64,000 bases of DNA. Origin: Thalia democratica. Lineage: Eukaryota. The position numbers and the translations under genes were made by a program. Within the stretch, counting starts at the first letter, position 1, and every line of letters begins with the position of its first letter. The notes below the pieces were generated by a model. The model was not told the DNA's origin, searched no databases, and was given only the letters and a program-made list of their open reading frames with translations. The stretch lies in assembly GCA_965202585.1 (NCBI GenBank), contig OZ241826.1, positions 114,948,001 through 115,012,000 on the forward strand. Reading direction: 5' to 3'. This document shows positions 1 through 64,000 of the stretch, piece after piece.

Positions 1-705
1 AAATGCAAAATTAAAATGCAAAAAGAGACTTTTTTGTTAGAAGAATATCTTTTCCTACACTTTAAACAGTCTTTTTCAAATCTTAAGTAAATAATAAACC
101 ATACTATTGAACCAAAAAATAAAGTTGTCTTTATTTAATTTGAAAAGACATTTTCAGATGTGCTTCTCTATTTTTGGGTCATATTTTTTCTCAATCTTTA
201 CAATAATATTTTTTCAATAACAAAAATATCTCCTGAATACTTAAGTCTGAAAAATGATGGGTAAAATTTTTTTTTTGATTTTTTGGATTTCTGATCAGTT
301 TTACTCTAAAAATATTCCAGTAAATTGGATTAATTGGTAACATTTAAATAAAATGACTGTATCTAAAGCGTTTTAAATTTTTTTATAATTGAATTAATTA
401 TTCATAGTTCACCTATATAATTTACATAAAAGTCATTTAACATTGAAAAATATCACTAACCCCTAATATGCTCTTCGTATTTATTTATTTTAATATTTTT
501 AATATGGTTTACAGTTTTCAGATTTTTAAAAAACTTTTTAATAACCCTTAATATTAATACTAAGTCTTTTCTTTTAATTTTTTAATCCTTTCTAAGCATA
601 AAAGTTACGCTTTAACTAACAAATTAAGTCTATACAAAATTAAAATTAATAAATATTATTAAAACTAAATATAACAAATCTAAAATATTTTTTAAATTTT
701 CATAC

Positions 706-900
706 CTGTACTATCAAAAGTGTTGTAAGTTCGTACAATTTTATCATCAATTGTTTTGTGAAAAACTTCATGCATTTGTTTTTAAAACAATCAACTACTG
801 AATTTCTACAAGTTGCACCAACACTTGCTAATTTTTCATGGTTATTATTAATTATTATTCTTTTAACATCAGTGTGGTCCATATTACTTTCACCTGACAT
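706..900 (-). pseudogene. Gene A: exon 1 of a BACK-Kelch paralogue with a 1-nt deletion; intron runs to the left edge and exon 2 is outside the window
   Basis: ORF 700-900 is nearly identical to exon 1 of C, D and E (MSGESNMD..CRNSVVDCFKNKCMKF.TKQL). The donor ACAG|GTATGA (G705-T704) matches the paralogue donors. The exon is 195 nt versus 196 nt in C/D/E, with one base missing near 748 (TTGATGAT vs TTAGATGAT). Bases 1-700 align with the gene C intron at ~26540-27230. Confidence 0.8.
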
Positions 901-3085
901 AACTTGATGATACTTTGTTTAATCTTGTTATAAAAAATCTGATCATATTAGTTTGAATATGTTTAGCTATTTCAATAGTAATTTACCTATTGATTAGGAA
1001 GAATATTTAACTTATAGATTATTATGAAGAAACTTCGATGACTTACTAGTTTTTAACTATAAAAATTACAGTTTTAAATTTAAAAAAAATCTAGTTATCT
1101 CAAAATTATATTTATAATTTAAAAACTTAACTGAAATATTGCTTTTTTTATTTCAAAAAAAAAAAACAACTATAAATTCAGAGTTTTTAGCACTTGAAAA
1201 ATTAGGATGTAAGAACACTTTAAAGATTTAATTTTTTATAAAACCACATTAATTGAAAATACTTTGATAATAAACATGAATAAAACTGTGAACTTGTTAT
1301 GTGTAATTTTTTTTAATACTTTTAAAGTACTAAATTAAACAATAGAATTAACAAAATAATAATATTAATTTAATTTGGCTTATACTTTTCTTTTGTAATT
1401 CACAGATACCTAACACTACAAATAATGGACATCATTATAAGTACTACAATATTGTTTAAATAAAAACGACTAATATGTTTAAAGGAGTTAATGCAGGGAG
1501 TGATATATGATTAAAAATTAAGAATTAAAACTTATATTTATAAAATAGTAGTACAGTAATAAAGATGCACATAATAAAACAAAAATAAAATTAAGAAAAA
1601 CACTTGAAATAATTAAAATTATATATAATAAAGTTAGCCAACTGTGTTTTGATAAAAAGAACAAATGAGCCTGAATCAGACTAAGTAGAGTTTGTAAAAC
1701 TATTTGAATATTTGTTACATTAAACGTATCACTAAATTTCACAAGAAGTAAAAAGAACCAAATAGCTTTAGTTTGTTTTTTTAAACTTTATAAAGAATGT
1801 TTTACATAGTTATAATAACCCTAAACTTATGTCTAAAATACTGGCCTGAGATTAAAACTAGATTGAGTTCATTTTAGAAAACCTAAATAGTTCCGAGTCA
1901 TGCGTAGATTTTTTTTATTTATCTAACTTTGGTATTTATTTATTTAGTTATCCTGAATGTTTGAATACTCTTTGCAAACTGATATGAATTTTTATTATAA
2001 AAATAACATCTTGTGTCAGCCATAAATATATACAAAAATCCTTAGTTATTTTGAGTGTGTGACAACTTATATCTTAATTTATATATATATAAATTTAAGT
2101 TTTATAATTTCCGGATACATGACAATATATTTTATTCTAATAACTTTTTAAAATAATTCATTGTTCTTACTAAAAAACATTTAAAGCTTAATGAGTGCCA
2201 ATAAAGTTAGTTTTCTTAAGTTTATCCTTATAATCTAGATTGAATAAAATTTAAAATGAATTAAAAAGGTAGTCAACACAAATGCATTAAACACTTCTTT
2301 TTAACTTTAACAAACATTTTTTTCTAATAATAAGGACTTAGTTCGTACGTGTTAATGCTACATCAACAACTAAGCTAAAATTTAATTGTCTTATAAAAAA
2401 CTTTATGAAGCACAGTTTCAATTTATTTGGCTACTTAAGTTTATCTGAAGATGATGCTATTAACTTATTATAGGTTTTCTTGTTTATAACTAGATTTAAT
2501 TAGAAAGGAGTTGGTTTTTTTTAAAAGCTTAAGATAAAAATTAAAATAATTACTTGTATTTACAAAGTATAGAAATTAATAGAATTAATTTCTAGACAAA
2601 ATTCAATGAAAAATTGACATTGCTGACTATTATTTAGATTGTGTAAAAAAAATTTTAATAAGATTTCATTATTTGAATATAAGAAAATACAGCCTGACTT
2701 AAGGCCAGTTAGTCTGATTCACCTGATCTTAAAAAGAACTTTAAAAATATTATTAAGCAAAAAACTTGACATAAACTACTCTTAATCCAGCTTAAGAGAC
2801 TTAAGGTTTCTAAATATGAATAATAATCCATAAAATAGATAGTTTTAAATAACTTTAAACTTAAAGAAAGGTCAGCTAGCCTGAATTATGGTTTACGGCA
2901 ACAAAGCAACCCTGTTAGTTTTTTAATAATTAAGCAATAATAGTTTTTTAACACTTAAAAAGTAGTAGAAGTTTTTGAATAATGTGTAATTTAGTATAGA
3001 GCTGCTTTATAAAAAAGTTTTTTATTGTTTTAGTCACTTAAGGTTTTTTCTTTTTACTTGAAACTTTATACATCATTCAGAAACG

Positions 3086-3225
3086 TTTTGCAAAAATTTT
3101 AAAACTTCTAAAAATAAAAAAAAAACAAAGGATAGATATAAGCATATTTATAACATTTGCAAAAATTTTAAACCTTTTAAAAATTAAAAACAAAGGATAG
3201 ATATAAGCATTTTTATAACATTTTC
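3086..3225. repeat. ~70-bp tandem duplication
   Basis: TTTGCAAAAATTTTAAA...AACAAAGGATAGATATAAGCAT.TTTATAACATTT occurs twice. Confidence 0.85.
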
Positions 3226-4438
3226 AAAACGTTGGCCCACCCAACACATCTATATTCTTATTTTTTTACAAAACTAAACATATTCTTTGCAAGATGAGAG
3301 AGCTTCAATAGTTTTAAAAGTTAAGTAAAATTTTTGTATTTTACAATAAGTTACTTAACTTCACTTTTATAAAAGAGTTTACATACTCATTATTAAGATG
3401 TTGTAAAGGAGCTTAAATTAGTTTTTTGACACCTTTATCTTTCTAATGGCATATACTGGGTTGAGTAGTTTTTTTTTTAATTTCCAATCGAATAACTGAA
3501 GAGTTCTTGAATGTTATGACACTTAAATGATTTATTTTGAATACGTATCTACGATTCAAAAACTCGAAGGTTTTTAGTAGATGAGGTCCTTAGATCAAAT
3601 TTTTGGAGATTTTTAAAAATTTTTAATAATCAATATGATAAAAAAATCTTAGTTTCGAAATTAAATTGCACATTGATGACAAAAACTGCAACAAACTGAC
3701 GAACAAGAACTGTGACTAACATAATTTTTAATTTCTAACTCCATACTTAAGTAACAATTGTTTATAAATATTTTTACAGGTTTTTTGAAACATATATTTT
3801 TCTTTTTTCATAAAAATTTAACGTAAAGAAAAAATATGTTTTATATTTATATAATGAATTAAATGGTGTTCTGAATGTGTTTCTAGTTAAATTTATATCA
3901 GAATTTTTTTTTCATTATTATTGATTCAAAGTCGCTAAGTATAGTCAAATATATAAGAGTAAAACATATGGGATTTTAGGATTTACATAATTTAAAAATT
4001 AATTATTTTCTTATTTTACCTTTTTCAAAAACTAATTAACTTGATATTCTAGTTTGAATTTTCAATTCAGTAGTTTTCAATTTAATTATGCACCTTAAAA
4101 AACTAAAATGACTTTTGATTTGATTATTTTTACCAATAACTAAAGTATCATGGATTGACTTTTAATTTAATTTTTGCTTTAATGTAAGAACATATTGATT
4201 TACAGGCAAGGGTCAAATGATTGGATTGTTGAATTTATGTTGCTTACTTTGAACTTCCAGATTGATAGTTTATACATTTGTGGTATTAAGTGCTGAGATT
4301 TTACCTTTTGACTAGCCCCAAACAACATGTTACCAAGGGATTTTTTTTCGTTTTAATAGTAGAAGTTGAATCTAATTACTTGAACAAGAATTAAAAAAAT
4401 TTGAACTAAACATGAATGAACCTTCTGAAAAAAATCAT

Positions 4439-4769
4439 CAGGGTAGCCACTGGTTTTTAAGAAATTTCTTTCAGGTTTTTAAAAAAACTCGTCTTTTGAT
4501 TATTTCTAGTTTAAAATGAAGTTTAAAGTTAAAAGCTCTGTGAAGCAGTATTCAAAATTATAAAAAGACTGGAAAGCTACTTTGAATTGGTATGACAATT
4601 TCTTAATATTTTTGATAGAATTGTGTTTCAAAAAATTTTAGTTTTTAACATGACTGTTTAAAATTCAAGGACTTTTATGATTTTTGTTATAATTTCTATA
4701 TTTTTAGGGTTAGATCAAAATTTCTTAAAGTCAAGATTTTTCTATTTTCCAAGTTTTATGGCCACCCTG
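4439..4769. mobile_element. ~330-bp MITE with CAGGGTGGCCA-type TIRs
   Basis: CAGGGTAGCCA...TGGCCACCCTG. A tandem sister copy lies at 5107-5442 and homologues occur in the C, D and E modules. Confidence 0.7.
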
Positions 4770-5106
4770 ATTTATCTACCTGTAAATGAAAAAATATAAT
4801 GAATTAATTTTGATAGCATTAATGTCACAACATATTGATTAACTTAATTAAGGGCCAGAAGAGGATCACATGTTTGGATTGTTGAGTGTACTTTTAATGC
4901 TTTCTTTGAATTTCGAGCTTAATAGTTCTACTAGTGTTTTTCTATACGTTTGTGTTTTTGGACTTTGAAATTTACTTTTGAGTATTCGCCAAACAACATG
5001 TTACCTGGGGATATTTTTCAATTAGAATATAGAAGTTGTTTTTCAATACTTTGATGTGAATTGAAAGTTAAAACAAAACAAGAATAAACTCCCTTAAAAA
5101 TTTGAT

Positions 5107-5442
5107 CAGGGTGGCCACTGTTTTTAAAAATACTCGTTTTATGGTTTATTTTTAGTTAAAAATTAAAAATTGTGTTAAGTAGTTTTCAATTAAAATAAGG
5201 AACAGTTAAGCTACTTATAATGTGTTTTTAAATATAAGAAATTGATAATGACATGAAATCTTATTTTATATCATAGTTTTTTGTGTCAAACCAAAATCTA
5301 AGTACTTAACATGTAAAAATTGTTTAAAACTCCAGATTTTTAATGATTTTTTGTTAGAATTCCGTACTATTCAAATTTTGTTACAAATAATTCTCTAATT
5401 TCAGGTTTTGTTTAAAGTTTTCCATGTTTTGTAGACATCCTG
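5107..5442. mobile_element. Second ~335-bp CAGGGTGGCCA MITE; the un-nested form of the host element
   Basis: CAGGGTGGCCAC...GTAGACATCCTG. In E the homologue (54693-55408) is flanked by ATAAGT/ATAAAT. Confidence 0.7.
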
Positions 5443-7990
5443 ACTTATCCTTCTTGATTGAAGATTGAGACTTATGTTTTTCAAACATTATGAAATAAAA
5501 ACATTAATTTTTAAAAATTATGATCTTTTTAATCAAAATATGCTCAAGTATTTAATCTTCAGTAATTTAACATAATTGTATAACTATATTTTTATAAAAA
5601 AAACATCAGTTTTATATTAACCCTTTGTAACAGTGTTCTTTTACTATGCAACATTAGCTGAATACAGTCAAAGTAAATAAGTTTTATATAAATAAATGAT
5701 TAAAAGTTCTTTTTTTTGTTGTAAATACTTATTATTATAAACAGGGATTCTACTGTTTTAGTGAAATATACTGTTCTGAAAGCCATTTAATTGATTGAGT
5801 CATCCTGAAATTTTTGAAATCCTAAAAAAGAATCAAAAACTATTTCTTCAATAAAATTAGAAAAAAAATAAATTCTAATGATTCAACTAAATCTTATTTA
5901 AAGTCTGAAAAATTGCCTATTATTTTTAAAATATTAAAAAAAATTCTCAGTTTTTCAATAATAAAATACCTTGCTTGAGTTAACATGAGTTTGAAAATTA
6001 AATTAAAATTATTCTGAGTTATACTGAGTCATCCTGATATTTTCAAAAAATAAAAAAAACTGTTCGAGTAATCCGGAGTATCATGAGTGTGTGGCAACCC
6101 TGTATAAATAATTTTTTCACATTAACACTAATACTGATAATTTGTGACACTAGGTGTTTATATACTAATTTAGTTCTAATCAATATTGTGTGACCTGATG
6201 TTAAATGGGTCCCAATAAGTTCTTTGAAAAATCTCTAAATGAACAGTATTCAAAGATACAAACCCAGTGGTTGGCAAACACAGAAAAAAAATTGTTTTTT
6301 ATACTGTTACAAAATTTCTGCTACAGAAAAAAAATATAAAATTTAAACCAAAATTAACTTAAAATATATTTTCTTATAAATTAGAAATGACATGCTCCAT
6401 TAAATTGGGGCATATTTTTTCCCACTTATGATTATATAAATATAGTATTGATAAAAACTTTATATTTTTAAAAACTATTAAAAATATAAAATGGTTGTCA
6501 TTTGAATATATTATCTTTATTTAAACTATAAGTTCTTAAAATATGAGAAAAACTTTATATAATAATATAAGAGAGTGGCAAACTTTTAGTTTAAACTTTA
6601 TATTTAATAATATTATTAAAATTAACTAATCCCTTTTTTTTTGTTTAAAACTCAAAGATTTTGATGATTTTTCTTCAAAATTCCATCTTATTAAAAAAAA
6701 TTTTCCAAAATTTTCAAATTACAGGTTTTTTAACTAGCTCCAGTTTTTTTTTTAAGTTTTCCATGTTTTGTGGACACCCTCACTTAACCTTGTAGATTGA
6801 AGATTGAGACTGATGTTTTTCAAACATTATAAAATAAAAAATTACATTTCAAAACATATTATATTTACTTATAATAAACACTTTCTAAAGTATTTAATCT
6901 TCAGTAATTTAACATAATTGCATAATTATTGTTTTCTATAAAATACATCAGACTCATAGTTTACTCTTTTTTACAGTGTTTTATTACTATGCAAGTTAGC
7001 TTAAAACACTCAAAGTAAATGAACTTTATATAAATAAATTAATAAAAGGTCTTTTTTGTTGTAAATACTTATTAATATAAACAGAGATTCTACTGCTTTA
7101 GTCAAAAAACTGTCCTGAGTGACCATTTATTTGCTTGATTCATCCTAAAATGTTTGAAAACATAAGAAAAAACTAAAAAATTTAATAATTCACTAGAAAA
7201 CTACTTATAAAAAAAATGCCTATAAAATAATAAAAAATATTTCAATTAATTCAACTGAATATCATTTTAATTCTAAAAAAATGGCCTAGAATTTTCAAAA
7301 TCTTAATATAATTCTCAGTTTTCTAAAGAAAAGCATAACTATCTAGAACAGCTTGACTTTAAATTCAAATTTAAATTATCCTGAGTCATCATGATATTTA
7401 CAAAAATTTAAAAATAGTTTGAGTAATACGGAATATCCTGAATTCGTGGAAACCATGTACAAATGTTTCTTCACATTAATACTAATACTGATAATTAGTG
7501 TCACTAGGTATTTATATACTAATTCTGTTTTACTAAAATTTACTTATGTTAAGTGGGTCCTAATTAGGGCTTTGAAAACTCTATAAAGTGCACAATATTC
7601 CAGGATTCAATCAAAGTGGTTGACACATTTACAAAGGAAAACAACTTGTTACAGTGGTTTCTGTTAGAATTCCAGATAAAAAGATTATTAAGAGTTTTTT
7701 TTTAATTCAAAAATAACTAAACAATTTTTTTTTCAAAAATGACATGCTCTAATAAGTTGTGGCAAATTGTTTAACATTTATGATTACATAATTTCAATAC
7801 TGATGAATAACTTGGAATTTTTTAAACTAATATAAATATCAAAAATTTATATTTTTATACCTGTTTCTTATATTCAAACTTCTACTTTTAGGAGCTTTTC
7901 AAATGTCAAAAAACATTTTAAACAAATACAAGAAATAAGAAAACTTGTAGTAAAAACTTTATATTTACTACTCCTATTTAAAATAACTAA
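5330..7990. repeat. ~1.35-kb tandem duplication in the gene A module
   Basis: TTTTCCATGTTTTGT.GACA at 5420 and 6760; ATGACATGCTC at 6388 and 7739. Confidence 0.85.
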
Positions 7991-8084
7991 TACAGTTTTT
8001 GTTTTAGTAAACAATATGTAATTTTTACTTTGTTTAACACAGGTTGCAGCATTTAGTGTAGTATTCGCCAAGTATTCGATGTGA

Positions 8085-8525
8085 TTTTGTTTCGGAGAAC
8101 TCTCATATAAAGAGTCAAAGTTGGTCTTTAAAAATGGTATGGGCGTCTTTCCTAAGGTATGTAGTTTTGCAATTCAGTCTTTGGTTTTTAATTTTCGACG
8201 TATTTTGTTCAAAAATGACGTCACAAAAAAAAAAAAATTCGTCATAAAAAATAATTTCGGAGAATTCTCATATAAAGAGTCAAAGTTGGTCTTTAAAAGA
8301 GATATTGGCGTCTTTCCTAAGGTCTGTAGTTTTGCAATTCAGTCTTTGATTTTTAATTTTCGACGTATTTTGTTCAAAAATGACGTCACAAAAAAAAAGT
8401 CATTTTTCGTCATAAAAAAATAGTTTCGGAGAATTCCTATATAAAGAGTCAAAGTTGGTCTTTAAAAATGGTATTGGCGTCTTTCCCAAGTTTTGTAGTT
8501 TTGTAATTCAGTTCTTGGTTTAAAA
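8085..8525 (+). repeat. Tandem array of ~165-169-bp units (~2.6 copies)
   Basis: TTCGGAGAA recurs at 8091, 8256 and 8425 with near-identical intervening sequence. Confidence 0.95.
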
Positions 8526-9149
8526 CATGAAAAAAAATATGATAATCAAAAATTTGTTTATAAAACAATTTGATTACTGAGAGTTTTAATACAAATTACA
8601 CCACAATTTTTCTAGCTTGTTTTACAAACTATAATTATCTTTTCACACGGCTATCATATCAGTTAATAGCTATTTACAAAAACCAAGTAACTTGTTTTAG
8701 TTAACTTTAATCTGAATTGATTAAATTAATCAGTTACTCTATTAACTATACTTTTATTTTTAAAATTAATTTTTAATTTTATTACTTTTTGTACTAGTGT
8801 CTTAAAAACTATGTTAACTTTGACAAATACATATTTTATTAACTTGTTTTTATAACTAGTTTTATGTTTTTTTTATGTGCCGTTTCTACTTTTTTTTGAA
8901 AATTTTTGTAATTAAACTTTATTTTATTGAATGGAGTAAATTAATATTGTTAAAAATAATATAAAAAATTAACACTTTAACAATCTTTTTGGAAATTGTT
9001 ATTTAACCATTAAAAATTATTTAATGTAAAAAACTTTATAAGTCATTTTATATTAGATTGGCTTAAAAATTATATTTATAATCAATTTAGGTTGAACAAA
9101 CTAATTTAAAACTTGAGTATTAGTTTGAAAAACTATAAAGCTAAAAGCG

Positions 9150-10428
9150 AAAGGAAATACTTTTTTTAAGAAATAAATTAAATTTTTTTAAACTTAAAAC
9201 GTCTTTAAAACAATCAAAAACTGATTTGCAAAATTAAAAAACTTAATAAAGACTCTTAATCTTTTCTTATCACTTAATATTCGTTATGAGGAAATACACA
9301 TTAGAAATAATTAAAAAAAAGATTATTCTTCTATGACTTAATTTTAATAGAATCGATAAACAAAAGTTAATTTTCAAAAATAGAAATCTTGAAGAAGGAG
9401 CCTATTCTATTGTGAATAATTAATTTAAATATTTCTAGGAGAAATCTTCAAAACAAGTTTTTAAAGCAAAAAATGATTTATTTTGTGACGTAATTTTTGA
9501 ATCGTTCTTAAAACAATCAGAAACTTATTTGCAAAACTAAAAATCTGGAGAAAGATTCTTAAGTTTTTTTATTACTTTATCTTCGTTATTAGGAAATACT
9601 TTTAAGAAATGAAAAACGATTACTTAAACATGAATTAATTTAAAAAAAATAGAAAGTCTAAAAAAAATTCAAAAATAAAATTTTTGAATAGATGCAAATG
9701 CCCCATTTTATTTTAAATTAACAATATTGCATATTTATAAGAGTATTCTCCGAAACAAGTTTTTTATGACGAAAAATGACTTTTTTTTTGTGACGTCATT
9801 TTTGAACAAAATACGTCAAAAACTAAAAATCAAAGACTGAATTGCAAAACTACAGACCTTAAGGAAGACGCCAATACCTCTTTTAAAGACCAACTTTAAG
9901 TTTTTATATGAGAATTCTCCGAAACTATTTTTTATGACGAAAAATGACTTGTTTTTTGTGACTTAATTTTTGATCAAAATACGTCAAAAATTGAAATCAA
10001 AGACTGAATTTAAAAACTACAGACCTTGGGGAAGACGCTAATATCATATTTAAAGACCATTTTTGACTTTTTATATGGGAACTCTCCGAAACTATTTTTT
10101 AACAACGAAAAATAATTTTATTTTCTGACGTCATTTTTGAACAAAATACGTCAAAAATTAAAAATCAAAGTCTGAATTGCAAAACTACAGACCTTAGGAA
10201 AGACGCCCATACCATTTTTAAATCCAACTTTGTCTTTTTATATGAGAATTCTCCAAAACTTTTTGATAATAGCAATTGTTTTATTTTTGTGACGTCATTT
10301 AAAAAAAATACGTCAAAAATTAAAAATCAAAGACTGAATTGCAAAACTACAAAACTTAAGGAAGACGCCAATACCTCTTTTCAAGACTAACTTTGACTGT
10401 TTATAGGAGAATTCACTGAAACAAAGTT
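9150..10428 (-). repeat. Inverted array of the same ~168-bp unit (4 good copies at 9745-10428 plus ~3 degenerate copies at 9150-9720)
   Basis: CTCC(G/A)AA occurs at 9748, 9917, 10084 and 10251, with a variant at ~10414. Units are reverse complements of those at 8085-8525. Confidence 0.93.
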
Positions 10429-11069
10429 TTTTAAGGATATAAGATATATAAAAAAAATACTACTATTGTGACATAATTTAAGGTAATTTTAAACTATGTC
10501 CGACAAATAATACACAGTTGATTTCAAAATGTTGTGATACTGGCGAATCTACATACAAAATATGAGTTTCCATTAAACATCATCACGATTTTTTTGACAT
10601 TTTATTTTTGTTTACATCATAACAAGTTACTGGAAATCTGATATTTTGAGTGGGTCCAACAAAATTAATTTTTTTTTTAGTTTTTTACTGCTGTTATTTA
10701 ATTGCTGTGGGTGTCATGCAAAATATGAATTTTTTTCTTAAAATATACATCAGTTTGTTACTGGTTCACTAAGCATCATTCGAGTACAAAATAAAAAGTT
10801 AAGTAGTTTTTTTTCAATGTTCAATTCAAACTAATTAAAAACAAAATGTAAGCTAATAAGTCAATTGAGCAACAAAATAAAAGAATGATAATTTTCGAAC
10901 TAACTAAAGCAAATATGTAAAAAAAAAAAGAAAAAGCTTCTAAAATAAAAAGTATATTAACTTTTAAATAAAATTAATACTTTTGTTTAAATTTTTAATT
11001 AAAAAAATTTTATGTATAATGTAAATGTTTTATTGTTTCAATAAATATTTTTCAGTTAAATAAGTATAA

Positions 11070-14000
11070 ACACTATAAACTGTTTTGAACTTGATGTTTA
11101 AACCACTCACTGCCTAGAAAAAAAAACAAATTTAGCCATTTTAGTTTAATAAGCACAGTTCATGCCGTAGTAGTATTTAAATAAAGTATTTAAATTTATT
11201 TAAAATACACTTTATGATTTGTTTTTGGAAATTAAAAGCATTTTTTGATTTAATTTAAAAAAATTGTTAGATACAATTTTTTACCACAAGTTTGCCACTC
11301 TCTTATACTAGTTTATTGAGTTTTGTACTTTTAAAGTAACTCCTAAACGTAAAATTTGAACGGAAATGTTAAACTTAAAATTATAACAGTTTTTTATTTG
11401 TATTAGTTTTGAACAATTTCAAGTTTTTTACCAATATTGAATTTTTTGTAATCTGAAGTGTAAAAACATTTTTCCACAAGTTAGTAAAGCACCTCATTTT
11501 TATTTAAAAAATTAATTTTCGAAACTATGTTTGACTTTTTAAACAAAAACTCTTTACAACCGTTTTTTCTAGCATTCTAGCAGAAACCACTATCACAGAG
11601 GATAAGAATCAGATAATTTTTTGTACATGTGTCAACCACTGGGTTTGAATCTTGGAATATTGTTCAACTCTTATTATTTCAAAGACCTTATTATCAACCC
11701 TTTAACATCAGGCCACACAAATTTATTGAATACAAAATAAACATAATAATTGCCAGTGACACAAAATTACCATTAAGTGTTGGTGTCAAAACTATTTATA
11801 CAGGATTGCCACACATTCAAGATAATCAAGATGATACAAACAATTTTAAAATTTTTAAATTCGCAGGATTACGCAGTTTAACTCACAATAATTTGTATTT
11901 GTTTTTTAAACTCAGGCTGACTCAAGATGACCAAGTTTTTTTCAAAAAAACTTAGGATAGTTATAGGATTTTAAACATTTTAGGCAATTTTGATTGAGAT
12001 TTAGTTGCATTACTTGCAATACTTTCTTACTTTTAAACTAATATTTTGTAAAACTTGATATTAAGAAATATCAAAAAGTTTTTATGTTTTTCTTAGAATA
12101 AAAAATATATTCAGAATGACTTCAGCTAGTTAAAGTTAATTTTTATAACTCAAATATCAGCAAGCCATTTTATTACAATAACTTAATTACTACTTTAAAA
12201 TTTTGACCTTATTTTGTATTGCAAAAATTACTATTTTAAAGGTTAGAATATAAAACAAACTAATACTTTTTTTATATAAAAACATCTATTCAATTAAGTT
12301 AGAAATATAAATGATTAAATGTTTATAAAATTTTAACTATAAAAAAATTTAATAATTATATTTAGATAGTTAAAAACATTTGTCTCTCTCCCCAATCTAC
12401 AAAGACAAATTATTGTAACCATAAAACTTTGAATCCTGGAATAATCTTGGATTCGAAATTTATTTTCAAAGTAAAATACTAAACTTTGAACAATAATTAG
12501 TGAAAATCTGGGAATTTAAATCAATTTTTGCAATAAAGTATTGAAATTTTAATTGACACAAAAAATCTATTATATAGAAAAAATATTGTCGATATTAAAT
12601 TTTATTTGTTAAAAAATAAAATTCTAAGTAGATTTACAGTATCTTTCTAATGTTGAATTGTACTTTACACAGTTTTAACCTTGACCTTAACTTTTAACTA
12701 AAAATAAAACAAAAAAAGGAACATTTTCAAAAACCTAGAAAAAGTTTTTTTACAAACCATTGATAACTGCATTGATAATTGTTTTCAGAAGGTTAAATCA
12801 TCTTAATTTCTACCTGCCCCTTTATCAATCTGTTTAAAGTAATCAAATTAAATTTTATGTTTTAACTTAAAAGTATGCCTTGGTTAAAGATTGATTGGCA
12901 AATACTCACAGAATAATATTTAACACTTTAAATCACAAGGAAAAATTATAGCAAATAACAAAAATAAATTCAACAATTAAATCATGTGATACTAATAAAT
13001 GTAACACCTACAGTAAATCTGACTGTATTGCAAAATTCAATCTAAAATTATTCCTTATATTTTAGTTTTTAGTAAAAAATTGAAAATTTTTGAAACTAAA
13101 GTCATATTAGGTTAGAACAGTAGCTATTTATCCTCAGAACTTAAAAATTATAGATTTCAAAGCTGTACTAAAAATAAATAATATGGTAGTAAAAAGTAAG
13201 TAAAGAAAACTTGGAATAATAAAACTATGTAAAATTCTGAAGCTTAAAATTATAATTCTACTATGATAAAATATAATTAGCCTATAATGAGCCATTATGT
13301 ATATCTATTATAAGTAAAAATAGTTTTAGGAATTAAATTTAGTTTGGGACACATTCAAATTATCTTTTGACTGATTATTTAGATTTAAAATAGTTCTTTC
13401 TTCTACTACGAGAAGTTATAAAAAATGTAAAAAATTATTCTGCGAAAAAACCTGAAAAAGTAAAAATCAAATTGCCACTTTGGTCTAAAAATATTTGATA
13501 GTAAGATGTTGTTTTTAACATTTTGGTATTTTAGAATGTAATTTAAAATGGAAACCATGATCTGTTAAATATAAAAATAATCCTTAAAATATTTTAAAAA
13601 ATGTTTATTAACAGCTAGAATTTAACTAAAACTATATTACCCAGTTGAGACCATATATCTTTTTTTTTTACAGTACTAAATTAAGTTCCTAAAACACTTC
13701 ATAATGAGCTTTTGCAAACCCTAATAACATTTCGTAAAATATAAAATTTTTATTTGTCTAATAAATATTAGTGAATGTATTTCATCTTGCAAGGGATGTA
13801 GTTAGTTTTGTAAAAAACAACTTAGATGTGTGTAGTGATAAAACATTTTTGAAAATATTTTAAATTTGCTTGATTATGTATCATTGACTTTTTAATTCAG
13901 AAGTTTTCAAATTTTTACTCAGAGTTTTTTGAATGATTTAAAAATTTAAGATAACAATAATATAACACAAATGACCTAAATCAAAAACAATTTTTTTTTA

Positions 14001-14400
14001 AAGCAGTTCTATCCTAAAACTTCAATTAAATCCAAAACTTTTTCTGCTATCTATATAGAAATTCTTTTTTCTTTTTTAAATAAAAACCTAAATAGGTCAT
14101 AAATTTTTATGCATGTGATTTTAAATTCAAATTTCCATAAATATCTATGTCATTTAATGGTAAAATTAGAAAATTAAACTTATAATAAACAATAAATATT
14201 AGATATTCATAACAACATGTGTTAAAAAAGTTAATCAAAACGTTTGAATAATAGAATAAGGTTTTGATTAAACTTCAAAAAATACTAACCGTAAACAAAT
14301 TATTTATATTATTGATTTTTTAATGAGTATTGTTTTTACTGAGAAATTAAAATAGCTGAATATTTAATCTAATATAAAGATAAAACTTAACCAAAACATC
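11070..14400. repeat. Diverged copy of the upstream module in front of gene B (opposite orientation to A)
   Basis: Anchors: AGCCATTTTAGTT..CACAG (11135), AGTTTGCCACTCTCTTATA (11290), CAACCACTGGGTTTG (11634), GATTGCCACACA (11804) and TCTTGCAAGGGAT (13786), each with matches in the D and/or E modules (e.g. 37250, 53280, 53590, 56525). Confidence 0.75.
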
Positions 14401-14408
14401 ATCAAGTT

Positions 14409-16275
14409 ATGTCAGATGAATGCTACAAAACTGATGTTAAAAAAATTAAATTTGAAGAAAACAATAAAAAATTAACACGTATGGGTGTAACTTATGAACA
14501 TCCAGTTGTTGATTGCTTTACTACTTTATGCAAACAATTTTCTACAAAAAATTTAGATGATAGAAGTCTACAAATTTTCAATGTTTTTAACAACAAAAGT
14601 AAATTTAGTATCATTTATGTTGAAACCGAGTTTATAACTTTAAAATAATTTGAAACAGTTTTAACATCATGTTTATTGTATGTTTTATTAACTTAACGAA
14701 GTGTTTTGACAATGTTTTAAATAAAATAAAATAAAAATGTTTGTTAAAATAAAAAAAATTTAAAAGTGAATTATTTCATTGTTATCAACAATAATTAGCA
14801 ACTATATGTAATTTATCAACTCACTTATACATGTGATTCTTATTTAGATGCACTGTACTTGAAAAAAGATGAAATAGTTTTAGCTATGAAAATAAATAAG
14901 CTTCTGCAAAAGGAAGATGCAAACGTGAAGATAAGTAAAATCATCCGAGATAAATTAGCTGTCAAAAACGTTCTTACTTTTTACAGCTTAGCTAAACTTT
15001 ACAACCTAGCTACTATTTCTGAGTCATCATTGCTTTATATTGAGTGTTGTTTTCCAATGATTGTTGAAACTCAAACATTTTTACACTTAAACTTTAATCT
15101 TGTTGCAAAAATACTTAACAGTTCTGAAATAAATATTCACTCGGAAGTTGAAGTATTTAATGCAGTTATTAGTTGGTTGGAATACAATAGTGAACAACGT
15201 AGCAAATATGCAAAACAATTGTTATTAAAAGTACGATTTTCTTTAATGTCAGAACACGCATTAAAGTATATTTCAAACTGTCATTCAACATTCAATAAAA
15301 AAGGGGAATGTGTTGAACTGATAAAAAAAACTTCAGCTAATAAAAAAAAATATCTTTCAAAATAACTTAAGCAGCTTATATACTAATAGGTATTGTAGTC
15401 AAGATCAATTTAAAATATTAGTTTGTGGTGGTAATAAACCTAAGTCTAGTACAGATTGTACAGTTGCAAGTGTAAAACAGATTGATGAAAGGAATTTACA
15501 CAAAATTAAAAGACTTTCCTAAATGAAAGAAGATCGAACGAGTTTTGAAGCTGTTTTTTTAAAAGGAGAAATTTACGTATTTGGTGGTACTAAAAGTTTA
15601 GTAAACTATTTTGTCGTAGATAGTGTAGAAAAATATTCCTTTTCTACCAATAAATGGACTACACTAACTAAAATGTTTGATAAACGTCTGCACTTTTGTG
15701 CTTGTTCATTTATAGATAAAGTATTTATTTTAGGAGGTTTTTTATCTACTAGCAAAATGGATGTTTTTACAACTAAATCTTGTTTAGAATTCAATATTAA
15801 ACATAACAGTTTTAGAGAAGTTTGTGAAATGAATGTATCAAGAAGATGTGCAGCTTGTGCTGTTTTTCAAGGAAATATTGTTGTTTCTGGTGGAATTGAT
15901 ATTTACAATTATAAGTTGAGCTCAGTAGAATCATATGATGTATTTGGTGATAAATGGTTATCAATGCCTAATATGATAAATCGTAATGATAATCACAGTT
16001 TAATTCCTGTAAAAGATAAATTGTTTGTTATTGGATATAAAACAGACACTTGTGAAGTTTTTGACAACACTTGTAAGAAATCTGTTGCTGTTAAGAATCC
16101 ATCAAGTATTAAATGAAATAAATGTGTGTCAATAGGTAACAAAATTTTAGCTTTTCAACAATACAGTTCCTCAGTAATTTGTTATGATGTTGATAAAGAT
16201 GAATGGTCTGAAGAATCATGTCAAGTAACAAAATATATTCAACATTTTGCTTGTGCGAAGTTACCTTGGTATTAA
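14409..16275 (+). pseudogene. Gene B: two-exon BACK-Kelch pseudogene (exon 1 14409-14598, intron 14599-14847, exon 2 14848-16275)
   Basis: Donor AAAA|GTAAAT and acceptor TTTAG|AT (phase 1) sit at the same positions as in the paralogues. BACK motif SEVEVFNAVISWL; kelch motifs GEIYVFGG, KVFILGG, IVVSGG. Lesions: +1 frameshift in the A8/A9 runs at 15323-15350, in-frame TAA at 15520-15522, in-frame TGA at 16114-16116. After the TGA the frame continues to ...ACAKLPWY-TAA (16273-16275). Confidence 0.9.
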
Positions 16276-16554
16276 ATATTTAGTTTAATGTGCAAATTAG
16301 TTTGATGATTGTGAATTGAGTTTGTGCATTGCAAATAAAAGGGTTTTATTAGAATGTTGTGTTTATTTTATTTAACCACCGAAAGTTATTTAGTCTTAAA
16401 TACAATTTGATTATATATTAGATATGTTAAATAAAAATTAATTCTTAGGAATTTTTAAGTTTAACTAGCTGTTTTTATTAAACCCATTTTCAATATTTAA
16501 AATTACTTTTATTTATTTTTATAAAGCGGGTTAGCAAACTCTGGCTTTCGAAAC

Positions 16555-17620
16555 AAAAATCTGCGCCCTGCCAATTTTTTTGTTTACAGCAAAATTAACA
16601 AAAAAACTTCAAAAAACTTACGAGCGTGAACTGAGCTTGACAGCGTTTTTTAAGAATTATATAAAAAGTCCGAACTTAAGGCCCAATTATTTTCCTTATC
16701 ATAACAGCTAATTAAAAATAACTACTTATTTAGAGAAGGGTCCTTTGCAATTAATTTAAACAATGAATTTATTGCATTGGAGTTTGACTTTTTGAGTGGG
16801 GCTCCTTTAAATACTTACTTTTCTTATTAATATAAGCTTTTCTCCAATAATAGTAACTTTATTCAATTTTTTTATACATACTTGTTAAAATGAGTTTAAG
16901 GATGTTGTAAATTTTTTTTCAATTTTTTTTTATATCATAAGCCTGATAAATTTTTTTAGAAAAATTCCAATTTTTCACGATTTTCGTTTTTCAGATATAC
17001 AACTTTTTATACAAAAATAAAATATTATTTTAATAATTTTTATTTTTAACAGATTTGTTTAGTTATCTTTTATGATGTTGTGATATTTTTGACTAGTTTG
17101 TTATTGCTTGTAAAATATATGAGCCATACAAGTTTTACCTAAATTCTTAGCAAATCTACTTGAGGGATTTCTTGCTAAAGTGCTAAGAGTTTAGGTAAAA
17201 TTTGTATGAGTCATATATTTCAAAAGCAATGATAAATTTGAAAAAAAAAAATCAACATCATTAAACTCATTTTAAAAAGTATGTTTAGAAAAATTTGAAT
17301 AAAATTATTATTTTTGGAGAAAAGCTTCTATAAATAAAAAGCAATGTAAATTTTTAAAGGGGCCCTACTAAAAAAGTGAAATCCCAATACAATAAATTTA
17401 TTTTTTAAATAAAAGACTAATTCTCTAGAATAAAAAAAAAGTTTTTAATTAACTATTACGACAAGGAAAATATTTGCGTCTCAAGTTTGGACATTTAAGA
17501 TCACGCTCGTTTAAACTTTCTATTAGGATCTTTACCAATTGTAGTTTATCATCTTTTTTGTTCAAAATATTATTTTTATGGTGTTATTACAATAAGGTTA
17601 AAATGCAGAACGCGCAGGTT
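16555..17620. mobile_element. Foldback / long imperfect palindrome, probably a non-autonomous DNA transposon
   Basis: Mirror-ordered pairs: ACGAGCGTGA/TCACGCTCGT, TTTTCCTTATCATAA/TTACGACAAGGAAAA, AAGCTTTTTCTCCA/TGGAGAAAAGCTT, AAAATGAGTTTAA/TTAAACTCATTTT, plus an inner hairpin at 17105-17230. Confidence 0.7.
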
Positions 17621-19984
17621 TTATTCTTTAAAAAAAATGGTCCAAGACATCTTAATTATAACTGATTTAAAGTTTTTATTAAATACCAAAATAATAAATA
17701 AAATAAAATTTGTGATGTAAAACGTTTCATATGAAAAAGTATTCTTTAATTTATTTTATTAATTTCCTATATGTATTCGTAATATGTATTTAGTATTTGT
17801 ACTTAGTACTTTTTTATTTTATTTATACAAATACTAGTTACTAATCTCATAATATATTGGATATTATTGTTTTGCTTATTTTTGCTATTTTAAATGTATC
17901 TTTATATTTAGATCAATTAATTCTAACTAAGCTTAACATATCGTAGAGTAGCACATTGTATTCTATGTAAAATGATCTTTTTGGAAAATATATTTATTAT
18001 TTTTATTTAATATTTCAATTTCTATTGCCTCTATATAAACTTACTAACTGTCAATATTTTTTTTAGAATTTGTTTTTAACGCATTAAAGGGTTTAAACTG
18101 TTAAGATGTAGATCAGCAGTAGAGAGATAACTAAACTAATTTACAAATCATTTAAATTTCATTTAAATTAGCAGTTAAATAACTATAGTTAAATATATAC
18201 ATGTAAAATTTTAGGAAAATATAAATTTAATGTTAGTAAGATACAAAAGTTGATTATTTTTAACTATTGTAAAAAGTCAAGCTAATCTTGTTTCTTACTT
18301 ACAACAGATTTACATTATCAAGATTATTATGTAAATAATTAGTATATCTAATTTTTAAATTAATAGATGATTATCATGTAGTTTTATCGATTTATATAGT
18401 TTCTGCATTAAAACAAAATCTATAAATATATGAATAAAAGCACATGGATAACATATAACAAAATTAAAGTTTTTGCCTTGCTATTGTAAACTAAACACTG
18501 TTTAATTTTACAAAAAAAAAAAAATTATTTTGAAAAATGTTGACCATTTAGTTTATACTTTTGCAAGTTTTTAAATCTTTCATTACTATTCCTAGTCATC
18601 AGGTATTGGTGTCTTTTTTGGCTACCTTTTCTAAACTACCTTTTTATAGGCTACTCTGATTGGGTAACACGAAAAGTCATATAGTTGACCTTTAAAAAAA
18701 GTAGCCTAGAATCAGGTTTAATAGAAAAGGGTAAAAACACAAATTTTCTTTTTTGATTTAAAATATATTCATAGATTAAATAAAAATAGGAAAACTATAT
18801 TTTAGTTTCTAAGCTCTCACTTAAGTGTTGTCTATGTTACTACGGCCGAAATAAGACTTTAAAAAAGGAACATAACTACAGAACGAACTCAAATTTTACA
18901 GTAATCTTCATTAGTATATAAAAAATGAAGTTTTCATTTTCAAATTAATAATTCAAGTATTTTATAGCCGTTCGAATTATTGCTCAAAAAAAACAAAAAA
19001 ATATTTTTTTTTGAATTTTAGTTCGACAATTCTTTATGAAAATAACTAAAACTTTGCGGTAATGTCTTGGAGTGTATTCAAAATTAAATATCAAAGCTCT
19101 TACTCAAGTGTAGTTAATGTTAAAGCTGTTTAAAATGTTAGTTATAAAAAACTAAATTAATTACTAATATAATATATTAATATAATATTAAATTATTAAT
19201 ATAATATAAGTTATAAGTCTCAAGGTGAAGCAACATTTTCTTCTTTTTTTTAATTTTAATTCGTTTCAGAACAAACAATTCTATACTGAAATAGCTCAGA
19301 CTTTGCTAAAAAGCTTTAACTTAAGTAAAGTTAATAATACTTAAGAATCAGTTGTTTAAAAAATTACTCTAAAATAAGCTTAATGTTGCTTTGACAGTGT
19401 GCTAAATCTCAATGTTTTATATCTTAAATCCAACAAATATTGACAAAATTAGCTTAATGTTCGCAATAAATCTCTAAATTAAGTATTGTCTATAATACAG
19501 CCGTTTAAATTAGTAATCAAGGAAAAGCAAAAAATCACTTTTTTCAAAGTTTATTCTGCCGGACTTGAGATATATAAAAATGCTTAATTAATCAATTTAA
19601 AAGCACTATTCAAACAATAATATGACAATATATAGGATAAAAAAGTGTTTGTTAAGATTATTTTTTTAATTGATTAGTCTAATTAATGTATGTTAAATAA
19701 AAAACATCAGTAACCTATACAACTTAAAATGATCATATATATTTTATTGCCAATTGCCTGTATTCACTCAGTATTATAATCAAATAGGACAACAACCGTC
19801 ACAACCGATCACTTTATATATCCATGTAGACTATTTATGCGATATTCTGTACTCAATCAGTCTTAAAAAACTAATTCTCAACAAACTGATCACTTATCAT
19901 GCACATGTAGATTATGGTTGCGATTCTTTCTATTAGTTATAAATAGTTATAATTATATTTAGAGTAATAGCTTGCAATACTCAG

Positions 19985-20355
19985 TAGTATATGTCAATTG
20001 AACAACACCCGTCAACCCGCACTCTAACAATACCTAGGTTTATTTTATTTAAGGTTGTCGGTATACTGTAGTTGCATATGTCAATTAAACAACACCCGTC
20101 ACACTGATCACTTACAATGCCTTAGTATATTTCATTTAAGGTTTTCGGTATTCTGTAGTTGCATTATCAATTTAACAACACCCGTCAACCTGATAACTTA
20201 CAATACTTAGGTGTATTTTATTTATAGTTGTCAGTATTCTGTAATTACTTATGTTAATTGAACAACACCTGTCACCCTAATCACTTACAATACCTAGAAA
20301 TATTTTATTTAAAGTTTTCGGTATTCTGTAGTTGCATATGTCATATGAACAACAA
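19985..20355. repeat. 87-bp minisatellite, ~4.3 copies (older diverged units at ~19760-19980)
   Basis: AACAACACC(C/T)GTC at 20001, 20088, 20174 and 20261, with a partial copy at 20348. Confidence 0.92.
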
Positions 20356-21834
20356 TAAACTAATTTTTTTTTCTTATTTCTAACACACTTTTAATATTTT
20401 GAAGCATAATAAATATTATTTTGGAAAGTTTTTAAACTCTTAGCTTTTACAAAACCTGTTTATACCATAAAAGATCTGAAATTATAACTAATAAAAAAAA
20501 AGATTATGTTTCTTTTAAATAAAAACTTGAGTTGTAATCTTTTTAGGAACTTGTTAAATAAAAAGTAAAAAAAACAAGAATTATTTTATTTACAACGAAT
20601 AACGTGTCCAGGGAACATAAAACTGTATCCGTTGTGTATAACTCAAAAAATTAAATATTTTTTCTTACACCACGTCTATAATCTAACATATTTAAATATG
20701 CATGTCATAAAATGTGCTTTATTAAAACAAAATTTTAATTGAAACGCTTAAACCATAGATAATTTTAGTTTATTGTTTATAAAATACAGATTTGTACTTA
20801 TGTACTATAAAAAAACTACTATTTTAAAATTTCTGAGCTTCTTTATTTGGTTGAACTAGAACTAAACAATACTTAATTTTATTCTTATTCATTCAAGTGT
20901 CATGTTATATCAAGTATTTTATATATATTATATATACTATTTAAAATTATTTCATATTACAAGCAGTTAACTTTAATATGGATTTTGGTTTTTGCTTTCG
21001 AGCTTTTTGTTGCTTTTACTTGTACTAATACTTTGTATTTGTATCTTATGATAAACCATGCATATTTATTATACATCGTTACTAGCATACTAGCGTAACG
21101 ATATCGATTGTTTTTATTTTAAATCAGGTCAGCTGGATTATTTTACTTAGTGTTACTTTCTAGCTAGTTTTTTATACTTTTTCGCACATTTAATCACTGT
21201 AAACACATTCTTAACTTACAGACTCGATTTTAGTTGTATAGCCAGTAGTTGTCAAGGTGTACACAAACTTTTTTTGGGTTGCACAGTCAAATAAGGTATG
21301 TACTTAATAGTTAATTAAATATTTTAAGATTACTGAACTTTGGATTTTACAGAGAAGTGTTCAATGAATAAGTATTTAAGAGAAAGCCATATAACTAAAA
21401 TATCATTGTGAAAATAAGGTAATACAAATATAGAGGTCAATAAAAAAAAGATGAATTAAAAAGATTCAGCTTCAATTGTTAAATGGTTTGCATGTAAATA
21501 TAATTTGAGTTATGACTTTTATAAAGAAATGCACTAATAAAAGTGTTTACGTAGTACCATCACTAGCGGCGCTTATTAAAATGAGATTTCGGGGTGCGCT
21601 AATTTTAGTTTTTGCAGCTTGGTGTACACATAATTTGATTAGCTTTACGACAACTGGTAGAAGCTATCTCCAGTTTTAAAAACTAATTACAATTAAACAG
21701 AAGTAATAATTCAATTAACATTTAAAATCTTAATAATCTAGTTAGCAAAGTCAGTCTAAAAATCAGCCTGAAAACGAACTAAGGATTATTGTATATATAA
21801 GCGCGTTATATTCAATAACCGCAAGGCCCCCGTT

Positions 21835-22529
21835 ACATATATAACCAAGCATCTTAGGACAGTCTACGGTAACTCCGGCTTTGCGCTCGGACCTCTAGCG
21901 GATAACCTACAGGCTCTTATTATATTGTAACAGTTTATAAAGTTTTGCCGTCGAAAAAGGCTTTTTTTCTTTCAATTATCTTAAATTATTCAAACCACTT
22001 AAATTCAATGAGAGCGCTGTTGTTTGTGAGTTAGTCGCAGAGCTTTTTTATCGATTACGTTTTTAGTTGTTGTTGCCTGGCGCTAAAGACGTTTAGTTAC
22101 AAAGAGTTATGTTTTTCACTTTTGCTTTTGAGCAAAAGTAGTTTATGTTATGTGATTTTTTAGCAGTTTGTAGTATTGTGTTTCAACGTATTTTTATTAA
22201 TTTTTAAATACTTACTTGTTTCGAAGACTGTATTTCTTTATAATATAAATTTAAGCAATCTAACAATCCTACTACTTAATTAGGTTAAGTTTAAATAATA
22301 GTGTAATTTTAAACTAGCGTTTAATATATCGATTTAGCTAAGTTATTTATCTAAGTCAATTCTAAACATTAGCTTAAGTAACCGTCACTGATATTATAAA
22401 AGGCGTTAAGACAGTTATTTGCCAGATCCGCATAACACAAGTAATAACTTCTGCTGACCAGTTCAACATATATAACCAACCTCGTTCCTAAGACGGTCTA
22501 TGGTGACTACGGCTTTGCGCACGGACCTC
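21835..22529. repeat. Pair of ~62-bp GC-rich direct repeats 631 bp apart (21835-21895 and 22466-22529)
   Basis: ACATATATAACCAA...GTCTA(C/T)GGT(A/G)ACT(C/A)CGGCTTTGCGC(T/A)CGGACCTC in both copies. Confidence 0.8.
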
Positions 22530-24490
22530 AAACAATACCTAACCTTATTTGGAGTTTCTACTCTTAGTAGATGGTGACCCAAAAAAAATGGATTTTTATT
22601 AAAATACTTAATTAACTCAATGAAAAATCTAAAAGTTATTATTGACATAGATTATTCTTTGCCTAGTAGCAGCTAACTCTGTAGAGAAAAAAATGAATTA
22701 AAAAAAGAAAGGTGTGAAACATTACTTCTAGTTTTTAAGATGTACTCAAGCAAATTTAGTACGAGAAAATAGTATGGTTTGAGTATCAAAGAAATAGCAA
22801 TATACTGTACCAATTCGTTTTATAAAATCTTTAGAGAGCTAGAAATTATACAAAATGTCTGGAAATTTTTACATTCATTATGCCTTTTAACAACAATATC
22901 GGAGCTGTAATTAATATGTTTGAAAACTTTTTTTGGTACAATTATATCTACAATCATAGAAAAAGATATGTGTAGTTTTTCTAGTTTAACTAGAATCGGA
23001 AACAGAAATCTTTATAACTGTAAGTTAATTTTACATAACTCTTATTGAAAAACTTATATATTTATATATATAAAATTATCTTTAAAAAATTCAATAAAAC
23101 TTATGATAGTTTAAAAAACACAAATATTGGATCTCAGTATGATTCGCAAACAAAACAACCTTGTTTTGAAAACAATAGTGAGTGTAAAAATAAATAGTAG
23201 AATAGACCTTTTTGAAAAACTACATTGGAAACTCTTAATCTCTATTTTAAAGGTATTGTCAGTTCTAAATTTGTAAAGTACATATTTTATGTAAAGTAAG
23301 AATTTTACCTAAGTTCGATATGCTTTAAACTATCGATACTCTTATTGAAATAATACGTTAAACTTATTGAATTGGATAATATACCCATATTATATGTCTA
23401 CTAAGATATTATTAATGTTGTATTTCAACCTTAGGGCTGCCTCAATTTGATATTTCTAAATTTTTATAAACTTTTGTACGTTTTAACTTATAATTTTAAG
23501 CTGTAGATTTTCATAAAATCTAAACTGTATTGTAATAAAAATTACTAATGTAATTATTACTTGCATTTAATAATTGTTTACTTTGAGTTATCTATGTTCT
23601 ACTGAAATAAAAAAAAATATTTTATTTTTACATAAAAATACTCAGTTAAATGATACAGTTGTATATGTTAATTAATTAAGTTCTGCTAATATTATAACTT
23701 AGCCGAGGTTTGCTAAAAATAATTCGAAAATTTGAAAACAGTAATGTTTTTCTAACAACATAGAACGTTATAGTTGTTTGTATGTTTAAACGTAGGTCGA
23801 ATTATAAAGACTTTTTTGATTAAAGTTATGTTAACTTATACATTAAAATATGTTAAAAATTAAATAATGCATAAATGGAGTGAGCCTCTTTTGATTTTAA
23901 AAATGGACAGTTTTATCAATTCTTTGAATAGATTATATCTGACTAAGATTATATATGGTTTGTTATTTTCGAAAGTTTACGAAAATTATTTTCAAAGTTA
24001 GTGTTTTGTAAAAAACTGAAACAGAGGTTATTTAATTACTTCTAATTATTTTTATTCTTTTTTTTTTAACTCTAGTGATAAACAGAATCATCCCTGGTTT
24101 TCTTGAAATAAACAAAAATTTTGTAAACATTTAATTTCATTTAAAATATTCACGTTTAATTAAATTTCTAATTTATCAAATGCTAGGACCGATTGAATAC
24201 TTCTCATATTACCGAAACAAGTTACAGAACACTTCTACTATAAAACAATTATAATAACAATAATTTATGTATTAAAAAACACTAATTCAATTTTTCAACT
24301 CTTTTTCATCAATTACAACAAGTTAATTAATTTTTTAGTTTTAAGTCTTTCTTACACAAATAAATTAAAATACAACAGTCAAATCATATATTGTTTATCA
24401 AATATATCTTTTACTATACATAAACTTAAACTATTTTTTTTAACTATGCATAAGTTCAACAGTATTCTTGATGTTTTAACAATATAAGTT

Positions 24491-27440
24491 TTAATACCAA
24501 GGTAACTTTGCAAAGGAAAAGCCTTTAAAATATTTTGTTACTTCACATTGTTCTTCAGACCATTTATCCTTGTCAACATCATAACAAATTAATTTTGTTT
24601 TGCAATTTTGAAGTATTACAATTTTATTTCCAATAGACGAAGCTTTCTTCAAATAAATATGACTATTAGGTGGCTTCAGGGCAATAAACTTATTACAAAC
24701 GTTGTCAAAAACTTCACAATTGCTAATTCCATGATCAATAACAAACAGTTTATCTTTTACATCAACTAAATTGTGACCATAATGATGTCTTATCATATTA
24801 GGCAGTGATGACTATTTATCACCAAACACATCATATGATTCTACTGAGTTCAAACTAATATTATTATTATCTATTCCACCAGAAACCACAATACTTTCTT
24901 GAAAGATTGTACAAGCTGCATACGATCTAGCTACATTCATTCCAGCAATTTCTTTAAAATTGTTATGTTTTGTATTGAATTCTAAACAGGACTTAGTTGT
25001 TACTATATTGTCATAATTATCTTCTATATGGAAACCACCGAATATTAATATTTTATCCATAAATGCACAAGAACAAATGCGATGACGTTCATAAACCATA
25101 CTAGATACTACAGTCCATGTGTTAGTAGTTGGTGAATATTTTTCAACCGAATTTACAAAATTATCAGCACTATCATAACCACCAAAAATATAAACTTCTC
25201 CTTTTAAACAAACAGCTTCTAAGTATTCTCTACATTGATTCATTGGAGCAAGATCTTTTACGCAGTTCATGTTACTTCTATCAATTTGTTTTACTTTACT
25301 TACAACTTCAACCAATCTATCATCATAACCACCACAAATTAACAAATTATATTTGTTTTGGTTACAATATCTACTTGTGTAAGTAATATTTGAATTATTT
25401 ATCAAGTAGTTGTTGTTTGCTAGTACTTCTTCTAATATGTTATCATTATCATAAATTTCAGTAGTTGAAGAAATTTTATCTTTAATATATTTCAAAGCAT
25501 GTTCTGACAATAAAGGAAGTCGGACTTTTAGTAACAATTGTTTTGCATGTTTGCGACGTTGTTCAATGTTGAACTTAAACCAATTATTTGCTGCATTAAA
25601 TACTTCAACTTCTGAGTGAATACCCAATTCAGAACTTGAAAGTATTTTTGCAACAAAACTGAAGTCTAAATGCAAAAAGTTTTGAGTTTCAACTACCATC
25701 GGAAAACATCGTTCTATATAATTTAAAGACCAGTCAGAAATAGTAGCTAGGTTGTAACATTTAGCTAAACAGTAAAATACGACAACATTTTTAAATTTTA
25801 ACTTGTCTTGAAAGATTTTGCTGATCTTTATGATTTTCTTTTCTTTTTGAAAAAGCTTATTTATTTTCAAAGCTAAAACGATTTCATATTCTTTCATATT
25901 TGGTGTATCTAAAAAATTAATTATGTATAAATATCATATTTGTAAATTTGCTTAGAATAACTGACAGATTTTTAGAACTAGAAATCTACGTAATTGATAA
26001 CAATATAATGTTTTATTACAAAATGCTGTTATTTTATATATAATAAAAAGTAAAAATTTTTGTAATTATTCTTAAAAAATAAAAAAAGTATATATTACAG
26101 TACTACTTTTTTAAATTTAACATTTTAAGATATGGTAGTCTACTAGCAGTTCTCTGATAGGAGATTTGGCTTAGCGCTGTTTATAGATGTTTAGTAAAAT
26201 TTTTAACTCTAAATTCAAAAACCGGCAAGCATATAAATCTGGCCCTTTAAAACAAAATTTGAAACTAAAATTTGATATAGTTTGGTTTAAATTATTTCAG
26301 ATAACAATGCACTTTAATTAAGTAAGGTATAAAACCACAATTTTTTTTAAAAACATAGAAATATCCTACTTGTCTTTTTAACACCTTTGTAGTATTTATT
26401 AAATACAAAGTTTATCAAATTAATTGTTTTAGTTATAAATCTTATTTTATAGAACTTAATTTTGTAACAGTTTCTTTATATCCACTATATTTTGAGATAT
26501 AATAAGACGAAGTCGAAGAATTTAATGCAATTCTTAGATAAATGCAAAACGAGACTTTTTTGTTAGAAGAATATCTTTTCCTACACTTTAAACATTACTT
26601 TTATAAATATTAAGTAAATAATAAACATTACTATTGTACCAAAAAATAAAGTTGTCTTTTTTAATTTGAAAAGACATTTTTCAAGATGTGCTTTTCTATT
26701 TTTGGGTCATAATTTTTCTAGATCATTACAATAAAATTTTTTTGATATGAAAATATCTCCTGAATACTTAAGTTTGAAAAACTATGGGTAAGATTTTTAT
26801 TTTGTATTTTTTGAATTTCTGATTAGTTTTACTGTAAAAATGTTACAGTAAATTTGATTAAATTGGTAACATTTAAATAAAATGACTATATCTTAGGCAT
26901 TGTATAATTTTTTATAATTGAATTAATTATCTTTAGTTCACCTTTATAATTAACATAAAAGTCAATATTAACATTGAAAAATATCACTAACCCCTAATAT
27001 GCTCTTGGTATCTATTCATTTAAATTTTCTTAAAATAGTTTACAGTTTTCAAATTTTTCAAAACTTTTTAATAAAATCTAATATTAATACTAAGTCTTTT
27101 CTTTTAAATTTTTAATCCTTTCTAAGCATAAAAGTTATGCTTTAACTAAAAAATTAAGTCTATACATAATTTAAATTAATAGATATTAATTAAAACTAAA
27201 TATAACAAATAAATCAAACTAAAATATTTTTTAAATTTTATTACCTGTACTTTCAAAAGTGTAGTAAGCTCGTACACTTTTATCATCTAATTGTTTTGTA
27301 AAATACTTCATGCATTTGTTTTTAAAACAATCAACTACTGATTTTCTACAAGTTGCACTAACACTTGCTAATTTTTTATGGTTGTTATCAATTATTATTC
27401 TTTTGACACCAATTTGATCCATATTAGTTTCATCTGACAT
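24491..27440 (-). pseudogene. Gene C: two-exon BACK-Kelch gene with one premature stop (exon 1 27440-27245, intron 27244-25909, exon 2 25908-24491)
   Basis: Donor ACAG|GTAAT, acceptor TTTTAG|AT, phase 1. ORFs 24812-25897 and 24491-24796 are in the same frame, separated only by TAG at 24814-24812 where the paralogues have TGG (FGDKW). Would be 537 aa if intact; 430 aa as truncated. Confidence 0.85.
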
Positions 27441-30400
27441 GACTTAATAATGGTTTTTAATCTTATTATAAAGAAACCTGAATATACTAGTTTGAATATA
27501 TTTAGCTATTTCAATAGTAATTTACTTATTTTACAGTTTTAAAATAAAAAAAATCTAGTTATCTCAAAATAATATTTATTTAATATAAATTTAACTGAAT
27601 TATTGCTTTTTTTATTTAAAAAAAAAATAATGTATAAATTCAGAGTTTTTTAGCACTTGAAAAATTATTATGTAAGAACACTTTAAAAATTTTATTTATT
27701 ATAAAATCACATTAATTAAAAATATTTTGTTAGTAAACATGAATAAAACTGTGAATTTCTAGTGTGTAATTTTTTTAATAGTTTTAAAGTCTTAAATTAA
27801 ACAATAGAAATAAGAAAATATTCAACCACACTACAAAATTGATAATATTTATTTAATTGAGCTTATACTTTTGTTTTGTAATTCACAGATACCTAACACT
27901 ACAAGTAATAGACATCATTAAAAAAACTACAATATTGTTTTAATAAAGACGACTAATATGTTTAAAGGTGTTAAGGCAGGGAGTGATATAAGATTAAAAA
28001 TAAAGAATTAAAACTTATATTTATAGAATAGTACTACAGTAATAAAGATAAACTTATCAAAACAAAACAAAAATAAAATTAAGAAAAAACACTTAAAATA
28101 ATTAAAACTATATAAAATAAAGTTAGCCAACCTGTGTTTTGATAAAAAGAACAAATGAGCCTAAATCAAACTAAGTAGAGTATGTAAAAACTATTTGAAT
28201 ATTTTTTACATTAAACTTACCACTTAAATTTCACAAGAAGTAAAAAGAATCAAATAGTTTAAGTTTGTTTTTTAAACTTTATAAAGAATATTTTACATAG
28301 TTATAATAACCCTATACTTTTGTCTAAAATACTGGCCTGAGATTAAAACTAGATTGAGTTCATTTTACAAAACCTAAATAGTTCCGAGTCATGCAGAGAT
28401 TTTCTTTATTTATCTATGTTTGGTATTTTTTTTTTAGTTGTCCTGAGTGTTTGAATACTCTTTGCAAACTATTATGAATTTTTATTATAAAAAAAAATAT
28501 TTTGGGTCAGCCCGAAATATATACAAAAATCCTTAGTTATTTTGAGTGTGTGACATCCCTTATATTTTAATTTTATAAATATAAATTTAAGTTTTATAAT
28601 TTCCGGATACATAACGACATCTTTTATAGTAATAACTTTTAAAAATATTTCGTTGTTTTTACTAAGAAAACATTTAAAGCTTAATAAGTGCAAATAAAGT
28701 TAGTTTTCTTAAGTTTATCATTTCAATCTAGATTGAAATAAAATCTGATTGTATATTCATGACAAAGACTGTAACTAACATAATTTTACTTTCTATTTTT
28801 ATACTAGAGTGACAACTTATTTTTACAATAATTTTCCAGATTTTTTGAAACATAATATATTTTTATTTCTTTAAAAAAAAAATTTAAACATAAATAAAAA
28901 ATTTTTAAAATTTACTTAACTACTAAAATGATACTCTAAATGTGTGTGAGTTTAAGTTTTACTTAATATAATTTTAATTAAGAGTATTTTTTATTATTAT
29001 TAATATAATGGCCTCTTTATTGCTAAGAATAGTTAAAGTTATAGAAATAAAACATGTAAGTTTTACGGATTTTACATAATTTTGATAACCAAAGTTTTAT
29101 CTTTTTATTTATTTCCAAAATTACTAAATTTCTCATCTTTTTAAGTTGAAATTTATATACCATAGTTTTTTAGTTAAATTGCCATCTTAAATTTCTAATT
29201 CTAAAGTTAGTTATAACTTTTGCTTTGACTTTTTTTACCAATAACTAAGTACAATGGATAGATTTTATTTAAATTTTAGATATTAAAATTAAAACATATT
29301 GATTCACAGGTCAGAATCACATGATTAAATTGTTTAAGTAATTTTTTTGCCTGCTTAGTATTTTGAACTTAATAATTTTCCCTTTCTGTCTTTAAATGTT
29401 AAAATTTTATTTTATGAGTATTAGCAAAACATCATGTCACCGAGAGATTTTTTTACATAAAAAAACATATAATTTATTTTTGATTACTTTAATGTTAATT
29501 AGCAAGGTAGAGTTAATCATAAATAAATCTACTTAAAAATTTATAAGGGTGGCCACTGCTTTTTTTAAATACTCGTTTTTTCGTTTAGTTTAAAATTAAA
29601 AACTGTGTGAAGTAGTGTTCAACTAAATTAAGATACTGTAAAGCTACTTTTAATTTAGTTTTCAATAAAAGAAATAGAAATTGATATTGACAAAAAATTT
29701 TATTTTATATCTAATTTTTTAGTGTCAAATCAAAGTTTTAGTACTTAATATAAGGGTTGCCACTCTTTAAGTCAAAAAAAATTTTCCCTAAATAACAAAA
29801 AACTTCCCTGAGTTTAAATCCTTAAATTTCTTATAATATTATAAAAAATAGAATTTATTTTTTAAGAATATTAAAGAACTAGCTGCAAGACCAAAAAAAC
29901 TTTTAAATAAGCACTCAAAAAAATTAAATCTAAATTTTTTGAACATAATATTAAAGCTGAATTAACTAAATTTCTTTCTAGATCTAGAAAAAAATTTCCT
30001 GATATTTAAAAAAAAATTTTTAAATTTCCCTGAAATTTTTATAAAAATCCAAAACTGCTCTGAGTTTCCCTTTGTGAAAAAAAGAGAATCGAAATTCCCT
30101 GAGTTTCCCTGAATTCCTTAAGTGTTTGGCAACCCTGTAATATGTAAAAATAGTCTAAAACTCCAGGTTTTTAAAATCCATATTATTCATACATTATTTG
30201 AAAAATAACTCAAATTACAGGTTTTTTAGCCAAATCCAGGTTTTGTTGTTTTGTGGAAACTCTGACTCTTGTATACTTAAGAATAAGACTGATGTTTTAC
30301 AAACATTATGAATTGAAAGTACATTTGAAAATATTTATATTACTTTATAATCAAAATATACTAAAATCTTTGATCTTCAGCAACTTAACATAATTATATA

Positions 30401-31830
30401 AATATTTTTTTCTATAAAAAAAAAAGTTTTATAGTTAACCCTTTGTGACAGTGTTCTTTTACTGAGCAAAACTAGCTTAAAACAGCAAAGTGATTAAGTT
30501 TGTTATAACTAAATGAATAAAAGGTCTTTTTTGTTGTAAATACTTTTTATTATAAACAGGAATTCTACTGTTTTAGTCAAATATACTGTCCTGAATGCAA
30601 TTTATTTGATTGAGTTATCCTGAAATTTTTGAAATCCTGATAAAATGTTAAATATTTTTAAATTTCACTAAAGACTTTTCTTTAAAAAATTGGGTAGTGA
30701 ATAATAAATATTTTAATTAATTTAACTAAATCTAAATCAAAATTTAAATTGCTGTTTTAAGCAAAAAAACTGTCTAAGTGATCATTTATTTGCTTGAGTC
30801 ATCCTATATTTTTGAACTCAAAGAAAAAATAAAAAACTTTTAAAATACACCAAAAATCAACTTCTTCAATAAAATTGGGTATAAAAAAAAGATGTTTCAA
30901 TTAATACAACCAAATATCATTCAAAGTCTAAAAAAAGGCCTAGGATTTTCAAACGCTCAAAACGATTCTCAGTTTTTCAATAAAGAACATAACTATCTTG
31001 AGCCTGCCTGACTTTAAAAATCAAATTTCAATTATCCTGAGTAATACTGAGTCATCCTGATGTTTTAAAAATAGTTTGAGTAGTACTGAGTATCCTTAGT
31101 TAGTGGCAACCCTGTATAAATATTTTTTGACATTATACTAAAATTGATAATTTGTGTCACTATGTGATTATATACTAATTTTGTTTTTATAAAATTGGGT
31201 TGACTGATGTTAATAGGGTCCTTAAAAAAGCTTTGAAAAATCTCTGAAGTGAACAATATTGCAGGATTCAAACCCAGTGGTTTGCAAATATACAATAAAA
31301 AACCTGGTTTTTATCCTGTTACAGTGGTTTCTCCAACAATTTTTGAAAAAAATATTATAAAGGGTTTTAATTTTATAACAAAATAATTTTAAATATCATT
31401 TTATCTGGTTAAAAATGACATGCTCTGTTAATTTGTAGTATTTTTTTTTATTTATGATTACACAAATTCATATTGATATAAAACTTGAAAGTTTAAAAAA
31501 CAAATATAAAAAAGTTATATTGTTAAAATAACTATCTTTGTTTAAAATTCTAACTATATAAGCTTTTGAAAAGTACAGAACTATATTAACTAATACAAGA
31601 AAATGGCAAACTTGCAGTAACAACTTTGTACTCATTAATATTATTTAAAATAACTAATACACTTTTTTTTAATCTAATAAACAATATGTAAATTTTACTT
31701 TGTTTAATACTTTTTGATTTTCCAATACTACTATGGTATGAGATGTGGCTATTGAACTAAAGTGGCTTTTTTTAAGCAATGAGTGTTGAAAGCAATAAAT
31801 TCAAGTCAATTAACAACATTTTATTTAATT
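25930..31830. repeat. Left arm of a large inverted repeat (gene C intron, exon 1 and upstream)
   Basis: Reverse complement of ~37195-42780. Examples: 30781-30900 vs 38041-38160 essentially identical; the 73-aa ORFs at 28472-28693 and 40251-40472 mirror each other. Confidence 0.92.
29752..30137. mobile_element. 386-bp MITE with (C/A)AGGGTTGCCA TIRs and a 6-bp TSD (TAATAT), nested in an older MITE
   Basis: TIRs AAGGGTTGCCA / TGGCAACCCTG flanked by TAATAT on both sides. The paralogous empty site is at ~5301-5320 (AGTACTTAACATGTAAAA). Confidence 0.85.
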
Positions 31831-32114
31831 GAAAGTTTTTAACTATAACTATAGAAAAATAATCTCTAATTTTATATTAAAAAAATACAATTTACGCTAA
31901 AACTGAACAAAATTTCAATTATAAATTACAACAGTATGTTCGACAAATAATACACAATTGTTTTCAAAATGTTTTAATACTGGGGAATCTACACACAAAA
32001 AATTATGGTTTTCAATTAAACATCTAGATTCTTTTGAGCATTTATTTTCTGTCCGCATCGTAAAAAATTACTGGAAATCTGTTATTTTGAAATGGGTCCG
32101 ATTGTAATGCTGAT

Positions 32115-32320
32115 GTGTTTCACGGAATATTTGCTGAGTCAGCAAACTTTTCTAATTTTCTTATTTTTTTATCACATATATATTTGCCACCATACCTAAA
32201 TATATCATAAATTAATCAAAGATTAAACTTTATAATATTAATTACAAAGAATGAGAAAATATTGATATTTATGATAAACAATTTTTATTTTGCTGACTCA
32301 GCAAATACTATGTGAAACAC
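32115..32320. mobile_element. ~206-bp inverted-repeat (MITE-like) element whose ends contain perfect TGCTGA(G/C)TCAGCA motifs
   Basis: ~30-bp inverted ends GTGTTTCAC...ATTTGCTGAGTCAGCAAA / TTTGCTGACTCAGCAAAT...GTGAAACAC with an AT-rich interior. No clear TSD. Confidence 0.65.
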
Positions 32321-32940
32321 TTCCACGTTTTAATAAAACTCTTTTGAAACATTACTTTTCTGTATTCAATCGAAAAAGCTGAATTTAAATATAAAAAGGT
32401 GGGTTGTGGTTTAAGAGCGATCAATTTTTTTGTAAAACTGACGAAAAATTCAAAACCGTTTGTTTTAACACCAGTATCAAATAATTTATCTATCACAACA
32501 ATTAAATTGTGGTTACTATAACATTTTATCATATCAGGGATTTTTAAAAATTTATTAGTAAATTTATCTGTACAATTCTACCATTTTTAGTTGGTCTTTA
32601 TTATTATTTCCACCACTTTAACCAACAAAATTTCTTTGAAAAACTACACAAGCTCAATTAATTGTTGCTACATTCATTCAATCTTTTTATTTAAAGTTGT
32701 TAGATTTTATTTTGAACTCTAAACAGGAATTAGTTGTTGAATTGACATCATTATGATAAAAACCTTCAAAAACAAATATTTTATACCTAAACGTACAATC
32801 GCAAAAATTTAAACGATTATTAATCTGCTATAATATTCCAAATGTTAGTAGAATATGAATATTTTTTAACAGTTTTTGTCAACTTTTTAAATAACTTTAT
32901 GAAACATTTTAAACGTAAGTATTAAATATTATATTTCTAA
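32321..32940 (-). pseudogene. Highly decayed kelch-repeat fossil (approximately blades 2-5)
   Basis: Minus-strand translation across stops and frameshifts gives TVKKYSYSTNIW, RLNFCDCTF.YKIFVFEG, TTNSCLEF, ACVVFQ.N and MIKCYSNHNLIVV.DKLF. These are collinear with SVEKYS.STNKW, FCACAFMDK, TTNSCL.F, ACAVFQGN and HNLV.VKDKLF in the intact genes. Confidence 0.75.
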
Positions 32941-33989
32941 ACTCACCTTGGACTGGTATTTATTTGATGAAATATTTTTCAATCGAAAAGAGAATCATTA
33001 TGTTTTATTATAGTCCTGTACATGACGCTAAATTGTTCTGGGGCAGGCATGGTAAAATTTAAAAACCACTAATTACAGCTGTTTTTATCGCTATAGTAAC
33101 TAGAAAGCTAAAGTAACAAAATATAGCTAATTTTTTTCTCTTATACTTTACATTGGATAAAATTTCATAAGATAATTTTTATTACTTTTGTTAATATAAA
33201 CTTGCTATAGTGTTAAATTACTTAAGTTTCAATTTACAATGTACTAAAACAATTTTAACACCTTGATTGTAAAAGTAAAACAGTTTATAATAAAATTTTT
33301 ACATACAACCTTATTTTTATTTTTTTCAAAAACAAAAAACAAAGTTCTTTTTAAATTATTTTTAACTGAAAGTTAAAAAATAAACAGAATAAAAAAACTT
33401 TTAAGCATAAAATAATTTTAATTTGTAACTTAATCTTTCGTTCAATATTATTATTAATTAACCTTTTTTGTGTATAATTTTTTTATAAAGTTAAATACAT
33501 AAGTTCTTCAATGTACATTAGACTTAAATGTTTTAATATCTTTATTAATCAATAAAAGTTAGAAACAACATTTTTTGAGAAATACTAAATGTTAAATTTA
33601 CAGTATATAGAAATAAGTTTTGTTATGTGAATGCTTTGTCCACAGATGAGAGTTGTAAATTATAGGCTAAATTGTTCTAAAGAAATAACTATATAGTTTT
33701 AATTTGAGGCTACAAAATAAATCAAAGGTTAAAATAATGAAACTAGAAAGGTTTTAGTAAAAATTAATTTTGATATCATCAGTATGAGAAAACCTATCAT
33801 AAGAATATAAACTAACTATATTTTTAAGTTTGTTTATATTTGAGATTAAAAAATCCTACTGTCGGGGTTTTTGATAGTGATATATTTAATTTGCGACGCT
33901 TGTTACCATGTCTGTTCTGGAGTATGACTCGATAACCAAAAGATTTTTTCGTGCACTAGGTCCTTGGACCAAACTTTTTGAGCGTATTT

Positions 33990-34105
33990 TGTCGTTTAAT
34001 AAACAATATAAAATATTTCTGGTAGTTTCTCATAGTTTTGATAAAGATAAATGGACAAAGTATCATTTGAAGATAAATAGAAATTTTGTGATTTTTCTTG
34101 TGTAA
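33990..34105 (+). pseudogene. Possible fossil of a kelch C-terminus
   Basis: VVSHSFDKDKWTKYHLKINRNF weakly resembles ICYDVDKDKWSEEQCEVTKYF. The match is short and could be chance. Confidence 0.3.
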
Positions 34106-34319
34106 AGAGATTTCCAAGTGTTATACATTTTTTTTATTTGATTTGGTGTTGTTATTTTCGGTTGAAAAAATATTTTAATTTTTTAGTAGAAAAATAATTT
34201 ACTTACTATTAATATTTTTATTCTATATATAAATAATGAACACTTAAAAAACATCAACATTATAAAAAGTAATATATTTCATGTTATTTCATATTCATTG
34301 CTTTGAATAAGTGAAAAAA

Positions 34320-36300
34320 ATAACAAGCCATTTTAGTTTAATAACCACAGCTAATAAAATAATAGCAGTGGAATAACACAAATGCAAATCAAAATGTATT
34401 TTAAGAATTTTTAGGTATGTATTTGCACCAGAAAACTTTAAAATAAATCATTATACAAAATTAGTTAGGTTTCTGCATATATGATTTTAATAAGTTCCAA
34501 GAAACACTTTTTTGTAAAACATCAAATAAACAGATAGTTTTTAAAACAAGGTTTAGAGAATTAAGACTTTGCTCTCATTAATCTGTTTTTTTCTGTTAAA
34601 AAAAAAGTTTGAGTTATCTTAAATTACATGAACAAATATGATGATTTTACAAAAAATTTTCCTGCATTTAAAACTATTTCGAAAAGTTTTGTAACTATTT
34701 AATAATTCTTAAAAATAAAAATTTATCTAAAAATTATATATTCAAAATTATAAAATTTTTTATTTATATTAGTTTTGGAAAATTAGAAGTAATAAAAATC
34801 TTAAATTTATATAATCAGCAAACAAGGTGCATAAAAACTAGTAAAAAAAATTATTTTTCTCAAATAAGAAATATTATATTCAATTTTTTTTTTAATGAAT
34901 TACTTTTTAAAGTTTACTATTTTTTTAACTTGAAAAGGTAGCAATTTTTTGTCACCAAAACTTTTCACTTGCTTGTAATTAATATATTTGACTTGCACAT
35001 CTCTATTTTAATAAGCATTTTACATTTTTCAAATTAAGCAATCTTTTTTGGTTAAAACACATAACTATAAACCTTTAAAAGAAAAAAACCTTTTTACTCT
35101 TTATTCCTATCAATTATAGCAGAAACTACTGTAGTATATAATAATATAATTAACTTATTTTGTATATAAGTCAACCACTGCGTTTTAATCCTGGAATATT
35201 GTTTAATAATAATAACTTCAAGATTTTTTAAAGCCCGATTTAGGACCCCTTCAAGATCAGGCTACATTAGTTTGATTAAAATTAAAAGGTAAAAAATAGT
35301 ATAAAAATTGTTAGTGGCACAAATTTACCATTAACAGGGTTGCCATTTAATTGGAAAAACCTAAAACTTGGAATATTTTTGAAAACACAACCTACAAAAA
35401 CCTGGAATTTTTAACGAAAAAAAAAAAGAAATCCGGGAATTTTTAACTCTTTCAACATGTTTAGCAGTAAAGTTTCGAGTTGACACTAAATACTTTTTGT
35501 GTAGATTTAATTTATTGTCATCATTAAGATACTTTATTAAAAAACACATTTAAAGTAGCTTTACAGTGCCTTTTTAATGTTTTTAGAGTATTTTACACAG
35601 CTTCTTACCTTCAACTCAACTTTGAACTTAAAATAGATTTAAAAAAAGGACCTCTAGAAATTTTGGAAATCTGGAAAAAATTGCCAAAAATATTGGCAAC
35701 CCTGCATTAAGCATTAATGTAAAAAATATTTTTATAGAATTGCCACACACTCGATTATTTAGGATACTCAGGATAATTTAAATTATTTTTGAAAATCATA
35801 AGATGACTTAAAATAGTTTTGGCAATAAAAAATACTGCCATCGGGAATATGTTAGCAATTAAATTAAATATTTTAAAGATAATTTAGCAAATTTTCACTA
35901 TAACATAGTATAATGTTTATTTTTATGTTAAGAAAACATCAGCTTCACTATTGATCTAAAAGGGTACTAGATTTGTAAACCCTTGAAGAAACATATAAAA
36001 TACAGTGGCCACCCTATGATTTTTTTCAGGAGGTTAAAATTTAATCAAGTTCACTATTTCTTCATCTTTATAAGTTAATATTATTGTGATAAAAAAAAAC
36101 CTTTTGTTTATCTAATTAAAACATTTTTTTTGGGTTTGTTTTGTTTGGCAAATACTCATAGGATAAAATCTCATTATTAAAAACACAAAGAAAAATTCTA
36201 AGCATGCAACAAAACTACATTCAACAATCCAACTTGGTGATCACAAGTTATACAAAATTTATTTTAATAAGATACAAACAATACTTCTTCCAAAATCTAA
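34320..36300. repeat. Orphan, truncated B-like upstream module in the spacer of the inverted repeat
   Basis: Anchors at 34325, 35170, 35740, 36005 and 36145 are collinear with the upstream module and share B-specific variants. No exon 1 follows. Confidence 0.65.
35335..35704. mobile_element. 370-bp MITE with CAGGGTTGCCA TIRs and a perfect 6-bp TSD CATTAA (internal sequence differs from the 386-bp family)
   Basis: CATTAA|CAGGGTTGCCA...TGGCAACCCTG|CATTAA. The paralogous empty site is at ~11765-11780 (ATTACCATTAAGTG). Confidence 0.88.
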
Positions 36301-36536
36301 TCCGAAACTAACCCACAATGTTTTTATTAGTGTTAGAAAACAAAGTTATTAAAAGAAAAACCAAAAGGCCAAGAAAACCAAAATAATCTAAATTCGGAAA
36401 ATTAAGCAAAATAATTTGTTCTGAAATTTAATATATAACAAAGTTGTATTACAAGGAAAACTTGAATTTATAATAAATTAACTTAGTATATATTTTGATT
36501 TTTAGAAAACAAATAAAGAGACTTCAATTACTAGAG

Positions 36537-36600
36537 CAGTGGTTCCCAACCTTTTTGATGCCCCGCACCCCTAAAATCTCTTAATTTGATCTTGCACCCC
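36537..36600 (+). mobile_element. 5' end of a hAT (Charlie-like) element, truncated
   Basis: CAGTGGTTCCCAACCTTTTT is a typical hAT-Charlie terminus, preceded by TACTAGAG (resembling the NTCTAGAN target). No matching 3' end was found. Confidence 0.55.
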
Positions 36601-37194
36601 TAACACTATATACTTAATACTCTAGTAACTAGAGGATAAATAAATAAACGAATTGACTAATTTATTAAATTCTTATAAGATATATTAAACTAGACTCAGT
36701 TTCGGAGTTTATTTAAATTATTGTATTCGCAAAATTAAAACATATAATAAACTTAAAACTCATTTTTAAGGTTTAAAAAGGCAATGCTACAATTTTATAT
36801 AATTTTTATTGGTATCTAAATCCAGATATCTTGAAAAATTGCCTGGAAATTTATAATTGTTAACAAGACAAATGTTTAATAACTCACTAAAGCCTGTTAC
36901 GTATAAATCAAAATTAGTATAATTTTAAATTTTTTTAAATGCTAAAATATCTCAGTATGATGAACATAAATCAGAATATTTTTACTTTATTAAGATAACT
37001 TTTTTTTAACTAAGGATATATCTAATGTTATGAAAATTTTTTAAAACATATTTTTTTAGATTTAGAATAAGATTTAGTTTTTACGGTTCAGAAAGTTTTT
37101 GTTTTAAAGGTTGCCAAAAATATTGAACCCTGGGTGAACTTGAAATTTTACAGTTTAAACCTGGAATAGCCGGGTTGGTGTTAAGTAGGAAGAG

Positions 37195-40100
37195 TAAAAT
37201 GTTGTTAATTGACTTGAGTTTGTTGTTTTAACAACTCACTGCTTAAAATAAGCCATTTTAGTTCAATAGCCACAGCTCATACCATAGTAGTACTAGAAAA
37301 TAAAAAGTATTAATCAAAGTAGAAATTATATGTTGTTTAATAAAACAAAAAAAGTGTATTAGTTATTTTTAATAATATTAATGAATACAAAGTTGTTACT
37401 GCAAGTTTGCCATTTTCTTGTATTTGTATTGGTTTTGAAAATTTTCAAGTTTTTCATCGATATGAATTTATGTAATCATAAATGTGAAAAAAATTGCTAC
37501 AAATGAATAGAGCATGTCATTTTTAACCAGATAAAATGATATTTAAAATTATTTTTGTTTTAAAAATAAAACCCTTTATAATATTTTATTAGAAATTGTA
37601 GGAGAAACCACTGTAACAGGATAAAAACCAGATTTTTTATTGTATATTTGCAAGCCATTTGGTTTGAATCTTGCAATATTGTTCACTTCAGAGATTTTTC
37701 AAAGTTTTTTTAAGGACCCTATTAACATCAGTCAACACAAATTTTATAAAAACAAAATAAGTATATAATTACATAGTGACACAAATTATCAATTTTAGTA
37801 TAATGTCAAAAAATATTTATACAGGGTTACCACACTCATGATACTCCGGACTACTCAAACGATTTTTAAAACATCAGGATGACTCAGTATTACTCAGGAA
37901 GGATAATTGAAATTTGATTTTTAAAGTCAGGCAGGCTCAAGATAGTTATGTTCTTTATTGAAAAACTGAGAATCGTTTTGAGCGTTTGAAAATCCTAGGC
38001 CTTTTTTTAGACTTTGAATGATATTTGGTTGTATTAATTGAAACATCTTTTTTTTATACCCAATTTTATTGAAGAAGTTGATTTTTGGTGTATTTTAAAA
38101 GTTTTTTATTTTTTCTTTGAGTTCAAAAATATAGGATGACTCAAGCAAATAAATGATCACTTAGACAGTTTTTTTGCTTAAAACAGCAATTTAAATTTTG
38201 ATTTAGATTTAGTTAAATTAATTAAAATATTTATTATTCACTACCCAATTTTTTAAAGAAAAGTTTTTAGTAAAATTTAAAAATATTTAACATTTTATCA
38301 GGATTTCAAAAATTTCAGGATAACTCAATCAAATAAATTGCATTCAGGACAGTATATTTGACTAAAACAGTAGAATTCCTGTTTATAATAAAAAGTATTT
38401 ACAACAAAAAAGACCTTTTATTCATTTAGTTATAACAAACTTATTCACTTTGCTGTTTTAAGCTAGTTTTGCTCAGTAAAAGAACACTGTCACAAAGGGT
38501 TAACTATAAAACTTTTTTTTTATAGAAAAAAATATTTATATAATTATGTTAAGTTGCTGAAGATCAAAGATTTTAGTATATTTTGATTATAAAGTAATAT
38601 AAATATTTTCAAATGTACTTTCAATTCATAATGTTTGTAAAACATCAGTCTTATTCTTAAGTATACAAGAGTCAGAGTTTCCACAAAACAACAAAACCTG
38701 GATTTGGCTAAAAAACCTGTAATTTGAGTTATTTTTCAAATAAAGTATGAATAATATGGATTTTAAAAACCTGGAATTTTAGACTATTTTTACATATTAC
38801 AGGGTTGCCAAATCCTTAAGGAATTCAGGGAAACTCAGGGAAACTCAGGGAATTTCGATTCTCTTTTTTTCACAAAGGGAAACTCAGAGCAGTTTTGGAT
38901 TTTTATAAAAATTTCAGGGAAATTTAAAAATTTTTTTTTAAATATCAGGAAATTTTTTTCTAGATCTAGAAAGAAATTTAGTTAATTCAGCTTAAATATT
39001 ATGTTCAAAAAATTTAGATTTAATTTTTTTGAGTGCTTATTTAAAAGTTTTTTTGGTCTTGCAGCTAGTTGTTAAATATTCTTAGAAGATAAATTGTATT
39101 TTTTAATAAATTATAAGAATTTTAAGGGTTTAAACTCAGGGAAGTTTTTTGTTATTTAGGGAAAATTTTTTTTGACTTAAAGAGTGGCAACCCTTGTATT
39201 AAGTACTAAAACTTTAATTTGACACAAAAAAATTAGATATAAAATAAAATTTTTTGTCAATATCAATATCTATTTCTTTTATTGAAAACTAAATTAAAAG
39301 TAGCTTTACAGTATTTTAATTTAGTTGAACACTACTTCACACAGTTTTTAATTTTAAACTAAACGAAAAAACGAGTATTTGAAAAAAGCAGTGGCCACCC
39401 TTATAAATTTTTAAGTAGATTTATTTATGATTAACTCTACCTTGCTAATTAACATTAAAGTAGTCAAAAATAAATTATATGTTTTTTTATGTAAAAAAAT
39501 CTCTCGGTGACATGTTGTTTTGCTAATACTCATAAAATAAAATTTCAACATTTAAAGACAGAAAGGGAAAATTATTAAGTTCAAAATACTAAGCAAGCAA
39601 AAAAATTACTTCAACAATTTAATCATGTGATTCTGACCAGTGAACCAATATGTTTTAATTTTAATATCTAAAATTTAAATAAAATCTATCCATTGTACTT
39701 AGTTATTGGTAAAAAAAGTCAAAGCAAAAGTTATAACTAACTTTAGAATTAGAAATTTAAGGTGGCTATTTAAATAAAAAACTATGGTATATAAATTTCA
39801 ACCTAAAAAGATGAGAAATCTAGTAGTTTTAGAAATAATTAAAAAGATAAAACTTTGGTTATCAAATTTATGTAAAATCCGTAAAACTTACATGTTTTAT
39901 TTCTATAACTTTAACTATTCTTAGCAATAAAGAGGCCATTATATTAATAATAATAAAAAAAACTCTTAATTAAAATTATATTAAGTAAAACTTAAACTCA
40001 CACACATTTAGAGTATCATTTTAGTAGTTATGTAAATTTTAAAAATTTTTTATTTATGTTTAATTTTTTTTTAAGAAATAAAAATATATTATGTTTCAAA

Positions 40101-42780
40101 AAATCTGGAAAATTATTGTAAAAATAAGTTGTCACTCTAGTATAAAAATAGAAAGTAAAATTATGTTAGTTACAGTCTTTGTCATGAATATACAATCAGA
40201 TTTTATTTCAATCTAGATTGAAATGATAAACTTAAGAAAACTAATTTTATTTGCACTTATTAAGCTTTAAATGTTTTCTTAGTAAAAACAACGAAATATT
40301 TTTAAAAGTTATTAGAATAAAAGATGTCGTTATGTATCCGGAAATTATAAAACTTAAATTTATATTTATAAAATTAAAATATAAGGGATGTCACACACTC
40401 AAAATAAGTAAGAATTTTTGTATATATTTCGGGCTGACTCAAGACGTTTTATTTTATAATAAAAATTCATAATAGTTTGCAAAGAGTATTCAAACACTCA
40501 GGATAACTAAATAAATAAATACCAAAGATAGATAAATAAAGAAAATCTCCGCATGACTCGGAACTATTTAGGTTTTCTAAAATGAACTCAATCTAGTTTT
40601 AATCTCAGGCCAGTATTTTAGACATAAGTTTAGAGTTATTATAACTATGTAAAATATTCTTTGAAAAGTTTAATAAATAAAACTAAAACTATTTGATTTT
40701 TTTTTACTTCTTGTGAAATTTTTAGTGGTAATTTAATGTAACAAATATTCAAATAGTTTTTACATACTCTACTTAGTTTAATTCAGGCTCATTTGTTCTT
40801 TTTATCAAAACACAGGTTGGCTAACTTTATTATATAAAGTTTTAATTATTTCAAGTGTTTTTTCTTAATTTTATTTTTGTTTTGTTATAATATTTTTATC
40901 TTTACTACTGTACTACTAATCTATAAATATAAGTTTTAATTCTTAATTTTTAATTATATATCACTCCTTGCCTTAACACCATTAAACATATTAGTCGTTT
41001 TTATTTAGACAATATTGTAGTATTTATGATGATGTCTATTATTTGTAGTGTTAGGTATCTGTGAATTACAAAACAAAAGTATAAACTCAATTAAATGAAT
41101 ATTATCAATTTTATAGTGTGGTTGAATATTTTGTTATTTCTATTGTTTAATCTAGTACTTTCGAACCATTAAAAAAATTACACATTACAAGTTCACAGAT
41201 TTATTCATGTTTACTAACAAAGTATTTTTAATTAATGTGGTTTTATAAAAAAAAAAAATTTAAAGTGTTCTTACATCCTAATTTTTCAAGTGCTAAAAAA
41301 CTCTGAATTTATACTTTAGTTTTTTTTTTGAAATAAAAAAAAGCAACAATTCGGTTAAATTTTTAAATTTATAAATATTATTTTGAGATAATTAGATTTT
41401 TTTAATTTAAAACTGTGATTTTTTTAATTAAAAACTAGTTAGTCATCGAAGTTTTTTCATAATAAACTATAAAATTAAATATTCTTCTTAATCAATAAGT
41501 AAATATATATTCGAATAGCTAAACATATTCAAACTAATATTTTCAGATTTTTTATAACAAGATTAAACAAACTATCATCAAGTTATGTCAGGTGAAAGTA
41601 ATATGGACCAAATTGGTGTCAAAAGAATAAAAATTGAAGATAACCATGAAAAATTAGCAAGTTTTGGTGCAACTTGTAGAAGTTCAGTAGTTGATTGTTT
41701 TAAAAACAAATGCATGAAGTTTTTAACAAAACAATTAGATGATAAAAGTGTACGAGCTTATAACACTTTTGATAGTAGAGGTAAGAAAATTAAAAAAAAA
41801 TATTTTAGATTGATCTATTTGTTATATTTAGTTTTAATAATATTTATTTATTTATTTTGTATAGACTTAATTTGTTCGTTAAAGCATAACTTTTATGCTT
41901 AAAAAGGATTAAAAATTTAAAAGAAAAGGATTAAAATATTAATTTAAGATGTTATTAAAAAGTTTTTAAAAAATTTGAAAACTGTAAATTATATTAACAA
42001 AATTAAAATGAATAGATAAAATTTTCATATTAGGGGTTAGTTATATTTTTCGATGTTAATATTGACTTTTATGTAAATTATAAAGGTAAACTACAAACAA
42101 TTAATTCAATTATTGAAAAAATATATAATGCTTGAGATATAGTTATTTTATTTAAATGTTACCAATCTATCTATTTTACTGGAATATTTTTACAGTAAAA
42201 CTAATCAGAAATCCAAAAAATCAAAAAATTAAATCTTACCCAACATTTTTGAAACTTAATTATTCAGGTGATATTTTGTTATTAAAAAATTTATTGTAAA
42301 GATTGAGAAAAAATTTGACCCAAAAAAAGAAAAGCACATCTGGAAAAATGTCTTTTCAAATTAAAAAAGATAACTTTATTTTTTGGTACAATAGTAATGT
42401 TAATTATTTACTTAAGATTTAAAAAAAAAGACTGTTTAAAGTGTAGGAAAAGATATTCTTTTATCTTGTCGGTTTTTTCTTTTACAGTTTAAAATATTTC
42501 TAAACATCTATAAACAGCACCAAGCCAAATCTCCTATCAGAGATATGCTAGTAGACTACCATATCTTAAAATGTTAAATTTAAAAAAGTAATACTACAAT
42601 ATTTTTTTATTTTTAAACAATAATTACAAAAATTTTTATTGAATTTAATTTTTTTTTTTAGTATATTTAAAATAACAGCATTAAGTAATAAAACAATAAT
42701 GTTGTTATCAATTACGTAGATTTCAAGTTCTAAATCTATCAATTACTCTAAGCAAATTTACAAATATGTTATTTATACAT
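37195..42780. repeat. Right arm of the large inverted repeat (gene D upstream, exon 1 and intron)
   Basis: Reverse complement of ~25930-31830, with a ~5.4-kb spacer between the arms. Confidence 0.92.
38800..39195. mobile_element. Copy of the same MITE insertion in the gene D arm
   Basis: CAGGGTTGCCA...TGGCAACCCTT, flanked by ATATTA/GTATTA. One extra internal 10-bp unit (AACTCAGGGA). Confidence 0.85.
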
Positions 42781-44230
42781 GCTTAATTTTTTAGATTTAT
42801 CAAACGTGAAAAAAGATGAAATAATTTTAGCTATGAAAATAAATAAGCTTCTGCAAAAGGAAGATGCAAACATGAAGATAAGTAAAATTATCCGAGATAA
42901 ATTAGCTGTCAAAAACGTTCTTACTTTTTACAGCTTAGCTAAACTTTACAAACTACCTATTGTTTCTGAGTCATCTTTGCTCTACATTGAACGTTGTTTT
43001 ACAATGATTGTTGAAACTCAAACATTTTTACACTTAAACTTTAATCTTGTTGCGAAAATACTTAACAGTTCTGAACTAAATATTCACTCGGAAGTTGAAG
43101 TATTTAATGCAGTAATTACTTGGTTAAAACACAACAGTGAAGAACGTATCAAATATGCAAAACAATTGTTACTAAAAATTCGACTTTCTTTATTATCAGA
43201 AGATGCATTGAAATATGTTTTAGATAAAACTTCGTCATTTTTTAGCAATAATGAAATTATGAGCGTACTGAATGAAGTTATGACTAAAAAAGAAACAAGT
43301 TTACAAAACAAAATAAATAGTTATGCTACAAATAGGTGTTGTAGTCAAAATCAGTTTAGTTTATTATCATGTGGTGGGTACGATAGTATAACAAGAAAAA
43401 CAGTCAAGGATGTACACCAAGTTAATGGAAGTAATCTAAGCAACGTTTTACGACTACCTTCAATGGTTATTGAGAGAAAAGGTTTTGAAGCTATTTGTTT
43501 AAAAGGAGAAGTTTACGTTTTCGGTGGTATTGATAATGCTAATATTTTGGTAAAATCAGTTGAAAAATTTTCACCTTCTAATAATAAATGGACTGTAGTA
43601 ACTAATATGGTTGATAAACGTCAGTACTTTTGTGCTTGTGCATTTATGGGTAAAGTATATATTTTTGGAGGTTCTTTTAGTGAAGAAGAGAAAACAACTA
43701 ACTCTTGCTTACAATTTAATACAAAAGAAGAACATTTTTCTGACATAAGTTGGAAAGAAATAGCTAGAATGAAAGAAACAAGAAAGTATGCAGATTGTGC
43801 AGTTTTCCAAGGAAATATTGTGGTTTCAGGTGGATGGGATAACTTTGCCAATTACTTAAATTCAGTAGAATCATATGATGTTTTTGCTGATAAATGGTCA
43901 CCAATGCCTATTATGGTAAATTATAAGTTTTTTCACAGTTTAGTTACTCTAAAGAATAAACTATATGTTATTGGTTATGGAACGAATAGTTGTGAAGTTT
44001 TTGACAATATCAATAGAAAATTTGTTGAACTAAAATCAAGTTACAATCATTACGCTATGAATAAAGCTATGTCAATTGGAAATAAAATAGTAATACTTGA
44101 AAATCACAATTCATCAGTTATTTGTTATGATGTTGATAAAGATCAATGGTCTAAAGAATCGTGTGAAGTAACAAAAGGTTTTAAAGATTTTGCTTGTGCA
44201 AAGTCATTTGGTATTAATAGAATCGGTTAA
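41585..44230 (+). CDS. Gene D: BACK-Kelch (KLHL-like) protein, ~543 aa spliced (exon 1 41585-41780, intron 41781-42794, exon 2 42795-44230)
   Basis: Donor AGAG|GTAAGA and acceptor TTTAG|AT join in frame (196+1436 nt). BACK region (LNFNLVAKILNSSELNIHSEVEVFNAVITWL) followed by six kelch-like blades (CGG, FGG, FGG, SGG, IGY, IGNKIV, with W motifs). Confidence 0.9.
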
Positions 44231-46069
44231 AAAATAATGTATATTGTGGAATTGCTTTTATTAAACTTAAACTAAACTTGAACTTAATATTTTTTATCGG
44301 TTACCTAATAAATACATTTTAATTAAAATTTTGTGTTATCATATTATACAAAAAGTAGAAATTTTAACTTTTTTATATAGTTTTTAGATATTTTTAAACT
44401 TATTATTTAATATATATAAATTATTGTAAGTGTATGACAATAGGTTATAAAATAGCTACAATCTAAAAATACTTTTATTATAATGATTGCATGGAAAATT
44501 TTCTGAAAGTTTAAGGTAGCCATCTTAAAAAAACATAGTAGAAGATAGATTTTTAGTAATATATTTTTTTTTGCTGTATTAGTTTGCACCTCTCATAAGT
44601 AATATTTTATTGCCACAGACTTTGATCTGCTATATATCAAAAACTGTTTCGATTTTTTCAAATCTGTATAAATACTTTTTTAGCTTAGTTAAAATTGTAG
44701 TTACAATATTGTTAGTTTAAACATCTTATAGCTTAGCAACAACATAAGATCTAATTGATAAAAAAAAAAGTGAACTATACGATATTAAATTGCTAAATGA
44801 TAAAAAAAGCTTAGGCAGCAACCCTGTAGTACTTATTCACATAATAACTAAAAAAAAAGGATTTAAAGTTACTTTTAGTCAAAAAGGGTAGTGCAAAAAT
44901 TTTCGACAAAATAACACTTAAGTAAGTTTTAAAATCTTTTAAAGTTTATACTAAGATTAACTTATATTTAGATTAAAATAAATCAATTAAAGGTACAGGG
45001 GGTCAACCTTCATTTTGAAGAAAATAGCATTGGATGTAATAAAAAAGCTTTAAATACAAACTACAAGCTAGTTTTTGTAATAGTATTTAAAGTATTCTTT
45101 TAGTTTTTTAGTTATTATAAACTTAGCTGCAACAGCCATATAGAACTATTTTAAAAACCCAAAATTTTAAAACTCATATTTTCCTTGTATTTAAAGCTAA
45201 TTAGCATTATTTTATTTATAAAAATTTTACTGTGTCAACTTTTTATAATAATGTTGATCAAAAAGGGGTTTTGTAAGTTTTTACTCTGAAGCATCTAGTA
45301 ATATTTTTTTTTGTTTTTACTTTAAATACGCTTATGTTTCCGTGTGTATTATTGTTTTTTCTTATTGTTTTTAATTTTAATATACGCCTAATTCAATATG
45401 TTTTGAAAAATTTATTGATTTTATATGTACCATATCTTATAAATAATAAATTATTTTCGATAGAAATAGAAATAACTAATGAACAGATACAAACATCAGT
45501 GTTTTAAATATTTAATAAATTAAAAAATAATAATTAGTTTATTACTTAAATTGTTTAGAATAATATCATGCAAAACAATTTAATATCTTAAAGGGACCCT
45601 GCATCAAAAGTTAACCCCTAATTTGATCAAAACTATTGTTAAAGGTAGGTAACGGAACACTTTTTAAAAAAAAAAAATCTGTTTAGCTTTTATGACAAGG
45701 AAAATAATAAGTTTTATTTTGATCATTTTAAAATTTTATAAAAATGGAGATTGAAGTGAAGTTAGTTAATGTTTGGTTAATTAAATTTTTGTATACCTAT
45801 TTATAGCTGCTTGAATCAACAAAATCAATATTTTACAGACCTTGAATTCGGCTGTACTATCTTTTTAAAAGCTAGAGATTCTTGCAAACTCGTAATTAGT
45901 AGCATTTGTAACCTTTCACAATAAGAATGTCAACTACAACATGGTGATCTTACAATTCTTGAGAGTTTTTCAAAGAATTAGCATATAAAATTGTAGTTGT
46001 TTTAATAGTTTCTAATTAAGTATTTCAATTTTTTTAAAGATAAGGGGATATAAATGGTGTTATTGTTAG

Positions 46070-47305
46070 CAAAATGACCGGTATATTTAAATATTTTAGT
46101 ATAAAATGGCTGTCACATGATTTATAAAATTTGGTGGACTATCTGTTTGAAATAATCAGGTGAACATAGTACTGTTAAAGATTCAAAAAACTATCATTTA
46201 CCTTTCTGTATAATACATCTTTTTTACTATTACTTATGTTCAGATAAGGTTTCTGAATGAAAACTTAATAGATCTTTCGTTAGAAACTTTCCATTCCTCT
46301 TCAATTTTTTAACAAAAATAAAATTTTTATGCAAATTAAGCAAATCACGTTAAGGTGAGTATTTCCACTTTAAACTATTTTCATCTTGAACTCTCTGAGG
46401 TGGTCCATCTTGTCCAAACATGATAAATATTTGTTAAAGTTGTAACATTTCTGAAAGAGATGGAGAAAAGGGGGTAGCAGAACAAAAAGTTTTAAAGTTT
46501 AAACAAATAAAAAAAAATTGAAAAGAGGAATAAATATGTGCAAAAACTTCTTAAACTGTGTAAAAGCTGGCCAGGCCTGCAGTGAGCGTGGAAGAGCTGC
46601 GTATTATTTCAAAATTCTATTCTGATACATATGAAGTTATTTGTACTGAGTTAATTAAATATAGAGAACCATACAAATCTAAAGTGTTATACAATCCAGA
46701 ACTTTTCAAAGTAAACGGTAATACCAACGAGGAAAGACTTATAAATTTTTAAAGTGAAGTTTGCTTCTAAAAATGATGAGTGCTCTCATTTGCTGTGTTC
46801 ATTACTAACAAACTCGTATCTATCATTAGTTGTAGGGGCTCCTCCCCAAACATAAAAAATTAAAAAATGAAAATATTTTAATAGGTCATTATTATGCACA
46901 TTGTATACACAGACATGTGGTATATCGTTACTTGTGAAAGTAAAAATAACGATTTGACTTCGAAAAAGAAACCATCTCATGAGAGTTCAAAATGGAAATA
47001 ATTTCAAGTGGAAACACCAACCTAAACGTGAGTTCTTGAACTTGCATAAAAATCTTATTCTTGATTGTGAAAATAAATAGGAAAGGAATGTTTCTAATGA
47101 AAGATCTATTACTTTTTCATCGAAAAACCATATCCAAAAATATTTTTTAGTAGAACAGATGTCTTATACAGAAAGGTAAATAATAGTTTTTATAATCTAA
47201 AAGAGTATTAGGTTTACCTAATTATTTCAAACAGATGGTTCATCAGCTTTTATCAATCAATGACTGTTATTTTATACTAAATTTTTCAAAGTATCAGTCA
47301 ATTTG
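46070..47305. mobile_element. Degenerate element with ~240-bp inverted arms and a GC-richer interior
   Basis: Mirror pairs: 46073-46116/47262-47305, 46136-46157/47220-47241, 46197-46213/47167-47182, 46270-46300/47080-47110. Confidence 0.55.
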
Positions 47306-47529
47306 CAATAATGTGTAGTGTTAGTACAATAGGATATAGTACAATTTTCGTTTTGTTTTGCAATATTCTTTATCTGTTTCTAAAAGTCTTTATTTTGCAA
47401 TCATTATCTTAATGTTTAACGCCATACAACATTATATAGCCTATAATAAGTCACAACTTTTTAATACTTCGTTTTTTTGTTGTAATGCTAATTGAATATT
47501 TATTTAAGAGTTTTTTAAACACTTAAAAA

Positions 47530-47920
47530 TAAATGAACTATGACTTCAAATATCCCGCTAATGTAATTATTACATCAATTTAATTTGTTAAGGTAAGTAA
47601 GTATACCTAAAATGTTTTGTTATACAATAAAATTCTTTTATTGAGATCATTAACAAGCTATGCTTTATAATTTTCAATAAAGCACCATTTTATAGAAAAT
47701 AAATTGCACATTTAGGGTGATTATGATGTCATATTAAATCAAAAGCAGTTAATATGTCATTATATCTATATCAACATGTAAAAGCTTTCATTTTAGAAAG
47801 ATATTATAAGTCTAGGACATGTATAAGTGATTTTATTACTGTTTAAGTCACCAAATTGATAAGTATATGAATTTTCGGGTCGAAATAAGTTTTTAGGGCG
47901 GCATACTTTTTTTTATGCAA
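47530..47920. repeat. Distal 3' flank of gene D, paralogous to the 3' flank of gene E (~63355-63560)
   Basis: Shared ACTATGACTTCAAA, AAGCTTTCATTT..TTATAAGTCTAG.ACATGTATAAGT and TTACTGTTTAAGTCA. Also 44420-44462 vs 62255-62297. Confidence 0.75.
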
Positions 47921-50339
47921 ATTTGTTATTTCAGATTTTTTTAAAGAAGCAAAAACAATATGACAAAAAAAATACTGTGCTCCCTACTTCTATATAAGCA
48001 AATATAAATTTCAATGATATTAATAAAATTAACTTATATCAGAAAGTGAATTTATTTACTTTTCTATTACCTTAAAATTACTTTTGTTTATGGTGTTTTT
48101 TTATAAACAACAAAAGTGTTTAAATATTAAACTATTTTTACAATTATACATAATAAACAAATTAAATAACTTTTAATAAACAAAAATATTGTCAGTCATG
48201 TTAATTTAAAATTATATAGAATTATTACAAAACACAATTTTTTTTTTAAGTATTGTAAACATTATTATCAATCAAATACTACGTTTTACTATAAAATTAT
48301 TTTTTCAAAAATAATTTCGACAATGTTTTTTATATTTAGATATTAATCATTATATATTTGAATATTATAGTATACATATTCGCTATTATAATATTTAAAA
48401 AACGAATTAAATTTTGAATTACTGTAATTAAATTAATATTTTAAGTTGTAAATTGTTTGTTTATGTACTATAACTTAAACTTCAAACAAAATACTAATGT
48501 TAAGACTTTTTTTAACTAAAATTTTACCAAGTATTTAAGAATTTTTTTTTGCCTTTTATTGTTTTAATATGAGGTCGGATGTTTTTATTTTAATTTGCAG
48601 TTATGTTTTAAAAAACAATTATTTCGAAAACTTTTAAGACTTCTAAATAACTATATATAAAAAATTAATAAAGAAATAACATATAAAAGATATTTTTATT
48701 TACTTAGTTAAATGAATTTAGACCTGATTAAAGTTAGAGCGAACTAACTTAGAAAATATTAAGCAAAAAGCTTTATACTGATTTTAATAATGCTACATTT
48801 GTAAATAAAAACCTATTGTAAATTTTTAGAAAAAATTTTGTTATTTAAAATTTTGAAATTTAAATTTTTATATTAAATTTAGCGTCTTATGTAATAATAA
48901 TCATTTGTTTGATACATAATACTTTAACTATTATTTACTAAATAAAGGAATTTATACGTTTTTAGTTTATAAACAACATTTATTTTCTGTTTTAATCACA
49001 ACGATAAAAAAAAAATTTATAAATAGAATCAATATTAAACAAAGTTTTAAGCTGTTTCAATAAAATAACTAACTACAATTTCTCTACTTTTATTTAATTA
49101 GTAAAAATGTTACTAAATAAGCTACTTTTTATTAGACTTAAAGAATATACAAATTGAATGTTTAAAGTAAGGTCATCAAAGTTTTTTATTCAAAATAATA
49201 AAGTTCAGCCATTTGTAGTGTATAAGTAAGTCTATTAAGTTTTTATAACTTGTATTAATAATTTTAATATAATTTCCATGGCAATGTTTCTTCTAATATA
49301 TTAGATTTTATAAGTATGCTTTAATGTAATTATGCAATATAACTATGTTTATTGTTCTAGTTAAATTTGAAAATACAAGTTAGTATATGATATTAAAATT
49401 AATAACTAAGTAATTCATAAAGTATGTTTTGTATCAAACAAACGTATGAACTTAAATTCACAAAAAAAATAATACAATTTTATCTACTAAGATAAATATT
49501 TACTATTTAATTTTATTTAAAGCCTATTTGCAATCTGATTTATTTAAAAAATTAACAAATTAACTTTAATATTTTGTAACATCCTAAAGCTATAATTAAA
49601 TATGTTTTCTGGATACTATGTTTTTATTAAATTGTTTGCTGTGCAATGTTAAACTAAGGCATCATAACCTGAGCTACTTAAACAATACACACAATAAAAA
49701 TAATTAAATAATAACATTTATATAACAATTGACTGTAAAAAGCCGTATAGTTCCCATTAATAATTTCATAAATCATAAATAAATCAAATACCCATCTTTA
49801 ATACACTGGACACCTCAATCAAAGTTTAACCAATCAATAAATATATGATGAATGAGAAATGTTACAACGACTGCATATCAACCGAGTAAAACTCACAGAC
49901 TCAGTTTTGTTAACATCTTATCTTAAAGAGGGTGACCGAAAATTGTGTATTTTTATTATAAACAACAAAATAATGTCGAGTCAGACTGAGTCTTAAAATC
50001 AAAATATTATGAGTTATTTAAAGTGTGTGACTGCCCTCTCCTGAACTTTGTATATTTTGTTTTCAACTTAAGGATCTATAAATACAATTTTTATTCTAAT
50101 AAATTATTTTAATTGGTACATTTTACTTACTAATTAAAAAATTAGAAGCCTAAAAACATTAATAGTTTTATATTAATTAACATTGATAAAAAAACACATT
50201 TGTCAAAAATAATAATGAAAATTTTTCATTCAACATTTTTTTCTTAAGCACCGTTTTATATAATTCGATTCAAACATATAGAGCGCTTCAAAATTTAATT
50301 TGAATTCCAGGGGTTTCCAAGATTCTAGGTTTTGTGGTT

Positions 50340-51520
50340 AACCTGATTTCTATTTGTAAATGGAAAGGTGAGACTAATGTTTTTTGAACATAATAAAATA
50401 TAAATATTATAGTTAAAAAAATTATATTTTCTTATAGTGTAAACTAGATACAACGTTTAATACTAAATATTTAAAGTAAATGCATAGATATTTTATTTAA
50501 AAGATCAATTGAGTACTAAACCCTTTAAAAAAGTAATTTTTTAAGAAAAATAAAGTCAAAACAGTCAAAGTAAATAAGTTAAATAAAAAATATTATAATA
50601 AGAATACTTATTATTACAAAGTTGTTACTATCTAATCAAAAAAGTGTCCTGAAAGATATTTTATTGACTAGAGTCATTCTGAAATTTTTAAAATCACTTA
50701 AACCAAGTCTCCAGCAAAATTGGTTTTAAATTAAGAAACTATTCCAACTAATTCAAGAAAACCTTATTTAAATTCTAGAAAACAATTGGCCTAAGATTTT
50801 TTTAAATACTTATCTATTTAATATCCTTGGTGTTAAATACAAAATCATAAATATCTTGAGTCAGCCTGGGTTTAAAAAACACTTTAAAAAATTATCCTAA
50901 TTAATACTGAGTAAGTGTACTGAGTAATACTGAGATTTTCCAAAAAGTTGAAAAAATACTTTGAGTAATACTGAGTACCCTGAGTATGTGGTAACTCTTT
51001 ATAAAAGTTTTTCACATAAATACCACTTATTAAATACCATTTATAAAAATTTTATGCGTTGTTTCAATTAAACTTATGTGGACTGATTTAAAGTTGGTTC
51101 CAATATGGGCTTTGAAGTCTCTTAGAGTTGAACAATACTCGAGGTGGTTGACAAATATACAAAAAAAAAATTAACCTTTATAAGTCTATACTGTTACATG
51201 CTGTTTATGAGAATAATTTATATAAAGATTTTCTTTATTTTAAAATAAAAATAATTTTGAAAACCAACTTTTTTTGAATTAATAACTATATGATCTATTA
51301 AATTGTGGCAAATAAGTTTCTAATTTATAATACCATAGTTTCAATATTATGAAATATTTAAGTATTTTTAAACTAATATTAAATAAAAACTGGTCATAAT
51401 TTTTAATATTTTAACTTCATTCAAACTTCTAATTTTAGTTAGTAATTTTTAAACAACAAAACATTTTTAACTAATAAAAAGGAGTGCCAGACTTGTAGTA
51501 AAATTTTTATAATTGTTAAT
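50340..51520. repeat. Orphan partial upstream module, oriented opposite to the gene E module
   Basis: 50370 matches 5467; 50640-50690 matches 5770-5810; 50990 matches 6090; 51305 matches 7760. It is inverted relative to ~53280-54450. Confidence 0.7.
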
Positions 51521-52370
51521 GTAATTCAAATGATTTACAATTTTATATTAACAGAAAAAAATATTGAAAGCAATATTTTGTATCTAAAATTTGTTTTTTT
51601 AAATACTTATATAGTTCATATTTAACAAGTTAGTGTTGTCTACAAACTTTTAAAATTACCGTAGCAGAAACAAAACCAGTTTTTAGTATTGAATTTTTTT
51701 AAAGTTTAAAGTAATCATGATCCAGTTGTTGAAGTTTGAAAAATTCATTGTTGATAAAACAAAGGGTTCTGAAGTTATTGACAGTTAGTGCAAAAAACTG
51801 ATTGCTTTAAATTTAACCCACTAGCATTTAAAAAAATATATTTCGATGAAAAACACATTCTAAAAATTTTAAAATGTCTGGTTAAAACATGAAGGTTTTT
51901 CACCTAATATTTGCTGAGTCATCAAAAAAATAATTTTGATAAATGTCAATTATTTTATCAACTATTAATATTTTTAGTATTTAAAACTTTATTTTTTCAT
52001 AAACTTATAATATATATTCGGATTAGGTAAGTAATAGATATAGAATAATAAAGAAAAACAATAAAATTATAAAGTTTTGCTAATTCAGCAAATATTAAGG
52101 GAAAATATACACATTGTAATCGAACTCATTTTAAAATAACATATTACCATTAGTTTGTTACGATGTAGACAAAAATAAAAGGTCAAAAGAATCAAGATGT
52201 TTAATTGAAAATCATAAATTTTATGTGTATAGATTCCCCAGAATTGAAACATAAAAAAACAAATTTTGTTTTATTTGCCGGACATACTAGTAGTAATATA
52301 AGTGAAGATTAATTATAATACCGTATAATTGTATGATGTATATACTAGAAAAGTGTCATCAATCCCCGAT

Positions 52371-52550
52371 ATGATAAAATGTGATAGTAACCGCTATTTA
52401 ATTGTTGTGAAAGATTAATTATTTGGTGTTAAAACAAACGGTTCTGAAGATTTTGTCAATTTACAAAAAAAAATATTGCCCTTAAAAAACAGTTTAATTT
52501 GATTAAAGCTTTATCAATCGAATCTGGAAACATGATACTTCGAAAAGTCT
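52371..52550 (+). pseudogene. Decayed kelch fossil (blade 5 fragment), paralogous to the 32.3-kb fossil
   Basis: Translates to MIKCDSNRYLIVVKD*LFGVKTNGSEDFV, matching the 32532-32308 ORF. It is followed by the same inverted-repeat element. Confidence 0.65.
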
Positions 52551-52565
52551 TGTTGAAGCGTTGAG

Positions 52566-52777
52566 GTGTTTCAGCTAGTATTTGCTGAGTCGGCAAAATA
52601 AAATTGTTTTATAATAAATATAAAACATTTTATTATTTCTTTTTATCATTAATTTATAATATTAAATCTTTAATTAATCTATGATATATTTGAGTATGGT
52701 GGTAAATAAATATGGAATAAAAACAAAAAAAGAAAATTAGAAAAATCTGCTGACTCAGCAAATATAAGGGGAAACAC
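52566..52777. mobile_element. Paralogous copy of the TGCTGAGTCAGCA inverted-repeat element (a more degenerate copy lies at ~51894-52107)
   Basis: GTGTTTC..TTTGCTGAGTCGGCA at 52566-52595 and TGCTGACTCAGCA..GAAACAC at 52748-52777. Confidence 0.62.
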
Positions 52778-54340
52778 ATCCACATTATAATCGGACCGGA
52801 CCCATTTCAAAATAACAAATTTCCAGTAACTTGTTATTCTGTAGACAAAAAAGTTGGTCAAAATAATCTTGATGTATTATAGAAAATCATATTTTTTTGT
52901 GTGTAGATTCCCCAGTATTAAAACATTTTTATATCAACTGCGTATTATTTGTTGGGCATAGTGTTGTAGTTTATAGTTGAAATACTTCTTCTATTTTTAG
53001 AATGATTTTTTTAATACATTTTTAGAATATTTTTTTTTTGTTTTAGATAATAATTTCAAGATAAATAAACATAAACGTTGTTAATTCACATGAGTTTGTT
53101 TTGACTACACACGATTAAAAAAATAAAAACCATTTTACTTCAGTAGCCACAGCTCATACTATAGTAGTACTTGGAATAAAAATATTTTATACAAAGTAAA
53201 GTTTACATATTCTCTATTTAAATAAAAAATGTGTATTAGTTACTTTAAATAATATTATTGAATATAAAGTTTTAACTAAAAGTTTGCCACTCTCTTATAT
53301 TAATATATAAGTTTTTTTTACACTTTTAAACGTTTAAGTTTGAATAAAGATAATAAATTCAAATTATAACCATTTTATTTTTTTTTTCGTTTTGAAAAAT
53401 ATAGTTTTTTATCAATACTGAACTTATAAAATCATTAGTGGGAAAAATCTGCCACAACTTAATGGAGCATGTCATTTTTAAATTATAAAAATATTCAAAA
53501 TTAATTTTGCTTTAAATTTTTTTTTTTCTTTAGTTGTAGCAGAAACCTTTGTAACAGTATAAAAAGCAGATTTTTTTTCACTATTTGCCAACCACTGGGT
53601 TTGTATTTTGAACATGTTCACTTTAGAGATTTTTGAAAGCACTTAATAGGACTTATTTAACATCAGGCCACACAAATTTGATTCAAACAAAGTTAGTATA
53701 TAAATACTAGTGACAAAAATTATTAGTTTTAGTATTAATGTCAAAAATATTTGTACAGGGTTGCCACACACTCAGGATACTCCGTATTACTCAAACTATT
53801 TTTAAAATTTTGAAAATATCAGGATGACTCTGTATAACAGAGGAGAATTTAAATTTGATTTTTAAAGTTAGGCAGGCTCAAGATAGTTATGTTCTTCATT
53901 GAAAAACTGAGAACTGTTTTAAGATTTTAAAAATCACAGGCCATTTTGTTAATTTTGAATTAGATTTAGATGAATTAATTAAAATATTTTTTATTCAATA
54001 CCCAATTTATTAAATAAGTTGTTTTTTGGTGAATTTTAAATGTTTTTAGTTTTCTTAATATTTCTAAAATTTCAGGATGACTCAATCAATTAAATGGCAT
54101 TCAGGACAGTATATTTCACTAAAAAGGTAGAATCTCTGTTATAATAATAAGTATTTACAAAAAAAAGACCTTTCATTCATTTATTTAAAGAAAACTTATT
54201 TACTTTGACTGTTTTAAGCTAATTTAGCATAGTAAAAAAACACTGCGACAAAGGGTTAACTATAAAACTGATGTTTTTATAGAAAAAACCAATTATACAA
54301 TTATGTTAAGTCACTGAAGATCAAATGTTTTAGGAAATTT

Positions 54341-54862
54341 TGATTATAAAGAAATATAAATGTTTTGAAATATATTTTCAAATTATAATGTTTGTAAAAC
54401 ATCAGTCTCATTCTTCAGTATAGAAGGATAAGTCAGGGTGTCCAAACAACAAAACCTAGAATTGGTAAAAAACCTGTAGTTTAAGAAATTTTTCAAATAA
54501 AGTTTGAATAATATTGATTTTAAAAATCTATTTTAAACTAATTTTATATATTACAGGGTTGCCACACACTCAGGGAATTCAGGGAAACTAAGGGAATTTT
54601 GATTATAAAGAAATATAAATGTTTCCAAATATATTTTCAATTTATAACGTTTGTAAAACATCAGTCTCATTCTTCAGTATAAAAGGATAAGTCAGGGTGT
54701 CCAAACAACAAAACCTAGAATTGGCTAAAAGAACTGTAATTTGAGAAATTTTTCAAATAAAGTTTGAATAATATGGATTTTAAAAATCTAGAGTTTTAAA
54801 CTATTTTTGCATATTACAGGGTTGCCACACACTAAGGGAACTCAGGGAAATTGAGGGAATTT
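54341..54862. repeat. 259-bp direct tandem duplication
   Basis: TGATTATAAAGAAATATAAATG at 54341 and 54600. Both copies contain CAGGGTGTCCAAAC and CAGGGTTGCCACAC. Confidence 0.92.
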
Positions 54863-55205
54863 TGACTCTCTTCTTTTAACTCAGGGAAACTCATGGCAGT
54901 TTTAGATTTTTCTAAAAACTTCAGGAAAATTTTAAGATTTTTTAAAAAATCTCAGATAAACTTTTTTCTAGATCTTTTATAAAGTTTAGTTAGTTCAGCT
55001 TTAATATTATGTTCAATAAAAATAGATTTTTTTTTTAAGTGCTTATTTAGAAACTTTATAGCCTTGCAGCTAGTTCTTCAATATTCTTAGAATAAAAATT
55101 GTATTTAGTAATAAATTAAAAGAATTATAAGGGTTTGAATAAACTAAAGGAAGCTTAAGGTTACTCAGGGAAAATTCTTTTTCTACTAAAAGAAGGACAA
55201 CCCTT
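54817..55205. mobile_element. Copy of the same MITE insertion in the gene E module
   Basis: CAGGGTTGCCA...GGACAACCCTT, flanked by ATATTA/ATACTA. Nested in host element 54693-55408. Confidence 0.8.
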
Positions 55206-58200
55206 ATACTAAGTACTAAAACTTTGGTTTGACACAAAAAAATATGATATAAAATAAAATTTCTTGTCAATATCGATTTCATTTATAAAAAACTACATTC
55301 AAAGTAGCTTTACAGTATTTTAATTTGTTGAACACAACTTCACACAGTTTTTAATTTTAAACTAAATAAACCCAAAAACGAGTATTTAAAAAATCAGTGG
55401 CCACCCTGATAAATTTTTAAGAAGGTTTATTCATGTTTATTTCTATCATATTAGTTAAAATTAAAGTAAACAAAAGTAAATTCTATCTTTTTTTACTCAA
55501 AAAAATCTCTTGGTGACATGTTGTTTGGATAACACTCAAAAAATAAGATTTTAACATTTAAAAATACAAAGGGAAAATTATTGAGCTCAAAACCCAACCA
55601 ACCAACAAAATTAATTTAACAATCCAATCATGTGATCTTGACCTGTGAATCAATATGTTTTGACCTTAAAATTTAAATACTATTAAAATCTATCCATGGT
55701 ACTAAATTATTGGTAAATAATATCAAAGCAAAAGTTATATTAGGTTTTTAATGTGGCTATTATACTTAAAACTATATTATTGAATATAAAATTCACGTTG
55801 CAAAAAACAATCTTGTAGTTTTTGAAAAAATAAAAAAGATAAAACTTTGAATGTTAAAATTATGTTAAATCTGGAAATTTTTCATGTTTTATTTCTATAA
55901 CTTTAACTTTACTTTGCAATGAAAAGACCATTATATCAATAATAATCAAAAACAATTCTTAATTAATTTTATATTGTTTTAAATTTAACTCACACACATT
56001 TAGAGTAATATTTAGTAGTTATATAAATTTTAAAATATTTGTTACTAATATTTATTTTTTATTAAAAGAAATAAGAAATGTGTTTCAATAACCTAGAAAA
56101 TTATTCTAAAAATAGATTGTCACTCTGCTACAAAATAGAAAGCAAAAATTATGTTAGTCACAGTCTTCGTCATGAATATACAACTTAATTCCTAAACTAA
56201 GATCTTTTTATTATATTGTTATTTAAAACGATAAACAAAAGTTATCTGTAAGTTTAAGCTAAGGACCTTGTCTACTAAAAACCTTTAAGTTATCGAGTAG
56301 TACACACATACTTAAAGTAAATAATTTAAGTATCATTACATTCAAGAAGTTTTCAGTTATTTAAACTGACAGTTAAAATTAAAGCCATTAGAAAAGATAA
56401 ATGTGTCAAAAAGCTAACTTAAGCTCTTTTACAACAGCTTGATAATGAGTTTGCAAAATCCAAGTAACTTTTTATAATATACATAATTTTTCCTTGACTT
56501 TTAAAATTTAGTGAAACTATCTTATCTTGCAAGGGATATTGTAAGTTTTGTAAAAAATATATAGATGTGTATAATGGGATAATGTTTTTGAAACTTATAT
56601 CTATCCTTTATTTTTTTATAAAGAATGTTTATATTTTTTACAAATAGTTTCTAAGTGAAGTACAAACTTTCAAATATCAGAAAAAGTCTTTAGTGACTAA
56701 AACAATTATTTTTTTTTATAAAGCAGCCCTATACTAAATTACACATTATTCAAAAATTTCTACTGCTTTTTAAGAGAATTTTTAATTTTAACTGTTAAAA
56801 AACAACTATTGCTAGTTGCAGGGTTGCTTTGTTGCCATACACCATAACTCAGTCTATCTGACCTTTCTATTAAATTTAAAGTTAGTTTAAAACTATCTAT
56901 TTTATGTATTACTATTAATATTTGGTAACCTTTAGTTTCTTATGCATAATAAGGAGTAATTTATGTTAAGTTTTTTTGTTTAATAATATTTTTAAACTTT
57001 TTATTAAGACAGGGTGACTTAGACTAACTGGCTTTAGTTCAAGCTCTATTTTCTTGTATTCAAAGAATGACACCTTGTTTAAGTTTTTTACATAAGTTTA
57101 TTACAGCCAGCAGTGTCACTTTTATTTTTATTGGGTCTAGAATTTAATTTTATTAATTTAAATACTTTATAAATACAAGTAATTTTTTTATTGTTTATTT
57201 TGTTTTAAGCATTTAAAGAAAACCCTACAATTTGTATTAAATGATCTAGTTATAAACAAGAAAACCTATAAAAAGTTAATAACATCATCTTTAGATAAAC
57301 TTATGTTGCCAAATAAATTGAAATTGTATTTAATGAATTTTTTGATTAAAAAATTAAATTTTATCTTAGTGGTTAATGTAGCATTTACACTAAAAAAAGT
57401 TTACCCCTACCAGCTAAGTACTTGAAATTAGAAAAAATGTATTTGACCGAAATAATGTAAAAGAAGTGTTTAAGGCAATTGTGTTGACTGCACTTTTTTT
57501 ATTTTTCAGTTTTATTTCAATCTTGCTTAAAATTATAAACTTAAGAAAACTAACTTTATTGGCACTCATTAAGCTTTAAGTTTTTTTTTAGTAAGAACAA
57601 TGAATTATTTTAATAAGTTATTAGAATAAAATATGTTTTTATGTATCCGGAAATTATAAAACTTAAATTTATATGTATAAAATTATAACATAAGGGTTGT
57701 CACACACTCAAAATAACTAAGGATATTTGTATATATTTCGGACTGACCCAAGATGTTAATTTTATAATAAAAATTCATATCAGTTTGCAAAGAGTATTCA
57801 AACATTCAGGATAATTATATAAATAAATACCATAGATAGATAAATAAAGAAAATCTACGCATGACTCGGAACTATTTAGGTTTTCTAAAATGAACTCAAT
57901 CTAGTTTTATTCTCAGGCCAGTATTTTAGACATAAATTTAGGGTTATTATAACTATCTAAAATATTCTTTATAAAGTTTAAAAAACAAACTAAAAATATT
58001 TGGTCATTTCACTTCTTGAAAAAATTTAGTGTTAAGTTTAATGTAACAAATATTCAAATAGTTTTCACATACTCTACTTAGTTTGATTCAAGTTCATTTG
58101 TTCTTTTTATCAAAACACAGGTTGGCTAACTTTATTATATATAGTTTTTTCAAGTATTTTTTTCTTTATTTTATTTTCATTATTGTTTTCATATACTTTT

Positions 58201-58871
58201 CTGTTTTACTATACTACTTTTCTATAAATATAAGTCTTAATACTTTATTATTTTTCTTATATCACTCCCTGCTCTAAAACCTTTAAACATTTTATTTGTT
58301 TTTATTTAAACAATACTGTAGTATTAAAATGATGTCTATTATTTTTAGAAATAGGAATCTGTAAGTTACAAAAAAAAAAAATGAGCTCAATTTAAAAAAT
58401 GTATCAACTTTTTGTGTGGTTGAATATTTTGTTATTATTATGCTTTTTTTTACTATTTTAAAACCATTTGAAAGAGATACAAATTACAAATTCATAGTTT
58501 TATTCATGATTACTCACTAAGTATTTTTAATTAAATTTGTTTGATACAACAAAGAATTCTTATAGTGTTATTATATACTATTTTTTTAAGTGCTAACAAA
58601 CTTTTAATTTTAACTTTAATATTTTTTTAATAATAGCAAGAATATAGTTAAGTAATTTAATTTATATAATTTTTAAGCAGAACTTTTGTTAATTTAAAAC
58701 TGTTCTTTTCCAAGTTAAAAATTTTTTAGTCTTTAAAATTATTTTCCTAATAAACTATTTGTTACAAGTTATATCTTAGCAAAAAATATATAATTATTGG
58801 AATAGCCAAATATATTGAAACTATTACTTTCAGATTTTTTTATAACAAGATAAACAAAATATCATCAATTC

Positions 58872-61800
58872 ATGTCAAGTGAATGTAATATGGACCACAT
58901 TGATGTTAAAAGAATAAAGCTTGATGAAAACCATCAACAATTAGCAAGTGTTGGTGCAACTTGTAGAAATTCAGTAGTTGATTGTTTTCAAAACAAATGC
59001 ATGCAGTTTTATTCAAAACAATTAGATGATAAAAGTGTACGAGCTTTTAATACTTTTAACAATACAGGTAAGATAATTCAAACAATATTTAACATTGACC
59101 ATTTTTTTATAACTAGTTAATATTAGCTGTATTAAAAGAAATTTAAAAAAAATTTTAACATTAAATATTTTTGACATATTAGTTTTAATTTGTTAGTTAT
59201 AGCAAAATTTTAATCCTTAAAAATTACTTATAAAAAATAAGACTTAGTACTGTTATTTGATATTAACAAAATATATTTTAGAATTTTCAAAACTTTAAAC
59301 TCCATTAAGAAAACTTAAGCAAATATATTAAAAAAAAAGAAATTAAGAGCATAATAGAGCTTAGAGATATTTTTTAACATTAGTATTGATTTTAAATAAA
59401 TTGTAAAGGTAAACTATAAGTAATTAATTCAATTAATAAATATTATGATAAACTTGGGACTTGTTTTTTTTTTTTAATTGTTCCAATATTATCTAATTTA
59501 CTAGAATATTTTTACAGTTAAACTATACAGAAATCCAAAAACTCAAAAAAAATACATTTTTTTTTAACGTTTAATACTAAAGTATTCAGGAAACAATTCT
59601 ATAATTTTGAAAACCTTTTTGTAAAGATTGAGATAAATTATCACTCAAAAGAGGAATATACATATAAAAATGTCTTCTTAAATTTATTTAGATATTTTTA
59701 AGATTTTTAAGATTTTTCTTTATTTTTGTAGAATAGTAGTGTTTGGTATTTATCTAAGGTTTTAGAAAGATTGTTTTAACTGTCGAAGAAGATATATTTA
59801 TAACTATATAATCTTTTTCTGCTTTTTTAACTCATTATTTATCAAAGTATTTTATTGAACTCTTCTATTTTGTCCTCTAATATGTTAAAATTATTGATAT
59901 TCAAGAGACTCTTAAAAAGTTAAGTTGTTTAAAATAAGTATAATAAATAAAACTAGTTGTTTTTTATGTAACTATGTTTTTAGTAGAATTTAAAAAATGT
60001 GTTAAAATAATGCAAAATAATATAAAATTTAACAAAGTTTAGTTTAAAAAGTCCTTTTTGTCGATTCCATATAAAAAACCACTTATTTATAGTTGTTTTT
60101 TTGCAATTAACGATAACTACCAAGTCTAGAAACTACGACTTAGATTAATACACAGCTAATTTTTAAAACAGCAATAAAGATATTTCCATCCTAATAAAAA
60201 ATGTTGCAGATTTAAAATCTTTTGTATTTTGAAGACATTGTTATCTTATTTTCATATTAAACCCAAGAATATCAAACTTGATTTCAAAATATGTTGTAGA
60301 GTGCCAGAATTACATTCTTGTGGGTTTTTCCGTTTAGGGTCTGGATTTTATTAAATTTTATAAACAATTCCAAGCAAAATCTCCTATCAGTGATCTGCTT
60401 GTAGACTACCTCTATCTTACAATTTTTAATTAAAAAGAGTAATATTATGATTTATATTTAATTTATTAACAACAATTAAAAAATTCGTGTTGCAATAATT
60501 GATATAGAATAATATTGCGATAATATTTTTATTGATAATGCAGGTTTCTAGTTCTTAATAAGTATTAACTATTTTGAGCATTTTTATAATTATAATACAA
60601 GTATATTTTTTAGATGTATCAAATCTGAAAGAAGATGAAATCGTGTTAGCATTAAAAATAAACAAGCTTCTGCAAAGAAAAAATACAATTACGAAGATCA
60701 GCAAAATCCTTCAAGACAAATTAACAATTAAAAATGTTGTCGCATTTTATTGTTTAGCTAAATGTTACAACCTAGCTACTATTTCAAAGTCATCATTGCA
60801 ATATATAGAACGTTGTTTTCCGATGGTTGTTGAAACTCAAAACTTTTTACATTTAGACCTCAGTCTTGTTGCAAAAATACTTGCAAGTTCTGAATTGGAT
60901 ATTCACTCAGAAGTTGAAGTATTTAACGCAGCAATTAATTGGTTGAAATACAACAGTGAACAACGTAGCAAATATGCAAAACAATTGTTACTAAAAGTTC
61001 GATTTTCTTTGGTGTCAGAACATGCATTAAAACATGTTTTAGATTCTAGCTCTCTATCAAATGAAATTCAGGAGTATAACAAAGAATTAAAAGAAATTTG
61101 TTTAAACCAGCTAAATAAAAAGACAGGTAGTTGTTATACAAACAGATATTGTAGTCAAAACTTGTTTAAGTTCTTAATTTGTGGTGGTTCGAATACTCAC
61201 TCTTTAATATCTGCTGGTTTTATTAGTAAAAATAATGACGCAGTAAATACGGTAATTCAAGTAGATGGAAGTGACTTAAACAAAGCGAAAGTTCTTTCAC
61301 CAATGAAATTTGAGAGAGAAGATTTTGAAGCTGTTTGTTTAAAAGGAGAAGTTTACGTATTTGGTGGTCGCGGTAAGTGTGGTACTAAAATAATGTCTGT
61401 TGAAAAATATTCACCTTCTAATAATACTTGGAGTGAAGTTGCTGATTCGTTCGATAATCGTGAAAACTTTCGTGCTTGTGCATTTATGGATAAAATATAT
61501 ATTGTTGCTGGATATTTCCGTCATAACTTTGAAGCAACTAACTCTTGTTTACAATTTGATACAAAAATCAAAAGATGGAAAAAAGTTGCTAAAATAAAAG
61601 AAAAAAGAAGTGATTTAGCGTGTGTAGTTTTTCAAGGAAATATTGTAGTTTCCGGTGGAATGGATAATTATGGTAATTATTTGAACTCAGTAGAATCATA
61701 TGATGTATTTGGTGATAAATGGTCACTAATGCCATATACGATAAATAACAATGTTTATCATAATCTAGTTGTTGTTGAAGATAAACTATTTGTTATTGGT

Positions 61801-62043
61801 TGTGGATTTAACAATTGTGAAGTTTTTGACAACAACTGTAAGAAGTTTATAGCTTTGAAATCACACAACAGTATTATTTTTTTAAACAAGGCCGTGTCTA
61901 TAGGAAACCAAATTGCAATGTTTCAAAATAACAGTTCATCAATAATATTTTATGATGTTGAAAAAGATGAATGGTCTAAAGAATCATTTGAATTCACAAA
62001 ACATCTTCAACAATTCGCTTGTGCAAAGTTACCTTGGTATTAA
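58872..62043 (+). CDS. Gene E: intact BACK-Kelch (KLHL-like) protein, ~541 aa spliced (exon 1 58872-59067, intron 59068-60613, exon 2 60614-62043)
   Basis: Donor ACAG|GTAAGA and acceptor TTTAG|AT join in frame (196+1430 nt). BACK plus six kelch-like blades, ending in the family C-terminus CAKLPWY. Confidence 0.92.
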
Positions 62044-64000
62044 AACATATTTTTTTGAAAAATACTGATTGTTGTTTTATTTTTTAAAATACTAGATTAA
62101 AATAAGTTTGGTATTAATAAACTTGTAACAAAAACACCTACCTATCAAAGTATAATTTGACTTTTGTGTTGTTATAATACTTACTAAGTAAAAATTTAAA
62201 CCTTTTGATATAGTTTTAAGATCAACTTTAACTCAATATTTAATATAGTATTATTATTGTAAGTATGTGACAAAAGGTAATAAAGTAGTTACGATTGAAA
62301 AAAAAAAACAGTGTACAATTTGTTTGTTATTTGAAATATCTTAATACTCTTCGAGCTACTTACGTCTGAGTTTTAATTGGAAATGCTACAGTAAATGTTT
62401 GGCAGTTTTGACAGATACGCAGTAGCTTCCAAACAATTTTGATTTTTAGTTGATCTGCGATCGAATGCGAGTTATTTATATTTTAATTTATTTATGTGTT
62501 CCAATTTTATATAGATTAACACTAGCATAAATGCCTGGACTTATTAGTAAACTAATTTCTTAACAAACTTATATCAGTTAAAACTTAAAATTTCATGATC
62601 GAGTAGTTTTAACAATAAAATATTAATGTCAAACTCAACAATATCTATACAACGGTCAACCTCATCAGTTTTGTATAAGTCAGCGCTAATTTTTCTATAA
62701 AAGGATACTCGACATCTGCAGTTGTTACTAATAATATGCCATATCGTTAACTTAACCTATTTTATAGAGTTAAACTATAAGTATAATATATATAGATAAA
62801 AGATTAAACCTTGCTAAGTGCTTAGTCTCGTGAATAGCAATTATATAAGTAAATATAATAACAATACACTGCTATGAGTTTAAAACTTAAAAAAAATTGG
62901 ATAAAAAGCTTTTAAGTTACAGAAATAGAACATTCAAACAACCTATCAAACAAGTTTTAATTTGTTTAAATGTAGAATACTTTATAAAAATAAATTCATA
63001 TAGATAGTAATTTAAAGTTATATTAAATAAAAACTTTATTTTTGATGAGTTAAATTACACTAATTCTAATAAACTTACAAGCACTTTCTACGATATATAA
63101 GTATAGATCTTTTACTCATAGACAGGTACTCTCAATAATCTTAATTTATAAAAACAGAATATGGTTTAAAATGTATTTTATATATATATCAACAAGCAAT
63201 TGAAATTGCATTACATCAGTAATATTTTTATGGTTATCTGACTTCACACATTTATATTCTAAATAAAAAACTAAAAGTAAAACATCACAAGAACTTTGCT
63301 TTTACATTAGAAACAAAAAGTTCAATTTTACAGATAAAATTTTCATATTTAGTATAACTATGACTTCAAAATAAATCAAAATCAGTTGAAAGGTTTTTAA
63401 TATATGCTCTTAATTATAAGCTTTCATTTAAGATATTAATTATAAGTCTAGCACATGTATAAGTAATATATTTACTGTTTAAGTCAAAAAATCGAAGAAA
63501 ATGTAATATTTTGGGTTAAAATTAGTTCTTTACGCCGCGACTTTTTTTTTGCAAAATTTTTATCTTTTATTTTAGATTCTTTTTAACTAAGGAAAATCAC
63601 AACCGAATAATATGTCCTCATACGAATTTTACAATATGATCAAAATGTGCTGTTTTCCCTACCTCTACTGAATGCGTAGGCATACTGTTAGAGGTCAATG
63701 TTTAAACTGACTTAAGTAAGTAGATACTGCTGAACGTTCAGATTGATATAATTCAACTGTATTCGAGGGCTTATAAATGTAACAAACGGTTAAATATTAT
63801 ATGCTTTATGGCATAATGAAAACTCAGTTCGAGTTATACGCTAGTTATACAACGTTGCTAAACTCGAACCACTATTAGTAAGCTTATGCAGCATACGTCA
63901 ATTTTTTAATTGAGTTTATTAAAATCAAATACTTATATAAATTAAAATTAAAAATTATGAATTTATTAATAGTAGTCTTAGATAAAAATTAAATGTTTTA

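Follow-up and report, generated by a model that had tools for sequence, protein, structure and literature searches.

A 64-kb window of the Thalia democratica genome (22% GC), by which we mean the whole stretch of DNA analysed here, contains five copies, A to E, of a two-exon gene whose second exon encodes a BACK domain and a six-blade Kelch propeller. The differences between these copies fall almost entirely on the surface with which a KEAP1-type propeller grips its partners, and this surface is changing at about the neutral rate. The account that we favour, and think probable, is that the window holds clustered members of a lineage-specific and very large family of BACK-Kelch proteins without BTB, which would turn over by birth-and-death and by reshuffling of a 5' module, with a scaffold kept by purifying selection and loops on the ligand face that evolve approximately neutrally.

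Gene structure, predicted fold and relatives

The gene begins with an N-terminal exon of 65 codons plus 1 base, followed by a phase-1 intron with a GT donor common to all copies and an acceptor (TTTAG/AT) that is also conserved across the window sequences, after which exon 2 supplies the BACK and Kelch regions. We infer that exon 1 is probably spliced onto exon 2 in all copies. Exon 2 of B, C, D and E has Pfam matches to BACK (PF07707; E = 1e-22 to 1e-24) and Kelch_1 (E up to 1e-35), and the same four exons are also recovered by tblastn (E = 1e-139 to 1e-166). Pfam searches of whole ORFs, exon 1 and the exon-2 N-terminus gave no BTB match (PF00651) even with the cut-off relaxed to E<=10, eight longer relatives likewise showed none in their N-terminal parts, and the intron of copy B, at only 249 nt, leaves no room for a hidden BTB exon. 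An AlphaFold2 model with a pLDDT of 91.7 consists, by DSSP, of a helical BACK region and six four-stranded blades, the propeller being closed by the C-terminal strand. Its top structural matches are the Kelch domains of KEAP1, KLHL17 and KLHL12 (TM 0.87 by target).

Exon 1 matches no Pfam family. Two candidate identities were rejected: that it duplicates the N-terminal helices of exon 2 or the 3-box (profile-profile probability 0.1%, and nothing in Pfam), and that copy E exon 1 is related to Orthopox_A49R, a match which at E = 0.012 and 16 bits falls below the cut-off and was taken as chance.

Among Tara Oceans contigs there are 247 matches, all of them BACK-Kelch without BTB. At E<=1e-30 we count 659 representatives of 50%-identity clusters, a figure that takes in ordinary Kelch proteins; the best 150 of the 659 (all at E<=1e-70) are mostly family-sized, at 243–554 aa, with about nine giant multi-Kelch proteins. 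A lineage-specific 5-residue insertion in copy D is common to a Tara relative of 61% identity, and that Kelch lineage is therefore old and retained. The window-type exon 1 was not found upstream of the Tara relatives, where a different, Lys-rich N-terminal ORF occurs, and a scan of JGI metagenomes for further DNA copies gave no confirmed relative. A search of public read runs identified no RNA run containing the locus: the runs that match yield contigs of about 150–230 nt in which introns are covered alongside exons, as in DNA. Their summed depth is roughly 10–50 times higher over conserved motifs than over variable segments. No orthologue assembly was obtained from these short contigs.

Copies, lesions and mosaic history

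Copy A is represented by exon 1 only (706–900, minus strand; tblastn in two frames), the remainder of the gene lying beyond the window start; direct comparison with D places a frameshifting 1-nt deletion near 752, and the 5' region is ~88% identical to those of C and D. Copy B is a pseudogene on the plus strand. Its exon 1 (14409–14598, with the GT donor at 14599) is the most divergent of the exon 1s, with 44% amino acid identity to D, and its exon 2 (14848–16275), which retains BACK and six Kelch blades, has a frameshift near 15340–15365, in A8/A9 runs, and in-frame stops at 15520–15522 (TAA) and 16114–16116 (TGA). Copy C lies on the minus strand, with exon 1 at 27245–27440 (65 codons plus 1 base and a GT donor) and exon 2, with its Pfam BACK and Kelch matches, at 24491–25908; a single in-frame TAG at 24812–24814 replaces the conserved Trp of the DKW motif. 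Copy D, on the plus strand, has exon 1 at 41585–41780 (65 codons plus 1 base), a phase-1 GT donor at 41781 and an intact exon 2 ORF with BACK and six-blade Kelch at 42795–44230. A 1-nt deletion near 44204–44209 has turned its KLPWY tail into KSFGINRIG, and the C-terminal motif conserved in the family, K-[LIV]-P-x-[YF], is lost through this frameshift. Copy E, also on the plus strand, comprises exon 1 at 58872–59067 (found by tblastn) and an intact exon 2 at 60614–62043, which ends canonically in KLPWY and bears a 10-residue insertion in the B-C loop of blade 1. Lesions thus affect A, B and C (3/5), and E alone (1/5) is fully canonical.

The regions upstream of C and D form an inverted repeat, with a left arm at 27533–31510 (minus strand) paired with a right arm at 37423–41416 (plus strand); the arms are 95% identical overall and 99–100% identical in their inner part. 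Between C and D, in the 5.9-kb spacer of the repeat, sits a decayed Kelch fragment covering blades 2–5 (32344–32915, minus strand, by tblastn), with 33–43% identity to D and E (E about 2e-18). The earlier note had reported four near-complete paralogues. Exon 2 of B to E does carry BACK and Kelch throughout, but B is a pseudogene, C has its stop and D its altered tail. The birth-and-death family that the note proposed is supported by the lesions in A, B and C together with the decayed fragment, and it agrees with the hundreds of members found elsewhere.

It had also been claimed that non-coding flanks are more alike than coding sequence, and this contrast had been used to argue for diversifying selection. 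The observation holds on the 5' side of particular pairs, notably C and D, which are 95–100% identical upstream and 85–92% identical across exon 1 and the intron. It does not hold for the 3' flanks, which at 50–59% identity are effectively unalignable, against 72–76% for exon 2; nor for the D-E pair (intron 70–75%, 3' flank 68%, exon 2 64–78%), in which the flanks are no more similar than exon 2; nor for the B intron, which is unrelated to the introns of the other copies (about 52%). By sliding-window identities, the 5' similarity of C and D is a mosaic of putative gene-conversion or recombination tracts. Copy D is C-like up to about 42810 (87–94% just upstream of the next tract) and B-like in its BACK region from 42814 to 43170 on the plus strand (91–97% identical to B), while its Kelch half has no close partner; the C-D identity profile steps at about 42885. 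The contrast between flanks and coding sequence is accounted for by this mosaic history, and accelerated coding change is not demonstrated by it.

Variation and selection on the binding face

The Kelch scaffold motifs listed in the earlier note are all present in B to E as quoted, its loop strings were found exactly in 8/8 cases, and the loops following each GG vary in length and sequence. Across 101 relatives the most variable positions all lie within the B-C and D-A loops; when sites were ranked by entropy in 89 independent relatives, 35/35 of the top positions fell in these loops (hypergeometric p = 5e-17). Ligand contacts in KEAP1 come from the D-A and B-C loops (PMC12314335), and the proposal that the variable loops correspond to the substrate-binding face is borne out by where the hypervariable positions fall.

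Maximum likelihood (ML) codon models, fitted to a small data set of 14 sequences (12 from Tara Oceans) with a long tree (8 substitutions per codon) and indels within the loop alignments, gave omega of 0.33 under M0 across the whole Kelch domain. By class, omega was 0.20–0.35 in strands, 0.2–0.4 in loops of the other face, 0.4–0.7 in D-A loops and 0.6–0.8 in B-C loops. NG86 was rejected as a headline estimate of dN/dS, AT bias inflating it roughly two-fold (0.66 against 0.33 by ML for the Kelch domain), and window pairs by themselves were set aside as a selection test, being too diverged and mosaic.

It is possible, if doubtful, that diversifying (positive) selection instead drives the loops towards new ligand specificities, in the style of host-defence or conflict genes, and that selection opposes homogenisation of the Kelch half. 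The restriction of variation to the KEAP1-type face favours this explanation, as do the end of the conversion tracts before the Kelch half and the 14 replacements (4 silent) among the 18 best-supported differences between copy E and public read contigs. A one-dimensional omega-grid likelihood-ratio test for a class with omega>1 gave 15.5 for the full tree and 9.4 when restricted to recent branches, but these values dropped to 4.1 and 2.1 with synonymous-rate variation. Under a gene-wide synonymous rate, 24 contact-like positions had omega of 1.35–1.75, but this set was drawn from known KEAP1 contacts after the variability profile was known. Because that choice was post hoc, a hypervariable site set was re-derived from the 89 independent relatives, and it gave omega of 1.5 with the gene-wide synonymous rate fixed (2dlnL 12–32). 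In simulation the estimator returned 0.99 +/- 0.07 at truly neutral sites and reached 1.5 in 0/40 neutral data sets; hence positive selection at some hypervariable sites may be hidden within the average. Against this, a synonymous rate taken from the loops themselves leaves omega at the hypervariable sites indistinguishable from 1 (1.0–1.2, CI 0.8–1.5), and with a local synonymous rate the hypervariable or contact-like sites give 1.0–1.35, the confidence intervals including 1. The loop classes as wholes have omega below 1, the NG86 pairwise values in loops (0.8–1.1) are near 1 only with their AT inflation, and mosaicism disposes of the argument from the flanks. Adaptive diversification of the loops is suggested by these sequence comparisons, but diversifying selection, which the earlier note proposed to judge by loop dN/dS, is not demonstrated by these codon models: omega exceeds 1 at hypervariable sites only with the gene-wide rate.

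We consider it improbable that the amplification is mostly non-functional, the copies being decaying passengers of segmental or repeat-driven duplication and the loop variability a first sign of decay. The damage to three of the five local copies and the altered tail of D would fit such a history, as would the position of the cluster in repeat-rich DNA with dispersed copies of the upstream block; salp genomes are reported to exceed 80% repeats (PMC10686999). Exon 1, with an NG86 omega of about 1.0–1.2 over few sites, gives no clear sign of codon-level constraint. Uninterrupted ORFs of ~475 codons are, however, unexpected by chance in DNA of 22% GC, the strand and M0 values of omega indicate sustained purifying selection, exon 2 is conserved far above the 3' flanks, and the insertion in D marks an old, retained lineage. 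An assembly or alignment artefact, in which collapsed or chimeric near-identical repeats produced the mosaic and the lesions, is highly improbable: the B frameshift does lie in homopolymers typical of long-read error, and many mismatches to the reference are seen in public contigs from this or a closely related organism, but B and C owe their stops to substitutions, identity changes abruptly at the mosaic boundaries, where the copies involved are 10–25% apart and not near-identical repeats, and independent Tara contigs repeat both the gene structure and the loop pattern.

Under the birth-and-death account with near-neutral loops, each gene would encode a KLHL-type six-blade propeller preceded by a helical BACK domain and a short N-terminal peptide, with no recognisable BTB. 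Tandem and inverted duplication would be followed by frequent pseudogenisation, while gene conversion or recombination would repeatedly homogenise and reshuffle the 5' module (upstream region, exon 1, intron and BACK), the Kelch halves persisting as old, deeply diverged lineages. Purifying selection would hold the propeller scaffold, and the B-C and D-A loops of the KEAP1-type ligand face would be essentially unconstrained, drifting at about the neutral rate, so that the copies would offer many different binding surfaces. Judged from their fold alone, the proteins would be variable-specificity intracellular binding modules.

Known systems and significance

The KLHL/KBTBD proteins comprise roughly 40–50 conserved orthologue groups, in which BTB/POZ, the main CUL3-binding domain, provides both CUL3 binding and dimerisation. 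These adaptors of CUL3 ligases (KEAP1, KLHL3, KLHL12, KLHL17, KBTBD2) are the best sequence and fold matches of the window family, likewise having BACK followed by a six-blade Kelch propeller closed at the C-terminus, and the loops that contact ligand in KEAP1, D-A and B-C (PMC12314335), are those that vary here. The window family differs in lacking a detectable BTB, in whose place stands the 65-residue N-terminal exon, in its two-exon structure and hundreds of paralogues, and in a binding face that is unconstrained, whereas that of KLHL/KBTBD proteins is conserved.

The MATH-BTB and F-box families of nematodes are likewise lineage-specific, clustered birth-and-death adapters with variation in the substrate-binding domain and a proposed role in immunity or conflict. 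Work by Thomas (2006, in Genome Research) is said to have described adaptive evolution in two large ubiquitin-ligase adapter families of nematodes and plants; site-specific positive selection was reportedly found in the nematode MATH-BTB and F-box expansions, with the cullin-binding domain retained. In the window family, by comparison, omega>1 is not robust and BTB is missing. The plant F-box superfamily, Kelch-repeat F-box proteins included, comprises huge, unstable families with lineage-specific members and pseudogenes, described as 'genomic drift', and neutral gain and loss can account for much of its diversity (Hua et al. 2011, PMC3030570). Its instability is similar, but it differs in kingdom and in its recruitment domain (F-box with SKP1), and its propeller loops have not been analysed in a comparable way. 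The BTB-Kelch and Kelch-like immune-evasion proteins of poxviruses share BACK-Kelch and are among the language-model neighbours of the window family; they are viral, and no sign of kinship was seen beyond the shared fold. In the Atlas, which displays at most three families per cluster, BTB is listed for one of the two neighbouring poxvirus clusters and not for the other, a difference that may stem from that display alone.

A further-reaching proposal, which we regard as rather unlikely, is that the hundreds of BTB-less BACK-Kelch proteins form a germline repertoire of pelagic tunicates, with binding faces adaptively diversified (for instance, against viruses or selfish elements, or for self/non-self recognition in colonial chains), 5' modules swapped onto old Kelch lineages by gene conversion, and signalling outside canonical BTB-CUL3 docking. 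At present this is a well-documented family expansion whose function is not demonstrated, and it appears undescribed in the salp and tunicate genome literature that we searched.

In nematodes, plants and fish, proteins resembling ligase adapters form large, unstable families whose binding surfaces vary, and these families have been interpreted either as innate-immune repertoires or as the outcome of neutral genomic drift. The window family would add a chordate case, in the group sister to vertebrates, that uses the Kelch propeller of KLHL proteins minus the BTB. It offers a natural experiment in which the scaffold is held by purifying selection, one face is fully released and the 5' module is shuffled by conversion. 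Were adaptive change or a new link to ligases to prove true, the family would bear on the diversity of intracellular recognition in invertebrate chordates.

Gene copies, lesions and domain architecture

GC content runs at 20–28% along all 64 kb of the window, and the only long open reading frames (ORFs), a handful, are the BACK-Kelch copies themselves. Using tblastn with copies D and E as queries, we located exon 1 of copies A (900–706, minus strand, with a 1-nt deletion), B (14409–14598, plus), C (27440–27245, minus), D (41585–41780, plus) and E (58872–59067, plus). Near-full-length second exons belong to B (14848–16275, plus), C (25908–24491, minus), D (42795–44230, plus) and E (60614–62043, plus), and the four near-complete paralogues described in an earlier note are correct in this sense; a decayed Kelch fragment (32915–32344, minus) was also recovered. 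In all copies the GT donor follows the first base of a codon, and a conserved TTTAG/AT acceptor lies two bases ahead of the next codon; these phases predict in-frame joining of exons 1 and 2 across a phase-1 intron, which ranges from 249 nt in B to 1546 nt in E.

Only E is fully canonical. B is frameshifted once, within A8/A9 runs, and is interrupted by two in-frame stops, and in C a single TAG replaces a conserved Trp. The reading frame of D is open, with a 1-nt deletion that destroys the C-terminal K-[LIV]-P-x-[YF] tail (44201–44230), a motif that most of 120 relatives retain and that reads KLPWY in B, C and E. Gene death alongside birth is documented by two near-complete copies, A and the fragment. 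Some relatives on Tara Oceans contigs have a frame change or stop within the first 30–40 codons of exon 2 (contig L005 at 3100–3200, protein P0036; L008, P0034; L006, P0005), which may be damage or may reflect use of an alternative acceptor.

In exon 2, Pfam matched BACK at E about 1e-23 and Kelch repeats with E values as low as 1e-35; exon 1 matched no family. A BTB domain was matched in none of the copies, even at E≤10, and was absent from the N-termini of eight longer relatives; the B intron, at 249 nt, leaves no space for a concealed BTB exon. An AlphaFold2 model of D exon 2, based on an alignment of 101 family members (pLDDT 91.7), is confident and places the BACK helices ahead of a propeller of six four-stranded blades, in which the C-terminal strand closes blade 1; the same propeller topology has been described for KEAP1 (PMC12314335). 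Structurally, the model comes closest to the Kelch domains of KEAP1, KLHL17 and KLHL12 (TM 0.87 by target). Exon 1 has no profile similarity to the N-terminal helices of exon 2; its D–E identity is 88%, against about 70% in flanks, and its few sites display no clear codon-level constraint. A sub-threshold Pfam match to Orthopox_A49R in E exon 1 (58872–59063; E = 0.012, 16 bits against a cut-off of 25.8), seen in no other copy, is probably due to chance. Tara relatives possess a different, Lys-rich N-terminal ORF (MSKLV.K.K.N..K.FEE.NEKS...) located 0.5–0.75 kb upstream of exon 2 (L001 at 8690, L005 at 2416, L008 at 2572 and L009 at 752), and the exon-1 type of the window is absent at these four loci; hence, N-terminal exons vary between subfamilies.

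Segment histories of the copies

C and D are flanked by inverted-repeat arms of roughly 4 kb each (27533–31510 and 37423–41416), separated by a 5.9 kb spacer (31511–37422) that contains the decayed fragment. C–D identity is 99–100% in the inner arms, 90–98% in the arms closer to the genes, 85–92% across exon 1 and the intron, and 72–76% from about 42,885, just into exon 2. This gradient from centre to gene suggests repeated conversion rather than a single duplication. Four-way sliding-window identities reveal a mosaic: D resembles C up to about 42,810 and B (91–97%) between 42,814 and about 43,170, a BACK stretch in which C pairs with E (83–93%), and from the linker onward there is no close pair among the copies. 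The step in C–D identity arises because D switches from C-like to B-like near 42,810.

The earlier note had argued that non-coding flanks are more similar than the coding sequence, and this argument fails. The 3' flanks are 50–59% identical and essentially unalignable in AT-rich DNA, compared with 72–76% for exon 2; D and E are about as diverged in the intron (70–75%) and 3' flank (68%) as in exon 2 (64–78%), and striking similarity is seen only between the 5' sides of C and D. On these alignments, the contrast between flank and coding sequence reflects separate segment histories, with gene conversion or recombination in the 5' module and old Kelch halves, and not faster coding change.

Upstream of the Kelch genes lies a block that also occurs as a dispersed repeat of 65–80% identity (3155–8040, 11085–12109, 28749–31700, 37197–40195, 50322–51615 and 53117–56645), found too without an adjacent Kelch gene. 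Two arrays of 165–167-nt tandem repeats (8090–8512 and 9734–10431) are mutually inverted and about 85–90% identical, their short ORFs appearing spurious, and an 87-nt tandem repeat occurs in 4.2 copies at 19989–20354.

Variation and selection on the ligand face

Every scaffold motif and each of the eight loop strings quoted in the earlier note was found verbatim, and the loops it placed right after each GG are the B-C loops. Across 101 sequences, column entropy peaks at the B-C loops and at the pair of residues that follows the conserved Arg in every D-A loop (means of 3.0 and 2.4 bits, against 1.4 in strands and 1.9 in A-B/C-D turns). When sites were ranked by entropy in 89 relatives kept out of every codon test, the top 35 all fell in B-C or D-A loops, which account for 106 of the 276 analysed sites (p = 5e-17). 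The NRF2-binding pocket of KEAP1 is formed by these same loops (PMC12314335), and the structural point of the earlier note, that the variable loops are those of the substrate-binding face in KLHL proteins, is borne out family-wide. The pattern is mirrored independently by public read contigs over E, whose summed depth, which is not copy number, is some 10–50x higher at exon 1, BACK and conserved blade cores than at the linker and the blade-1 and blade-3 loops.

For codon analyses we used DNA from 12 relatives, among them five more closely related pairs or trios (72–81% amino-acid identity); the data comprise 14 sequences on a tree of 8 substitutions per codon, with indels in the loops and Tara sequences of unknown species. 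NG86 estimates from three pooled close pairs (dS 0.1–0.26) gave omega of 0.92 for top-face loops, 1.12 for B-C loops (51 replacements to 11 silent changes; against 1, Fisher p = 0.86), 0.52 for strands and 0.44 for other-face loops, values that are inflated, the Kelch domain scoring 0.66 against 0.33 by GY94+F3x4. We then turned to a codon likelihood computed on a fixed tree over a grid of omega classes, with branch lengths fixed save one global scale, and in simulation this method returned 0.99 ± 0.07 for truly neutral sites and no false signals in 40 runs.

Over the full tree and recent branches only, maximum-likelihood omega was 0.20–0.35 for strands, 0.2–0.4 for other-face loops, 0.4–0.7 for D-A loops and 0.6–0.8 for B-C loops (upper confidence limits of 1.0–1.2 on recent branches). 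A class with omega>1 gained 2dlnL of 15.5 (full tree) and 9.4 (recent branches) with synonymous rates equal across sites, against 4.1 and 2.1 when these were allowed to vary. Two subsets were considered, namely 24 contact-like positions (GG+1, the residue ahead of the C strand and two after the D-A Arg) and the cross-validated hypervariable sites. Both gave omega of 1.35–1.75 (2dlnL 12–32) with the gene-wide synonymous rate imposed, and 1.0–1.35, with intervals spanning 1, when that rate came from their own codons or all 106 loop codons; remaining loop residues gave 0.3–0.6. The synonymous rate of loop codons is about 1.2–1.6x gene-wide (scale 1.0–1.3 against 0.8–0.9 in the 14-sequence alignment), and it is this difference that decides whether omega tops 1; it may stem from alignment noise or from indel-associated mutation. 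Measured against the refutation criterion of the earlier note, diversifying selection is not established, although a minority of sites may be under positive selection. About 25–35 positions on the protein surface change at the neutral rate or slightly faster, and the rest of the protein is clearly constrained.

Family size and proposed mode of action

Relatives were found only in Tara Oceans marine metagenome contigs, whose base composition is similar to that of the window. A HMMER library search (E≤1e-30) returned 659 representatives of 50%-identity clusters, ordinary Kelch proteins included; of the best 150 matches, all with E≤1e-70, most have the size of family members (243–554 aa), and giant multi-Kelch proteins make up about nine. 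These numbers indicate a very large family. Giants among the best matches (P0121, P0140, P0152, P0159 and P0162; 2,000–7,000 aa with 12–20 Kelch-like stretches) are of unrelated architecture. Kelch or BTB is mentioned neither in the Salpa genome paper nor in a 2026 tunicate comparative paper, and none of the literature searched links tunicates, kelch and gene family expansion.

Its nearest known counterparts are the vertebrate KLHL/KBTBD adapters, which have its fold but from which the family departs in lacking BTB and in copy number, and, for evolutionary mode, nematode MATH-BTB and F-box expansions together with plant F-box families (PMC3030570). The copies encode a BACK-Kelch protein of KLHL type in which no BTB is detectable; its scaffold is under purifying selection and its canonical ligand face is freed from constraint, and the copies have undergone clustered duplication, pseudogenisation and 5' conversion. 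In KLHL proteins, the BACK 3-box alone provides a minor share of the CUL3 interface. The encoded proteins would act as intracellular binding modules with specificity differing from copy to copy, and the adaptive and immune reading is a plausible candidate explanation.

Follow-up and report, generated by a model that had tools for sequence, protein, structure and literature searches.

Gene D has two exons, is intact and belongs to a very large cluster of BACK-Kelch genes. In the window, the whole 64,000-nt stretch of DNA analysed here, it lies head-to-head with gene C and, as an earlier note on this DNA had described, the two are joined by an inverted repeat that takes in upstream sequence, exon 1 and intron. 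The reading frame of D, 543 codons long, is unbroken and its splice sites are canonical (Table 1). Exon 2 matches the Pfam profiles for BACK (7.9e-23), Kelch_1 (1.1e-35) and the KLHDC2/KLHL20 propeller model (4.6e-20); positions 2-64 of the BACK profile map to 42795-43106, and a propeller of six Kelch repeats lies downstream of the BACK domain. By these features the nearest look-alikes are the KLHL and KBTBD clusters. D shares the order of BACK and Kelch repeats with the BTB-BACK-Kelch (KLHL/KBTBD) substrate adaptors of cullin-3 ligases but differs from them at the N-terminus: no BTB match was found with Pfam in exon 2, nor in exon 1 or the exon 2 head at E <= 10, and the 65 residues encoded by exon 1 matched no Pfam profile. 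The paralogs span 1.7 Mb, and the family is without annotation in public protein sets. A search with the D protein returned only unnamed ENA metagenome proteins of at most 61% identity, and a literature search on this BACK-Kelch family found nothing specific to it. The comparisons below cover about 30 of the more than 40 full-length paralogs (973 first-look candidates), and closer donors for some blocks may exist.

Table 1. Features of the D locus and the B segment compared with it (positions in the window)
Feature	Position	Strand	Remarks
Start of B exon 2	14848-15178	+	comparison segment for the D head
Spacer block between C and D arms	33912-37422	.	contains 34320-36300
D-side arm of C/D inverted repeat	37500-40399	+	C-side partner ~28545-31433; homogenised with C
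Proximal upstream of C-type 5' module	40400-41584	+	D without special partner
Exon 1 of D	41585-41780	+	196 nt, phase 1, donor G/GTAAG; sequence read directly
Intron of D	41781-42794	+	1014 nt, GT-AG
Exon 2 of D	42795-44230	+	stop codon 44228-44230
Exon 2 head	42795-43106	+	linker and first two thirds of BACK; B type
Head/body breakpoint	43106-43114	+	B-type head to L001/L002-type body
Body	43114-44727	+	rest of BACK, six Kelch repeats, stop, ~500 nt of 3' flank; L001/L002 lineage

D is a succession of blocks with different affinities. Followed along the gene in a sliding comparison, its nearest relative is first C, next F/G, after that the B type and finally L001/L002. Segment trees place D in different clades, each with full support, so that adjacent segments are discordant; the trees for intron, head and body conflict with one another instead of concurring. 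A four-gamete PHI-type test points to recombination across the family (p <= 0.001). The proposal that D is chimeric has held up in sliding-window, segment-tree and breakpoint analyses (MaxChi p <= 0.0005). It is quite improbable that the assembler or polisher merged reads of different paralogs into a D that has no real existence in this form. Repeats abound in the cluster, with word depths in the thousands and public contigs broken every 120-300 nt; 800 nt at 37900-38699 are nearly identical to C, a pattern that polishing could produce; and among the public Logan contigs listed for four runs (120-300 nt long), none spans a D junction. However, each block lies 1-6% from its best relative and is no verbatim copy of another locus, the mosaic preserves the open frame and the splice sites, the window holds no N, and a 55-mer spanning the head/body junction occurs only once in the genome. 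Moreover, a one-off join fails to explain the pattern because the paralogs F, A and K are mosaics too, each independently.

The affinities of exon 1 and the intron lie with F and G, two paralogs 170-230 kb from D. Exon 1 is of the C type, its product sharing 90% amino-acid identity with that of G, 81% with those of F and C and 49% with that of B. Over exon 1 and intron D is about 90% identical to C (9-11% different), which is the background between any two C-type genes. The intron taken full-length is ~94-95% identical to those of F and G and 87-88% to those of C, A and others. Path lengths on the exon 1-intron tree put D ~5-6% from F and G, the intron tree reads (F,(D,G)) with 100/100 support, and D agrees with F/G at 57 of 58 diagnostic sites. 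In addition, D has an indel of ~335 nt in common with F and G, the exon 1-intron stretch being ~335-350 nt shorter in D, F and G (~1300 nt) than in A, C and T (~1650 nt). In both F and G a C-type 5' module leads into a B-type exon 2, the two types meeting at ~42860; at 43134-43650, F is 99% identical to B. On these comparisons the C-type/B-type chimera is older than D and, because F and G already possess it, the present C is not its source. One scenario in the earlier note had an A/B pair duplicated to C/D, after which D copied the promoter, exon 1 and intron of C by inverted duplication. It draws on the head-to-head layout with its inverted repeat, on the presence of A and C in one exon 2 clade and of B and the D head in another, and on the recurrence of the pair arrangement at F/T. 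Taken literally, however, it is highly improbable, given the distance of exon 1 and intron from C, the shortening common to D, F and G, and the chimera already held by the latter two. What survives is the C-type character of exon 1 and intron and their probable capture along with a C-type promoter; the capture would have taken place in a forebear common to D, F and G rather than in D itself, as F and G have the same module and the intron of D is sister to theirs.

In exon 2 the affinities change. D is nearly identical to B where the earlier note had seen it, 42807-43125 differing from B 14860-15178 at 17 of 319 positions, 3 of them within the first 140, and C and E do share another version of this segment (74-76% identity to D). 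B is also as distinct upstream as had been stated: its exon 1 has 49-51% amino-acid identity to that of D, and its intron is exactly 249 nt long (GT at 14599, AG at 14846-47). The head tree places D within a clade of B, F, H, I and J (99/99). At 42797-42860 lies a short B/H-type patch found, among the sampled paralogs, only in D. At the 13 sites where F/G have C-type letters, D is of the B type at 7, of the F/G type at 4 and of neither at 2. The letters of D across this stretch are those of H, a truncated B-type copy, which makes H rather than B the nearest sampled relative of the patch. Conversion of the start of exon 2 between B and D, as once suggested, is thus upheld for a short patch but not for B as the partner. 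The exon 2 reading frame of B is itself broken about 171 codons in.

A second and sharper change occurs at ~43110. MaxChi finds 74 of 80 informative sites F-like to the left and 299 of 313 L001-like to the right (chi2 = 284, permutation p <= 0.0005), and with B or J as parent the break falls in the same interval (between 43106 and 43111-14; chi2 = 279-302). Conservation within exon 2 is highest in the block that holds this interval; the exact 55-mer across it was not found in JGI metagenome contigs. Two genes at a distance of 300 kb, L001 and L002, match the body that follows at 93% and 91% identity, identity to their lineage standing at 99% and then 93% through 44727, and the body tree unites D, L001 and L002 (100/100). 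A genome search for a better donor of the less similar 43640-43960 found none, and this stretch is either older or faster-evolving. Across the junction L001 rises from 70% identity to D in the head to 97% just beyond, and B drops from 95% to 68%. Between D and L001, dS drops from 0.84 over the head to 0.013 at 43101-43520 and stands at 0.09 over 43521-44230. AU tests reject a union of D with L001 and L002 on the head (p = 3.7e-7) and, for the body, one with the B types (p = 2.8e-55). The idea that these shifts reflect mere rate differences among head, BACK core and propeller loops, with no exchange at all, has practically no chance of being right and was rejected: conservation along exon 2 is indeed uneven (59% to 88% between subfamilies) and omega in the propeller is high (0.6-1.1), but rate variation is unable to alter the identity of the nearest relative, synonymous divergence jumps likewise, and the AU and MaxChi results stand against a single tree. 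The earlier note, written from one window, did not cover this third lineage of exon 2.

The distal upstream arm, in turn, goes with C. Between 37500 and 40400, D is 94-100% identical to C's inverted arm, with substitutions of 5.6% at 37500-37899, 0.4% at 37900-38699 and 2.5% at 38700-40399; divergence here is lower than in exon 1 and intron (Fisher p = 4e-5 and p = 5e-22) and is nested, from 0.4% through 2.5% and 5.6% to ~10%. Three segment trees of the arm group D with C at 100% support, and in a segment tree the pair (100/99) is nested among the D-side arms from loci G and L021. As expected of homogenised arms, those of the C/D locus are more alike (0.4-5.6% divergent) than the corresponding arms of paralogous loci, the distal arms of F/T being 19-25% divergent (75-81% alike). 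A MaxChi-type breakpoint against F falls between 40842 and 40852 (p <= 0.001, on a shortened C alignment). In the proximal upstream, 40400-41584, C, A, T, F, L023 and L024 are all comparably close to D (88-94% identity), and a tree of 40900-41480 did not resolve its placement. The description of D's upstream as the inverted duplicate of C's consequently fits 37500-40400 only. Nor does transfer from C to D agree with all of the arm: in one segment the D side appears to have been the donor and the C side the recipient, judging by one 650-nt tree (94/93). Between the arms, 34320-36300 had been taken for a gene-less B-like upstream module. We rejected this assignment. The segment is not B-specific, as spacers at two further loci match it with 94% identity; the spacer as a whole is 94-95% identical to those of L008 (the G locus) and L021, and its alignable core, 35060-35340, forms a clade with the L008 and L021 copies (100/100), apart from the B-type upstream clade.

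With a probability of roughly 80%, then, D is a patchwork drawn from at least four sister genes through homology-dependent exchanges among cluster paralogs; its blocks, discordant trees and breakpoints are what the comparisons show directly. The exchanges may have been ectopic gene conversion or unequal recombination; conversion and double crossover fit alike. We infer the order, the direction and the molecular mechanism of the events as follows. The first step would fall in the ancestor that D, F and G share, where the B-type member of a head-to-head pair would have gained a C-type 5' module comprising ~1.4 kb of upstream sequence, exon 1, the intron and the first ~65 nt of exon 2, and the pair would then have spread through the cluster via segmental duplication. 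In the D lineage, the short B/H-type patch would have replaced 42797-42860, an L001/L002-lineage tract of ~1.6 kb would have replaced 43110-44727 in the largest event, and the distal arm would have been homogenised repeatedly with that of C. The model leaves the relative order of these three D-specific events free. As an alternative order, one could envision the C-type 5' module being placed first on an L001-type exon 2, the whole head arriving later from an H-like copy. The patchwork reading accords with the position of the junctions, which sit where the paralogs are most alike, in the splice-acceptor region and the conserved BACK core, as expected for homology-guided repair.

Sequence exchange between paralogs is ordinary in fast-evolving gene families. 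Non-allelic gene conversion and unequal recombination are features of multigene families in tandem, among them immune-receptor, NLR, olfactory-receptor and antigen-variation clusters. D resembles families with ectopic conversion in that neighbouring segments have different closest paralogs, tract lengths vary between tens of bases and a few kilobases, conserved stretches hold the junctions, donors may include pseudogene copies and the signal is family-wide; unlike the families named, its own is publicly unannotated and its mosaic is known from the sequence of one assembly. Gene conversion from arm to arm is likewise known in inverted repeats and palindromes. The C/D arms, set around a 5.9-kb spacer, recall such systems in their low, nested and graded divergence, but their homogenisation affects the distal upstream only and ends ~1.2 kb before the genes, which stay different. 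D is a well-resolved but ordinary case of paralog exchange. Down to the single base, it illustrates the diversification of a very large unannotated BACK-Kelch family, promoter/first-exon modules, BACK heads and Kelch propellers being recombined between paralogs hundreds of kilobases apart while adjacent genes are held similar in their inverted upstream arms. For cluster trees, duplication dating and selection tests, whole-gene trees mislead, and segments therefore need separate analysis.

It is tempting to speculate, though we consider it unlikely, that the junction at ~43110 is a preferred break site tied to a transposon rather than a crossover point set by chance. Within ~10 nt of one another lie three independent features: the breakpoint of D, the head/body breakpoint of K on another chromosome (43109-43116) and the site in H where a high-copy element is inserted, near the equivalent of ~43110. 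H is also the best match to the first bases of D exon 2. The element in H begins CAGGGGCG, a start that resembles hAT-type ends and makes hAT a candidate class. If it moves by cut-and-paste, an H-like ancestor that lost it would be left with a double-strand break exactly at the junction, and gap repair from an ectopic paralog would yield the structure of D. Were this so, the cluster would act to shuffle cassettes, bringing 5' modules, BACK heads and propellers into new combinations.

At the 3' side, likeness to L002 ends at 44727, which may also be a duplication boundary. The sequence from 44728 to 46068 has no second copy in the genome, and a dispersed element occupies 46069-47957.

Gene D, one of the five BACK-Kelch family members (A-E) in the window, is a mosaic drawn from at least four sources by exchange between paralogs. 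This structure, an example of a known process, is real and well resolved by comparison of D with about 30 paralogous loci of the same genome, in which the nearest relative was scanned in 200-nt windows and mismatches were tallied per 50 nt (see the table; F to K, T and the genes with L numbers are paralogs elsewhere in the genome, and C-type and B-type denote two versions of gene parts, named after genes C and B). More than 40 full-length copies of the family were scored, from 973 first-look candidates, most copies lying within 114.5-116.3 Mb of the same chromosome; the genome measures 802 Mb, and local G+C in the window is ~23%. Family genes have two exons: exon 1 (63-65 residues) has no Pfam match, exon 2 encodes a BACK domain and six Kelch repeats, and a search of the family genes for a BTB domain found none. 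Outside this genome, the protein relatives are metagenome sequences only, at no more than 61% identity, and a literature search returned nothing on this family.

Genes of the window, blocks of D with their nearest relatives, mosaic paralogs, and repeats (window positions)
Feature	Position	Strand	Description
Gene A	exon 2 just left of window	minus	
Gene B	exon 1 14409-14598; exon 2 from 14848	plus	intron 249 nt
Gene C	exon 2 ~24455-25893	minus	
Gene D	exon 1 41585-41780; intron 41781-42794; exon 2 42795-44230	plus	
Gene E		plus	
Block of D	33912-37422		spacers of G locus and L021 locus, 94-95% identity
Block of D	37500-40400		nearest relative C
Block of D	40400-41900		no special partner
Block of D	41900-42794		nearest F (115.16 Mb) and G (115.22 Mb), 92-98% in 200-nt windows
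Block of D	42797-43106		B type, as B, H, I, J and L004; also F and G from ~42863
Block of D	43114-44727		nearest L001 and L002, genes ~300 kb off; 99% up to 43520, then ~93%
F (L005) exon 2			B-like to ~43557-equivalent, then I/J-like
A (L003) exon 2			T-like to 43519, then K-like
K (L013) exon 2			head C/B-group, body L018-group
Tandem arrays	8090-8588; 9819-10482; 19907-20424		first two A/B intergenic, third after B; units 165-171 nt
Kelch exon 2 fragment	32342-32885	minus	C/D spacer; degraded, 65-69% to many paralogs
Dispersed repeat insertion	33044-33916		~870 bp; copies on most chromosomes, 84-90% identity
Dispersed element	46069-47957		downstream of D; many copies at 75-83% identity; inverted ends of ~335 nt (46069-46404, 46971-47306)

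Within exon 2, D changes partner between a head (up to ~43106) and a body (from ~43114). In maximum-likelihood trees the head falls within {B, F, H, I, J} (99/99) and the body groups with L001 and L002 (100/100), far from the B-type clade (also 100/100). AU tests reject D+L001+L002 for the head (p = 3.7e-7) and D with the B types for the body (p = 2.8e-55). MaxChi places the breakpoint between 43106 and 43111-43114, with F, B or J alike as left parent; with F, the left side has 74 F-like sites among 80 informative ones and the right side 299 L001-like among 313 (permutation p ≤ 0.0005). The jump in identity is not an artefact of selection, because synonymous divergence jumps too: between D and L001, dS falls from 0.84 in the head to 0.013 at 43101-43520, then stands at 0.09 over 43521-44230. 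The L001/L002-type tract appears to be nested or to combine two ages, and the genome contains no better donor for its less similar portion. L001 and L002 (114650000-114701499 of the window's contig) form a tandem duplication with ~31.5-kb spacing and copies 95-98% identical, and exon 1 is not recognisable within 8 kb upstream of either. Between close exon 2 paralogs (D-L001, F-G, F-I), the propeller part shows a dN/dS of 0.7-1.1 and the head one of 0.2-0.5, ratios that point to relaxed or diversifying selection on the Kelch region.

An origin of the mosaic in the assembly is argued against on three grounds: each block of D diverges from its best relative by 1-6%, the gene keeps an intact reading frame and splice sites (543 codons, donor G|GTAAG, intron phase 1 on both sides), and mosaics occur among other paralogs as well. 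A 55-mer across the D junction is unique in the genome; it was absent from the JGI metagenomes, and in public reads, searched as short Logan contigs, none of the contigs listed bridged any junction of D; the run search turned up no RNA data.

The signal of exchange extends to the family at large. Across 20 exon-2 sequences, a four-gamete PHI-type test gave p ≤ 0.001, and F, A and K are independent mosaics. K switches from head to body between 43109 and 43116, the same place as D; this interval, at position 64 of 103 of the BACK profile, lies within the longest conserved stretch that exon 2 has (42997-43196, 81-88% between subfamilies). Within ~10 nt of the D and K breakpoints, the B-type copy H is cut by a high-copy dispersed element beginning CAGGGGCG. 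The insertion lies at L010:1593-1601 (contig positions 115968593-115968601, corresponding to window 43108-43117); the element is at least 1.6 kb long, and its copies, 89-97% identical, number in the hundreds to thousands.

The earlier note had described 42807-43125 of D as nearly identical to 14860-15178 of B, and indeed only 17 of 319 positions differ, 3 of them in the first 140. C and E do share another version, 74-76% identical to D; B's exon 1 is very different, as claimed (~50% protein identity to D's), and the intron length given for B (249 nt) is exact. B is probably a pseudogene, since the reading frame of its exon 2 is broken, despite 99% identity to F over the equivalent of 43134-43650. 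The break lies ~171 codons into exon 2 (14848-16276), with ORFs at 14859-15365 and 15523-16116.

The junction between C-type and B-type parts predates D. F and G also combine a C-type exon 1 and intron with a B-type exon 2, which in F matches B at 99% over 43134-43650 and I and J at 98-99% beyond. D, F and G have an exon 1-intron stretch ~335-350 nt shorter than that of A, C and T; the maximum-likelihood tree of this stretch is (F,(D,G)) (100/100), and D agrees with F and G at 57 of 58 diagnostic intron sites. The capture of a C-type 5' module by a B-type gene, proposed for D itself, thus fits, but belongs in the D/F/G ancestor. The A/B, C/D and T/F pairs are head-to-head, each joining a gene of the A/C/T exon-2 clade to one with a B-type exon-2 head. 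In the F/T pair, similarity between the arms is 90% in the proximal part (exon 1, intron, ~1.4 kb upstream) and 75-81% in the distal part, which fits an old copying of the partner's 5' module onto the B-type gene in that ancestor. The C-type module (40196-42860) comprises ~1.4 kb upstream, exon 1, intron and the first 65 nt of exon 2, and has homologs with common sharp ends in A, C, E, F, G, T, L023 and L024. Many genes resemble one another at 88-90% over this module, and its tree is star-like; their Kelch bodies reach only 65-75%.

In F and G the switch from C to B lies ~65 nt into exon 2, C-type letters extending to 42859. At 13 diagnostic sites within 42795-42862, D is B-type at seven, F/G-type at four and neither at two, and its letters are those of H throughout. 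As D branches with G within the clade of F, G and D, these letters are most simply read as a short extra patch that D received from an H-like B-type copy. Of the recent conversion suggested for the start of exon 2, only this D-only patch is supported, with H rather than B as the nearest sampled relative.

Upstream, C and D were taken for inverted duplicates. They are head-to-head with inverted arms, but substitutions between them amount to 5.6% at 37500-37899, 0.4% at 37900-38699 and 2.5% at 38700-40399, then 7.8% (40400-40899), 9.5% (40900-41480), 9.2% (exon 1) and 11% (intron). Since 7.8-11% is the background between any two C-type genes, the specific C/D duplicate is confined to the distal upstream arm. 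D and C pair with 100% support in all three arm segment trees. The nested divergence (0.4%, 2.5%, 5.6%, ~10%; Fisher p = 4e-5 and p = 2e-10) suggests that the arms were exchanged repeatedly rather than duplicated once. The tree for 37500-38150 puts D and C together with D-side arms, those of the G and L021 loci, and leaves the partner-side G-locus arm outside (94/93); tentatively, the D side appears to have been the source here and the C side the recipient.

The view of 34320-36300 as a B-like module did not hold: B's upstream matches it over only ~340 nt (67-76%), and C-type upstreams match equally well. In the tree of its core, the copies from the G-locus and L021-locus spacers join it (100/100), and the B-type upstream clade stands separate. 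The stretch is an old relic of the repeated upstream module that came along with the spacer. Among the tandem arrays, that at 8.1-8.6 kb and that at 9.7-10.4 kb repeat each other in inverted orientation.
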